Shown here one piece after another: positions 1-64,000 of a DNA stretch of 64,000 nt. The stretch spans positions 52,886,001 through 52,950,000 of the forward strand of contig NC_047016.1 of assembly GCF_902652985.1 (NCBI RefSeq), in the 5' to 3' direction. The notes under the pieces are model-generated. The model had not been told where the DNA came from. It worked only from the letters and a program-made list of their open reading frames with translations, and searched no databases. Numbering within the stretch: position 1 is the first letter of the stretch; the number at the start of each line of letters is the position of its first letter. The stretch is from Pecten maximus (lineage: Eukaryota). A program made the position numbers and the translations under genes.

Positions 1-1397
1 TGTCTATTATATATATCTACCCCATATCTCTGATGTTGACAGATAGTCTGTCTACTTCTATAAGATTCCACAGCACTGATTTGTCTCCTTTGATTTGTTG
101 ATTTTCACCTGCTTTAATTACTATACCTGTTTTTGCATCGTTACCGATAAAGTTTTGTTGATGGGTCAGTTATCAGATAAAGTTCTAAAAATAAACCCTT
201 ATCAGAAAAGTAACAATAATTTGAAAATAATTTTCTGAAAGTATATATCTTTCTTTTTTTTTTTGTAATTTCAGATCATGAAACTAAATTTGCTTTAAAG
301 ATAAAGTGTTACAAGGACTGATATTTATAAATATTAAGTTTATGTTGAATTCATGAATCAAATTTTAGGTTATATCCTGTTTTTGAGTACTTGACCTTTC
401 CTATTGAAAAATCTCATTCTGAAGAACTTGAATACAGATTTTAACATAACAATAATGTATCACTGAGAATTAAGGATATGAGGCATTTCCTACACCGAGT
501 GTGGGCCACACTTGACTTATGTGTACAGGACACTATCAGATGTAGTGCTCAACTTTCATTTTATATCCTTGCTGAGGCATATAGTATTTATAAATCATGT
601 AGATCAACGTCATTTCATCAGCATGTACATTAAGCCAGTCTAGTTTTAGTGTAGTATGGTAAAGTGTAAATTTCAGAAATAAGAATTCAGAGCCTGTCAT
701 TTGAAATTGTCTTGTTTTTCTATTGTTTGAAGAATGAAAATATTTATTTTTGATAACATCCCGTTATTTAGTAACGAAACATAATGAAATAGTCAATATT
801 ATAACCAGTTCCGTTCCAGGATAAGATTAGGAAATCAGGTTTCCAGGAAAGCTGACAGCAGAATAACTGTACATATATCTTAGCATATAGAAGCAAGGTT
901 CTAACATGTTTGGCCACACTGATTATGTAGACAGGTTGAAATAAGTGATTAGTGAATGATTATCAATAAATTTATACTTCTAGGCATATATATTTATAAA
1001 TATTAGAGACAACATCAGTTTATCAGCTGACATTAAGAGCTGGTCGGTTTTAGTGCTATGAATGGGTAAGGGTATAAATTTATAGAACTAAGAATTTCAG
1101 ACCTGCATTTAGAACTTGTCTGGTTTTCATACTGTTATAGAGAAATTGGTCAGGTTTGATACACCGTGATTATAACAAACTTGGAGGGGATTATACAATA
1201 TTATAAACCTGTTCAGGGTTCCATTATAAGATTGGAACAGGTTTCAGAACTGACAGTCATAGAGATTGGGCCAGGTTATCGATGACATATAGAGCAGGTT
1301 TGAAATTATATAGATTGGTAGGGTAACAGATGAATTAGAGATCAGGGTTATTGAAATACAGATTATAGAAGAGTTGATCAGGTATAATGATACTTCT

Positions 1398-3095
1398 AGG
1401 GGTTATACAGACTGACATTATAGAGACTTGAAGCCAGGGGTTATACAGACTGACATTATAGAGACTTGGGGTCAGGGGTTATACAGACTGACATTATAGA
1501 GACTTGGGGTCAGGGGTTATACAGACTGACATTATAGAGACTTGGGGTCAGGGGTTATACAGACTGACATTATAGAGACTTGGGGCCAGGGGTTATACAG
1601 ACTGACATTATAGAGACTTGGGGCCAGGGGTTATACAGACTGACATTATAGAGACTTGGGGCCAGGGGTTATACAGACTGACATTATAGAGACTTGGGGT
1701 CAGGGGTTATACAGACTGACATTATAGAGACTTGGGTCAGGGGTTATACAGACTGACATTATAGAGACTTGGGGTCAGGGGTTATACAGACTGACATTAT
1801 AGAGACTTGGGGACAGGGGTTATACAGACTGACATTATAGAGACTTGGGGTCAGGGGTTATACAGACTGACATTATAGAGACTTGGGGTCAGGGGTTATA
1901 CAGACTGACATTATAGAGACTTGGGGTCAGGGGTTATACAGACTGACATTATAGAGAGTTGGGACCAGGGGTTATACAGACTGACATTATAGAGACTTGG
2001 GGCCAGGGGTTATACAGACTGACATTATAGAGACTTGGGGTCAGGGGTTATACAGACTGACATTATAGAGACTTGGGGCCAGGGGTTATACAGACTGACA
2101 TTATAGAGACTAGGGGTCAGGGGTTATACAGACTGACATTATAGAGACTTTGGGTCAGGGGTTATACAGACTGACATTATAGAGACTTGGGGTCAGGGGT
2201 TATACAGACTGACATTATAGAGACTTGGGGCCAGGGGTTATACAGCCTGACATTATAGAGACTAGGGGTCAGGGGTTATACAGACTGACATTATAGAGAC
2301 TTGGGGTCAGGGGTTATACAGACTGACATTATAGAGACGTGGGGTCAGGGGTTATACAGACTGACATTATAGAGACTTGGGGTCAGGGGTTATACAGACT
2401 GACATTATAGAGACTTAGGGTCAGGGGTTATACAGACTGACATTATAGAGACTTGGGGTCAGGGGTTATACAGACTGACATTATAGAGACTTGGGGTCAG
2501 GGGTTATACAGACTGACATTATAGAGACTTGGGGTCAGGGGTTATACAGACTGACATTATAGAGACTTGGGGTCAGGGGTTATACAGACTGACATTATAG
2601 AGACTTGGGACCAGGGGTTATACAGACTGACATTATAGAGACTTGGGACCAGGGGTTATACAGACTGACATTATAGAGACTTTGGGTCAGGGGTTATACA
2701 GACTGACATTATAGAGACTTGGGGTCAGGGGTTATACAGACTGACATTATAGAGACTTGGGGTCAGGGGTTATACAGACTGACATTATAGAGACTTGGGT
2801 CAGGGGTTATACAGACTGACATTATAGAGACTTGGGGTCAGGGGTTATACAGACTGACATTATAGAGACTTGGGTCAGGAGTTATACAGACTGACATTAT
2901 AGAGACTTGGGTCAGGAGTTATACAGACTGACATTATAGAGACTTGAGGTCAGGAGTTATACAGACTGACATTATAGAGACGTGGGGTCAGGGGTTATAC
3001 AGCCTGACATTATAGAGACTTGGGGTCAGGGGTTATACAGACTGACATTATAGAGACTTGGGGCCACCTGGGGTTATACAGACTGACATTATAGA
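1398..3095. repeat. 38-bp minisatellite (GGGGTTATACAGACTGACATTATAGAGACTTGGGGTCA), ~44 copies, intronic
   Basis: Period read directly (TTATACAG at 1441 and 1479); highly homogeneous copies. Confidence 0.97.
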
Positions 3096-3238
3096 CAGTG
3101 TGGGGTTGGTATTTAGATTAGAAAGAGGCTGAGATCACAATAACTTTGACAATAACCAGTTTATATTTGCCGTTATGTGGCTATGGTGAGGTAACGTTAT
3201 GTGGCTGTTGTGAGGTAACGGTGGCCGATTGATTTCAG

Positions 3239-5005
3239 CTCCATCCCAGATGAGGACATGATGCCAGAGCCTATAGAACAAGAGCAAGTGGAGCCTATAG
3301 AAACCGAGGAGTTTGAGGAGGAGGCGTTCCAGGTGATCGGGACCTGTCGGGCCGTGTACAGGTTTGATGGTAGGCCATTTTGTCTGCTTAGTTGTACTGA
3401 TAGTAGCAACAAGGCTAGACTAACTCTTAAGGCAAATCATTTGGGGACAGCATCTGGTAAAGTAGATAGTTAGGAATTATCAGGATACTTGTGTTGTAGA
3501 TAGTTAGGAATTGTCAGAATACTTTTGTTGTCTATAGTTAGGAATTGTCAGAATACTTTTGTTGTCTATAGTTAGGAATTGTCAGAATACTTTTGTTGTC
3601 TATAGTTAGGAATTGTCAGAATACTTTTGTTGTCTATAGTTAGGAATTGTCAGAATACTTTTGTTGTCTATAGTTAGGAATTATCAGAATACTTTTGTTG
3701 TAGATAGTTAGGAATTGTCGGAATACTTTTGTTGTCTATAGTTAGGAATTGTCAGAATACTTTTGTTGTCTATAGTTAGGAATTGTCAGAATACTTTTGT
3801 TGTAGATAGTTAGGAATTGTCAGAATACTTTTGTTGTCTATAGTTAGGAATTATCACGATACTTCTGTTGTAGATAGTTAGGAATTATCAGAATACTTTT
3901 GTTGTAGATAGTTAGGAATTGTCGGAATACTTTTGTTGTCTATAGTTAGGAATTGTCAGAATACTTTTGTTGTCTATAGTTAGGAATTGTCAGAATACTT
4001 TTGTTGTAGATAGTTAGGAATTGTCAGAATACTTTTGTTGTCTATAGTTAGGAATTGTCAGAATACTTCTGTTGTAGATAGTTAGGAATTATCACGATAC
4101 TTCTGTTGTAGATAGTTAGGAATTGTCAGAATACTTCTGTTGTAGATAGTTAGGAATTGTCAGAATACTTTTGTTGTAGATAGTTAGGAATTGTCAGAAT
4201 ACTTTTGTTGTAGATAGTTAGGAATTATCAGGATACTTCTGTTGTAGATAGTTAGGAATTATCAGGATACTTTTGTTGTCTACTTACAGCTGGTGAGGTA
4301 CAATTGTCACAGTGTGTTTGTATATAACCTATCTTATGGAGTATTAAACATATTGGAATACATCATCGTAAGCAGGATACAAAAACTATACTACAGTTAC
4401 TTAATATATATATATATCAAGACCACTAAATGGAACAGAGAAAACTGGTTTGATAAGTAGGTGGCCTGTCTAAAGAGGGTCATGTAAGTGCTAGTCTAGA
4501 TAGGTTTCCATTATATAGATGTGGGCTTATTGGCAGTTTCAACTGCATCAGAATACTTAGAGTTTGGTGCACCGTTGATGCAATATTATAATGTATTGTC
4601 ATAATACATTATAATATGTATGTAGTATTCACCTAAAATAAATGTCACATCAGGGATATTAAAAAGTTCAGTATTTGTCAAGCAATATGCATTAACAGGA
4701 AAATGAATCATTTTGAATTTTGGGTATCTTGGCAAACTATCAGCTTTATGATTATAAGCTTTCAACTTACACTATTTGCTATGAATAAAAAAGCTTTGTA
4801 TATTGATTTCGTATATTTATATGTTGTATGTGTACTTTCAGCTGATAACGGGAGCTCTGTGTCTATGGAGGAAGGTGAGGAGATGGCAGTGATAGAACAA
4901 GACCAGGGTGATGGCTGGACTCGCGTCCGAAGGAAGGACGACTCTGAAGGATTCGTACCCACTTCATATATACAGTGTCACTTCTATGACCAGGATGAGG
5001 TTTGA
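3239..5005 (+). CDS. FNBP1L: 3' end of an F-BAR/SH3 protein gene of the formin-binding protein 1 / FNBP1L (TOCA-1) / CIP4 family; exons 3239-3369 and 4842-5005; upstream exons not identified
   Basis: AG at 3237-38, GT at 3370, AG at 4840-41. Spliced product ...[75 protein letters not shown] is an acidic stretch followed by a C-terminal SH3 with the DxGDGWTRxRR..EGxVPTSY signature of this family. Confidence 0.88.
3462..4282. repeat. 34-bp minisatellite (ATAGTTAGGAATTGTCAGAATACTTTTGTTGTCT), ~24 copies, in the intron splitting the SH3 domain
   Basis: GGAATT at 3541 and 3575. Confidence 0.96.
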
Positions 5006-8000
5006 GGCCGTAATAGAAGTCGTGTGACAGTCAACGGGAGGTGGAGTCAAGTAATATTCGGTCCTGGGCAAGAGAAATTACTTTGTAGCATCGCTGTCAA
5101 AACCATCTTTGGCTTTGTATTTTGTATAAAGCACTATATATACATGGATACTGAGCTGGGAACCATGAGTGTAACACGTACTATTTTGATCCTAGTCTGC
5201 TCAGAAATATCAAGACTGTTATGGCCTGTCATAGACTTTAGTCTTCGACTAGCGGATGTTGACCTTTGACCCAGTGTTATGTGGATATTATTGGTTTATG
5301 GCCTTAGTGACCGAAAAGACGGTTATGATCAGTGAACCGGCACCGAGGGTGGAGACAACAAGTTTATTTTAGGCGGCCTGAAACGGAAAGGGTCAGTAAT
5401 ATTTTGTCACTGAAATGATCAGTGAAACCAATACCAAAGGGACATAACCATTGGTACTACTAACACATGAAACATTTTTTTGCCAAACCTAATAGTATAT
5501 AATTCTGTACTATTGTGGGTTATATAGCTGCCAGCTTTCGATGTGTGTTCATGTGTCGACTGAGGGAAAAGGATTTCTCCAGGTTACTCAATACCATATA
5601 GTCCTGTGCATTTGATGTGTATTGAATTAAATGTTCAGTCATTGCAATTGCTGATTCTTCAAAATGGATGAAATATCACGAAATCATCAGAGCGGACGGA
5701 AGATTGCAGAATATTCAGGATGGATGAAAGACTACCATGTAGCCAGTATGGATGAGAATTGAACTTGATCAAACAGACATTGAAACTTTTATATTTTGTT
5801 CTCACAATTTTCATTTGATGAGATGTTTCATCGAGAGAGATCTGTACTAAAGGAATACACCTTGGACCATTGATTCTGGTCAATATTTCCCCCCCAGATA
5901 TGTTGAGTTTAACTCGCAGCAAGATTAATTCTGTTTTAAAAAACTTGTGGTGTACTGCTTAGCTAGATATGGGTGTATGATAAAAATTATATCCATCTAG
6001 TTATATCACAATTAGTTAAAGTCAAACTTGGGTAATGCTCAGGATAACATTATATACCAAAACATGCAGATTACTTATATATATAATCAGGTTATACTGT
6101 AGAATTATTGATGGAAAAGAACATTTCCTTATATTTTAGAAGGAATTTTCTAAAGGCATAATTATTTGTAATGGCAGAAAAAATATTACAAAAATATTTG
6201 TCTGTAACCCTGAACTTAGAAAGATCTTTTCTTTACCAGTTGTTGAGAATAATTGGGAAAATCATCTTCCTTTTAGTCTGCTACTGGTATTTGAGATAGA
6301 TACTGGTATGTGACTTATGTTGAGTTTAATGATATTCTTGTTTTCTGGTACAAAGGTTTGGTTATCCTAACATCATTTACACAGAGAAGATTGTCCAAAC
6401 CAGATTTTGATCTAGCTATATGGTGAAATTTTGTATGCGTTTAAAATTACGTGTGATTATTTTTATTTAATGACTTGTCCAGAGAAAATTAAACATGAAA
6501 TACATTTGAGAGGAATGTTAAATCTATAGAAAATTTCCATTGGGACGATGTTGTGACTACACTTCTGGTCTGTATAGGGGAGTTATCTCCCCTGGATAGA
6601 TACTGATCATTGTATGGTCATCTCCACATAAACTATTAACTCCACAAGCTAGGATTCCCACATGGTTAATGTATTTCTACAGTTTCATTCTATTCATTGA
6701 CTTTTACCATTTGATAAGTATAAATTATGTTACAATTTTATCATGTTTAATGATTTAATAATTTTTAGTCCACATTTTAGTTGGATTTTCTTCTTTTTCA
6801 AAAACCTGCAACAAAAGTCTTCCCCTTATATTACATGATTTCAAAAAATGACAAGCATTTAAAGTTATGTGATTTAAGTGATGAAATTTGAAATTGGATG
6901 GAGTTGTATCAAGCTTCATCAGCCTTACAATATCAAGATATTTTGATAAAACAATCATCTGGATATATATGGTGCTGATTTTTAAATTATCACATTCAAA
7001 TAGTAAACTCCATTCAATGAATATTTTGGGTGTTTTATCATAAAACAAAATAATAAAAAAGACATTTTATGTCAACATTGATTCAATAGAGCACATGACA
7101 AATTGTTCTGATATTTAAATTTGTTTGTTAATCATATAAAAGGAGTTTTGTGGATGATTATTTCAATTTATCACTATTTAAAATGTGAATCAAACACGGG
7201 GCTATTAGAATTCATTAATATCAAAATGTGAATCGTACACAGGGACTAATTACAATTCATTGATATTGAAATGTGAGTCACACACAGGGACTTCAGGATA
7301 ATTATTACAATTTATTAATATTGAAATGTGAATCTTACAGTATTACAATCATATACAACATTTAATTGTAAATTTCATATACTGAAAATATTTATTACAC
7401 AATCACACCAATCAGTTTAAAAATAATTATGTAAATATCACTTGTAAACAAGGTACAAATGCCTGAAAACAAATTAGTGATATGTATAGGAGCTTCTAGG
7501 ATCCAGGATGTATATGGTTTCGAATTCACTGGGAACTCTTTAGTTAAACATTTATATGCCTCTGTATGTCTGGATAGAGTTGTTTGTCAGTCTAATTAAA
7601 ATCATGTTTCTCAGGTCACTTTCTTTGAAACATGTTACATATGATAAAGCATAGAAAATGAGATGAAAAGGGAGATAAGGTTTTAATTAGATTCGGCTGT
7701 AATGCTTCCATCAGTTATACATTTGTGATTTACTAACATTTTACAACATTTTAAATCTATAGTAAGAGGTTAATATGATAAAATATATATACTTTTGGAG
7801 GACTCAAGAAAAATAGAAATTCTTTGCATGGAGGCCAGGTTGCTTAGGATATGGGGTTATCGTGTGGTACAGTTTAAATTAATTTACTTCTTTTGATGGC
7901 CCCTGTTTGGCAAACCTGGAGTTCCTCTGTAATGTAGATATTTTTCATGAAAAGTCCTTACTTCATGCATTTTACAATCACTAAAAGTTATTGTCAGTCA

Positions 8001-8320
8001 GAATCACAATTGAGGCTCAAACTGTCCAGCCATGTCCTTTTAATGTTCTAATTAATCCGCACTGCTTTGGTGAGCAAGCGTTAGTGGTGATATTCACTAG
8101 TGTAAATAGTTCAGTTTTAAATTAATGTAACACATTATTTGAAAACTTGCACACAATCTGACATGAAATATATAGATCACCTATTTATCGCGTAACTAAT
8201 CCATTGTGAGAGGTTTCTGAACCAGCTACCACTCCTTATAGCCAGCTGTATATTGTCCATTGTATTTTGAGATTTTTGTTGAATGTCACAATATGTATAT
8301 ATGTTCCTCACCTGGACCTC

Positions 8321-8521
8321 AACTCTACTATCAGCTCTGAGAGTCGGTTAACTCTACTATCAGCTCTGAGAGTCGGTTAACTCTACTATCAGCTCTGAGA
8401 GTCGGTTAACTCTACTATCAGCTCTGAGAGTCGGTTAACTCTACTATCAGCTCTGAGAGTCGGTTAACTCTACTATCAGCTCTGAGAGTCGGTTAACTCT
8501 ACTATCGGCTCTGAGAGTCGG
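8321..8521. repeat. 29-bp tandem repeat (AACTCTACTATCAGCTCTGAGAGTCGGTT), ~7 copies
   Basis: Direct inspection. Confidence 0.95.
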
Positions 8522-9931
8522 AGCTGTTTGTACCTAGATACAGACTGGACTTGTACATTGTGTATTGACATGTTGTAGATGCTGTGGTTCTTATTTTAAG
8601 TGATTTTTATCATTTTCTCCTTATATAACATAATCTAGTGGATATCATCATAATTAAGATATGAAAATTTTGTAAATCAAATTGTCGGGGCAAAAAGCAT
8701 TAAAGTACGTAAAAAGTCATCATCTATTTCTACTACCATCCCCCAATTACAGGTGTGTTATTATGTGGTTACATCGGACATGTTTCTTAAATTTTATCAC
8801 TAACAATTTTTGTTTTATTTTGCAAATGTTCCACTTCAGGAATGCCTGTCAGAATGCGGTCTTCGTATTGACATACTAATTTTAGATCAAATTTCTGCTT
8901 TATAAACCAGTGTTTTATATAGCATTATTCGTAAGGCAAACCCTCACTTTTCATTATTATGTAGATTTGATACATTTACGAGGTAGACTTCACATACTAG
9001 GCAGTTTCATCAACCAAAAATTCTTTTTAATTGCTATTTTGGATTTGATAAATCAATTGATGACTTCTGAAATCAATGACAAAAGTTATATAATTTTTGA
9101 ATTTGTTAAAGGGAACCAAAGAAATAAATCCTAATCAATTAAGTGATTTATTCCACTACACAAGTAATGAATGTCAGCTGTGGTTTCTGACATATGCTGT
9201 ATAATTGACATGGCTTGATTTCCTGGATTAAACCTCATTACTGGCAACACAATATAAATCAAATGCCTCGCAGTGACTTGGCCCAAATCCCTCGCAGTGA
9301 CTTGGCCCAAATCCCCTAACCGATATTATACAATCCTTATTATATGAATATGGGCTGTGGGTGGGACATTGGTCAAGACCCTGTGTAATGGATGATTGGT
9401 GGTCGTTTGAAGAGCAGTTTAGATTTTGTTTTAGAAATCTATCATACTGATGAATTACATGATGAGAGTGGGAAAAGTGCCTTTAGAGGTTTTCAATGGA
9501 TGTTTGTAGCTTAGAGTAAGATATGGCCCTTACTTCTCAGTCAGTTGGGGCCCTTCTCATCAAACATGGCCCTTGCTTCTCATCAGTCAGATAGGGCTCT
9601 CATCCATCAAATGTGGGATCAGTCAAATATAGTCCTTTCATTCCATCAAACGTACCCTTTCCTTTCATCCAATATATCAACACCAATAGCATATGACCCT
9701 CAATTGTAAAATTTGCCCCTCCTCATCAGTCGTGCAATAATTTTATACATTCATAAGCAACTATTCCTCAACATGTAGATAATGTAGAATCTTTATATAG
9801 ATGTAGATATCATAACTAATGACTTTCTCTTCCTGTAGTGGAGACTGCTAATCTTCAACCGATTTCAGACTATTGGTATACAAGGCTATGTTATAATCTA
9901 GTAGTACTGATTTTCAGGACTTAATATTAAA

Positions 9932-9949
9932 AATAAATCAATCAATAAA
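9932..9949 (+). terminator. Candidate polyadenylation signals (two AATAAA) for a long FNBP1L-like 3' UTR
   Basis: AATAAATCAATCAATAAA followed by GT/T-rich sequence; motif only, no transcript evidence. Confidence 0.3.
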
Positions 9950-11912
9950 TGGTGAAATATTTTCATAATGGTCGTGTATTCTTTCATAAACAAGTAATTA
10001 TATAATACACAATTATTTTTTTTGTCATTCTTGAAAAATTCAGATTCCAGACAGCATGGGGTGAATCGAAGCCAAGAACAAATTGAAGTATTATGTATTC
10101 ACAGTTATTGGAAAATTGATTTTAAAACTGTACTACACAAATCAAAATGTTCTAGTTACATACAGACAGTACATATTTTTATGTAATTAATGATATTTTA
10201 ATCTAGATACCTGGTTTACAAGTTATTATTGATCTTGAGATAAGTAATAGGCGGACACTACTAGCCATTACTAGTGTTATTTAGCAGGAGACGATTATGT
10301 AAAATATAGAAGTGGAGGACTAATTATAACAGTGTAAGTCGTTAACATAGAACCATTAAGGCTGGGTTGCCGTTGTCCCCACACTAAAACATATTATTCA
10401 GAGTTAAACATAGCAATGTCTCTTAGAAAGCAAGTTAATAATTATGAGTTAAACAGGGAATCTGGCCAGTATAGTTTTCTAATACATGTAGTATGTTATC
10501 CAAAGAATTTCCTGGTATTAAACAGTTGACCTCTTGAGACGCCTCTACTCCCTAAGGTATTCATTAGCCTGTTTTAAGGCCCTTTAATTTTGAATTTCAT
10601 CTGGTCAAGGTCAGGTGTTAACTGCATTTCAGCCATGAATCAGTTGTAAATGGAGAACGTTTGGAACTTGATAATATAGCAAGTCGTTTTAACTCGGAAA
10701 TGTGTTGGGAGTGTAGAGGCCCAGGATAATATAGCAAGTTGTTTTAACTAGGAAATGTATTGGAAGTATCGGGGCCCAGGAACAGGCTTAGGTGTACATG
10801 TCCTTTATACATGATCTTATGCTATTTATTCTACTTTTAGTTCGGATAATTGATGGATATTTTTATCTGTTTTATGATTAGTAGACAAACGTTTGAAAGG
10901 CTCAGCTAATTGATTATTGGGTTTGAGTCCTGTGTAAGTCGTGTTAGTACACAGAAGTTCTAGAGTACTCTCAGGATGTAAGTGTAAAAAAATGTCTCAA
11001 ATACCATCACGTTAACCAACAGTTTTTTCGTATACACACTTCATAATTTTTTGTACCAATTTCTGTAAGAGTCGGTCCTGATGCATCGCTGTACAACTTA
11101 TAGATTTAAACTTTTATTATATACTACGAGAACAGCACTGGGAAAATTCATTCAATGTTTTTTCCCAAAATCAACCGTAGATTGTGAAGTATCCAAAAGT
11201 CATTGATGGCAAATGACATTGGATAAGAAAAACTTGCTGGAAGATTTAAACAACCAGATTAAATGCATTTGGAGATTGATAATTTATTATGACATTTCCA
11301 AACAATATCATGAATGGCAGACCGAAGCATGACATCAGGATAGACTTTGAATTCCTCAAGGTAGTCTTGGTACATGAATTCCCTAGTACATTAATGAACT
11401 TGAATCCTTTTGAGAAACTTTCCTCATTATTTTCTGTAGGTTATACATATAATCATTCGTTTTAATGACTTTATGTGATTATGTACATGTTGTAAATTTG
11501 TGTACATTTTTTACCAGAATGTAGATTACGGGGTAGTCTACCGTATACGATTAGTGTATAGTGCTTTTTGTAATGCCAGCATGGTAGTATATACCTAGTA
11601 TATAATATATATATATATATCTATATATACATTAACGTGTAGTCGAGAAAGTAGACCTACTAGAGAATGCAATATATTATTCTATTATGCTCATTTTCAA
11701 TAGCTGGTACTCTCATGTGATTTATCAATCCTTTTTTTGTTAACACATCACCAACAAATCTGTCGATGTCGACGACACAATTTAGTCATGTGATTTTATA
11801 TGTTTGTTTTATTGATTTACTTTGCTGGAATGTTTGATTGAGCTTGTTTTGATGTTAAGTCTGAGTGTGGAGTCTACCAGAGTCAGTGAAGTGAGGATTT
11901 ATAACTCTTGTC

Positions 11913-12337
11913 AGTGAGTGACATTCACTTAGACTTGATTACGGGACCTGTAGGTATCTATAGGATGTGGAGTCGATGTCAGTAAGGAATGTCAATTCTG
12001 GTGAACTAGTGAGTGACATTAACTTACACTTGATTACGGGACCTGTAGGTACCTATAGGCTGTGGAGTCGATGTCAGTAAGGAATGTCGACTCCGGTGAA
12101 CTAGTGAGTGACATTAACTTACACTTGATTACGGGACCTGTAGGTATCTATAGGCTGTGGAGTCGATGTCAGTAAGGAATGTCAATTCTGGTGAACTAGT
12201 GAGTGACATTCACTTACACTTGATTACAGGACCTGTAGGTATCTATAGGCTGTGGAGTCGATGTCAGTAAGGAATGTCAATTCTGGTGAACTAGTGAGTG
12301 ACATTCACTTACACTTGATTACAGGACCTGTAGGTAC
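11913..12337. repeat. 95-bp tandem repeat, ~4.5 copies
   Basis: AGTGAGTGACATT at 11913, 12008 and onward. Confidence 0.93.
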
Positions 12338-12800
12338 CAGCTGCTAGCTAACTTCTGATTTTGTTCAAACAGAACCGTCGGGAGTATTATGCTCTGATAA
12401 ACAGTTTAATTTTGAAGTCAAAGTAAAAAAAACCTTTAGACTATGTCATAGACAAAACTTATTAAATTATTCCACAACATTTTGAGAGAAAGAGCACTGC
12501 GATCAAACAGTAATATTGTTCCTACAGACTTAAAAAACATGTGGATTGAAGTGTTGAAGAGATCAATCAGGAAACGAACGTTATGCATAGAAACCTCAAA
12601 TGGAAAATGAAGCGGGGTCAGTTCTTCACTCAGATGTAATATTGACAATCTTGATTGTTAGTAACAGGTACCTGGATTCACAGCCTAAGTGATATGTGAT
12701 TGTGATATTATGTGCAACTTTGTGGAGGAATTTTCCACCACAGTGTATAGGTGATATATTGATTAGTTAAGAGTGGAGAGAGAAAATGTTCTATCATTAT

Positions 12801-13280
12801 TGTTTCTGTGTGAGAGCTGTGAGTGACATATTTACTGTCCTGTTTCTGTGTGAGAGCTGTGAGCGATATATTCGCTGTCCTGTTTCTGTGTGAGAACGGT
12901 GAGTGACATATTCACTGTCCTTTTTCTGTGTGAGAGCTGTGAGTGACATATTCACTGTCCTGTTTCTGTGTGAGAGTGGTGAGTTAAATACTCACTGTCT
13001 TGTTTCTGTGTGAGAGTGGTGAGTGACATATTCACTGTCCTGTTTCTGTGTGAGAGCTGTGAGTGACATTCACTGTCTTGTTTCTGTGTGAGAGCTGTGA
13101 GTGTCATATTCACTGTCCTGTTTCTGTGAGAGTGGTGAGTGACATATTCACTGTCCTGTTTCTGTGTGAGAGCTGTGAGCGACATATTCACAGTCCTGTT
13201 TCTGTGTGAGAGCTGTGAGTGACATATTTACTGTCCTGTTTTTTTTTGTGAGAGCTGTAAGCGATATATTCGCTGTCCTG
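12801..13280. repeat. 40-bp minisatellite (TGTTTCTGTGTGAGAGCTGTGAGTGACATATTCACTGTCC), ~12 copies
   Basis: Units start at 12801, 12841 and 12881. Confidence 0.95.
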
Positions 13281-14014
13281 TCAGCATTTTGATATTCTAT
13301 TCATTAACACGTACTTAATGTATGATCGTTGCCTATTTAAAATCTGTGTATTTTTAACGTGTAAATTTGGTGATTGTGGCGATGTTGGACGTTCAGTTAT
13401 TATACAGCCTACATTCGTTTTACCAGAATAACCCTTCGTGTACCGTGTAGTATCATGCATTGTGAACGCTTTCCATGTGATTGTGTCTCTTCTTGTGATA
13501 TCATCTAGCCTGTCGCTCTGACTCAACTATAATATGTTAATAAGATGATTATATCCAGCTGAACATTAAAAAAGACATCAGTTCTAGAGGAAAAGTAATA
13601 CATTGTGTAACATTTGTTCATATATTATATATACTCATCAGTTAATCCAGGAAAAATGATGAGAGGCGGGACGCGCTGCCTTTAATATGTAACGCTGATC
13701 GTGAACATGAATAGATATATCATTATATACAAGATGAAAGCTGAAGATAAGTTGTTCACATTTATAATGTGAACAACATCCTATTTAGTCTGGTAACTCT
13801 TACTCGGCCATTCTAAGTACAAAATAGTATATTTACTGAGATGTTGGTCAGTGGCGTTGATTGTGTTCACAATAATATCACTAAATCAGTGTTGGGTTTA
13901 TATTCCTAAACCGACAACATTTCTAGTAATTGACGTAAGGTGTTACTCCAACCGTGTCTGACCGGCTACACGTGTGTCCACTCCATTGTCAGTAGCCAAC
14001 ATCTGGTTTGTAGT

Positions 14015-14420
14015 CAGCGACGAGTTTATTCCTTACATTGTTGGAAGCAAACAAATGTTTGTTGCCAGTGTTGATCGGCATTGAAGTGTGTTCACTTTAT
14101 TGATGGTAGCCAGCGCTTAATGTGTTAACCTCAAAGCAAGTCAGCAATGCTGGATTTGTTCACTTCATTGTTGGAAGCCAGCGATAAATTTGATCACCGC
14201 AATGCTACTCGATCAGCAATGCTGAATTTCTTCGTTTTATTCCTGGTACTTGTAGCTTGCTCTGAATTTGTTCACTGCAATGCTACTCAGCAATACTGAA
14301 TTTCTTCACTTTATTGCTGATAGCTTGTTCTGAATTTGTTCACTACAAGACTAATCAGCGATGCTGAATATGTTCACCCCATTGCCGGGAGCCAGCGCTA
14401 AATTTGTTTACTACGATCAG
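14015..14420. repeat. Old degenerate tandem repeat (CAGC(A/G)ATGCTGAATTTGTTCAC-like core)
   Basis: Recurring GCCAGCG / GAATTTGTTCACT motifs. Confidence 0.6.
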
Positions 14421-15297
14421 CCATGTTTGTTCCACCAATGTCTAGGGTTGGCTTACCACCCCTTTGCTATTGGAGCGCGATGCTTATGTCTTTGAAATAC
14501 TATTAATGGGGTCGTGCCAAACAGACATAAATTCTTGTATTTATTTCATAACATTTACATTACATGCCCTTATTAAACTCCGACTTTGCAATGCAAATGG
14601 TACAGTTTGAATGTAAAGATAATAAAAGTCATTCTGCTATATTTGTATGTGTCTCGTTATATTTGAAGTCCTACAAAAGCACACAAAGAATGAGCAGACG
14701 ATTCCTCGTTTCGGGAGTCCACTATTTGAAAAATAGTACCAGAACAATATTTGATTGTGTTTCGTATGTCTCTAATGAAATATTGACCGTGACCGTAAAC
14801 ATTACGTTTGAAGGAAGTGTTGATTGACAGAGAGCAATCCAGCCTTTATTGTGAGATACCACCCTTTATAGAAAAGGTTTTGAGATAAACGGTAAGCAAG
14901 GGCGACTCTTGTTGGGGCTGGAATTACTATTAATTTTTCTTCCTGAATGCAACTTTGCATATTCAGAAAATACTGTCACTTCAAATATTGAAACATGTTG
15001 GCCTCGCTGTAATACGACTTGTTAAATAGATATGTGCGTTAATCATATGAAACGGAGAGCACGGACTAGAGTGACCACACATTGGTATTACAAAGGGAAG
15101 AAGACTTATTGGCATTTGATCTACTATGTCTACCGATCGAACTGGCTTTATCACAAATGTTTGTTTTATAACACAAGTTTGAGTAAGGCACGTAAGAAAT
15201 GAATTGACGGAAGGAAACGTTGCTGCTACGGGGATCCCTTATGGTGTAGATAGTGCCTTATTTAAAATGATCCATATTGATTACATTGGTCTAAAAC

Positions 15298-15809
15298 TTT
15301 TTAAAGCACCTGAGAAAATGCCCAAGTGACCGATCTAACCGCCTTTGTCCGTCGTCGTGCGTCCGTAAACAATTTACATTTTCCACTTCTCAGAAACCTT
15401 TGAACCAATTTTAATGACATGTTGCGGAAATCCTCAATGGCACAAAGTCAACCAACCAAAATTTTGAATTATATGGTCCCCACCCCTTAGTGGAGTGAGG
15501 GGCGGGGCCAAATTGACTGAAATTTCAAAAATCTTCTCAAGACCCAATTGAGGTAGAATCAAATACTCTTCATATTAGGAGGATGGGTGAGAGAGAGATT
15601 GATGGTCTACACATGTTGGCGCTGACTGACCCCATGGGCTGATTGACATGACAAAAAGGGTCAAGTTAACATAAATCATCTGCTCAAAACCAAAATGATA
15701 TAGAATCAAATACTCTTCATAGATGGAAGGTTCTTAACCAAAATTGGGTCAAAATGACAAAAATATTTCAAAACTCAGGTGACCGTTAAGGCCCATGAGC
15801 CTCATGTTT
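15298..15809 (+). mobile_element. Non-autonomous Helentron-associated (HINE/DINE-1-like) element
   Basis: T-run flanks, subterminal inverted repeats CACCTGAG (15307) / CTCAGGTG (15774), a TCCGTCGTCGTGCGTCCGT microsatellite-like tract after the left subTIR, internal duplicated core (AGAATCAAATACTCTTCATA x2) and a 3' hairpin AGGCCCATGAGCCT (15789-15802). Confidence 0.7.
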
Positions 15810-16733
15810 TCTGTTGTATGTGGTACGGGCTATTTTAACATAATTATCTAGTGTTTTGTAGGTGCCATGCACGTTGATGTAGCATTCTCACGTTTTCTGT
15901 TTGATTCCCCTCTAAATGGCTAGCATAGTTTGATGATATTACTTGAATTTAAGAGCTGCAGCAGTGTTACGAATATTAACATTGACTTGGCGTTGTTTTT
16001 TCCCCCTAAACGTTAAGACTTTCCGTTTAGAGCTTCTTAAAAATCTTGGTATAAATAGACCACTAGCCTCTTGAAATAGTCTACCAAATCGACGAACTTG
16101 ATAGATTATACCTTGCTAAACGTGTTGATGATGTTTAAAGTAATGGATGAAATCGTAGTGAACTACGTAGGATCATCTTATGAAATCGACATCCCTGGTA
16201 CAACATTGGGAAGGCAACTCGTCGGTCCACTTTATCAACAAATAAATAGGAAATGAGTATATGATCAATTTTGTGATGGAAATAAATAAACAAATTAAAA
16301 AACTGAAGAAAAACATAAGTGTTAGTCACGTTTTAATGGCAGTTGTTTGGAATTTGAAAATATAAATTCTAATTGGAGCTGTAACTATTTAAGCTAGTTC
16401 TATATTTGTATAATAGATTAGAATATTTCATTCCGGCCAAAGATGTTATTAAGACTGCGAATGTCGTGCCCATCTGCCAGACGGAATTCTTTGGGAAGAT
16501 AATGGATGATAATACAGAGTTGTAGAATAAAACCTTGCCCTATTACGGAACCGTACATAACCGTCGAGATAAATACTATTGTCTTAGTATCGGGACCTAT
16601 TACAGATAATAGTTACATCTGCATTTAGCATATACATGTTAGATATGTTGATCCGCCTCACAACTCCTCTTCACATTGAAGCTGGTTCTGAACACAGAAC
16701 TGTATAAATATATACACCAATATGTTTTACCTG

Positions 16734-19700
16734 CTAATTGAATGAACTGTTCCGTGGCCTCGATTTGATTTCTGTTTTTTCTTTCAACGACCCGTGCCTT
16801 GCCCTTGGTCTTGTGTCTGGCGATGATTCATCCAAGGACATTGTTGATGGCGAGCCTATTTTCATCTCTGGCATGGACCGTTTTTTCTTCAATACTCGTT
16901 TCCTGGCTTGGGGCCCTGTATTCTTATCAGTATTTACTTCAGTTAGGTCTACATCAGGAGTGTCGGTTTCAACTCTCCCCAGTTTTCGCACTCGAGAGGT
17001 TCCGTCCAGTGAAGACTTCCCACTGCGGCCGATATCGTTCTCTTTGCCTTCTGCATCACCTCCATCAGTCACAAGTATGGCTTTCATTTCGCTTTCAGAT
17101 TTACTTGGTTTCTTGAAAGAAGATTTCTTGTCTGACCTATTCAAATAACTTTTATTGTCCGAATTCGTCGATTTAGTTTCGTCCTTTAAATGTAACGCAT
17201 GCGCATCTTTGTTCACGCTCAGCTTCCTGACACGATCAGGTGATGAATTGACAGCGCCATCTTGTGCACCAGCATTGATTTCGTCATTATTTGATTTCAA
17301 AGAACCGGAAATCTTTTCTTTCTTTGAAATTATTGAAGTAGATGATATGTCTTTGTGCAACTCATCCGCGCTGCACTTTCGTGCAAAGGTGGACAATCTC
17401 GACAGACTTTCTGTGTTGGACTGTACCCAAACATCACTCATGGCTCGCTGCAGTAACTTTCTGTGGTTGATGTCAGATGAGGTTTTCCGAGGTCTACGGA
17501 CAGAAGAAATAAATTCGGGATCGCCTACCCAAATATCTGCGATTTCCTGTTGATCAGAAGTGCTCGACAACTTTCTGGTACGTCCAGCGGGTGTAGATAC
17601 CCCTGTTACGGAAGGACGGCCATGTTGGCCCTGTTTGGCACTTCCGGAGCATCCCAGAGTTGGGATGTCTTCAAATTCTAGTGATTTCCGTCGGCCAGAC
17701 CGATATCGCTGTGGGTCCGTGTCTGTTCCAGGTGTTCATACAAAAATAATGAATAAACAGAATGATTTAAAATAGCATCAATTTATTACATACACTGTAT
17801 TATAAGTACTACAACTGTTTCTGTTATTGTAACACATGCTGTACCATTGTAATTTAACCTTTACTATTGTTTAACATACTCTTGCTCTTTGTCTTACCTA
17901 TTGCATTAATCAATTGCTATCTATCGAAAATAAGTATAGTATTTCATACATTAATACATCATACACAGAACTGATAAATCTCGTGCTGTTTTTTTTAAAC
18001 AAGGTTAAGCCTTATATATTGGTTTAATTTGTGAAATATATGTCTAAATCAAGAATAAGAATTACTACATGTATTGAATGGCATTGTTATGACATGTACA
18101 CTTGCTATAAATGACAACGTATGGACGGAATCTCAATGCATGTTTGTTTGGCTGCACATGTCCATAAAATAACGTAAAAAGGAAGTTGGATGATGTATAT
18201 AATCGATTTAATAACCTATTCAAGCTGTCGTTCTACAATGCTTACCTCCAATTCCTTTCTTTGGTGTTGATCCCGGTTTTACAGTCGTCTGACCAAATTT
18301 TGGGATGATTGTGATAGGATAAGGGTTGACGAATACCTCCTCCTCCTCAATGTCACCCTCCTCCTCCTCTAGATCATTTCTCACTGGAAATCAAACCAGT
18401 CACGATATATTCATAAATTTCGTAGACTTATTTAGGGTTTAAATCCTGTTGTTTTGATAGTGTCGTTTTACACTGCTAAATGTTTGGGGATAAAAAACGG
18501 AACCTTGTCGCACAGGAATGATTTTGATACAGTTCTGGATGTTTTATGGACAGAATATAAAATTACACCACACATTGCTTCCGTCCTTATAGGACAAATC
18601 AGTGTTATTAGTCTCCAAAAGTATGGGAATGTAGAAGGCAGGTAATGAAAACGACAATTGGCCTAAAATGTGAAAATTAGGAAGGGGATAATGTACTATC
18701 CCTGTTAGCGAATAGATATGATATCAGATACATTCAAGATGGTTGATATATTCAGGATATTTGATGCGTTGAGGATATTTGATACTGTAGGATATTTTAT
18801 AGTTTAGGATGTTTGATACGTTAAGGATATTAATTTTGATACGTTTAGGATATCTAATACGTACATGATATTTGATTTATATTCACAAGCACATGAAAAT
18901 CGGGACCACTATTCATAACATTTTAAATTTGACATCTGAATGATGTACGCATAATTGTGCGCTTGGCATAGCATTCTTCATCGTCGGATACCCACGGTTG
19001 ATTGCACAACGCTACGCTACAATACTCAGTGAAAACAAATCCTTGTTTCAATGACGTCATTCCATAAATAGAAACCAATTAACATAACGCTTTCAGAATA
19101 AGAATTCTTCAATTCAGGGGGAAATGTATTTAACCATATGGCTGCGCCCATGAATGAGCATAAGGATGAGTATCGAAAAGAACGGCTTTGCGGTGAACAC
19201 ATTGACTGAAATTCCTGATAACCGGCGTTTCCATCACCTAGGTCTCTTGATAGGAAGGCATCTCTGTCAGACAAAAAGATATTAATAATATTCTGCTGAA
19301 ATACTTTAAACCCGTTGATATCAATTTTTTTAAACATGCTTCGAGACCCCTCCTCGTCAGTGTTGTTGATACGCAACTTTTCGAAAGCGTATGTTATCTT
19401 CAATCTGATTGGCTGAAATTCGCTAGGAAAATGTGACGAAACCAATCAAATAGTCTTTATTGAAAAGGAGGATTTTTCAGTGAGTTGACACAAGGCTGAT
19501 AAGTGTAACGTATTGCAATCAACCGTGTGTATTTGACGGTGGTATCCTTACGTTTGAAAGGCGGTTTAATTTTGATTGAATCATGCAATTTTAATCCACC
19601 GTCCATAAAAGCCATTATGAAGCGCATAAAATAAACCTAACATTTCGATCGTCAAAATCAATGTCAGATAAGATGTCAAATATTTCAGTTCCGGATTTCA

Positions 19701-22528
19701 TTACAATAGGATGATGTTTGTTTTAATTTATCTGACAGTCACGATACACGTAATGTATATTAATAGTTATTGAGTGGAGATTATCAATGCCACAAAGCAT
19801 GGCTTAGTACAAAGTATGAGGTCATAATATATCAAATCAGGAAATGTAGGGAGTTCAGACAGAGAGAACAAAACTGCACGGCGTAAAATGAAAAAGAGAG
19901 TATATAATGTCGTAAGCATTATGTCGTTTGGAAGTATAATATTTCCCTTTCCGGTTTGATGTTCAATTCTATATAATTACCTAGTAGCCAATTACGTTGT
20001 TGTCACCCCAATTCTTAATTTGTGAACGTGGCATTACTTGTATTGGATCTAACATTATCAGGCGGCTGTCGCCGAGGAAGTTGACGACACTAACTCATTC
20101 TGCCGGCTCAAATGAACAAATCCTTCTTGTATGTTTTGGTCATGCGTTAGAAGTTGTTTTTACGGTAAGTACAATCGATTAATGTTTTGATTACCCCAAA
20201 GTTTCAATCCTAGATTTCCCCTTTAAAGTGCATGTATTTATCAAATGATTACACACTTCCCACATCCCTGTGAGACTTTACGTCACTACTAATCCTGTAA
20301 TCAAAGTCATAACTGACCCTTTAAATTGCAGGTGACCTAAAGCCAGGTACGTAATGCATTGTAATCTATATAGGTAAACACAGGTCGGCATTGTTCTTGT
20401 TAGTTTCTGTTGTGTAGTTCTCTACCTAGCAACATCGTGATATCTACATCCGATATACACGCCTGATAACTAATACTTTACAAATGTAAACACTGTATGT
20501 TATTGTTGTTTATATACGTTTGTTTTCGCTTGATAAGTAGAGCATATACTGTTAGTATATAAATAATATACGCGTGAGAATTCAATATATAGGCTATAAT
20601 GTATTCATAATTGTCATCGTGGCCTAAATAAGCTCTGAAAGTCTAGCATATATACCATTATTGGCGACTTCAATACGGCGACGTTGATATATATAATATG
20701 TGCGTGCTAATTCAATATATAGGCTACATTGTTATAATAATTGTCATAACGGCCTATATACAAATGTAAGCTCTGGTATTCTAGTATATATATAACATAA
20801 ATGGTGTCTTAAAGACTCTAGCCTTGATTTTTCAATATCTACTAGGTTTTTTTCGGATTTAATTTATTCAAGTTAAGAAATTTAATGACATTTATTGAAT
20901 GCAATTTAATGTATCTAATAAGAAATTTATTAAAACGAATTTATTGGATATGTCATCAGGAATTTATTTGGATTTTTAAAGTAATATAGTTGGATTAAAG
21001 ATAACATGGGGTTTTTTGTAATGATTAAAATGAAATTTAGCTATTATATTGAATTAAGAACTACCTTATATAGGTGGCATACCACTTAATACATGTACAT
21101 GGTTTATTTTGAAGTAGTGTCACATTATTCCATATGTGAGGTCATAAGGCATTAAAATTATGTTTATGTAATACTGCATATTTTATATTTCCCATCAGTC
21201 TTAGGAAATGTTTTGGTTATGTGATATTAAGGATAGATCAATTCGTAGAGAGTTTTATTTAGGAATTGCTGATTCTGTTCAGGAGTGTAATGAAAGCTCT
21301 ATATTTACTATATATGTTTTTGTTACTTACAAAAAAAGTAAAAAAAAGTATTCATATGTTACACTTCTCTTCATGTGATTTTCAACAGGACACCTCATGT
21401 CAGCAGGATATTGTCTAACATTAACACGGCGACCTGTCATGATTCTGTTACGCCATACGAATTTATATGTTCATTCATTGGTCAATATATTCAAGCTATT
21501 ATTATGCATTAGCCAACGATATCATCTTTATGTATGCTTATATATGTACAGTCATGGAGTTTCTGGTATGAAGCCAAACTTGTTGATAGAGAATACATAG
21601 AGTGGTAGCTATGCCATGTTTTACTGTAAAGAGGTAGGCCTTTAAGATATTTTTTATAACCGAATTTCGATGACGTCATTAGAAAATGTCGTCTCTTACG
21701 TACAGATTGGTAGTGATATAAGTATTAGGGACATTTTTATTTACACTATTATTGTTCAGTCAACATTTAATACCATTTAGACAAAGCAAAGCTACCAGTG
21801 AAGACACATTCAGAATGTCAACAACAAAATACCACTAGGCAAACTATATACTGTTTTCGTCATCACACAAAAACAACAACAACAAAAACAAAGAAAAAAA
21901 ACACAAAAATTAAAAAAACACAAAAAAAAACAACAAAAAAACAAACAAAAACCAAAAAAACACACACACACAAAACAAAACAAAACGGAATCACTAAACG
22001 TAACAACACACAGAACAAAATGGAATCGGATACCGTCACAACACATTGAACAAAGCAGAATCTAAGCGTCACAACAACTTATTTAAAAAAGGAATATGTT
22101 AGCGTTACAACATCAAATTGAACAAAATAGAATCTAGCGTTAAAGCAACTTATTAAACAAAACATGAACTGTAAATGTCATCACATCATATCATGTATCA
22201 AACAACAACTGTTAGTGGCATCACAACAACGCATTGACCAAAAAAAAAACTCCTATCATTACCACAACTGCACATTTAACAAAAAATATGTTAACATCTC
22301 ACCTGCATCTGTTGGTAAGTAATCCACGTCATATATCAACTGTTCCACGTGCAGGCGTTGGAGAATGTCCTTGACCTCCTGCTCGTCCTTTGAATATTGC
22401 CTCACGAAGACTTTCTTCTGGTGCTCAATTGTCTTTGTTCTTTTTTCATGCGCCACGCGCTCTAAAGAGTTCTTCTGAACGAAGTCTCGCATATTGTTGG
22501 CATCCAACTGTCCTGGTGTACCGTGCAT
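16734..22528 (-). CDS. Uncharacterised ~450-aa protein (N-terminal putative coiled coil, acidic patch, long Ser/Lys/Arg-rich disordered tail); exons 22528-22303, 18383-18246, 17722-16734
   Basis: Three exons with canonical GT/AG join in phase 1/1 (226+138+989=1353 nt) with no stop: MHGTPGQLDANNMRDFVQKNSLERVAHEKR...LPTDA|VRNDLEEEEGDIEEEEVFVNPYPITIIPKFG...KKGIG|DTDPQRYRSGRRKSLEF...RPRNSSFN*. Confidence 0.8.
18893..19700. mobile_element. Degenerate inverted-repeat (MITE/foldback-like) element in intron 1 of the uncharacterised gene
   Basis: CCCACGGTTGATTGCA (~18991) is inverted against TGCAATCAACCGTGTG (~19514); ATGAAAATCGGGAC..TTTGACATCT (left) is inverted against AGATGTCAAA..GTTCCGGATTTCAT (right). 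Confidence 0.55.
20560..20800. repeat. Imperfect ~130-bp tandem duplication
   Basis: AATTCAATATATAGGCTA...TAATTGTCAT...AAGCTCTG occurs twice. Confidence 0.7.
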
Positions 22529-24866
22529 TGTACCCGTCCACTTAACCTCTTAAACAATATATATCTTTCCTAAAAAGAGTAAACGTTTATCCACTGCTAT
22601 TCTACTGCATTCTCCTCGTCGGCCTAACACTCAGACTAATCTTACGTTTTTTTCTTCTCAGAATCCTTCCTCTATAATGATAACTGATTTTTAAAGATGC
22701 GAGACTTTATATTTTCATATCGATCCTATTTTGAAGCAGTTGCCTCGATGTTGATTAATTAAGGTGTTCTCGGTGATAACATGTATACTCTCAATACATC
22801 AACAACATGCTATGTGTTAATAGCTGAAACAAGGCAAAAATCGTTCGTTGGTTGGCTAAATTATTTAACCTAGACAAAGTTCGTTTAAAACCTCGGTGAA
22901 TGAACTTTAAAAATCGAATTAGGTTTGCAATCTGTGATCAAAATTGATGAAAGAACCCAAGATGATTGGCAGGAATAAACATTCATTTCCGAGTCTCGTA
23001 TAATAGAACAACACTTTTGTGTTGGTTTACAATTACTTCCGTCGTTCAGGTTAAAACACGCCAAGAAGAAAGAGTTTGAACTTTTCCTATTAAATGTCAG
23101 TAAATTTGGACCATCAATTGTAGTCAAACAGCCTCACTCGTGGCAAAGTGTGATGTAGGTATGAAGCGTAGGTAAAGTAACACACAACGCTGCGGCGTAC
23201 GCATCATAGCGGTACACTCACAGAATAGTTAGCATCTGATCACATGTACACAATGCATATTATATTTCGTTAAAGCTGATGTCATTTATTATATCTAATC
23301 TTCCTCTTTGCGACCATGGTAAGTTATGGAGACAAACACAACAGCATTCTTCGTGTCCTAATATAACTGGTTTGACAAAGTTCAAAGCCTTGCCGATAAC
23401 ATCCATTTTCACGTCACATAATAATAAATGCGTCCACAACTATTTATATTACTTAACACGCGCTGATCAAGTAGTTCAATGTGTGAATTGGCGAGATTTT
23501 GAAGAGTTTTCCGGAAACAATGATTGCCTTACTAGTATTGTATCACCTGGCTGGCCTAAGTCCATGCTCCTACTGTTCTTTCCATCAAATCCTATGTCTT
23601 TAGTTTCTACTTAACGTAAGATATATAACAATCGTTCAACATCCCACGGCATCAGAGTTATTCATCCACATGAAAATAAAATCTTACTGTATTTAAAAGG
23701 CCCACAGTCTAACGTCCGGTGTCAGCAAGTCTAGTTAGTTTTCTCCGAGTGAGAGTAACTAAAGAGTGCCCAATAGTCATTTATTACACCACATGATATG
23801 TATACCAAGAAGGAATTTGAAGAATTATCTGACACAATTAATTTCTGGAAAGAGCCGCCGAGTAAGCTGCTCATATTTTGTAGTTATATATTTACGTATG
23901 GGAATTAGAAACTGATTTATAATGGAAGTTTAATAAACAAAGACCCCATATCAATACATAATCAGGTGTGGTTCGGCCCTGAATCACGTCGGACCGAGTC
24001 GCATAAAGGCCTACTGATAACAACTAAGCACGCAAGACTTACCATTAAATGGAGGGGAGCATACAGATGATATCAGCTGCTTGGCAGGTTGTATGACTTT
24101 GCAACATTAAAATCTAATCAAATGTGTCCATGTCGTTAACATGTACGGCCAGCTAGGTTAGTTTACGAGTTGGCATACAGCTATCAGTTTTTGTCATTTT
24201 TGGCTGGTAAACGATGATGTCATCACTGACTTCAGGTTTCCTTTTATACATGTTTAAATGTTTATGATCCCAGTATTGAAAATACATTTATATATCTACC
24301 TTTGATTTTTTTTAAAAACATTTAATGTGATGTTGTTTTAAAAACCAAATAAAAATGTTTAATATTTAAATTTTTTATTCATTTTGCAGATATGAATTTC
24401 AATAAAAAAATCTCACTTCTCCAGTGATAAATCTCTCGCACATTTAGTTATAAAGTCAACATCTCACCTCATTCATCTGCACACTTTTAGAATTTTAGCG
24501 CTTTACACCTTGCAAAGTAATTTTGTATATATCTTTACAGTATACATGGCTTACATTGTCTACACCGCCAAACATTCCCTCATAATTTCAGTTTTAAATA
24601 AGGTCTATCTCACCATTTGATAAATGTAACATAAATCTTCTGGTTTTTCTAGTGATAAATATATCATTAGAAAGTCGATAATCATGTCTCATTCATTCCC
24701 TGTCTTGGCAGCTGAGAATTAAACGGAAGAATACAGACACATAAAAATAATAAATGAGAGCATTTATATTGTAAAACGGCAATCAGTTCCTTTTGTTGAG
24801 TTTGGTGTTCACATATGGCAGTAGTATCTTTGGACATGATACACAATGTAAATATTCATCTGCATA

Positions 24867-27800
24867 TCATGAACAGCGACAGACAGTCGACGGACAATGT
24901 GGAGGTACATGGTTACACGTGCTGTCACACCAGGAATCCGTGGCGACAATAGATACGGAAACACATGTCCGGCTACCGCTAGAGGGCGCTGGAGTTGTAG
25001 ATGGCGTGGTTGTCGTTGGCGTTGTTATCCGTGTTGCTGTGTTGGCTTCAGTTGTTGTCTGGACTTGATTTCCTGACGTAGGAATCCTTTCTGTTGTGGT
25101 TAAAATGGCTGCTGGTTTACCTGATGTTGATGTTTTTAAAATGGACGACAAAGTAGTATATATCTTAGTTTCTCTAGCTGTAGTGGGGGTCGAGTCAGTT
25201 ATTGTCGCCTTTGAATCTGTTGTTTTAACAGGTGCCGCTGTTGAAGGTGTTGTTTTTACAGGTGTCGGTGTTGAAGGTGTCGTTTTTACAGGTGTCGTTG
25301 TCCTACTTGTCGCTGATGTAGTGGGCGCTGTGTTGACTACTGCTCTATTTGAAATAGCTATATCTGAGCATGCATAGAATTCTTCTTGTGGTCCAAATCC
25401 TAAACCGTTTCCATTTTCATCAGTGCCCCAACTATTTCCTGAAATTACAAACATAAAATGTGAAATTTTAATTACTTAATAATTGTAAAAACAAACATTT
25501 GTTATAGCCATGGACATGCCAGTTCTTTGCAGTCAATTGAAAACAGAAATCTGTGACATCCACAAAGATAAATCGATGAGAACAAAATTGCAAAAACTAA
25601 TAACATCAAAAACTATTGGTTTACAGCACAATTCTGACTTTTACAGAATTATACATATCCGCTATTGGTTTCTCAAATTAAGAATTCTTTCTCTTTCAAA
25701 TCATTTAAGCATCGTCCTACGTGACATGCGTTATATTTAACTATGAAATTAGTTACATGGTTTTCACAAAAAAGTACCATTTTATAGATAATTTATTTAA
25801 TGATGATAATAACACATGCGATATAAAAAGTTATTTCATGGAAAATATGGCTACTTTTAAGTTATCACCTGTGAAAAAAAGGACCTAACATATCACACTA
25901 GCTTACCTGTATGGTATCGCCATTGAATGACACACTGGGAACACGTGACGTTCGATGGCAGGTCCAAAGCGATTGTTATATTACCAGGCTTTTTCCCGAT
26001 TTGATGTTTTGTCTCTCCTGTATTCGAGTTTGGAAGTAAATATTTTAGACACTCTTTTGTGATGGGTTTGGCCACATCGTTGTTTTCACAGAGACGGAAT
26101 TCAAAGAATCCGAGATGATTAGAAGTTATCTCGACGGTGATGTTGATGGTCGAACCCTTGGTATAATATTTTACGATAACACCCTTTGCATATTTTCCCC
26201 CAGCCTCGTTTTCCCTTGGATGTGGCTGGTCATAAGGGTCTCCGCAAACGCCACACTTGCCCCCGAGACTTTGTTGATGCTACAAAAGAAATTAAGAGAT
26301 ATGTCAACCCCATGCTGAATATACGGAACTGGAACTTTATAGAGAAGACAACAAAATGGCTCAGAGAGGCTCCCAAGCCTAACAGAAGTGTTCGATGGCA
26401 ATAAAAAGTGATGATATGTTTAAACACTTCAATGTAGTTAACTCTGTGGAAGGATTTGTGAAAAACATTGAACTGAGTTAAAGCTATTGTCATAAAATTA
26501 TAGCTACTGTAACGCCTACATCCTACAGACTGCCTGTTACAATAGATAAATGATGACGACAATAGTGTAGTTGTTATATCTAAGTTATATCTAATTAATA
26601 GTTTGGTTTGTTTTTGTTTAACGTCCTATTAACAGCCAGGGTCATTTAAAGACGTGCCAAGTTTTGGAGGTGGGGGGAAGCCGGAGTACCCGGAGAAAAA
26701 CCACCGGGCTACGGTCAGTACCTGGCAACTGCCCCACGTAGGTTTTGAACTCGCAACCCAGAGGTGGAGGGCTAGTGATAAAGTGTCGGTACACCTTAAC
26801 CACTCGGCCACCACGGCCCCATAATCTTATTAATACCAACACATGAAAAACAATAATAGCAGCGCCATTAAAATGATCACGTATCAAACAGGGAAATGTG
26901 TACCAAATATGGAAGGGGAACACGATATTCGTTCTTTGTGAACAGCTTAATTCTCTGGAGGGTGGTACATAATTACTCGTTTTCGTTTATATAGCCTAGT
27001 AGTGTATAAGGTAAGATTGACTAGGTACACGTGTCCCGATGGAGTATCGAACTTCCTTGTACACAGACCCCATGCGTTTAGTTAAGGAATATCATATTTC
27101 ATTTAACCATGCCCGAGTTACATCCGGGTCGACAGGTGTGACTATTTGTATGTAAAATAAGTCAACGAGAAGTCTACTGTTAACATGTAAGTCGATATAC
27201 ATGTTTGTATATCAATTATGTTTTTGTTGAGACTAAAAAGTCGGCTATTTTAAGGTGAAACAATCCCAGAACTATTAGATATGGCGAATACAACCATTAC
27301 AACACCGACTATAATGTTTTTACTTTTATTTAGCTCTCTGTAATCAAATACAAAAGGTTGTCGCTTTAGAAACAAAAGAGAGACACCATCGTTAGTAATT
27401 TCTTTTGAATGTTCTACCGTTTTTCTAATTTTTTCCTTGTGTGTCATTTTTTTTATGTTTGATAGATATCAATACAACTAAAATACAATTTTATTTGACA
27501 TTTAACCCCGCAATATGGATATCATCATGGTTATTTATCAAACAGTATACAGNNNNNNNNNNNNNNNNNNNNNNNNNNNNNNNNNNNNNNNNNNNNNNNN
27601 NNNNNNNNNNNNNNNNNNNNNNNNNNNNNNNNNNNNNNNNNNNNNNNNNNNNNNNNNNNNNNNNNNNNNNNNNNNNNNNNNNNNNNNNNNNNNNNNNNNN
27701 NNNNNNNNNNNNNNNNNNNNNNNNNNNNNNNNNNNNNNNNNNNNNNNNNNNNNNNNNNNNNNNNNNNNNNNNNNNNNNNNNNNTTTAATCAACTTACTGC

Positions 27801-27968
27801 GAATCCCCCACAATACAGTTCGTTGTCATTGAAGTTTTTCGGTGTATCGAACCCACCTCTCCAGGCACTGCTTCTTCCCAATGGGTTTAAAAGGCGACCA
27901 TGACCATTAATAGTCATAAACACGGAAACGGTCACCTGGAAGAAAAATGTCAACTCGAACGACTGCAT
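24867..27968 (-). CDS. AA15-type lytic polysaccharide monooxygenase (LPMO-A; chitin-binding type-4 domain) with Thr-rich linker and C-terminal 6-Cys module, 371 aa; exons 27968-27798, 26279-25907, 25438-24867
   Basis: 22-aa signal peptide, then HGRLLNPLGRSSAWRGGFDTPKNFNDNELYCGG (His1), CGVCGDP, ENEAGGKY, TSNHLGFFEFRLC (His2), TCSQCVIQWRY, GNSWG..GPQEEFYACSDI; 171+373+572 nt in frame with canonical splice sites. Confidence 0.95.
26601..26820 (-). mobile_element. tRNA-derived SINE (V-SINE-like core), in intron 1 of LPMO-A
   Basis: Reverse complement of the copies at 36660, 39526 and 59127; A box, B box and AAAC-type tail; imperfect TSD ATCT(A/T)ATTAATA. Confidence 0.9.
27553..27783. other. Assembly gap (N run) in LPMO-A intron 1
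   Basis: Run of n. Confidence 1.
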
Positions 27969-28029
27969 CTTACTTAATTTGTTGGTACGTCTCTTGATCT
28001 GGACATACTGTACTTTGTCAGACAAGGGG

Positions 28030-28037
28030 TTTATATA
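28030..28037 (-). promoter_or_regulatory. Candidate TATA box (TATATAAA) of LPMO-A
   Basis: About 60 nt upstream of the ATG at 27968 on the minus strand. Confidence 0.5.
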
Positions 28038-42360: not shown

Positions 42361-43479
42361 TTATCAAATTTCTGAATAATTGTATATGCCATCATGTGAC
42401 TATGTTATTGATTATTATTTGGTTATTATTATGAGAGAAGTCGTTTAAAAGTTGTTAAACTATGCTGACGTTGACAATATAGTAAAATCTATCGTTAAAC
42501 AGTATATTTATTAAACAAGATTTCGTAGTAAATCTTAAGATATCAATACAATTATACAAATACAGAAAAATACATGAAATGGTCCAAAGGATTTTTTAAT
42601 CAAAGTCAAATTCACGAATACCTTGAGTAAATGGAGAAAATTCATTCAACTTTAAATTTATTTGCCAAAATTACTATACAGTTTTCAAACATACTTGTAA
42701 CTAGAACTAGTTCGTGATCAATGATCGATGATAACATCTCGAATATTTCACAAAAGAAAACTCTCATCTATTGATTCGTTATGAGAAATTAACCATGATT
42801 CTTATTTTCGCACGCAAGAAAAAACCAAAGTCTTAGTGAAATCAACTCAAAGTCAATAAGGGCAAGGTATGAATGATAATAATAAATGATAATACCCCCC
42901 CCCCCCAAAAAAAAACAACAACAAAAAACAAAAAAACAAACAACAACAAAAAAACAAACAAAACAAAAACAAAAACAGAAACAAAAGACAGAGAATGATA
43001 CCAGGATTTATCGAAATTGTATTTTACCTGTAAATTGTATTGTACCTGTAAAATATTGGGGCAACAATTTGAGTGAGAATCGAGAAATCATGAAGCAGAA
43101 TAGTACCAGACTTTATCGGAATAGTTTGGAAACAATGGGACAATACTTATTGTGATAAGTACATTCGACCCTGATTACTGTCGTCATACTGTATTGAGAG
43201 TTCTAAATGGTTAATTGGTTTTCTGACCCAACTGTGAGTTATATCTAATGCATTGCTTGGGGCTACCTCTGTAGTAAGTAAAGAAGGGATTCTCGACAAA
43301 GGTGTCAAGCTACCTCTCATAAAAGGAAACAGGTTAGTCGATTTCGCTTTTCAATGCATTATTCAACATATATATTTGATGCTTTTATATTTTACATGAT
43401 GATGCATGGGTGTCGCCTGAATGCTCACTTTCTCTGTGGGAGGAAGGAGTGTACCAGAGAACAATAGAACAATAGAACA

Positions 43480-45200
43480 TATAAAACATGTATGTAAATA
43501 TCAACTCCAACTATTGTAGAGCTAGTGAACTAAATGAAACCGATTTTTTCGATGATTTTCAAAACATTGCTGCAACTAGCCAAAACATAAACGAAGATGT
43601 AAATGATTTTTCACAAGAACATTGCATTACATGTAACTACCCAAATGAAATATTTGAAGACTTAAATATAACAGAGGCTAAAATAGATTGTACAACACAG
43701 AATTCAATATAAATAAGGCATATTGTGCCGATGGAATTTTTAATTAATATATGATTGAAATTAAGACGGTTTTGATGCCGTGCTTCGTTATTATATTTCA
43801 TAATGTACTTGCATCCGGGCGCTTTCCGTAAACATGATCAAAAGGTAATATTTTGCCAGTCTTTAGGAAGGGGGATACACATAATTTCAATATTTATATT
43901 TACAGTGATATTGTTTTAGTTAGCGGTTTCGGAAAACTTTTTACGTCAATTATTGATAAATAATTGATGCTCAATTTAGCTTTAGAAAACAAATCTCTCA
44001 AAGATTGACGTTATATTTGGATTGCAGTTCTTAATTAATCTTGGTCTAAAAAATCAGAAACGATCTATATATTATATTATTGTTTTATTAATTATACAAA
44101 GGAATTTTACTTTATCAATCCACAAAACATGTGGTTCAAATCAATTAGAGAAGGAATTGATGGAAAGTTGTAATTCAAGTGCTAATTAGGTCATTGTATA
44201 ACGATGTAAAATATTGTGTTGAGCATACTGGCTCATTATCTGATTATTATAATTGTGATAACGGAATGTTTCTATGGGATTTTCCATCTCCCTTATTGTT
44301 CTCGTTACAAGACATGTTCAATTCTTCAGAAATATGAAAAAAGTGGGATTTAAGAGTCAATACGAAGAAAACAAAAGTTCTAATATTTAGTAAGTTGGTA
44401 TTTTGAGAAACAACGAAAATTGGATAAATAACAGTATTGTTTAGAAATCTGGGACTTTCATCAAGCGGCTGGCGTTGAAACTTTATATGCCACATTCTGT
44501 TAGGAATTTCTCGGTGAACGTAAAAATGTAAAACACTTGTGATGTTATGGTTTATGTAGAGTTTAGATATTGACACGGTTAAGGAAATTAAGCATTTTAA
44601 GAAAATGTAATTGCTGATAATTGTACTTTAAGATCATATTATAAAGTAATTTTAGAAAATGACGATAAACAGGCATTACATATCAACAATGAATTATATA
44701 GAATGTAACATCAACCTATATATAAAGGTGTCAGATTTGTAAAGAGAAGATTGCATTGAACAAATAACATCGTCAACCTTTTAGTGAATATCAGAACATA
44801 TTCTGTGGCCTGTGTATATGAAATATGACTGTGTGAAAAAGAAAGCTTCGATATTAAATCAATTAGTATAATCCAAGTTCCTAGTGAAAAAGCAAATGGA
44901 TTGGACAAAAGTTTAAACAACTTATGATGTCCTTTCCGTAACAATTCACGCAACAGATTTATACTATTCTTGGATTTTAACGAAGCCGGGGATAAAGAAA
45001 GAAAGGGGAAGACTATACACGTAACACCAGCAACAACAGAATGTGTTTTGTAAGATGAAGAACATGTATGTGGTTGATCTGATTTTGTCGACGTAGGTAT
45101 ACTGCTGTTCAAAAACACAAAACCTTCTGCTTTCTGAAGAGCATTGATGACACCCCCACAGCTTTTATAAACAATTGATCAAAAGACAAATCCCAATTCG
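43480..45200 (+). mobile_element. Heavily decayed LINE ORF2 (reverse transcriptase) remnant
   Basis: Fragmentary motifs GNILPVFRKGD (~43843) and VNTKKTKVLIF (~44356), plus a C-terminal R..R.C....EEH zinc-knuckle-like remnant (~45010-45070); many stops and frameshifts. Confidence 0.6.
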
Positions 45201-45904
45201 CTCTCTTATAATAAACAGCGTTAGTAAAGTTAGTACAGTATCTTAAACTATAATTGTTTCAACATGTCTTAAGACACTGTATATAAATTATATGATTTAC
45301 ATTCAACTTATATTGATAAGAAATCCCTCGATCCTTCAATGGTATTTAGCTCGTTCATTCTACTATACTGTAAATATAATCCTATGGATTTTGTTAGTTT
45401 TTGCATCACAGTACATAATGAACATGGCGTCATATTTTTCTGTCAAGTATTTATTCTTCCTTCACTTTAACTGTATTGATAAAGAAATTTAGCATTTTTT
45501 TTGTGGAATTTAGAACATTTAAAATATGTTCACGCAAAAAGCAATATCATGGCTTCATGACATTTAATTCATAACGAAAGAATAATAACTCTTCTCGCAT
45601 CTTCTATCCTAGCAAGTTTTATAATCATCACTATAAGTTTTTTAATGTCAAATAATCTAAACGACATTTTGGATCAACGATTATTCCGGAATGATAAGAA
45701 TTTTTTTTCATGATTTGGTAATCTTCAGCACGATTTGGTTTGGTTATAGCATCCTTGAAACGTTCCCGATTTATTCTTCAAGAGGAAGTGCATCAGATCA
45801 TAGGCATGCTTTCATTTGTGTGAATTTAATCCCTTAACGTAACTATAGTCGGCAATTATTATCTCTAATTTAATTTTAGATACCACGCTGTCAGATTGCT
45901 GAGC

Positions 45905-48900
45905 ATGGTTTTTGGTAGCTTGGTATTGGTTTTCTGTATATGGATGAATTTCGTCCCAGATGTTGTTCGTGGAAACAGCCGGATGTTTGAACTTCTCGGG
46001 AGAGATGTCAAGCAGGGGGATGGCATTGCTACACATGTTGGCTTTCAAGACAACGGACTAAGCCGTAGTGAACAGAACGTAAAGTATTTTAATTTGAAAA
46101 AATTAAACCTACTTTTATATCGAGATTAAGATGTTTTGTCAGCGTTAAAATATTTTGTTGTCTTAATCATAATTCTATACACCTCTATGCAAAATCATCA
46201 TGTTTGGCTATAAATAACTCCTTGTCCTTACTGAAGTCAACTTGTTTTGAGAAAAATGACGTAATGAGGTAAAACTGATATTTCTCATCAGTGTTTATCG
46301 ATGAATGTGACTACTGATAGCAGATTATTCCGGGTTTATTAAAAGAGAAAAGCTGTAATAAATCTCCTGTTATCTTGATTACTAGAAATCTTTAGAGGTC
46401 TCTAATGGAGCTTGTGGATTATGCAGAAACCCATTGGGACAAGGTGGAAAGCAAAACGAAACTTATGAAACAATTTTCCCAGAGATAACTTCAGAAGGCA
46501 ATATCATGTGGACGATCATCGGAATCAAAATACAGATTACATCCGACAGCGACGGTTTCCTCGAGTTCTTTCTTTCTGAAACTGACGTGAAACAAAGAAA
46601 TACTATGAACTGTTTGAAACATTTATTGGTTAATCCGGAGACGGGAGGGACAAGATACCCTGTTACAGCCTCTCAACAGTACATCGCTGTGTCTGCCAAG
46701 CTGCCCGAGAACGTCACGTGTTCCCAGTGTGTCTTACAGTGGAGGTACGCCACAGGTAAGTGTTATCATAGTCACGTCTCCCCCGTGTGTCTTACAGTGG
46801 AGGTACCACACAGGTAAGTGTTGTCAGAGTCACGTGTTCCTAGTGTGTCTTACATTGGAGGTACCACAAAGGTAAGTGCTGTCAGAGTCACGTGTTCCTA
46901 GTGTGTCTTACAGTGGAGGTACCACACAGGTAAGTGCTGTCAGAGTCACGTGTTCCTAGTGTGTCTAAGAGAAGAAGTACTACACAGGTAAGTGTTATCA
47001 TATTCACGTGTCCCCCGTGTGTCTTACAGTGGAGGTACCACACAGGTAAGTGTTATCAGTCACGTGTTCCTAGTGTGTCTTACATTGGATGTACCACACA
47101 GGTAAGTGTTATCATAGTCACGTATCCCCCGTGTGTCTTACAGTGGAGGTACCACACAGGTAAATGTTATCAGTCACGTGCTTCCAGTGTGTCTTACTGT
47201 GGAGGTACCACACAGGTAAGTGCTGTCAGAGTCACGTGTTCCTAGTGTGTCTTACAGTGGAGGTACCACAAAGGTAAGTGCTGTCAGAGTCACGTGTTCC
47301 TAGTGTGTCTTAGAGTGGAGGTACCACACAGGTAAGTGCTGTCAGAGTCACGTGTTCCTAGTGTGTCTTACAGTGGAGGTACCACAAAGGTAAGTGCTGT
47401 CAGAGTCACGTGTTCCTAGTGTGTCTTACAGTGGAGGTACCACAAAGGTAAGTGCTGTCAGAGTCACGTGTTCTTAGTGTGTCTTAGAGTGGAGGTACCA
47501 CACAGATAAGTGTTATCAGTCACGTGCTCCCAGTGTGTTTTACAGAGGAGGTACCACACAGGTAAGTTTTATTAGAGTCACGTGTTCCTCGTGTGTTTTA
47601 CATTGGAGGTACCACACAGGTAATTTTTTTAGAGTCACGTGTTCCTCGTGTGTTTTACATTGGAGGTACCACACAGGTAAGTGCTGTCAGAGTCACGTGT
47701 TCCTAGTGTGTCTTAGAGTGGAGGTACCACACAGGTAAGTGTTATCAGAGTCACGTGTTCCTAGTCTGTCTTACAGTGGAGGTACCACACAGGTAAGTGT
47801 TATCAGTCACGTGTTCCTAGTGTGTCTTAGAGTGGAGGTACCACACAGGTAATTTTTTATAGAGTCACGTGTTCCTCGTGTGTCTTAGAGTGGAGGTACC
47901 ACACAGGTAAGTGCTGTCAGAGTCACGTGTTCCTAGTGTGTCTTAGAGTGGAGGTACCACAAAGGTAAGTGCTGTCAGAGTCACGTGTTCCTAGTGTGTC
48001 TTAGAGTGGAGGTACCACACAGGTAAGTGCTGTCAGAGTCACGTGTTCCTAGTGTGTCTTACAGTGGAGGTACCACACAGGTAAGTGCTGTCAGAGTCAC
48101 GTGTTCCTAGTGTGTCTTACAGTGGAGGTACCACAAAGGTAAGTGCTGTCAGAGTCACGTGTTCCTAGTGTGTCTTAGAGTGGAGGTACCACACAGGTAA
48201 GTGCTGTCAGAGTCACGTGTTCCTAGTGTGTCTTACAGTGGAGGTACCACAAAGGTAAGTGCTGTCAGAGTCACGTGTTCCTAGTGTGTCTTAGAGTGGA
48301 GGTACCACACAGGTAAGTGCTGTCAGAGTCACGTGTTCCTAGTGTGTCTTACAGTGGAGGTACCACAAAGGTAAGTGCTGTCAGAGTCACGTGTTCCTAG
48401 TGTGTCTTACAGTGGAGGTACCACAAAGGTAAGTGCTGTCAGAGTCACGTGTTCCTAGTGTGTCTTACAGTGGAGGTACCACAAAGGTAAGTGCTGTCAG
48501 AGTCACGTGTTCTTAGTGTGTCTTAGAGTGGAGGTACCACACAGATAAGTGTTATCAGTCACGTGCTCCCAGTGTGTTTTACAGAGGAGGTACCACACAG
48601 GTAAGTTTTATTAGAGTCACGTGTTCCTCGTGTGTTTTACATTGGAGGTACCACACAGGTAATTTTTTTAGAGTCACGTGTTCCTCGTGTGTTTTACATT
48701 GGAGGTACCACACAGGTAAGTGCTGTCAGAGTCACGTGTTCCTAGTGTGTCTTAGAGTGGAGGTACCACAAAGGTAAGTGCTGTCAGAGTCACGTGTTCC
48801 TAGTGTGTCTTAGAGTGGAGGTACCACACAGGTAAGTGCTGTCAGAGTCACGTGTTCCTAGTGTGTCTTACAGTGGAGGTACCACAAAGGTAAGTGCTGT

Positions 48901-51900
48901 CAGAGTCACGTGTTCCTAGTGTGTCTTACAGTGGAGGTACCACAAAGGTAAGTGCTGTCAGAGTCACGTGTTCCTAGTGTGTCTTACAGTGGAGGTACCA
49001 CAAAGGTAAGTGCTGTCAGAGTCACGTGTTCCTAGTGTGTCTTAGAGTGGAGGTACCACACAGATAAGTGTTATCAGTCACGTGCTCCCAGTGTGTTTTA
49101 CAGAGGAGGTACCACACAGGTAAGTTTTATTAGAGTCACGTGTTCCTCGTGTGTTTTACAGTGGAGGTACTACACAGGTAAGTTTTATTAGAGTCACGTG
49201 TTCCTCGTGTGTTTAACAGTGGAGGTACCACACAGGTAAGGGAAACCATTTAACTATCATTTTATTGCATTTTTATGCTAAAAACAAACCTAAAAACATA
49301 AAAACATCGCAATTGAATCGTTTTCTGCTGTCATCGAATAATCTGTTCATGGATAGCTAATATCAAGTGAGTATTTTGTCAAAAACCTAGCCTGAATATT
49401 TCAGAAATACAGGAAAAAATATCCATTTTCATTACAATTGGAAATTATCGGCAAGTTTCAATGAGATGAGGCTCGCTCTCATTGGTAAAAAATCATTGTA
49501 AAATCTTATATCCTTACTGCTCATCGCTGCAATCAAAATATAAGTTTATCTTTTTGATAATAAGGGATTGCTTTAATGCCATTTTGATATCACATCCCTG
49601 ATCCGCCCGAGAATCTTGAAAGCAGCCTGAGGGCTGACCTAAAGGCTCAAGGGCGGCTGGTTAGAGGTCCGATTTCAAAAATGGTCATATTATAAAGTTT
49701 TATCCATATTTTTATATTTTTTTTCAAACACAACAAACATGACCTCACATTTTGATCTGTGAAAATCGTCACGTTCAATTGTGTTTTTCTCAACATTTTC
49801 ATATTTTTAACAAACGGTTCTCTGTCATCTGCATCCTCAAATCGATCCAATTAAACACGTCTTCTGCTATACATGTCCATCAGTCATCAGGGTCAACAAT
49901 TCCAGCTTCTAGCTCGCCTAATATCCCCCTCCCTCGATCATCTCTAAAAAAATAGACATCAAAACGCTAGGAACTGTACAAAGGTGTTCCACCATGTTCT
50001 CTTTTAGGTCCCATCCTCTTTAGCATCTTCAAAAATGACATCTTCCACTTTACGCAACACAGCAATCTATACATCTATCCAGATGACAATACTATAGAAA
50101 TTCACACACATCCTGGGACATCGTAAAAAAGCACTACAAACAGAAAGCAACTCACTTATTCACTGGTTCTCAGATAACCACATAAAGGCTAATCCAAGCA
50201 ATGCCAGTAGTTAACAAACCCCAACAATAAAACATCACCATTCAGATTGGTAATAACACTATATAATGTGAACCAGAAGTTAAACTTTTAAAGGTTACAT
50301 TAGATTTCAAGCATAAGTTCTTCACATATTTAGCAAATTATCTGCAAAAAAGTATCAAGACATCGTAACACACAAAAACGCATTGGCAAACACCTAAGCA
50401 GACTTGGCAAACACACGATATCACTCTTTTATCATTTCAAACTTCAATTTTTGTCCATTCACATGGCAGTTCTAAGGAACAACCAACGCAAAAAAAAAAA
50501 AAAAAAAAAATGTAAAAAAAATCAAGAAAGGGCACTCAAATAATAAACAGGAAAATACGCACGAAATTTAACTAGCCCGTTCAAAATTACCATCACTCAG
50601 AATAAGGAGACTCAGGAATTTGGCAATAGAAGTCTACAAAATCAAAACAAATGCCAACATACCTACATGACGTAATCAATATAACAGAAAAAGTATACAC
50701 ATTCAGATATCACAACACTGCAGATATACCACATGTTAGGACAGCAAACTATGACAAACACTCCTTTCAGTCAGAAACACCTAAAATCTAGAATGCACTA
50801 CCAAACCACTTCTGAACAACGACTTCACTCACACAATTCAAATCACTGACAAACAGCTGGTATGGGCCACAATGCAAATACAGCACGTGCAGACAAAACA
50901 CAGACATACCCACACACACAACATCCATTTTTTTGTAAGAGTCTAAAGGAACTTAATGCTTAATCAAATATCCATATTGTCAAGTGATTCTGCTATATCA
51001 AAGATATAACTCAACGAAATATATTTCCAAACAATCATTTTCTGCAAGCATTGATCTTTTTAATCAGGTAAATACATTTGTGTGCTTTTATGCTTTATTT
51101 ATTTTTATTTAATTTATTTTGTATTTGTGCATGTGTTTTACTGTTGCTATCGTTTTTAATAGCTAATTAGAGTTAATGTTTTTTATAATACGTACCGACT
51201 ATAAATAAAGTTTGAATTGATTTGAACCGAATTGAATCACCAGTTGGCATTGCTGTTTATATTTATGCAGACCACAAGTTCAACCCACACTAATAAGAAA
51301 AGTAAAAACGGAAACGGCGTTATTCGGGAACTTACATTACATTTGTGAAGTTTTATTATTTTGCATGTACATTGTTAGTGTTTTCCTGTTATAAAAAACG
51401 GCTTATTCAACTATTTGTTTATTTTTACATTAAAAGCGGTAAAGATAAGCCATAATGGCAAAATCCGGATTTTTACAGGGATGGTGATAACACTTTCGAA
51501 GGGGTTTGGTATCACTTTCAAGGGAGTGTGATAATACCATCAGAGGGTGTGACATTACTATCAGAGGGTGTGATATTACCATCAGAGGGTGTGATATTAC
51601 TATCAGAGGGTGTGATATTACCATCAGAGGGTGAGATATCACCATCAGAGGGTGTGATATTACCATCAGAGGGTGTGATATTACCATCAGAGGGTGTGAT
51701 ATTACCATCAGAGGGTGTGATATTACCATCAGAGGGTGTGATATTACTATCAGAGGGTGTGATATTACCATCAGAGGGTGTGGTATTACCATCAGAGGGT
51801 GTGATATTACTATCAGAGGGTGTGATATTACTATCAGAGGGTGGGATATTACCATCAGAGGGTGTGATATTACCATCAGAGGGTGTGATATTACCATCAG

Positions 51901-54900
51901 AGGGTGTGACATTACTATCAGGTGGTGTGATATTACCATCAGAGGGTGTGATATTACCATCAGAGGGTGTGGTATTACCATCAGAGGGTGTGATATTACC
52001 ATCAGTGGTCGTGATATTACCATCAGAGGGTGTGATATTACCATCAGAGGGTGGGATATCACCATCAGTGGGTGTGATATGACCATTAGAGGGTGTGATA
52101 TTACCATCAGTTGGTGTGATATTACCATTAGAGGGTGTTATATCACCATCAGTGGGTGTGATAATACCATTAGAGGGTGTGATATTACCATCAGTTGGTG
52201 TGATATTACCATTAGAGGGTGTTATATTACCATCAGAGGGTGTGATATGATCATCAGAAGGTGTTATATTACCATCAGTTGGTGTGATATTACCATCAGA
52301 GGGTGTGATATGATCATCAGAGGGTGGGATATTACCATCAGAGTTTGTGATATCACCATCAGGTGGTGTGATATTACCATCAGAGGGTATGATATTACCA
52401 TCAGAAGGTGTGCTATTACCATCAGTTGGTGTGATATTACCATCAGAGGGTGTGATATTACCATCAGAGGGTGTGATATTACCATCAGATGTTGTGATAT
52501 CACCATCAGAGGGTGTGATATTACCATCAGAGGGTGTGATATGATCATCAGAGGGTGGGATATTACCATCAGAGTTTGTGATATCACCATCAGGTGGTGT
52601 GATATTACCATCAGAGGGTATGATATTACCATCAGAAGGTGTGCTATTACCATCAGTTGGTGTGATATTACCATCAGAGGGTGTGATATTACCATCAGAG
52701 GGTGTGATATTACCATCAGAGGGTGTGATATTACCATCAGAGGGTGTGATATTACCATCAGTTGGTGTGATATTACCATCAGAGGGTGTGATATTACCAT
52801 CAGTGGTCGTGATATTACCATCAGAGGGTGTGATATTACCATCAGTGGTCGTGATATTACCATCAGAGGGTGTGATATTACCATCAGAGGGTGTGATATT
52901 ACCATCAGAGGGTGTGATATTACTATCAGAGGGTGTAATATTACCATCAGAGGGTGTGATATTACCATCAGTGGTCGTGATATTACCATCAGAGGGTGTG
53001 ATATTACCATCAGAGGGTGTGATATTACTATCAGAGGGTGTAATATTACCATCAGAGGGTGTGATATTACCATCAGAGGTCGTGATATTACCATTAGAGG
53101 GTGTGATATTACCATCAGAGGGTGTGATATTACCATTAGTGGGTGTGATATTACCATCAGAGGGTGTGATATTACCAGGACTGATGTTAATTTGTGATAA
53201 TTGTAGACATATCGCATATACAAAAAGTGTAGTAAATTTATGATACATTTCTATATTTCACCGGGAAAAATGCAATAATGTTTTATCATATACTGTACGG
53301 GTGTTAATGGCCTTGGTAAGTAAAATATGTTATAGAAATATTAATATCAATAATGCAGAAAGCCTGTGGAATCCGATATCGAGCTTTGTTATATTAGTAA
53401 AATAATATACTCTCGATCTAAGCATTATAACACTAATCCATTTGATATAAGCTTGTTATCCGAAATGTTATAAATGTAAAAAAAAAAAAAAAAAAAAGTT
53501 TGTGAAATATAATTAAAGGAATGAAACGATTGCATCATTTCGTTTTACTGTTGTAGGAAACCAGAAATTTAATTCTGAAGAGATATGTGAAGCATGCGAG
53601 GACCAGACAAAACTCTATGCATGTTCATATGTTGCTAAGACGTCAGGAGACACTGATCTGTCTCCTCTCACTGCCGACACAGCTTTCTCTTCTGATATTA
53701 ACAAACGATCCACTAAAGTATGTGTGTCTATTGTTGACGGAGTTCACGACATCTGGTGCGACCGCAACTGTAATCACAAGCCGCCATATTGCCCGATTAC
53801 TTTGTGTAAATGCACTACAACCTCAACTGCAACATCTATCACCAGCACCATATCTTCATCTACCAGCATCTCAACCAGTCCTTCCTCGACCCGGAGCAGT
53901 GTCACTTCCAGTCCTTCCTCGACCCGGAGCAGTGTCACTACCAGTCCATCCTCGACCCGGAGTAGCATCACTACCAGTCCATCCTCGACCCGGAGTAGCA
54001 TCACTACCAGTCCATCCTCGACCCGGAGTAGCATCACTACCAGTCCATCCTCCAGCTGGAGTAGCATCACTACCAGTCCATCCTCGAGCTGGAGCAGCAT
54101 CACTACTAGTCCTTCCATTGGCTGGATCAGTGTCTCTACCAATCCTTCATATAGAAAAAGTACTACCACCTCTACTACCACTCCATTCAGTAACTCTCTT
54201 TCAATTTCTACAAGGACCAGTCCGTCATCTAGTAGTTCCACGACCAGTTCGTATAGTTCTACTATTTCCGTTTCCAAGACTCCAACTACTTACTCGGCGC
54301 GTGGATGTATATCACTTTACCGCAAACGTTCAGGATTCCTGGTGTGAAGTAAACTGCAATTACGTACCGCCATTTTGTCCAGTTTCACTATGTAAATGTT
54401 TAATTATCCTCTCAACTACTACAACCACTACCATGCCTTCAACCACCACTGCCACTCCTTCTACAACAAGTACCACTCCCTCCACAACAAGTACCACTCC
54501 CTCCACTACAACTACCACTCCCTCCACTACAAGTACCACTCCTTCTACAACAAGTACCACTCCCTCCACTACAAGTACCACTCCCTCCACTACAAGTACC
54601 ACTCCCTCCACTACAACTACCACTCCCTCCACTACAACTACCACTCCTTCTACAACAACTACCACTCCCTCCACTACAAGTACCACTCCCTCCACTACAA
54701 GTACCACTCCCTCCACTACAACTTCCACTCCCACCACTACAACTACCATTCCCTCCACTACAAGTACCACTCCCTCCACTACAAGTACCACTCCCTCCAC
54801 TACAAGTACCACTCCTTCTACAACAACTACCACTCCCTCCACTACAAGTACCACTCCTTCTACAACAACTACCACTCCCTCCACTACAAGTACCACTCCT

Positions 54901-56039
54901 TCTACAACAACTACCACTCCCTCCACTACAAGTACCACTCCTTCTACAACAACTACCACTCCCTCCACTACAAGTACCACTCCTTCTACAACAAGTACCA
55001 CTCCCTCCACTACAACTACCACTCCCTCCACTACAAGTACCACTCCTTCTACAACAAGTACCACTCCCTCCAGTACAAGTACCACTCCCTCCACTACAAG
55101 TACCACTCCCTCCACTACAACTACCACTCCCTCCACTACAAGTACCACTCCTTCTACAACAACTACCACTCCCTCCACTACAAGTACCACTCCTTCTACA
55201 ACAAGTACCACTCCCTCCACTACAAGTACCACTCCCTCCACTACAACTACCACTCCCTCCACTACAAGTACCACTCCCTCCACTACAACTACCACTCCCT
55301 CCACTACAACTACCACTCCCTCCACTACAACTACCACTCCCTCCACTACAAGTACCACTCCCTCCACTACAAGTACCACTCCCTCCACTACAAGTACCAC
55401 TCCTCCAATACAACTACCACTCCCTCCACTACAAGTACCACTCCCTCCACTACAAGTACCACTCCCTCCACTACAAGTACCACTCCCACCACTACAACTA
55501 CCACTCCCTCCACTACAACTACCACTCCCTCCACTACAACTACCACTCCCTCCACTACAACTACCACTCCCTCCACTACAAGTACCACTCCCTCCACTAC
55601 AAGTACCACTCCCTCCACTACAAGTACCACTCCCACCACTACAACTACCACTCCCTCCACTACAAGTACCACTCCCTCCACTACAACTACCACTCCCTCC
55701 ACTACAAGTACCACTCCCTCCACTACAACTACCACTCCCTCCACTACAAGTACCACTCCCTCCACTACAACTACCACTCCCTCCACTACAAGTACCACTC
55801 CCTCCACTACAATTACCACTCCCTCCACTACAAGTACCACTCCCTCCACTACAAGTACCACTCCCACCACTACAACTACCACTCCCTCCACTACAACTAC
55901 CACTCCTTCTACAACAACTACTCCTTCCTCTGCCGGCTGCGTATCCCTTTTCCCTAGTGTTCCTAATTCTTGGTGTGAATTGAATTGTAACCACTCACCG
56001 CCCAATTGTCCAGGATATTTGTGTCAATGTACAACCTAA
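45905..56039 (+). CDS. AA15 LPMO-derived gene lacking the histidine brace (LPMO-C), with three 6-Cys modules and mucin-like Ser/Thr stalks, ~1008 aa if two 1-nt indels are corrected; exons 45905-46078, 46386-46755, 53557-56039; either a non-catalytic protein or a pseudogene
   Basis: Same exon phases and near-identical exon 1/2 lengths as paralogues. Signal peptide, then NSRMFELLGR (vs HGRMLDPPGR), TSDSDG (vs TSNHEG) and QTKLYACS (vs QEEFYACS). A +1 T at ~54316 and a -1 C at ~55402 interrupt exon 3; AATAAA at 56214. Confidence 0.75.
46713..49240 (+). repeat. 58-bp minisatellite derived from the LPMO-C exon 2/intron 2 junction, ~43 copies
   Basis: Unit GTCACGTGTTCCTAGTGTGTCTTACAGTGGAGGTACCACACAG|GTAAGTGCTGTCAGA (starts at 47231 and 47289) = last 43 nt of exon 2 + first 15 nt of the intron. 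Confidence 0.97.
49930..51237 (+). mobile_element. 5'-truncated, decayed CR1/L2-type LINE (RT C-terminal half + 3' UTR) in LPMO-C intron 2
   Basis: KGVPPCSLLGPILFSIFKNDIFHF...LYIYPDDNT resembles GVPQGSxLGPxLF...YADD; terminal W.GP.C motif (~50858); AATAAA followed by a (TTGAA)n-like tail (~51202-51237). Confidence 0.8.
51527..53177. repeat. 21-bp minisatellite (GTGTGATATTACCATCAGAGG), ~78 copies, LPMO-C intron 2
   Basis: Direct inspection. Confidence 0.97.
53874..54120 (+). repeat. 33-bp coding repeat (TSPSSTRSSIT), ~7 copies, first stalk of LPMO-C
   Basis: ACCAGTCCATCCTCGACCCGGAGTAGCATCACT units. Confidence 0.9.
54420..55925 (+). repeat. 21-bp coding repeat (TPSTT[S/T]T), ~70 copies, mucin-like stalk of LPMO-C
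   Basis: ACTCCCTCCACTACAA(G/C)TACC units between the 2nd and 3rd Cys modules. Confidence 0.95.
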
Positions 56040-59000
56040 TATCGGTTTAGTCGAAATATGTGTCTCGTTGGACGTTTCGAGAGTTTGTTAGCACTTTCCA
56101 AGACTTTCTCTAGTACGGCAGAAATCGTTATATGCATACAACAAGACTATTATGCAACTATGAAGCAAAAACAAGTCTGAATCAAAATTATTTCGTTTTC
56201 AATGGTAATAGATAATAAAACAGGTAATCGTATTGTTTATCTATAATATGATTTGATACAAATTTTGATTTTCAGATTTGAGCATAATTAGAGATTAATA
56301 TTTTCAGTGATTTTTTTACCGGGTGAAGAGGGGCGGTTTTGTTTGAGTGCGTGTTTAATTCCCAACAAATATATGAGTGGTGTAGAGACACATTAAAATA
56401 AATATACACATCCTGATTGATTTAATATCTGATTATTTCCATGTAAACATAGCTACACTGCTACAAATATCCACATTGATGACATATAACGAGTAATTCA
56501 TTATCATATCTAATCAATACGCTAACCATCAAGCCAATCTATCAAATTAGGCAAAGAATGCTTTTAGTATTAACAGCGACTGTTGATGTTGTCGCACCTG
56601 TTGTCAATTTGGAAAGTAGTCATAAATGTTCTTATTATTATTGAAGGAGGTATTCGTGGAATTTTAGGTCACGACGTATACGTTTTAGCTTTCGAAAAGT
56701 TTTCTAACTATCTGAATGTAGAAAAGCATAATTTATCAAAAGCGAAAAATATGAAATTAACCAGAAAGCGTTTTTTAAGGAGCTACAGTAACAGAAGAGA
56801 AAACGTATAGAATCTACCGTCAGAACGATAACATTTCTAAGATAATATCCTGGATTGAAATCCCGTGACTTGATCTTGATCAAATCTAGTTACTACTTAT
56901 ACCTTTTAAGAACAGAAAAGATCCACTTTGAAGATTGTTATTATACAGATAGGGTAAGTTCAAATTAAAATTAACTCTTTATTCTATGCAATTGTTCTTT
57001 TTGAGTCCAACGTATAGGAACTATATCGGCTCATGTATACCTGTTAACTTAACTTACAGTTCCATTAATTTTGATTCATTTAAGCAATGGACAGCGGTTT
57101 TAATGTTGTTATTGTCGATATGGCAGGAAGATGTATGCTGGGCAAATGGCCCGTTAGGGTTCCCATGCTACATATGCCCACTATACATGTTGCTGCCATA
57201 TCGACTATAGCAACATTAAAACCATTGTTCAATACTTATATTTATATTGTCTTGCCATTTCCGTCAACTTTGAAAAAACTGAAAAAAAAAAAAAAAAAAA
57301 AAAATCTCGGCTTTTATATGTCACATGACCCGCTGGGTGTTATAGCCTGAGGCACTGGGTGTTATAGGCGTATGGTGGCAACTGCCTCTTAGCATTGTGT
57401 CAATGGGGAAATGCGGAGCAAATGTAAATATTGTAATATGAGGGGAAACCAGCATGGTTAAGGTAAATTGTCATTTCTTTCCCTAACGACTCGATCACTT
57501 GTGGCTAGCATGCTGGGTCTCTTACTACCACGCGTGTCCAGCGCGTGATCACCATTGCTACATTGCTGATTTCGTTAAATTTTTATAAAAATTCAAATGA
57601 GATTTTGATAACCCACCGTAATCGTTTCCATCCTATTTTCAGTGTTAATTTTCACAAAAAGTTTCTATGTCAAAAATGGATGTAAATGTATTCTTTTATT
57701 TTTTGCAAAGGGAAGACAGCCAGGAAGGTTTCTAGAGTTTGTTTCAGCGCTTTACGACTTTTATCTTTGGTTTTTAACCCGAAGCCAATAGTTTTCCCCC
57801 ATCTTTGCTTCTTTGTATTATTCAATATGGTTGTAATTTGAATTCGTTGATAAATACCATGTCAACACGTTCATATGTATCTGAATTTGAATTATCATGT
57901 AATTAAAAAAATGATCATTATATATTTTCTGGCTTCATGTTACCTTAAGGTACATGATTCTGTATTTAGATGTATTTCAGAACTCCGCCCATTGTCATAC
58001 TGCGATGCTAAAGTTGTGTATATTTATATGACCCCGCTTACTTTATTATCTAACTATTGTGATGATAGATTCTATTAGTGTCTTCGCTAACTCCCCCGTA
58101 ATTACCATGCATATGCATGTGTGGTCCTGCGTTTAGGGCTGCTCGTGATATATCCTTTTTAACATTTTATTCCTAAATGGCTTCATGATTAAATGCCATT
58201 ATTGCATATTCAAAGAGATAGTTCACATATAGGTCAGTTAATTGTATGCGACACATCTGTAGGAGTGTATGACGTCGTAATGTTTAATTGATTAAATGGA
58301 ACCTAACCGCAATTTACGTATAACTGCATGATGATGCCACAGGCTACTTTGTCAGTGTATGTAAAGAAGGACCTCGCTCCGGACAAACCCAGACTGCTTC
58401 TACTAACTAGAGGGTGAGAACAAGGTTTGTATCTGTAAAACATTTATTACAGTTATTCATAATGCATGATTTATTAAATACATATGATATATTTGTAATT
58501 GCAATTTGCCCTATCTTCTGCATGATAAGATATGCACAAACGATATTGACAAAATATTTTTCTCTTATTTAATTCTTAATTTTTATTGATATGTCTATTT
58601 TAGAGATAGCATCTTATATGATATATGCATTTCTCTCAAATTAAGATAATCGCTCATTTATTAGTATAAGTTTAGAGATATTACATTTTTATTCCTTAAA
58701 TAATTCACAATTATTACAAAATTTGATATCTATTATAGATATGTTTCTTTAAAATATATATATATAATTTAAATTACTCATCAATTAAAATGTTTATTTA
58801 AATATATATGTGACATTCTTCCAGTAATTTCATGGCAGTCCCTATTTCATTTGGGTTTAGAATGTATTAGACGATATCTAAATATGATATAGCTTTTTCC
58901 GAAAAAAATCTCACATGATTTATAATAAAAAGCCCATCAACATTATCCCGAATCGACGTTCATGGTTATTTCCCAAAATGAAATAAAGCACAGAAATACA

Positions 59001-59126
59001 TATTAAAAAAGAAGGCAATAAAACATTTGAAAACTGCTAGAGTAAATAGAAACTAGGACATACTGATCCATATGCACGCATTGATGAGATATCTCCTTAG
59101 ACGAATTAGTGTAAGATGTTTGGCAT

Positions 59127-59345
59127 CGGCGCGGTGGCCGAGTGGTTAAGGTGTCCCGACACTTTATCACTAGTCCTCCACCTCTGGGTTGCGAGTTCGA
59201 AACCTACGTGGGGCAGTTGCCTGGTACTGACCGTAGGCCGGTGGTTTTTCTCCGGGTACTCCGGCTTTCCTCCACCTCCAAAACCTGGCACGTCCTTAAA
59301 TGACCCTGGCTGTTAATAGGACGTTAAACAAAAACAAACAAAAAA
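59127..59345 (+). mobile_element. tRNA-derived SINE (same family) with a perfect 16-bp TSD
   Basis: A box TGGCCGAGTGG, B box GAGTTCGAAACC, core GGTTTTTCTCCGGGTACTCCGGCTTTCCTCCAC, A-rich tail; TSD GTAAGATGTTTGGCAT at 59111-59126 and 59346-59361. Confidence 0.95.
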
Positions 59346-59424
59346 GTAAGATGTTTGGCATGATAATAACAACGCTAAACATTAGTTATCTGTAGTATTT
59401 TGATTTAAACATATTTATTGCCCC

Positions 59425-59695
59425 AAAGTTTTCCAACTTATTAACGCCTTTTCCTCTAATATAATTCATGTAATAAGATTGACATAACATTCAACACGAC
59501 ATACAAATCATAATATACAATTAATATATTTTACTAAAACCTGTTGAGTTGAGCAGAGGATTAGGCACAAGTTTTCCAACTTATTAACGCATTTTCCTCT
59601 AGCACAATTCATATAATAATGTTTACATGATAACATTAAACGCGGCATACAAATTATAATATATGATTAAAATATTTTATTTAAAATCTGTTCCT
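59425..59695. repeat. Imperfect ~143-bp tandem duplication
   Basis: AAGTTTTCCAACTTATTAACGC..TTTCCTCTA occurs twice. Confidence 0.75.
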
Positions 59696-60528
59696 TGATT
59701 TGATGAAAATGATCTGTAATAGAAGATGGTCAACCGTAAGGATACGAAAAAATCTTTCAATTCATGTTGAATTATTAGTAATGCTTATAAATTTGAAACT
59801 ATGTATACATTTCATATTTGTTACACTTTGCAATATTAACAATATTCAGATATTCCAAAGGGACCCGTAGCGACCTTACCTTATATTCACTGTTTACATG
59901 CTACATGTTCACTACCGGTTCCTCTGGGATATTCCATGCTTAATGAAAGCAATGTCTGACAAGTCTGTTTTTAACATAACGACAGGATATTGTGTAGCTG
60001 TAGATTGTAATCACGTGCTTGTTTCATTAGAACCTTGCACGGGCTACTGTAAATGTTTCATTTTTTCTCTCTCCTCAAAATTTAAACATATCTATACATT
60101 AAACATGGCATAAGACACTTTAGACACGCATTCAACATATTCGTCCATTATCTTACTTTATCTGATACAAATCAAATCAATACCTGATAACAAATGTTTA
60201 CAACATCCACACAAAACATTAAAAGACAAAACAAGAACAAACATAGAAAAACATGGAGACTAATGTAAATCGTACACTATTAACATATTACAAAATGCAG
60301 TAAGGTTGTAGCAGCTCATGGGCAGATATTTCTGTACAAAAACCAAACTGAAAAAAATATCCTTTACCGATAAGATTTGACTATGTGTCAGTTTTAAAGT
60401 CAACACCATAACCTTATTTGGAAACATTATATTTCCTTATGCGACGTGTTTAGTATGTGTCGTTGTGGCTACGATGTCACCACATTATCTCTTATTTTAT
60501 ATATTGTCCCAATGTAATTAGGATTCGA

Positions 60529-60618
60529 CCTGTATTTTAGATCTTGACCCAATCTAATTAAGATTATACCTGTATTTTAGATCTTGACCCAATCTAATTA
60601 AGATTATACCTGTATTTT
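60529..60618. repeat. 40-bp tandem duplication
   Basis: CCTGTATTTTAGATCTTGACCCAATCTAATTAAGATTATA x2. Confidence 0.85.
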
Positions 60619-60868
60619 CCATTCTTCTGTAATGCTCTCCGATACCATGCAATACAATGTATTTGAGTGTGTCATAGAGAAGCAGAAATTAACAAGTCTA
60701 GTTTTAATTAGATTGGATCTTGATCCGGATTTGACCTATTATATGGAGGATGTCGTTGATGAAGTAAGGTATCTGTAAAAAAATTGATTCTGAGGGTTTA
60801 TTTTCTTTGTTCCTGAAAACAGCTCTTTGGCGTTTGATTTCAGATTGAGGCCAGTAAAACCGGTGAAC

Positions 60869-63800
60869 ATGATGCCACTCCGATTGTCACTCGCTTGTGC
60901 TATGTTGATGAATATCCTAACTGTCGTGCATGGCCACGGCCGAATGTTGGATCCTCCCGGCAGAAGCAGCATGTGGAGAGTTGGCTTTAATACACCTGTA
61001 AATTTCGATGACAACGGCCTCAACTGTGGATACCGAAAGGTAGTTCCTTCATTAAAAAGCTGTGATTGAGAATCAATCTCATTATGGGTTTATTTTGATG
61101 TTCGACTGTAATGTATTGGTTTGGCAAAGACAACCTTTCTTGATTTCCGTACCTGTCCTTCACACAATGTTTGATCTAGTATCACTGACGAATGCTGCAG
61201 GAAAGTTATGTATTCGTGTCCAAGTCAAAATCAAAATAAAGACCAGACTATTTCATCATACGGTTATCGACTGTGAAATAGAAAAAAAAAAAAAAAAAAA
61301 GTGGACAGACGCAATATATCAATTCAGTAAACAAAAATAAAAATACAAATCAAGCCAAAAATTAAACGCGCACCGCATTGGAAATTATATAGCCCCAATA
61401 TTTGTTTCATAACCGACTGTCTTCTAGGCGTTCATGATATGACGATATAGGTACAATAGTTTCCTGTTCGGTTTGTTGTTATTTCATATCAATATCACCA
61501 AACCGTGCCCCTCTGTTTGCTGTTTAATTAATTATGTTGTCGTACGAGGCTGATTATATTGAAGAGCTTATCAAAAAAGCAAGAGAGACTTTGTAAAGCA
61601 CTTCAATTTTAACTTTAGTTATCTTAACGTTTAAGTGTTACATTTGAATAAAAACATTGTTGGCCATGTTGATCCGGTATATCATGTAAAACCCGAAATC
61701 AAGGAAGTTCATTTTCTTAAACGAGTCACTTATCTGTATCTTTACATATAATAATCACCAACGCGAACAGCTTACAAATAAGTTTTATGGTAACCGTGAT
61801 TCTTTCAATTTTTCCATTGCTATTCAAAGGCTAAGAATGATGTCGTTTGATTAAGACCACAGCGAAGTTTTATTGTCGGACTCTTATTTAGAAATATTGT
61901 ATTGCCTTATGCGATATGAATTATAACATATTTGATATTGTTGATATTTGTAATAGTTCCGTTGTCATCTACGTAACTCTTATGTGAGTTTGTGACTCAG
62001 ATTTGTATAGTGGGTGTCGTGGTGACCTAGATTTGTATGGTGGGTGTCTTAGTGAACTAGATTTGTATGGTGGGTGTCGTAGTGAACTAGATTTATATAG
62101 TGGGTGTCGTAGTGACATGGATTTGTATAATTGGTGTCGTCTTGACCTAGATTTGTATGGTTTGTGTCGTAGTGACCTAGATTTGTATAGTGGGTGTCGT
62201 AGTGACCTAGATTTGCATGGTGGGTGTCGTAGTGACCTAGATTTGTATAGTGGGTGTCGTAGTGACCTAGATGTGTATGGTGGTGTCGTAGTGACCTAGA
62301 TTTGTATGGTTAGTGTCGTAGTGACCTAGATTTATTTAGTGGGTGTCGTAGTGACCTAGATTTGTATGGTGGGTGTCGTAGTGACATAGATTTGTATGGT
62401 GGGTGTCGTAGTGACCGAGATGTGTATGGTGGTGTCATAGTGACCTAGATTTGTATGGTGGTGTCGTAGTGACCTAGATTTGTATGGTTGGTGTCGTAGT
62501 GACCTAGATTTGTATGGTGGGTGTCGTAGTGACCTAGACTTGTGGCGTCGATGAAGCAGAATACGCTAGCTTCTTCCGTAACACCTGGCCGTGTTCTCCT
62601 TAAAAAATGAAATGTTTGTTGATAGTTAACCTTCGTTGGATTGCTTAAGACTTTGTATTATGGTTTTATTACCACGTCAGTATGATTTTTGGGGATGTAT
62701 TTCATTATCATGAGTGTCACTTTATATACATTGTGGCGATATAGCATTTCTAACAAAAATGTTTATATTTTGACTTATTTTAGCAACCTCTAGACTTCTT
62801 CGGTGGCAATTGTGGCGTATGTGGGGACCCATCAGGACAAAATCCGAAGGAGAACGAGGCTGGGGGAAAATATGCAACGGGGATCATCTCAAAGTATTAT
62901 AAAATGGGGGAGAACATCAATATAAAAATACATATAACCTCAAATAATGAAGGTTTTTTCGAGTTCCGCCTCTGTGAAAATAATGACGTTAAAAAAAGAA
63001 TAACAAAGAGCTGCTTGAAACATTTATTGGTTAATCCGGAGACGGGAGAGACAAGATACCCTGTTACAGCCTCTCAACAGTACATCGCTGTGTCTGCCAA
63101 GCTGCCCGAGAACGTCACGTGTTCCCAGTGTGTCTTACAGTGGAGGTACCACACAGGTAAGTGTTATCAGAGTCACGTGTTCCTAGTGTGTCTTACAGTG
63201 GAGATACCACACATGTAAGTGTTATCAGAGTCACGTGTCCCCCGTGTGTCTTACAGTGGAGATACCACACATGTAAGTGTTATCAGAGTCACGTGTTCCT
63301 AGTGTGTCTTACAGTGGAGATACCACACAGATAAGTGTTGTCAGTCACGTGTTCCCCGTGTGTTTTACAGTGGAGATACCACACAGGTAAGTGTTATCAG
63401 AGTCACGTGTTCTCAGTGTGTATTACAGTGGAGGTTCCACACAGATAAGTGTTATCAGTCACGTGTTCCCCGTGTGTATAAGAGCGAATGTTCCACACAG
63501 ATAAGTGTTATCAACACACATCATTTTATCATCAATATGGTATTTGACAGTAGATATATAAGAGAAGAATAGTAGCCACTGTAAAGACAAATGAAAGCAA
63601 AAAGTGAATTTATAATGAGTTTATTTTAGTGTTGCATGACTGGATTGTCAGTCATGGCATTATGTTGAACTTGATAAAATTTCGAATAAGATTAGCGTTC
63701 AGTTATGTTACAAGAAGCTTATGATTTTTGTCTTTCGTCTTTGTTCTCTCTTTTAAACGAAGAAAAAGTGATTGAACAAAATGTAGTTGTAACCTTTCAT

Positions 63801-64000
63801 AACTGATACGTGGTTTGCTTGATATCACAGGAAAAAATGGCGGGATCTGTAAAACATGTGTCGACCAGGAAGAGTTTTATGCGTGTTCGGATATAGCCAT
63901 CAAAGACAGTGATTCACCGATCACGGAGGAAGACTCCGGTATATCTCCCCTTATAGCAGATACGGCGTTCATCCCTGACTCTAACCCGCGATCTCCTGGA
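60869..64000 (+). CDS. AA15-type LPMO-like gene (LPMO-D) with His2->Asn; exons 60869-61039, 62784-63156, 63831->64000 (runs off the window)
   Basis: 22-aa signal peptide, HGRMLDPPGRSSMWRVGFNTPVNFDDNGLNCG, CGVCGDP, ENEAGGKY, TSNNEGFFEFRLC, TCSQCVLQWRY, ICKTCVDQEEFYACSDI; frame open to the window end. Confidence 0.92.
61993..62540. repeat. 30-bp minisatellite (GATTTGTATGGTGGGTGTCGTAGTGACCTA), ~18 copies, LPMO-D intron 1
   Basis: Direct inspection. Confidence 0.95.
63114..63513 (+). repeat. 58-bp exon/intron-junction minisatellite of LPMO-D, ~7 copies (same family as 46713-49240)
   Basis: GTCACGTG...CAGTGGAG(G/A)TACCACACA(G/T)(G/A)TAAGTGTTATCAGA units starting inside exon 2. Confidence 0.93.

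What the first reader, a model, noticed from the sequence alone, without database searches (positions are those of the whole stretch)
24867..64000. Tandem array of four animal AA15 LPMO genes with graded dismantling of the copper histidine brace
Seen: four paralogues with the same coding-exon layout (35 mature codons in exon 1, a 370-373-nt exon 2, phases 0/1). Active-site positions are A: His1 (27902-27900), TSNH, QEEF; B: His1 (36203), TSNH, QEEF; D: His1 (60935), TSNN, QEEF; C: Asn (45974), TSDS, QTKL. Established: LPMO catalysis needs Cu bound by the N-terminal His and a second His, with an axial Phe/Tyr and a second-sphere Glu/Gln. Inference: the locus holds two enzymes, one half-disabled copy and one fully non-catalytic derivative, i.e. 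an enzyme-to-binding/scaffold transition. A role in a chitinous matrix (shell, gut or byssus) is plausible but not shown.
Basis: partly seen in the sequence, partly recalled or inferred. Interest (0 to 1): 0.9.

Follow-up and report, generated by a model that had tools for sequence, protein, structure and literature searches.

The report
Scallop LPMO array losing copper site
A cluster of five king-scallop genes for copper enzymes that attack chitin (AA15 LPMOs) includes two copies without the copper-holding histidines; one is conserved across scallop genera and the other is still transcribed and spliced, so an animal enzyme family appears to be turning into non-enzymatic secreted proteins.

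Summary
Genes A(-), B(+), C(+) and D(+) each have three coding exons with the stated sizes, phases and codon positions. A fifth intact copy, E, lies 12.7 kb beyond the window. Alignment to the solved Thermobia AA15 structure (5MSZ) fixes the three sites. A and B are His1/His91/Phe184, D is His1/Asn91/Phe184 and C is Asn1/Ser91/Leu184. Both assembly gaps are non-coding: one is in A intron 1, the other lies between B and C.

New evidence:
- D belongs to a clade without His91 in four scallop genera: Argopecten H/D/F, Ylistrum Q/S/F (two genes), Mizuhopecten R/R.
- D is 83% identical to its Argopecten orthologue, at least as conserved as the catalytic copies.
- C is transcribed and correctly spliced in contigs of four runs from one study.
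- C has open frames and dN below dS, but a very long branch, two lost core cysteines and two homopolymer frameshifts in its mucin tail.
- The 3' part of C exon 2 was recently converted from D, beside a 58-bp minisatellite.
- 7 of 30 AA15 loci in this genome lack His91.

Verdict: a real, probably undescribed pseudo-LPMO lineage, a new variant of a known kind. Its function is not shown.

The parts
27798..27968 (-). Gene A exon 1: signal peptide plus 35 mature codons, His1 at 27900-27902
   Evidence: identical to RefSeq P0178
25907..26279 (-). Gene A exon 2 (373 nt), His91 codon CAT at 26115-26117
24867..25438 (-). Gene A exon 3: Phe184 at 25377-25379, Thr/Ser/Pro stalk, 6-Cys module at 24873-24965, stop at 24867-24869
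27553..27783 (.). Assembly gap inside gene A intron 1 (non-coding)
   Evidence: orthologues are continuous across the exon 1/2 junction
36131..36307 (+). Gene B exon 1, His1 at 36203-36205
   Evidence: identical to RefSeq P0174
37042..37414 (+). Gene B exon 2 (373 nt), His91 at 37204-37206
38395..38840 (+). Gene B exon 3: Phe184 at 38451-38453, stalk, 6-Cys module at 38742-38834, stop
42205..42360 (.). Assembly gap, intergenic between B and C, about 1 kb upstream of the C leader exon
43301..43332 (+). 3' end of a non-coding leader exon of gene C, spliced to about 45880
   Evidence: loose end of the X3 contig, located in the window with a GT donor after it
45880..46078 (+). Gene C first coding exon (ATG 45905): Asn at 45974-45976 in place of His1; Arg at 46064-46066 in place of the conserved Cys
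46386..46755 (+). Gene C exon 2 (370 nt): Ser at 46548-46550 in place of His91; Ser at 46575-46577 in place of the conserved Cys
   Evidence: exon 1-exon 2 joint 46078>46386 seen in a contig
46611..46754 (+). Gene-conversion tract shared with D: 4 differences in 144 nt, against 38% difference upstream
46713..49240 (+). 58-bp minisatellite (about 44 units) that begins inside C exon 2 and fills the start of intron 2; 22 exact copies of the donor ACAG|GTAAGT
53557..54347 (+). Gene C exon 3 open frame: Leu at 53613-53615 in place of Phe184, 6-Cys module 1 at 53721-53813, Ser/Thr repeats, start of module 2, stop at 54345-54347
54290..56039 (+). Possible continuation of the C tail: rest of 6-Cys module 2, about 70 TTPSTTS-type repeats, 6-Cys module 3 (55938-56030). 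Readable only across two homopolymer frameshifts near 54310 and 55405
60869..61039 (+). Gene D exon 1, His1 at 60935-60937
62784..63156 (+). Gene D exon 2 (373 nt): Asn (AAT) at 62946-62948 in place of His91
63114..63513 (+). The same 58-bp junction repeat in D (7 units, only 2 with an intact AG|GTAAGT)
63831..64000 (+). Gene D exon 3 start (Phe184 at 63875-63877). It continues past the window to L031:1678 with two 6-Cys modules and Thr/Pro stalks

Best explanation
The locus is a five-gene tandem array of king-scallop AA15 genes, A(-), B(+), C(+), D(+), with E(-) just outside the window. All are of the type that carries a Thr/Ser/Pro mucin-like stalk and one to three small 6-Cys modules.

A, B and E keep His1, His91 and the axial Phe. 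Once the signal peptide is removed they should hold copper in the histidine brace and cleave chitin oxidatively. This is inferred from the family, not tested here.

D belongs to a clade found across scallop genera in which residue 91 is no longer His (Asn, Asp, Ser or Arg) and His1 is kept or lost depending on the species. The rest of the fold, the core cysteines, the surface aromatic at position 24 and the QEEF strand stay conserved. D most likely cannot form the three-nitrogen copper site. It is probably a non-oxidative secreted protein that still uses the flat LPMO face and its two 6-Cys modules on a glycosylated stalk to bind or organise a chitinous matrix (inferred).

C is an old duplicate of D that has diverged very fast. 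It lost all three copper-site residues and two core cysteines. It still keeps a signal peptide, open exons, canonical splice sites, intact 6-Cys modules and a spliced transcript. Its exon 2 was recently partly overwritten from D by gene conversion next to a minisatellite born from the exon-intron junction. C is most likely a mucin-like secreted protein whose LPMO-derived head is degenerate. It may already be on the way to becoming a pseudogene.
For: Family and site mapping:
- Pfam LPMO_10 on exon 2 of all four genes.
- 5MSZ alignments place His1, His91 and Tyr184. The roles of these residues are stated in PMC5823890.

D clade:
- Argopecten P0003 is H/D/F, Ylistrum P0173 and P0002 are Q/S/F, Mizuhopecten P0007 is R/R.
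- LPMO-domain identity between Pecten maximus and Argopecten: D 83%, B 80%, A 73%.
- The B/C/D clade has 98/96 support.
- The AlphaFold model of P0003 has pLDDT 85-98 over the domain and matches 5MSZ at TM 0.84, rmsd 2.6 A.

C:
- Contigs of 4 runs cover exons 1 and 2 but not the intron. One contig carries the joint 46078>46386 (GT..AG) and another a leader-exon junction.
- There is no stop and only one in-frame 3-nt deletion at 38% nucleotide divergence from D. A neutral simulation gives P(no stop) = 0.02.
- dN 0.35-0.50 against dS 0.8-2.0.
- No intron similarity to D remains.

Other:
- The 6-Cys pattern matches the insect group I LPMO15-1 repeat (PMC9156745; alignment).
- LPMO_10 is listed among oyster shell-matrix protein domains (PMC11464482).
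Against: - No copper-binding, activity, chitin-binding or protein-level data exist for any of these genes.
- The C evidence is low-depth contigs (2-5x) from one study whose libraries are only guessed to be RNA. No exon 2-exon 3 junction was seen.
- C lost two cysteines that are kept in nearly all of about 160 homologues.
- The only two polymorphisms seen in C are non-synonymous.
- The C tail needs two frameshifts to be read through.
- Neither C nor D was found as an annotated protein of 235-749 aa.
- dS is saturated, so dN/dS is rough. Gene conversion blurs the exon-2 tree.
- His1 with Asn or Asp at 91 might still bind a metal.
Confidence: 0.7

Rival explanations
1. C is a transcribed pseudogene. 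The head domain is simply decaying, the transcript is residual, and part of exon 2 looks conserved only because gene conversion from D refreshes it.
For: - The C exon-2 branch is about 35 times longer than the D branch.
- C lost all three copper-site residues plus two near-invariant cysteines.
- Pfam falls just under the cut-off (22.9 against 23).
- Two non-synonymous polymorphisms were seen in the contigs.
- Two frameshifts lie in the tail.
- No annotated protein was found.
- Contig depth is low.
Against: - All three exons are open, with exact exon lengths and GT..AG sites.
- P(no stop) is 0.02 under neutrality.
- Only one indel, in frame, at K about 0.53.
- dN is well below dS outside the conversion tract, including in 6-Cys module 1.
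- Splicing is correct, including a leader exon.
- The signal peptide and 6-Cys modules 1 and 3 are intact.
- Both frameshifts sit in homopolymers inside repeats, where long-read assemblies tend to make errors.
Confidence: 0.3
2. D and its Argopecten orthologue are still metalloproteins or enzymes. They would use the N-terminal amine and His1 together with Asn or Asp at position 91, giving an altered copper or other metal site with a changed reaction.
For: - His1, Phe184 and the QEEF motif are kept in D and in Argopecten P0003, where residue 91 is Asp, a possible ligand.
- The domain is as conserved as the catalytic paralogues.
Against: - The sister proteins in Ylistrum (Q1/S91) and Mizuhopecten (R1/R91) lack both ligands yet remain conserved, so the constraint on the clade cannot be metal binding.
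- No LPMO known to me works with one His. This rests on my knowledge of the family and on PMC5823890.
Confidence: 0.12
3. The substitutions are assembly or annotation artefacts, and all four genes are ordinary LPMOs.
For: The assembly has gaps and probable homopolymer errors nearby. His to Asn needs one base change.
Against: - Independent genomes of three other genera show non-His at residue 91 in the same clade.
- RNA-derived contigs reproduce the C exon sequence at 99% or more.
- C differs from D at 126 of 330 aligned bases.
Confidence: 0.02

Closest known systems
Thermobia domestica TdAA15A (PDB 5MSZ), founding member of CAZy family AA15 (PMC5823890)
   Same: Same fold and family. Exon 2 of A hits it at E 7e-31. 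The model of the D orthologue superposes at TM 0.84. A signal peptide exposes residue 1, and ten conserved cysteines are present in B.
   Different: TdAA15A is the catalytic domain alone with His1/His91/Tyr184. The scallop genes have Phe at 184 and add mucin stalks and 6-Cys modules. D lacks His91 and C lacks all three sites.
Insect group I LPMO15-1 (TcLPMO15-1, LmLPMO15-1; PMC9156745)
   Same: An AA15 domain followed by a C-terminal stretch with 6-cysteine repeats. The insect pattern is C-X15-C-X3-C-X6-9-C-X4-C-X1-C; here it is C-X11-C-X3-C-X6-C-X4-C-X1-C. Phe is the axial residue. The Atlas structural neighbours of the module include an arthropod LPMO_10 cluster.
   Different: The insect proteins all keep both histidines and are needed for cuticle turnover. 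The scallop proteins have long Thr/Ser/Pro stalks between modules, and two copies are brace-less.
Fungal 'Arg-AA9', an AA9 member lacking the histidine brace (Frandsen et al. 2019, J Biol Chem 294:17117; reference seen, paper not held)
   Same: A conserved clade inside an LPMO family in which the N-terminal His is replaced, as Arg replaces it in Mizuhopecten P0007, so that the copper site is gone while the fold is kept. This comparison rests on my own knowledge of that paper.
   Different: It is a different LPMO family (AA9) and kingdom. Here the second His went first, and the proteins carry mucin and 6-Cys tails.
Serratia CBP21 and other AA10 chitin-binding proteins
   Same: They are the next-best structural matches (2BEM, 2BEN). 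Historically they were described as non-catalytic chitin binders, which shows the flat face binds chitin on its own.
   Different: CBP21 turned out to be a true copper enzyme. D and C cannot form that site.

Membership tests
CAZy AA15 / Pfam LPMO_10 (PF03067) | Significant sequence match to the family profile and to a characterised member | tested here: met
   Exon 2 against LPMO_10: A 1.5e-12, B 2.5e-11, D 9.6e-11. C scores 1.5e-4, 22.9 bits against a cut-off of 23. Against 5MSZ: A 7e-31, D 1.8e-24, C 2.4e-8.
CAZy AA15 / Pfam LPMO_10 (PF03067) | Signal peptide whose removal leaves His as residue 1 | tested here: inconclusive
   Met in A, B, D and E, where the motif ..G|HG.. aligns to His1 of 5MSZ. 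Not met in C, which has Asn. The cleavage site is inferred by alignment and was not predicted with a dedicated tool.
CAZy AA15 / Pfam LPMO_10 (PF03067) | Second brace histidine (His91 of TdAA15A) | tested here: not met
   Met in A, B and E (TSNH). Not met in D (Asn) or C (Ser). D and C are therefore homologues of the family but not canonical LPMOs.
CAZy AA15 / Pfam LPMO_10 (PF03067) | Axial aromatic residue (Tyr184 or Phe) | tested here: inconclusive
   Phe in A, B, D and E; Leu in C.
CAZy AA15 / Pfam LPMO_10 (PF03067) | LPMO beta-sandwich fold | tested here: met
   The model of the Argopecten D orthologue P0003 matches 5MSZ at E 1e-19, TM 0.84. The scallop genes themselves were not folded, because exons may not be joined.
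CAZy AA15 / Pfam LPMO_10 (PF03067) | Copper binding and oxidative cleavage of chitin or cellulose | not testable with these tools
   Needs recombinant protein, EPR or ITC, and product analysis.
Insect-type group I LPMO15 (AA15 plus 6-Cys repeats) | C-terminal 6-cysteine repeat after the AA15 domain | tested here: met
   Pattern C-X11-C-X3-C-X6-C-X4-C-X-C in A (1 copy), B (1), C (3, one frameshifted) and D (2). The insect pattern comes from PMC9156745. Homology was judged by pattern and by Atlas structural neighbours only.
Insect-type group I LPMO15 (AA15 plus 6-Cys repeats) | Orthology to the single-copy arthropod group I gene | not tested
   No tree with arthropod group I to IV sequences was built.

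The most novel reading that the evidence does not exclude
Bivalves have repeatedly turned AA15 copper enzymes into conserved, non-catalytic secreted proteins. The scallop C/D clade is one such 'pseudo-LPMO' lineage kept for well over a hundred million years. Its function would be to bind or space chitin fibres in an extracellular matrix (shell organic matrix, periostracum, gut lining or mucus) through the old substrate face plus mucin-tethered 6-Cys modules. About a quarter of the AA15 paralogues in this genome would belong to this hidden non-enzymatic class.
Probability: 0.45. Interest if true: 0.7.

Novelty: new variant of a known kind. Interest (0 to 1): 0.55.

Why it matters
Animal AA15 LPMOs are counted and annotated as oxidative enzymes, and catalogues of mollusc carbohydrate-active enzymes or shell-matrix domains list 'LPMO_10' hits without checking the copper site.

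This locus shows that a sizeable share of scallop AA15 genes cannot hold copper in the usual way. At least one such lineage is as conserved as its catalytic neighbours. That gives a natural set for study, side by side in one array: intact enzyme, enzyme lacking one histidine, and fully brace-less copy. It could be used to ask what an LPMO scaffold does without copper, and how the loss of one ligand frees the other to drift.

It also shows gene conversion and a junction-derived minisatellite reshaping a young pseudoenzyme. In the papers I could search I found no description of brace-less AA15 proteins. The nearest precedent is the fungal Arg-AA9.

Tried and rejected
- **Joined models.** The spliced models were not joined. 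Every search, alignment and rate estimate was done exon by exon by reference. No full-length C or D protein was searched or folded.
- **The look-up of encoding contigs.** No DNA of the Argopecten, Ylistrum or Mizuhopecten orthologues could be fetched, so there is no synteny check and no branch dN/dS.
- **The search for homologous proteins with C exon 2.** Nothing among proteins of 68-215 aa. With P0003 as query, no Pecten maximus protein for C or D among proteins of 235-749 aa. This says nothing about longer models.
- **Representatives search.** The top hits P0001, P0005, P0006 and P0015 are repeat proteins that score by many short stretches. I rejected them as spurious.
- **6-Cys module and exon 3.** No Pfam hit at E up to 1. 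The Atlas found nothing by features. The module model (pLDDT 82, strand-helix-strand) has no PDB match by Foldseek or VIA-align. The CBM1-like idea rests only on one fungal esterase cluster among the Atlas structural neighbours and is not established.
- **Lost cysteines as one disulphide.** I asked whether the two cysteines lost in C are a single disulphide pair, which would suggest tidy loss. This is not supported. In two homologues the 'RLC' cysteine is lost together with the 'xCLKH' cysteine, which C keeps inside the conversion tract.
- **Literature.** Searches for brace-less AA15 or mollusc LPMO function found no such description, only LPMO_10 listed among oyster shell-matrix domains.
- **Expression of D** and the C exon 2-exon 3 junction could not be tested. 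Read laying allows one call and at most 6,000 letters here.
- The gaps were not filled.
Full report
**What is there.** The window is G000:C2:52886001-52950000 of a 918-Mb genome. Earlier notes of the scan call it king scallop. That fits, because two RefSeq Pecten maximus proteins equal my exon translations exactly.

Open frames and splice contexts give four genes with the same three-coding-exon plan. Exon 1 holds a signal peptide and exactly 35 mature codons (phase 0). Exon 2 is 373 nt in A, B and D and 370 nt in C (phase 1). Exon 3 holds the last strand of the domain, then Thr/Ser/Pro-rich stalks and small 6-Cys modules.

A fifth copy, E, lies on the minus strand 12.7 kb past the window end and is intact. 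No other copy lies in the first 24.8 kb of the window or in the 10 kb before it.

**The assembly gaps, tested first.** Gap 27553-27783 begins 8 nt after the GTAAGT donor of A exon 1, so it lies in intron 1. The orthologues from Argopecten and Ylistrum, and the RefSeq model, read without interruption across that exon junction. Nothing coding is missing there. Gap 42205-42360 lies between the stop of B and the leader exon of C. I did not fill either gap.

**Family and active-site mapping.** I searched each exon by reference.

- Exon 2 of A, B and D passes Pfam LPMO_10. C scores 22.9 bits against a cut-off of 23.
- The only solved relative is the Thermobia AA15 structure 5MSZ, hit at A 7e-31, D 1.8e-24 and C 2.4e-8.
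- The alignments put the first mature residue on His1, the last residue of TSNH on His91 and the F of QEEF on Tyr184.
- Sabbadin et al. state that His1 and His91 hold the copper, that Tyr184 is the axial residue, and that ten cysteines form five disulphides (PMC5823890).

So A and B are H/H/F, D is H/N/F and C is N/S/L.

**Is D an accident or a lineage?** A search of 1.8 billion representatives with C exon 2, the source names and a second search returned the scallop relatives.

| Species and protein | Residue 1 / 91 / 184 | Note |
|---|---|---|
| Argopecten irradians XP_069120050 | H / D / F | Same two 6-Cys modules and stalks as D |
| Ylistrum balloti LOC132543699 | Q / S / F | Adjacent to LOC132543700 |
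| Ylistrum balloti LOC132543700 | Q / S / F | |
| Mizuhopecten yessoensis OWF46338 | R / R / not read | The model runs into a repeat after exon 2 |

The B and A orthologues in these species keep H/H/F. On exon 2 the B/C/D clade is well supported at 98/96.

Within the LPMO domain D is 83% identical to its Argopecten orthologue. The figures for B and A are 80% and 73%. A model of the Argopecten protein is confident over the domain and superposes on 5MSZ at TM 0.84.

The simplest history is this. His91 was lost in the ancestor of the clade, and afterwards His1 was free to change (H, H, Q, Q, R, N). The fold stayed under constraint as strong as in the enzymes. This is inference from four genera, and gene conversion within species blurs the exon-2 tree.

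**Is C alive?** Contigs of four runs from one 2015 study were laid on 45000-46790. They cover exon 1 and exon 2 and nothing in the 307-nt intron. One contig carries the exact joint 46078>46386 (GT..AG). Another starts with 32 letters that lie at 43301-43332, followed by a GT, which marks a spliced non-coding leader exon. The libraries are only guessed to be RNA, but spliced contigs can hardly come from DNA. Depth is low (2-5x).

Outside a conversion tract C differs from D at 126 of 330 aligned bases, yet it has no stop and a single in-frame 3-nt deletion. Random mutation of D to the same distance leaves the frame open in 2% of trials.

| Region compared (C against D) | dN | dS |
|---|---|---|
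| Exon 1 | 0.50 | 0.77 |
| 5' part of exon 2 | 0.41 | 1.34 |
| First 81 aligned codons of exon 3, including 6-Cys module 1 | 0.40 | 1.6 |

These values are Nei-Gojobori estimates. Introns share no detectable similarity. Because dS is saturated the ratios are rough, but they are not near 1.

Several points count against C:
- Its exon-2 branch is 0.60, against 0.017 for D.
- It lost the exon-1 cysteine and the 'RLC' cysteine, both kept in nearly all of about 160 homologues.
- The two polymorphisms seen in the contigs are both non-synonymous.
- The tail beyond 54347 (rest of module 2, about 70 TTPSTTS-type repeats, module 3) can be read only across a +1 and a -1 shift, each in a short homopolymer. 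These may be assembly errors or real.

I put 'C makes a functional non-enzymatic protein' at roughly 0.55-0.65 and 'transcribed pseudogene' at about 0.3.

**Conversion and the minisatellite.** The last 144 nt of exon 2 differ at 4 positions between C and D, against 38% just upstream. The same point is the first unit of a 58-bp tandem repeat that runs into intron 2. It has about 44 units in C and 7 in D. Each unit copies the exon end and the donor. C has 22 exact ACAG|GTAAGT copies and D only 2. The Mizuhopecten model that runs into a repeat after exon 2 hints at the same feature there.

**Wider context.** Of 30 AA15 exon-2 loci in this genome, 7 lack His91: C, D, L020, L022, L024, L028 and L029. 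L028 and L029 also lack His1. Of 144 family representatives, 8 lack His91, including a Mytilus protein. Brace loss is therefore recurrent in bivalve AA15s and not special to this locus.

**The 6-Cys module.** Its pattern is C-X11-C-X3-C-X6-C-X4-C-X-C. This matches the repeat described in insect group I LPMO15-1 (PMC9156745). In this genome the B-type module is detected only in this array and in one paralogue on C15. It has no Pfam match. Its model (strand-helix-strand, pLDDT 82) has no PDB match. Atlas structural neighbours are an arthropod LPMO_10 cluster, haptophyte proteins and a fungal esterase cluster. I treat these as leads only.

**How it most likely works.**
- Shown: family membership, residue states, conservation of the D clade, splicing of C, the conversion tract.
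- Inferred: A, B and E are secreted copper enzymes acting on chitin. D and its orthologues cannot form the brace and act as non-oxidative binders or spacers of a chitinous matrix through the old substrate face, where the aromatic at position 24 is kept in every copy including C, together with 6-Cys modules on a glycosylated stalk. C is a mucin-like derivative with a degenerate head.

A shell-matrix role is only suggested by LPMO_10 being listed among oyster shell-matrix domains (PMC11464482).

**Novelty.** Five literature searches found no description of brace-less AA15 proteins. The nearest precedent is the fungal AA9 member lacking the brace. I saw its reference but the paper is not held, so the comparison rests on my own knowledge. 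Pseudoenzymes are common, so I rate this a new variant of a known kind, with interest 0.55.

**Limits.** The reads tool allowed one call, so D expression and the C exon 2-exon 3 junction are untested.

Noticed in passing
window 46713-49240 and 63114-63513: A 58-bp minisatellite whose first unit is the 3' end of exon 2 plus the donor site. C has about 44 units with 22 exact ACAG|GTAAGT donors. D has 7 units with only 2 intact. Use of a later donor would add 58 nt per unit and shift the frame.
   Followed up: partly
window 51518-53248 (-): A 576-aa ORF on the opposite strand inside C intron 2. It has a hydrophobic N-terminus followed by about 78 copies of a 7-residue GNITPSD-type unit (a 21-bp repeat) full of N-x-T sequons. 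It could be a nested secreted glycoprotein gene or just a translated minisatellite.
   Followed up: no
window 54290-54350 and 55380-55450: Two compensating frameshifts in the C tail: an extra T in a T-run inside 6-Cys module 2, and a missing C in a C-run inside the 42-bp repeat. Both look like typical long-read homopolymer errors, but they could be real.
   Followed up: partly
window 31859-35353: A 27-bp minisatellite of about 134 units between A and B, open in several frames on both strands. It is strongly AT-skewed.
   Followed up: no
L020, L022, L024, L028 (exon 1 in L037:8218-8430), L029 (exon 1 in L038:9164-9400): Five further AA15 paralogues elsewhere in the genome lack His91 (Leu, Ile, Met, Leu, Asn/Pro). 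L028 and L029 also lack His1 (Gln, and Glu with an extended N-terminus).
   Followed up: partly
L032:3220-6742 (-) = G000:C2:52962220-52965742: The fifth array member, E, with an intact His1/His91/Phe184. No B-type 6-Cys module was detected near it.
   Followed up: partly
P0008 (Lingula anatina XP_023932961): A brachiopod AA15 homologue with Asn in place of His1 but His91 kept. This is the opposite order of loss from the scallop D clade.
   Followed up: no
window 61992-62543: A 30-bp tandem repeat (18.5 units) in D intron 1. D intron 1 is 1,744 nt and C intron 1 is 307 nt.
   Followed up: no
window 4703-5005 (+): An exon-like ORF ending in an SH3-type motif (..[22 protein letters not shown]..), part of an unrelated neighbouring gene upstream of the array.
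   Followed up: no

What the first reader, a model, noticed from the sequence alone, without database searches (positions are those of the whole stretch)
45905..56039. LPMO-C: secreted brace-less pseudo-LPMO with three 6-Cys modules and a ~500-aa mucin stalk
Seen: all three Cu-site positions and the second-sphere Glu are replaced (H->N, H->S, EEF->TKL), and two Cys are lost (LNCG->LSRS, RLC->FLS). Even so, exons 1-2 have no stop or frameshift despite only ~40-45% amino-acid identity to D over the 5' part of exon 2 (manual count), and the signal peptide and splice sites are intact. The C-terminus expanded from one to three 6-Cys modules (~53721, ~54306, ~55938), each keeping all six Cys and the Trp, separated by Ser/Thr repeats. 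A dibasic site (NKR|S) precedes module 1. Inference: the ORF was kept under selection as a multivalent, peritrophin/mucin-like polysaccharide cross-linker built on an LPMO chassis.
Basis: partly seen in the sequence, partly recalled or inferred. Interest (0 to 1): 0.85.

Follow-up and report, generated by a model that had tools for sequence, protein, structure and literature searches.

The report
Scallop mucin with vestigial LPMO domain
In the king scallop, one copy of a copper enzyme gene (AA15 LPMO) has lost its whole metal site and lets its enzyme-derived head drift freely, while it keeps its secretion signal, its reading frame, three small six-cysteine modules and a long mucin-like stalk, so it looks like a live secreted mucin-type gene with a vestigial enzyme domain, not an enzyme and probably not a dead gene.

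Summary
The sequence features are real. Copy C (window 45905-56039; Pecten maximus) has Asn, Ser and Leu at the positions of His1, His91 and Tyr184 of the solved AA15 enzyme. It lacks two cysteines that are invariant in 87 of 87 homologues. Its splice sites and signal peptide are intact, and it carries three six-cysteine modules and about 510 residues of TTPSTTS repeats.

One of the two exon-3 frameshifts, an extra T at 54316-54319 inside module 2, is an assembly error: contigs from three runs in three studies all lack it. The second, a missing C near 55403, could not be tested.

A codon branch model gives omega 0.97 (95% CI about 0.47-2.5) for C's N-domain, against 0.12 for its relatives. Even so the frame is open (P about 0.004 under neutrality) and all indels are in frame. 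The modules keep 30 of 30 family-invariant positions, the N-domain only 25 of 58.

So selection keeps secretion, frame and modules, not an "LPMO chassis". C belongs to a scallop clade of brace-less AA15-like proteins with 2-5 modules and mucin linkers, found in four genera. Expression is only suggested. This is a new variant of a known kind, of moderate interest.

The parts
45905..46078 (+). Exon 1. The signal peptide is 45905-45973 and ends V-R-G. The mature part starts with Asn instead of His1, and LNCG has become LSRS.
   Evidence: The hydrophobic core has a 10-residue Kyte-Doolittle mean of 2.74.
46079..46385 (+). Intron 1, 307 nt (734 nt in B, 1744 nt in D). Not alignable to D.
46386..46755 (+). 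Exon 2, LPMO-derived core. Ser sits at the His91 position, and FRLC has become FFLS.
   Evidence: Pfam LPMO_10 E 8.4e-5; 5MSZ E 2.4e-8
46620..46800 (+). Gene-conversion tract shared with copy D, 97-100% nucleotide identity. It runs into the junction minisatellite.
   Evidence: sliding identity; blastn
46713..49240 (+). 58-bp minisatellite x44 in intron 2, born from the exon 2/intron junction. Each unit carries a copy of the donor site.
   Evidence: repeated peptide pieces
51526..53177 (+). 21-bp tandem repeat x79 inside intron 2.
53557..53714 (+). Start of exon 3. It holds the last LPMO strand, with Q-T-K-L in place of Q-E-E-F/Y, then a linker with S-P-L-x-A-D-T-A-F and N-K-R-S.
53721..53813 (+). 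Six-Cys module 1.
   Evidence: A contig of run X5 lies on 53649-53893.
53814..54305 (+). Ser-rich linker, including the 33-bp repeat x7.6 at 53865-54116.
54306..54399 (+). Six-Cys module 2. The assembly has one T too many in the T run at 54316-54319; without it the module is in frame with module 1.
   Evidence: (contigs of X1, X3 and X6 all lack one letter there)
54403..55930 (+). Mucin-like stalk of about 72 units of 21 nt (TTPSTTS), about 510 residues. One C of a CCC run is missing near 55402-55404; this second frameshift was not tested.
55938..56039 (+). Six-Cys module 3 (55938-56030) and the stop codon (56037-56039). It is in frame only if the shift near 55403 is an assembly error.

Best explanation
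Copy C is a secreted mucin-type gene, live or only very recently disabled, that descends from the scallop clade of AA15 LPMO-like proteins without a histidine brace.

The predicted product is about 1,000 residues. In order it has a signal peptide, an LPMO-derived head of about 190 residues, module 1, a Ser-rich linker, module 2, an O-glycosylatable TTPSTTS stalk of about 510 residues, and module 3.

The head cannot hold copper, because both brace histidines and the axial aromatic residue are gone. It is no longer constrained at the amino-acid level. It survives as an in-frame spacer, because a stop or frameshift there would remove the modules downstream.

The parts under selection are the signal peptide, the open frame and the three six-Cys modules. 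The modules are predicted to be small strand-helix-strand domains, with C-x3-C on the helix and C-x-C on the last strand.

Shown: the residue losses, the neutral rate in the head, the conserved modules, and the false frameshift. Inferred: that the protein is made, that it is glycosylated, and that the modules bind an extracellular partner such as chitin or another matrix glycan.
For: Metal site and cysteines:
- Both are lost.

Codon branch model (106 unconverted codons, 7 sequences):
- Omega on the C branch is 0.72-0.97 under three tree topologies.
- It does not differ from 1 (p 0.36-0.93) but differs from the background of 0.12 (p about 1e-7 to 7e-6).
- The profile interval is about 0.47-2.5.

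Frame preservation:
- At the estimated dS of 0.43, only 0.4% of neutral simulations stay free of stops.
- Exon 1 aligns to D without gaps at the nucleotide level.
- The three larger indels are multiples of 3.
- Introns and flanks are no longer alignable.

Modules:
- They keep 30/30 family-invariant positions, against 25/58 in the head (Fisher p 1.4e-8).
- dS to every other module is at least about 0.5, and above 1 or saturated for most pairs, so they are not recent conversions.

Frameshift 1:
- It is absent from contigs of three runs in three studies.
- The assembly is PacBio CLR/wtdbg2 with short-read polishing (PMC7191990).

Relatives with the same plan:
- Ylistrum has 3 modules plus a mucin tail of about 300 residues in one open exon.
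- Mizuhopecten has 5 modules.
- Argopecten and Pecten D have 2.

Module fold: the AlphaFold model has pLDDT 89.
Against: - Transcription is not shown. The only holders besides DNA runs are four runs of one 2015 study whose RNA nature is a guess. Their contigs cover parts of exon 3 only, and none crosses a splice junction. The 13 other RNA or probable-RNA runs listed for the species hold none of it.
- The second frameshift is untested. If it is real, module 3 is out of frame.
- No annotated protein for C was found in the 5.8-billion-protein collection within the length ranges searched.
- An omega near 1 could also be a mixture of positive and purifying selection.
- The codon model is my own implementation, run on 106 codons with an uncertain tree.
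- No binding partner of the module is known.
Confidence: 0.55

Rival explanations
1. The brace-less N-domain is itself a selected, folded, non-catalytic polysaccharide-binding domain. It was neofunctionalised by a burst of adaptive change, and it works together with the modules as a multivalent cross-linker.
For: - The frame is kept open.
- Some core strand motifs survive, such as I-K-I-x-I-T-S and G-F-x-E-F.
- Relatives without the brace have an N-domain under strong purifying selection (omega 0.12), so a non-catalytic role for this fold exists in the clade.
- An omega of about 1 averaged over a branch can hide positive plus purifying selection.
Against: - Only 25 of 58 positions invariant in six relatives are kept.
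- The P-P-x-R-S-S-M-W-R motif is lost.
- Two cysteines present in 87/87 homologues are lost.
- Omega at or below about 0.45 is excluded.
- The best-kept stretch lies next to or inside the conversion tract with D, so its similarity may be copied rather than selected.
Confidence: 0.15
2. C is a pseudogene. It was released from selection as a whole, and the intact-looking parts are what has not yet decayed or what conversion from D refreshed.
For: - Catalytic residues and cysteines are lost.
- The head evolves at the neutral rate.
- One frameshift is still unexplained.
- No protein model was found.
- Most RNA runs hold nothing.
- There is no C-like remnant or gene between the B-like and D-like genes of Argopecten.
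Against: - No stop in 129 neutral-rate codons (P about 0.004), and only in-frame indels.
- Splice sites, ATG and signal peptide are intact.
- 30/30 invariant module positions are kept, although the modules are old.
- The one frameshift that could be tested is an assembly error.
- Conversion covers only about 180 nt.
- At most, the gene died very recently.
Confidence: 0.2
3. The shift near 55403 is real and the gene is live. It would then encode a two-module protein whose last 190 or so residues are a Pro/Leu-rich tail read from the shifted repeat, with module 3 left in the 3' UTR.
For: The shifted frame stays open to 55983. The variant unit also carries a substitution (ACT to AAT), so it is not a plain copy of its neighbours.
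Against: - Module 3 keeps all ten invariant positions, and its closest relative is the third module of the Ylistrum gene.
- The error is of the same kind (a homopolymer length) as the one proven false 1.1 kb upstream.
- Short-read polishing is weakest inside a 1.5-kb array of 21-nt units.
Confidence: 0.1

Closest known systems
Insect group I LPMO15-1 (TcLPMO15-1, LmLPMO15-1; Qu et al. 2022, PMC9156745)
   Same: It has a signal peptide, an AA15 domain and a C-terminal stretch with repeated six-Cys units, C-X15-C-X3-C-X6-9-C-X4-C-X1-C. The scallop modules have the same pattern with a shorter first spacer (X11-13). 81 of 228 AA15 homologues fetched here carry 1-3 such units.
   Different: The insect proteins keep the histidine brace and are needed for cuticle chitin turnover. 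They have two adjacent repeats and no mucin stalk. C has no brace, three modules spread along about 700 residues of Ser/Thr-rich repeats, and an unconstrained AA15-derived head.
TdAA15A, Thermobia domestica AA15 LPMO (PDB 5MSZ; Sabbadin et al. 2018, PMC5823890)
   Same: Exon 2 of C is homologous to it (E 2.4e-8). It has the same fold family as copies A and B of the cluster (B: E 1.7e-25).
   Different: His1, His91 and Tyr184 are Asn, Ser and Leu in C. C has 8 of the 10 conserved cysteines. No copper site is possible.
Scallop brace-less AA15-like clade: Pecten copy D, Argopecten XP_069120050, Ylistrum LOC132543699/LOC132543700, Mizuhopecten OWF46338
   Same: These are the closest relatives. His91 is replaced in all of them (Asn, Asp, Ser, Arg), and His1 is also replaced in Ylistrum (Gln) and Mizuhopecten (Arg). 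They carry 2-5 six-Cys modules with Thr/Pro-rich linkers. In Ylistrum a three-module gene lies upstream of a two-module gene, as C lies upstream of D.
   Different: Their N-domains are strongly conserved (omega 0.12). C's evolves at the neutral rate and has also lost the axial residue, the two glutamates and two cysteines.
LsAA9B, fungal AA9 LPMO-like protein lacking the histidine brace (Frandsen et al. 2019 JBC, as cited in PMC10354095)
   Same: It is a precedent for a secreted member of an LPMO family that has lost the copper site and is retained as a non-enzyme.
   Different: It belongs to another family (AA9) and another kingdom. It is a folded single domain with a solved structure, and it has no modules or stalk.
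Cysteine-stabilised alpha/beta mini-domains (defensin-type Cys pattern) and secreted PTS mucins
   Same: The module has C-x3-C on the predicted helix and C-x-C on the predicted last strand, which is the signature spacing of that motif (established knowledge). The stalk has the Pro/Thr/Ser tandem-repeat make-up of mucin domains.
   Different: No structural match was found, and disulfide connectivity is unknown. No antimicrobial or glycan-binding activity is known for the module. Glycosylation is inferred only.

Membership tests
AA15 lytic polysaccharide monooxygenase (active enzyme) | His as first residue of the mature protein (His1) | tested here: not met
   Asn follows the V-R-G cleavage site. 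Copy B aligns H1 to H1 of 5MSZ.
AA15 lytic polysaccharide monooxygenase (active enzyme) | Second brace histidine (His91 of TdAA15A) | tested here: not met
   Ser sits at that column.
AA15 lytic polysaccharide monooxygenase (active enzyme) | Axial Tyr/Phe (Tyr184) in the Q-E-E-Y/F motif | tested here: not met
   The motif reads Q-T-K-L in C.
AA15 lytic polysaccharide monooxygenase (active enzyme) | Ten conserved cysteines (five disulfides) | tested here: not met
   Eight are present. The two missing ones are present in 87/87 homologues (PMC5823890).
AA15 / LPMO_10 fold family (descent) | Significant sequence similarity to the family | tested here: met
   Pfam PF03067 scores 23.8 bits against a cut-off of 23. 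5MSZ matches at E 2.4e-8. There are 362 hits in the representative library.
AA15 lytic polysaccharide monooxygenase (active enzyme) | Copper binding and oxidative cleavage of chitin or cellulose | not testable with these tools
   This needs recombinant protein.
AA15-associated six-Cys repeat (LPMO15-1 type) | C-X11-15-C-X3-C-X6-9-C-X4-C-X1-C with Trp before the second Cys | tested here: met
   All three modules fit. Ten columns are invariant in 12 other modules, and C keeps 30/30 of them. The pattern is taken from PMC9156745.
Peritrophin-A / CBM14 chitin-binding domain | Match to PF01607 and its longer six-Cys spacing | tested here: not met
   There is no Pfam hit at E up to 10 for three modules. 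The module is 31 residues from first to last Cys.
Mucin-type (PTS) domain | Long tandem repeats rich in Pro/Thr/Ser in a secreted protein | tested here: met
   A 21-nt unit x71.5 is read as TTPSTTS. O-glycosylation itself is not testable here.
Pseudogene | Disabling stops or frameshifts in the real DNA | tested here: inconclusive
   The shift at 54316-54319 is an assembly error. The shift near 55403 was not tested. There is no stop elsewhere.
Pseudogene | Neutral evolution over the whole gene | tested here: not met
   Evolution is neutral in the head only. The modules are conserved, and the frame is kept.
Expressed gene | Spliced transcript | tested here: inconclusive
   Contigs of two probable RNA runs lie in exon 3, and none lies on the 379 nt of intron that was laid. 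No junction was seen, and the RNA nature of the runs is only guessed.

The most novel reading that the evidence does not exclude
Scallops, and possibly other bivalves, have turned an AA15 LPMO lineage into a family of non-catalytic, secreted matrix or mucus proteins. In this family the small six-Cys modules, strung on mucin stalks, are the working ligand-binding units, and the former enzyme domain is dispensable. Copy C would be the end point of this change: the enzyme domain has become a freely drifting in-frame spacer inside a gene that is still selected.
Probability: 0.3. Interest if true: 0.65.

Novelty: new variant of a known kind. Interest (0 to 1): 0.45.

Why it matters
LPMOs are studied almost only as copper enzymes. 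A clade of animal AA15-like proteins without the histidine brace, held under strong purifying selection in four scallop genera and built with 2-5 six-Cys modules, points to a non-oxidative role for this scaffold and for the uncharacterised Cys-rich repeat that insects also carry.

Copy C gives a within-gene contrast that makes this testable. The head evolves neutrally, while the modules and the frame are constrained. It therefore marks the modules, not the LPMO fold, as the part to express and assay.

It is also a caution for annotation. A homopolymer error in a long-read assembly makes a probably live gene look broken.

Tried and rejected
- **Spliced model.** The exons were never joined for a search or a fold.
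- **Annotated protein for C.** I searched the word-indexed collection with the module 2 region (candidates of 439-1396 residues) and with the start of exon 3 (144-458 residues). Both found nothing. An exact look-up of copy B's protein gave no contig, because records of this genome are withheld.
- **Representative search with exon 2.** The top hit and three others are unrelated repeat proteins. They match many times on a short D-G-F-x-E-F-like stretch and were rejected as composition or repeat artefacts.
- **Module fold.** Foldseek against the PDB and the wide VIA search gave no usable match (best Z 2.1). The Atlas gave no usable hit.
- **Disulfide partners of the two lost cysteines.** Co-loss among homologues was uninformative, because both are invariant.
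- **Module phylogeny.** It was unresolved, with supports of 15-57% apart from one pair. Orthology of C with the Ylistrum three-module gene stays 'probable'.
- **Second copy of the 3' end.** No haplotig was found in the assembly against which to check the second frameshift.
- **N-K-R-S as a convertase site.** An Arg followed by Ser or Thr occurs a few residues before module 1 in the other clade members, but only C has a dibasic pair. This was noted and not treated as evidence of cleavage.
- **Literature.** I found no paper on brace-less AA15 proteins in animals and none naming the scallop accessions.
Full report
**Where this is.** The window is scaffold C2:52886001-52950000 of a genome of 918,306,378 bases in 3,983 pieces. 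This is exactly the published Pecten maximus assembly (PMC7191990). Copies A and B of the cluster are identical to RefSeq proteins named for that species. The window holds four AA15-type genes:
- A on the minus strand, with exon 3 at 24867-25454.
- B at 36131-38840.
- C at 45905-56039.
- D from 60869, running past the window end. I read its exon 3 from the genome.

**Checking the observation.** The gene model follows from the sequence and from the exon boundaries of B, whose RefSeq protein confirms them:
- Exon 1 is 45905-46078.
- Exon 2 is 46386-46755.
- Exon 3 starts at 53557. Its donors, acceptors and phases are canonical.

I aligned the exons one by one to the solved Thermobia enzyme. Using B and A as intact guides, this fixes His1, His91 and Tyr184. 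C has Asn, Ser and Leu at these positions, and the two glutamates before the axial residue are Thr and Lys. The Cys of LNCG and the Cys of FRLC are missing. Both are present in all 87 full-length homologues I aligned.

Identity to D is 44% over the 5' part of exon 2 and 34% in mature exon 1. D is 82-94% identical to its Argopecten counterpart over the same stretches. The last 45 or so codons of exon 2 are 97-100% identical to D at the nucleotide level, which marks a conversion tract.

**The two frameshifts.** In the assembly, module 2 is split by one extra T in a T run at 54316-54319, and the frame then stops at 54347. About 1.1 kb further on, one C of a CCC run is missing near 55403, which returns the frame to that of module 3.

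I laid contigs of four public runs on 53178-54420, avoiding the long arrays. All three runs that cross the place lack exactly one letter there. They are X1, probably the sequenced animal; X3, from another study; and X6, from a third study. The first frameshift is therefore an error of the PacBio CLR/wtdbg2 assembly, and module 2 is in frame.

The only read-laying run was then spent. No second copy of the region exists in the assembly. The second shift is therefore untested. It is the same kind of error, and it sits inside a 1.5-kb array where short-read polishing is weakest, so I put about 3 to 1 on it being false too.

**Is it transcribed?** No holder is on record as RNA. Four runs of one 2015 study, guessed to be RNA, hold 21-32% of the sampled words of the exon. 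Their contig sets total only about 86 Mb, under a tenth of the genome, which fits transcriptomes better than genomic libraries.

Contigs of two of these runs lie on 53649-53893 and 54044-54420 and beyond. None lies on the 379 intron bases that were laid. The 13 other RNA or probable-RNA runs listed for the species hold nothing. I read this as suggestive of restricted, low expression. No splice junction was seen.

**What selection is acting on.** I fitted a codon model with a separate omega for the C branch. It is my own implementation of a Goldman-Yang type branch model with F3x4 frequencies. The data were the 106 unconverted codons (mature exon 1 and the first 72 codons of exon 2) from C, D, B and the D-type genes of Argopecten, Ylistrum (two) and Mizuhopecten.
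- The background omega is 0.12.
- The C branch gives 0.72-0.97 under three placements of C.
- This does not differ from 1 (p 0.36-0.93) but is far from the background (p from about 1e-7 to 7e-6).
- dN and dS are both about 0.43.
- The profile interval is roughly 0.47-2.5.

C keeps only 25 of the 58 positions that are invariant in the six other sequences.

Yet the frame is intact:
- At that divergence, only 0.4% of neutral simulations of the 129 codons stay free of stops.
- Exon 1 aligns to D without gaps at the nucleotide level.
- The three larger indels are 1, 4 and 7 codons.
- Introns and flanks have diverged beyond alignment.

In the same gene, the three modules keep all 30 of the 30 positions that are invariant in 12 other modules (Fisher p 1.4e-8 against the head). 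Their synonymous distance to every other module is at least about 0.5, and above 1 or saturated for most pairs, so conversion has not refreshed them.

The simplest reading is that the modules, with secretion, are what is selected. The head only has to stay in frame.

**The wider family.** C is not a lone oddity. Its closest relatives form a clade in which His91 is replaced everywhere: Asn in Pecten D, Asp in Argopecten, Ser in Ylistrum and Arg in Mizuhopecten. His1 is also replaced in Ylistrum (Gln) and Mizuhopecten (Arg). The rest of the domain is strongly conserved.

Reading their exon 3 from the fetched loci gives these module counts:
- Pecten D and Argopecten have two modules.
- One Ylistrum gene has three modules plus a mucin tail of about 300 residues, in a single open frame of 503 codons. 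Its RefSeq model is cut short.
- Mizuhopecten has five modules with Thr/Pro linkers. They are annotated there as a separate gene.

In Ylistrum the three-module gene lies upstream of a two-module gene on the same strand, as C lies upstream of D. C's third module is closest to the Ylistrum third module, and the nucleotide tree joins C to the Ylistrum/Mizuhopecten group with 77% support. Orthology is probable but not shown. Argopecten has no C-like remnant between its B-like and D-like genes.

Elsewhere in this genome, four more AA15 copies lack His91. So do 11 of 181 domain instances among the fetched homologues.

**What the module is.** It has no Pfam family. It matches the 'two six-cysteine internal repeats' described at the C-terminus of insect group I LPMO15-1, whose function is unknown and which are stated not to be CBM14 (PMC9156745). 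81 of 228 fetched homologues, from molluscs, crustaceans and mites, carry one to three.

AlphaFold on an alignment of 18 modules gives a confident model (pLDDT 89). It has a strand, a helix that carries C-x3-C, and a last strand that carries C-x-C. This is the spacing of cysteine-stabilised alpha/beta mini-domains. That comparison rests on general knowledge, and no structural hit backed it.

**Verdict.** The head is best seen as a vestigial domain.
- Best explanation: a live mucin-type gene with a decayed head, 0.55.
- A functional, neofunctionalised head: 0.15.
- A pseudogene: 0.2.
- A two-module product with a real second shift: 0.1.

Brace-less LPMO-like proteins are known in fungi (LsAA9B), and the Cys-rich repeat is known in insects. 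I found no report of a brace-less AA15 clade in animals. I therefore rate it a new variant of a known kind.

The spliced protein was never assembled for a search or a fold, so there is no model of C's whole head.

Noticed in passing
window 54316-54319: The reference assembly carries one T too many in a T run. Contigs of three public runs lack it. This is a residual long-read homopolymer error inside a coding exon.
   Followed up: yes
window 60869-64000 and L030 1-1700 (copy D): Copy D keeps His1 but has Asn at His91. It has two six-Cys modules and Thr/Pro-rich linkers. With its counterparts in Argopecten, Ylistrum and Mizuhopecten, it forms a brace-less AA15-like clade under strong purifying selection (omega about 0.12).
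   Followed up: partly
L028 11225-12736 (Ylistrum balloti): The RefSeq model XP_060063201 (250 aa) stops before the modules. The exon is in fact one open frame of 503 codons, with three six-Cys modules and a long TSTPTSV repeat.
   Followed up: partly
L029 10001-20259 (Mizuhopecten yessoensis): The model OWF46338 reads into an intron repeat. The neighbouring 752-residue 'gene' is the third exon of the same gene, with five six-Cys modules. Four of these are identical copies at a period of 411 nt.
   Followed up: partly
window 46713-49240 and 63114-63513: A 58-bp minisatellite made from the end of exon 2 plus the donor site occurs about 44 times in C and a few times in D. The unit length is not a multiple of 3, so use of a downstream donor would shift the frame.
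   Followed up: partly
loci L017, L020, L021, L022 (other scaffolds of the same genome): Four further AA15 exon-2 copies elsewhere in the genome have Ile, Leu, Met or Leu at the His91 position. Loss of the brace is therefore recurrent in this genome.
   Followed up: no
window 36500-36800 and 26642-26923: A short interspersed element is shared by intron 1 of copy B and the region next to copy A. In translation both read through a similar stretch ending in P-P-P-L-G-C-E-F.
   Followed up: no
window 31766-35423: About 3.6 kb of short tandem repeat between copies A and B is open in several frames on both strands.
   Followed up: no
window 51526-53177: A 21-bp tandem repeat x79 inside intron 2 of C is open in all frames. 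On the minus strand it reads as a long P-S-D-G-N-I-T repeat. No sign was seen that it is coding.
   Followed up: no
window 27553-27783 and 42205-42360: Two runs of N were left untouched.
   Followed up: no
one search hits P0001, P0005, P0006, P0015: Long repeat proteins score high against exon 2 of C. They match many times on the short stretch around S-D-G-F-L-E-F. This is a chance likeness to propeller-type repeats, which the weak PDB lectin hit also shows.
   Followed up: partly

Follow-up and report, generated by a model that had tools for sequence, protein, structure and literature searches.

LPMO-D of the scallop Pecten maximus is, on balance, best explained as an old, still selected, secreted AA15 paralogue that does not cleave, has a binding or scaffolding task and leaves position 90 free to drift. 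The gene carries Asn at this position in place of the second histidine of the brace and keeps the first. The window, meaning the whole stretch of 64,000 nucleotides that was analysed, contains four intron-containing AA15-type LPMO genes, A to D, the last of which runs from 60869 to beyond 64000. LPMO-D has three exons with GT-AG introns, and its 238 codons are open up to the window end. The features of the locus are given below.

24867..27968, minus strand: paralogue A, intact brace; the spliced model equals Pecten maximus record P0008 letter for letter.
36131..38840, plus strand: paralogue B, intact brace, member of the clade of D; the spliced model equals Pecten maximus record P0005 letter for letter.
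45905..~56039, plus strand: paralogue C, with Asn1 and, at the second brace position, Ser; 5' half strongly diverged, 3' part of exon 2 almost the same as in D.
60869..61039, plus strand: LPMO-D exon 1, from its translation and a GT donor; leader peptide (60869-60934) and mature residues 1-35; the last bases form the loose end of spliced contigs from the runs X6 and X10.
60935..60937, plus strand: His1 codon CAC, the first brace histidine, kept; His1 of the orthologue P0001 aligns with His1 of 5MSZ.
62784..63156, plus strand: LPMO-D exon 2, beta-sandwich core, with AG and GT sites; PF03067 at 43.1 bits (cut-off 23), 5MSZ at E 1.8e-24; a spliced contig fits 62782-63157.
62931..62933, plus strand: His85 (CAT), five residues upstream of Asn90, on a beta-strand of the exon-2 model; unlikely ligand.
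62940..62942, plus strand: Ser88, aligned with Ala89 of TdAA15A; A and B also have Ser.
62946..62948, plus strand: Asn90 (AAT) replacing the second brace histidine, aligned with His91 of TdAA15A.
63114..63513, plus strand: 58-bp tandem repeat, 7 copies, beginning within exon 2 and extending into intron 2; common to C and D.
63831..64000, plus strand: LPMO-D exon 3, truncated where the window stops; short GKNGGICKTC loop, Glu173 (63869-63871), axial Phe175 (63875-63877) and the start of a linker; the first bases form the loose end behind the X6 contig.

Some further features of the locus were recorded. The 58-bp repeat has a counterpart of 44 copies in C (46713-49240); it contains the exon-2 splice donor, and donor-like GTAAGT occurs in many copies, yet the first donor was used in the one contig seen. 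An interspersed repeat of about 215 bp, probably SINE-like, was found at 26602-26820, 36660-36875, 39527-39735 and 59130-59343 (87-95% alike), and two N gaps lie in intron 1 of A (27553-27783) and between B and C (42205-42360). Paralogue C, whose 5' half covers 45905-46600, has 35 of 63 family-conserved columns altered over the whole domain, with frame and splice sites intact, and may be a fast-evolving functional gene, not a pseudogene. Its second Cys-rich module (54290-54400) is seemingly split by a frameshift, which may be an assembly error, the spliced frame stopping at 54347 while the module goes on in another frame; downstream, at 54421-56033, there is a lengthy repeat of Thr and Ser as well as a third module.

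The original prediction, that D has Asn at the second brace position where A has CAT and B has CAC, was borne out, with the AAT codon standing in the frame T-S-N-N-E-G; C has AGC at the aligned codon. The kept His1 behind a hydrophobic leader and the different His five residues before Asn90 were likewise found as described. For comparison with the family, 284 database proteins (289 fetched, minus two identical to A or B and three redundant cluster members) and the four window proteins were used, together giving 300 domain rows that represent the best matches of D and not a random sample of the family. His occupies the position-90 column in 272 of the 294 rows with a residue there (six gaps), so Asn at this place is not a matter of chance. 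The leader of D, as judged by its sequence, ends V-H-G before His1, in register with the family pattern of VxG followed by HG. An N-terminus two residues earlier, which would create an ATCUN-like H-G-H motif, was considered and dropped, because it needs cleavage after Val and because HGHG is shared by the intact-brace proteins P0007, P0011, P0012 and P0013.

By homology D belongs in AA15: exon 2 matches 5MSZ at E 1.8e-24 and PF03067 above its cut-off, and D is nested among mollusc AA15 proteins. The best match of the predicted P0001 model was also 5MSZ (E 1.2e-18, TM 0.84 by target length), as was that of the predicted exon-2 model of D (Z 7.9, rmsd 3.7, 106 aligned residues, mean pLDDT 76.9). 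Neither the three exons of D nor P0001 gave a match to the Egh16-like family PF11327 at E 0.1. The view that the rest of the domain is well conserved held for all 10 Cys, the second-sphere Glu173 and the axial Phe175, but 9 of 65 family-conserved columns are altered in D (8/65 in B and 3/65 in A) and the aromatic of the GNxW loop is gone. Gly stands at the position of TdAA15A Tyr166, where W, Y or F is present in 202 of 236 His90-intact rows; B is without the aromatic too. Of the two surface aromatics of TdAA15A (Tyr24 and Tyr166), D retains the first as Phe24. The absence of a Tyr166-type aromatic from the substrate face speaks for a non-cleaving protein; as it would also weaken chitin binding by the LPMO face of D, it counts in part against the binding role favoured below. 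Since D is AA15 by descent and fold but lacks the full brace that defines such an enzyme, it would be best filed as an AA15-derived non-lytic paralogue.

The Asn codon was compared in four sequencing runs, one each from studies P2, P3, P4 and P5, over 62560-63160. These were taken from 24 listed runs (18 with the sequence, 7 studies), leaving out three top-matching runs that came from one sample of study P1. All four cover the codon, and no other letter was listed in any of their contigs, which drop rare variants. In every one of them A>G was found at 63007 (Lys to Arg), so the comparison does detect differences. Arg at this site matches the Argopecten orthologue, and the window carries a minor allele or an error here. 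One contig of 2175 nt (X6, depth 35) fits exon 2 exactly. One of its overhangs corresponds to the end of exon 1, from 61008, and the other to the start of exon 3, from 63832, which makes an exon 1-2-3 join; another contig (X10) has the exon 1-2 join. Splicing was read from contig ends, in runs that are not on record as RNA. Such intron-free joins, found in two studies and listed in neither of two DNA-like runs, indicate that D is transcribed and spliced.

The closest relatives of D are scallop proteins. B, C, D, P0001, P0002, P0003, P0004, P0006 and P0009 form a clade of nine (support 100/100), in which the B-type P0004 and P0006 keep both histidines. Argopecten P0001 has His1 and Asp90, Ylistrum P0002 and P0003 have Gln1 and Ser90, Mizuhopecten P0009 has Arg1 and Arg90, and C has Asn1 and Ser90. 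His90 is thus absent in six of the nine copies, from four genera, with N, D, S, S, S and R at position 90 and His, His, Gln, Gln, Asn and Arg at position 1; the pairs in the related copies argue against a fixed ligand set. D and P0001 are sisters (98/93, and 95/92 with both trait columns dropped) and have in common a shortened exon-3 loop. The orthologue comparison proposed with the original prediction could be made with P0001, which keeps His1 and lacks the second histidine as D does. By accession number P0001 lies beside P0006, P0009 beside P0004 and P0002 beside P0003, so that the tandem layout recurs in other scallops. The two Ylistrum proteins, both without either brace histidine, are near-identical in exon 2, and no intact B-type copy was among the Ylistrum proteins returned.

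P0001 was the only true orthologue of D among the proteins searched, and no orthologous DNA came to light. A search with exon 2 among short proteins gave nothing closer than 58% identity (20 matches of 22 candidates), a clade profile search gave no scallop member beyond the seven already collected (53 matches, 7997 candidates scored), and representative proteins added nothing to the clade among the best 150 of 1670. A metagenome scan gave 18 distant loci with best-segment identities of 34-57%, none of them an orthologue. D itself was not among the database proteins returned, which carries no weight either way.

In the best tree the brace-less rows did not form one clade, and the fewest changes were 2; a single clade of five brace-less rows was not rejected (p-AU 0.155; the long-branched C was excluded from this test). 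Over codon columns 121-160 the identity between C and D is 98-100%, including an identical run of 100 nt, and over columns 1-100 it is 52-65%. An apparent gene-conversion tract pairs 46600-46755 of C with 63010-63156 of D. Gene conversion blurs the tree and the history of the cluster.

The D lineage was compared with the intact pair B and P0006, which spans the same species split. Between D and P0001 only one of 64 family-conserved columns differs, namely position 90 itself, compared with 28 of 116 variable columns (Fisher p 3e-5); between B and P0006 the counts are 3/65 and 34/117. The leaders are identical at 9 of 22 positions in both pairs, and the domains at 153/182 (D/P0001) and 150/187 (B/P0006); mature residues 1-33 are the same in D and P0001. 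End branches measure 0.033 for D, 0.11 for B and 1.32 for C. From the column counts, the leader and domain identities and the branches, the brace-less D lineage is as constrained as the intact one. Because synonymous sites between B and D are saturated (pS 0.82, pN 0.16), with Jukes-Cantor dS undefined for A-B, A-D, B-C and B-D, and because the C-D ratio of 0.49 is distorted by conversion, no dN/dS is claimed. Pseudogene signs were not found: D has no stops, frameshifts or broken splice sites in its 238 codons up to the window end, and neither relaxed constraint against its orthologue nor a lack of transcript, spliced contigs being present in two studies.

These results bear on the age of the change. 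A recent single-base inactivation, one of the two origins first suggested for Asn90, is unlikely, because the Argopecten orthologue also lacks the histidine and because, outside this position, the domain is under the same constraint as in the intact pair. The loss of His90 is probably old. In a clock study that set six scallops against P. maximus, the nearest was Amusium, at about 130 My (PMC10225492), which would put the split of Pecten and Argopecten at least that far back; the available portions of PMC11439060 and PMC13212745 gave no usable date for it, and we read its age cautiously, as at least tens of millions of years. As for the idea that D is an intermediate toward the state of C, a codon path from His (CAY) through Asn (AAY) to Ser (AGY) is possible with one base change at each step, but D is not now decaying into C, as their very different end branches show.

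Several other explanations were weighed. That CAT is the usual allele, and AAT a rare variant or a mistake of the assembly, is scarcely credible. Only contigs were compared, the X5 contig over the Asn90 site has a depth of 41.9 against 71.9 beside it, so that a second haplotype may be hidden, and 16 pieces lie beyond those listed; yet none of the runs from four studies listed CAT although all four revealed the difference at 63007, and the orthologue is likewise without His. It is also improbable that D was inactivated recently and is heading toward a C-like state, with His90 lost separately and lately in Pecten (to Asn) and Argopecten (to Asp) and the conservation reflecting past selection. 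Two separate one-base losses take as many steps as one loss followed by an exchange of Asn and Asp, the short end branch of D fits a long-active enzyme as well, and the best tree does not gather the brace-less copies in one clade. Against such decay, a near-invariant residue would have to be lost repeatedly in six of nine clade copies from four genera, and the Asn codon recurs in all four studies in a gene that is spliced and open in frame. We give very little credence to the proposal that D is still an active LPMO, either because His85 has moved in as the second ligand or because Asn90 supports catalysis. The histidine is there, and the second-sphere Glu and axial Phe are kept, but in the predicted exon-2 model His85 is residue 49 and lies in a beta-strand of residues 43-50, five residues from the site and, by strand geometry, roughly 15 A away. 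Its column holds mostly Glu, Asp or Gln across the family. Among the 272 intact-brace rows 22 have His at this place, and among the 22 brace-less rows only D itself does; in P0001 the residue is Asp, and in the remaining brace-less copies it is Gln. TdAA15A has the same upstream histidine and yet uses His1 and His91. His85 was therefore rejected as a replacement ligand. Second-His mutants are inactive on chitin (PMC9550227), and mono-His anglerases are reported, in the text available for PMC12537917, to be without substantial oxidase or peroxidase activity relative to LPMOs.

An altered His/Asn metal site, the other suggestion first made for Asn90, has precedent in bacteria (PMC12537917); in the form of a selected mono-histidine brace it is a rather doubtful alternative. 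Here His1, through its amine and imidazole, and a side-chain oxygen of Asn90 or Asp90 would bind copper, and the secreted protein would either buffer or carry this metal, with A and B as conceivable recipients, or give off H2O2 at a low rate. Both sites could be read in 209 rows: 189 have both histidines, 15 neither, three the second only (one likely misaligned) and two His1 only, these two being D and P0001 from this one lineage; His1 is missing as well from 15 of the 17 rows that have no His90. Asn and Asp are both oxygen donors aligned at the His91 position, and the identical residues 1-33 and the retained Glu173 and Phe175 count in favour of this reading. Precedents are RbAng-1a, with copper held by His1 and the Asn41 oxygen in a crystal structure (Kd ~74 nM; PMC12537917), MmAng-2a, for which a site of conserved His1 and Asp33 was proposed and whose EPR signal is alike (PMC12537917), YcnI/DUF1775, with a His and Glu mono-histidine brace (KD ~2 nM; PMC8424229; PMC10952591), and Egh16-like relatives, with His1 and a conserved Asp (PMC6950343). 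On the other side, a single base change suffices to go between any two of His, Asn and Asp, so the pair can be had without selection, and position 90 is the sole conserved column at which D and P0001 differ. Both genes of the D lineage have His1 and Asx, but the one has Asn and the other Asp. Measured to the donor atom, Asn and Asp reach about 1 A less far than His, which would demand a shift in the rigid LPMO site. His1, too, is gone from four related copies, and with leaders that are 41% identical, the retention of His1 in two species is no significant signal.

Most weight was given to a non-cleaving protein with a binding or scaffolding task and a free position 90, on account of the varied residues at positions 90 and 1 in the clade; the kept His1 and oxygen-donor residues of D and P0001 speak against it, being what a mono-histidine brace predicts. 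In this preferred account a tandem duplication of a B-type gene gave rise to a second lineage in scallops, as the clade and the neighbouring records in four genera show. That lineage would then have lost the second brace histidine, most simply once and through a single base change to Asn, and the Asp, Ser and Arg of the other copies would each lie one step further, although separate losses are possible. Purifying selection has continued to act on the domain, and the gene is transcribed and spliced. After removal of the leader His1 would probably still chelate copper through its amine and imidazole, with water replacing the missing histidine, while chitin oxidation would be lost and slow O2 reduction might remain, by analogy with AA10 and AA11 mutants. 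Selection would most likely keep binding or scaffolding by the fold and by Cys-rich C-terminal modules, which is the least certain step; D would act alongside A and B, whose brace is intact, and its candidate targets are some partner protein or a matrix of chitin and protein. Such modules are present in P0001 (two), B and C, and those of D would lie beyond the window. In the Neurospora CWR-1 variants H78A/H79A copper and O2 reduction were kept, all chitin oxidation was lost and the non-catalytic role in allorecognition was retained, and CBP21 and CbpD with the second His changed to Ala gave no oxidised products, as cited in the same paper (PMC9550227). By inference from such mutants D would be non-cleaving, the mutations being His-to-Ala in other families and not His-to-Asn in AA15, and its His1 may still hold copper.

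Loss of the brace as such is ordinary, since brace-less fungal proteins are known and 15 of 209 rows lack both histidines; the conserved His1-only state is the rarer part of the finding. Fully brace-less AA15 homologues, with Arg, Gln or Asn at position 1, were also seen outside scallops, for instance in Aplysia (P0061) and Potamilus (P0109), and the list further includes, among others, P0229, P0231, P0239, P0243, P0251 and P0279. Among the literature matches listed there was no scallop AA15 gene and no His1-only AA15, and the portion available of a paper on insect AA15 named only intact braces (PMC9156745). Should the D lineage, as we think unlikely, represent a bis-His LPMO that has naturally become a mono-histidine-brace protein, holding copper but leaving chitin uncut, then an animal would provide an example of the YcnI and anglerase ligand set, a single base change having led there from an LPMO, and the whole series of two, one and no histidines would stand in one tandem cluster. 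D and its close paralogue B, with an intact brace in the same cluster, offer a natural test of the role of the second histidine in copper affinity and catalysis, and D also bears on what LPMO folds do without catalysis in molluscs. With two of the four window genes lacking the brace, PF03067 matches in bivalve genomes overcount active LPMOs.

Among known systems the nearest is TdAA15A of Thermobia domestica (PDB 5MSZ), whose copper ligands are His1 and His91 (PMC5823890). D resembles it in the exon-2 match (E 1.8e-24), the predicted fold, His1, the ten Cys, the second-sphere Glu, an aromatic axial residue and an aromatic at position 24, but has Asn for His91, Ser for Ala89, Phe for Tyr184 and no equivalent of Tyr166; in addition, its loop before the Glu is about 7 residues shorter, and it has a linker and, in the orthologue, Cys-rich C-terminal modules. 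The second-His mutants of CWR-1 (AA11) and of CBP21 and CbpD (AA10) share with D an LPMO fold with His1 only (PMC9550227); they are laboratory Ala mutants of fungal and bacterial proteins, whereas D represents a natural, conserved Asn/Asp state in an animal. The Arg-AA9 proteins, with Arg or Lys at position 1, are natural LPMO-family members without a full brace like D, and no activity was found for the one that was characterised (cited in PMC6950343 and PMC10486138). These fungal AA9 proteins lose His1, however, whereas D keeps it and loses the second histidine, and Mizuhopecten P0009 with its Arg1 is the closer parallel.

YcnI and the anglerases Ang-1 and Ang-2 have an N-terminal His after the signal peptide together with an oxygen donor, the same possible ligand set as in D. 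In contrast to D they are bacterial proteins of other folds with demonstrated copper binding, while the oxygen ligand of D is suggested by its position and its site would derive from a bis-His LPMO. Egh16-like proteins (PF11327) are distant LPMO relatives with His1 and a conserved Asp for the second His (PMC6950343), but they are fungal, and D and P0001 did not match their profile; since one member, TrsA, has copper-dependent oxidase activity and was modelled with two histidines (PMC12377627), the His/Asp picture of that family is not settled. X325/Bim1 proteins resemble D in an LPMO-like fold that, as described in the available text of PMC7924993 and PMC10952591, does not cleave polysaccharides and is linked to copper handling; they keep both brace histidines plus an Asp, whereas D is without one of the histidines.
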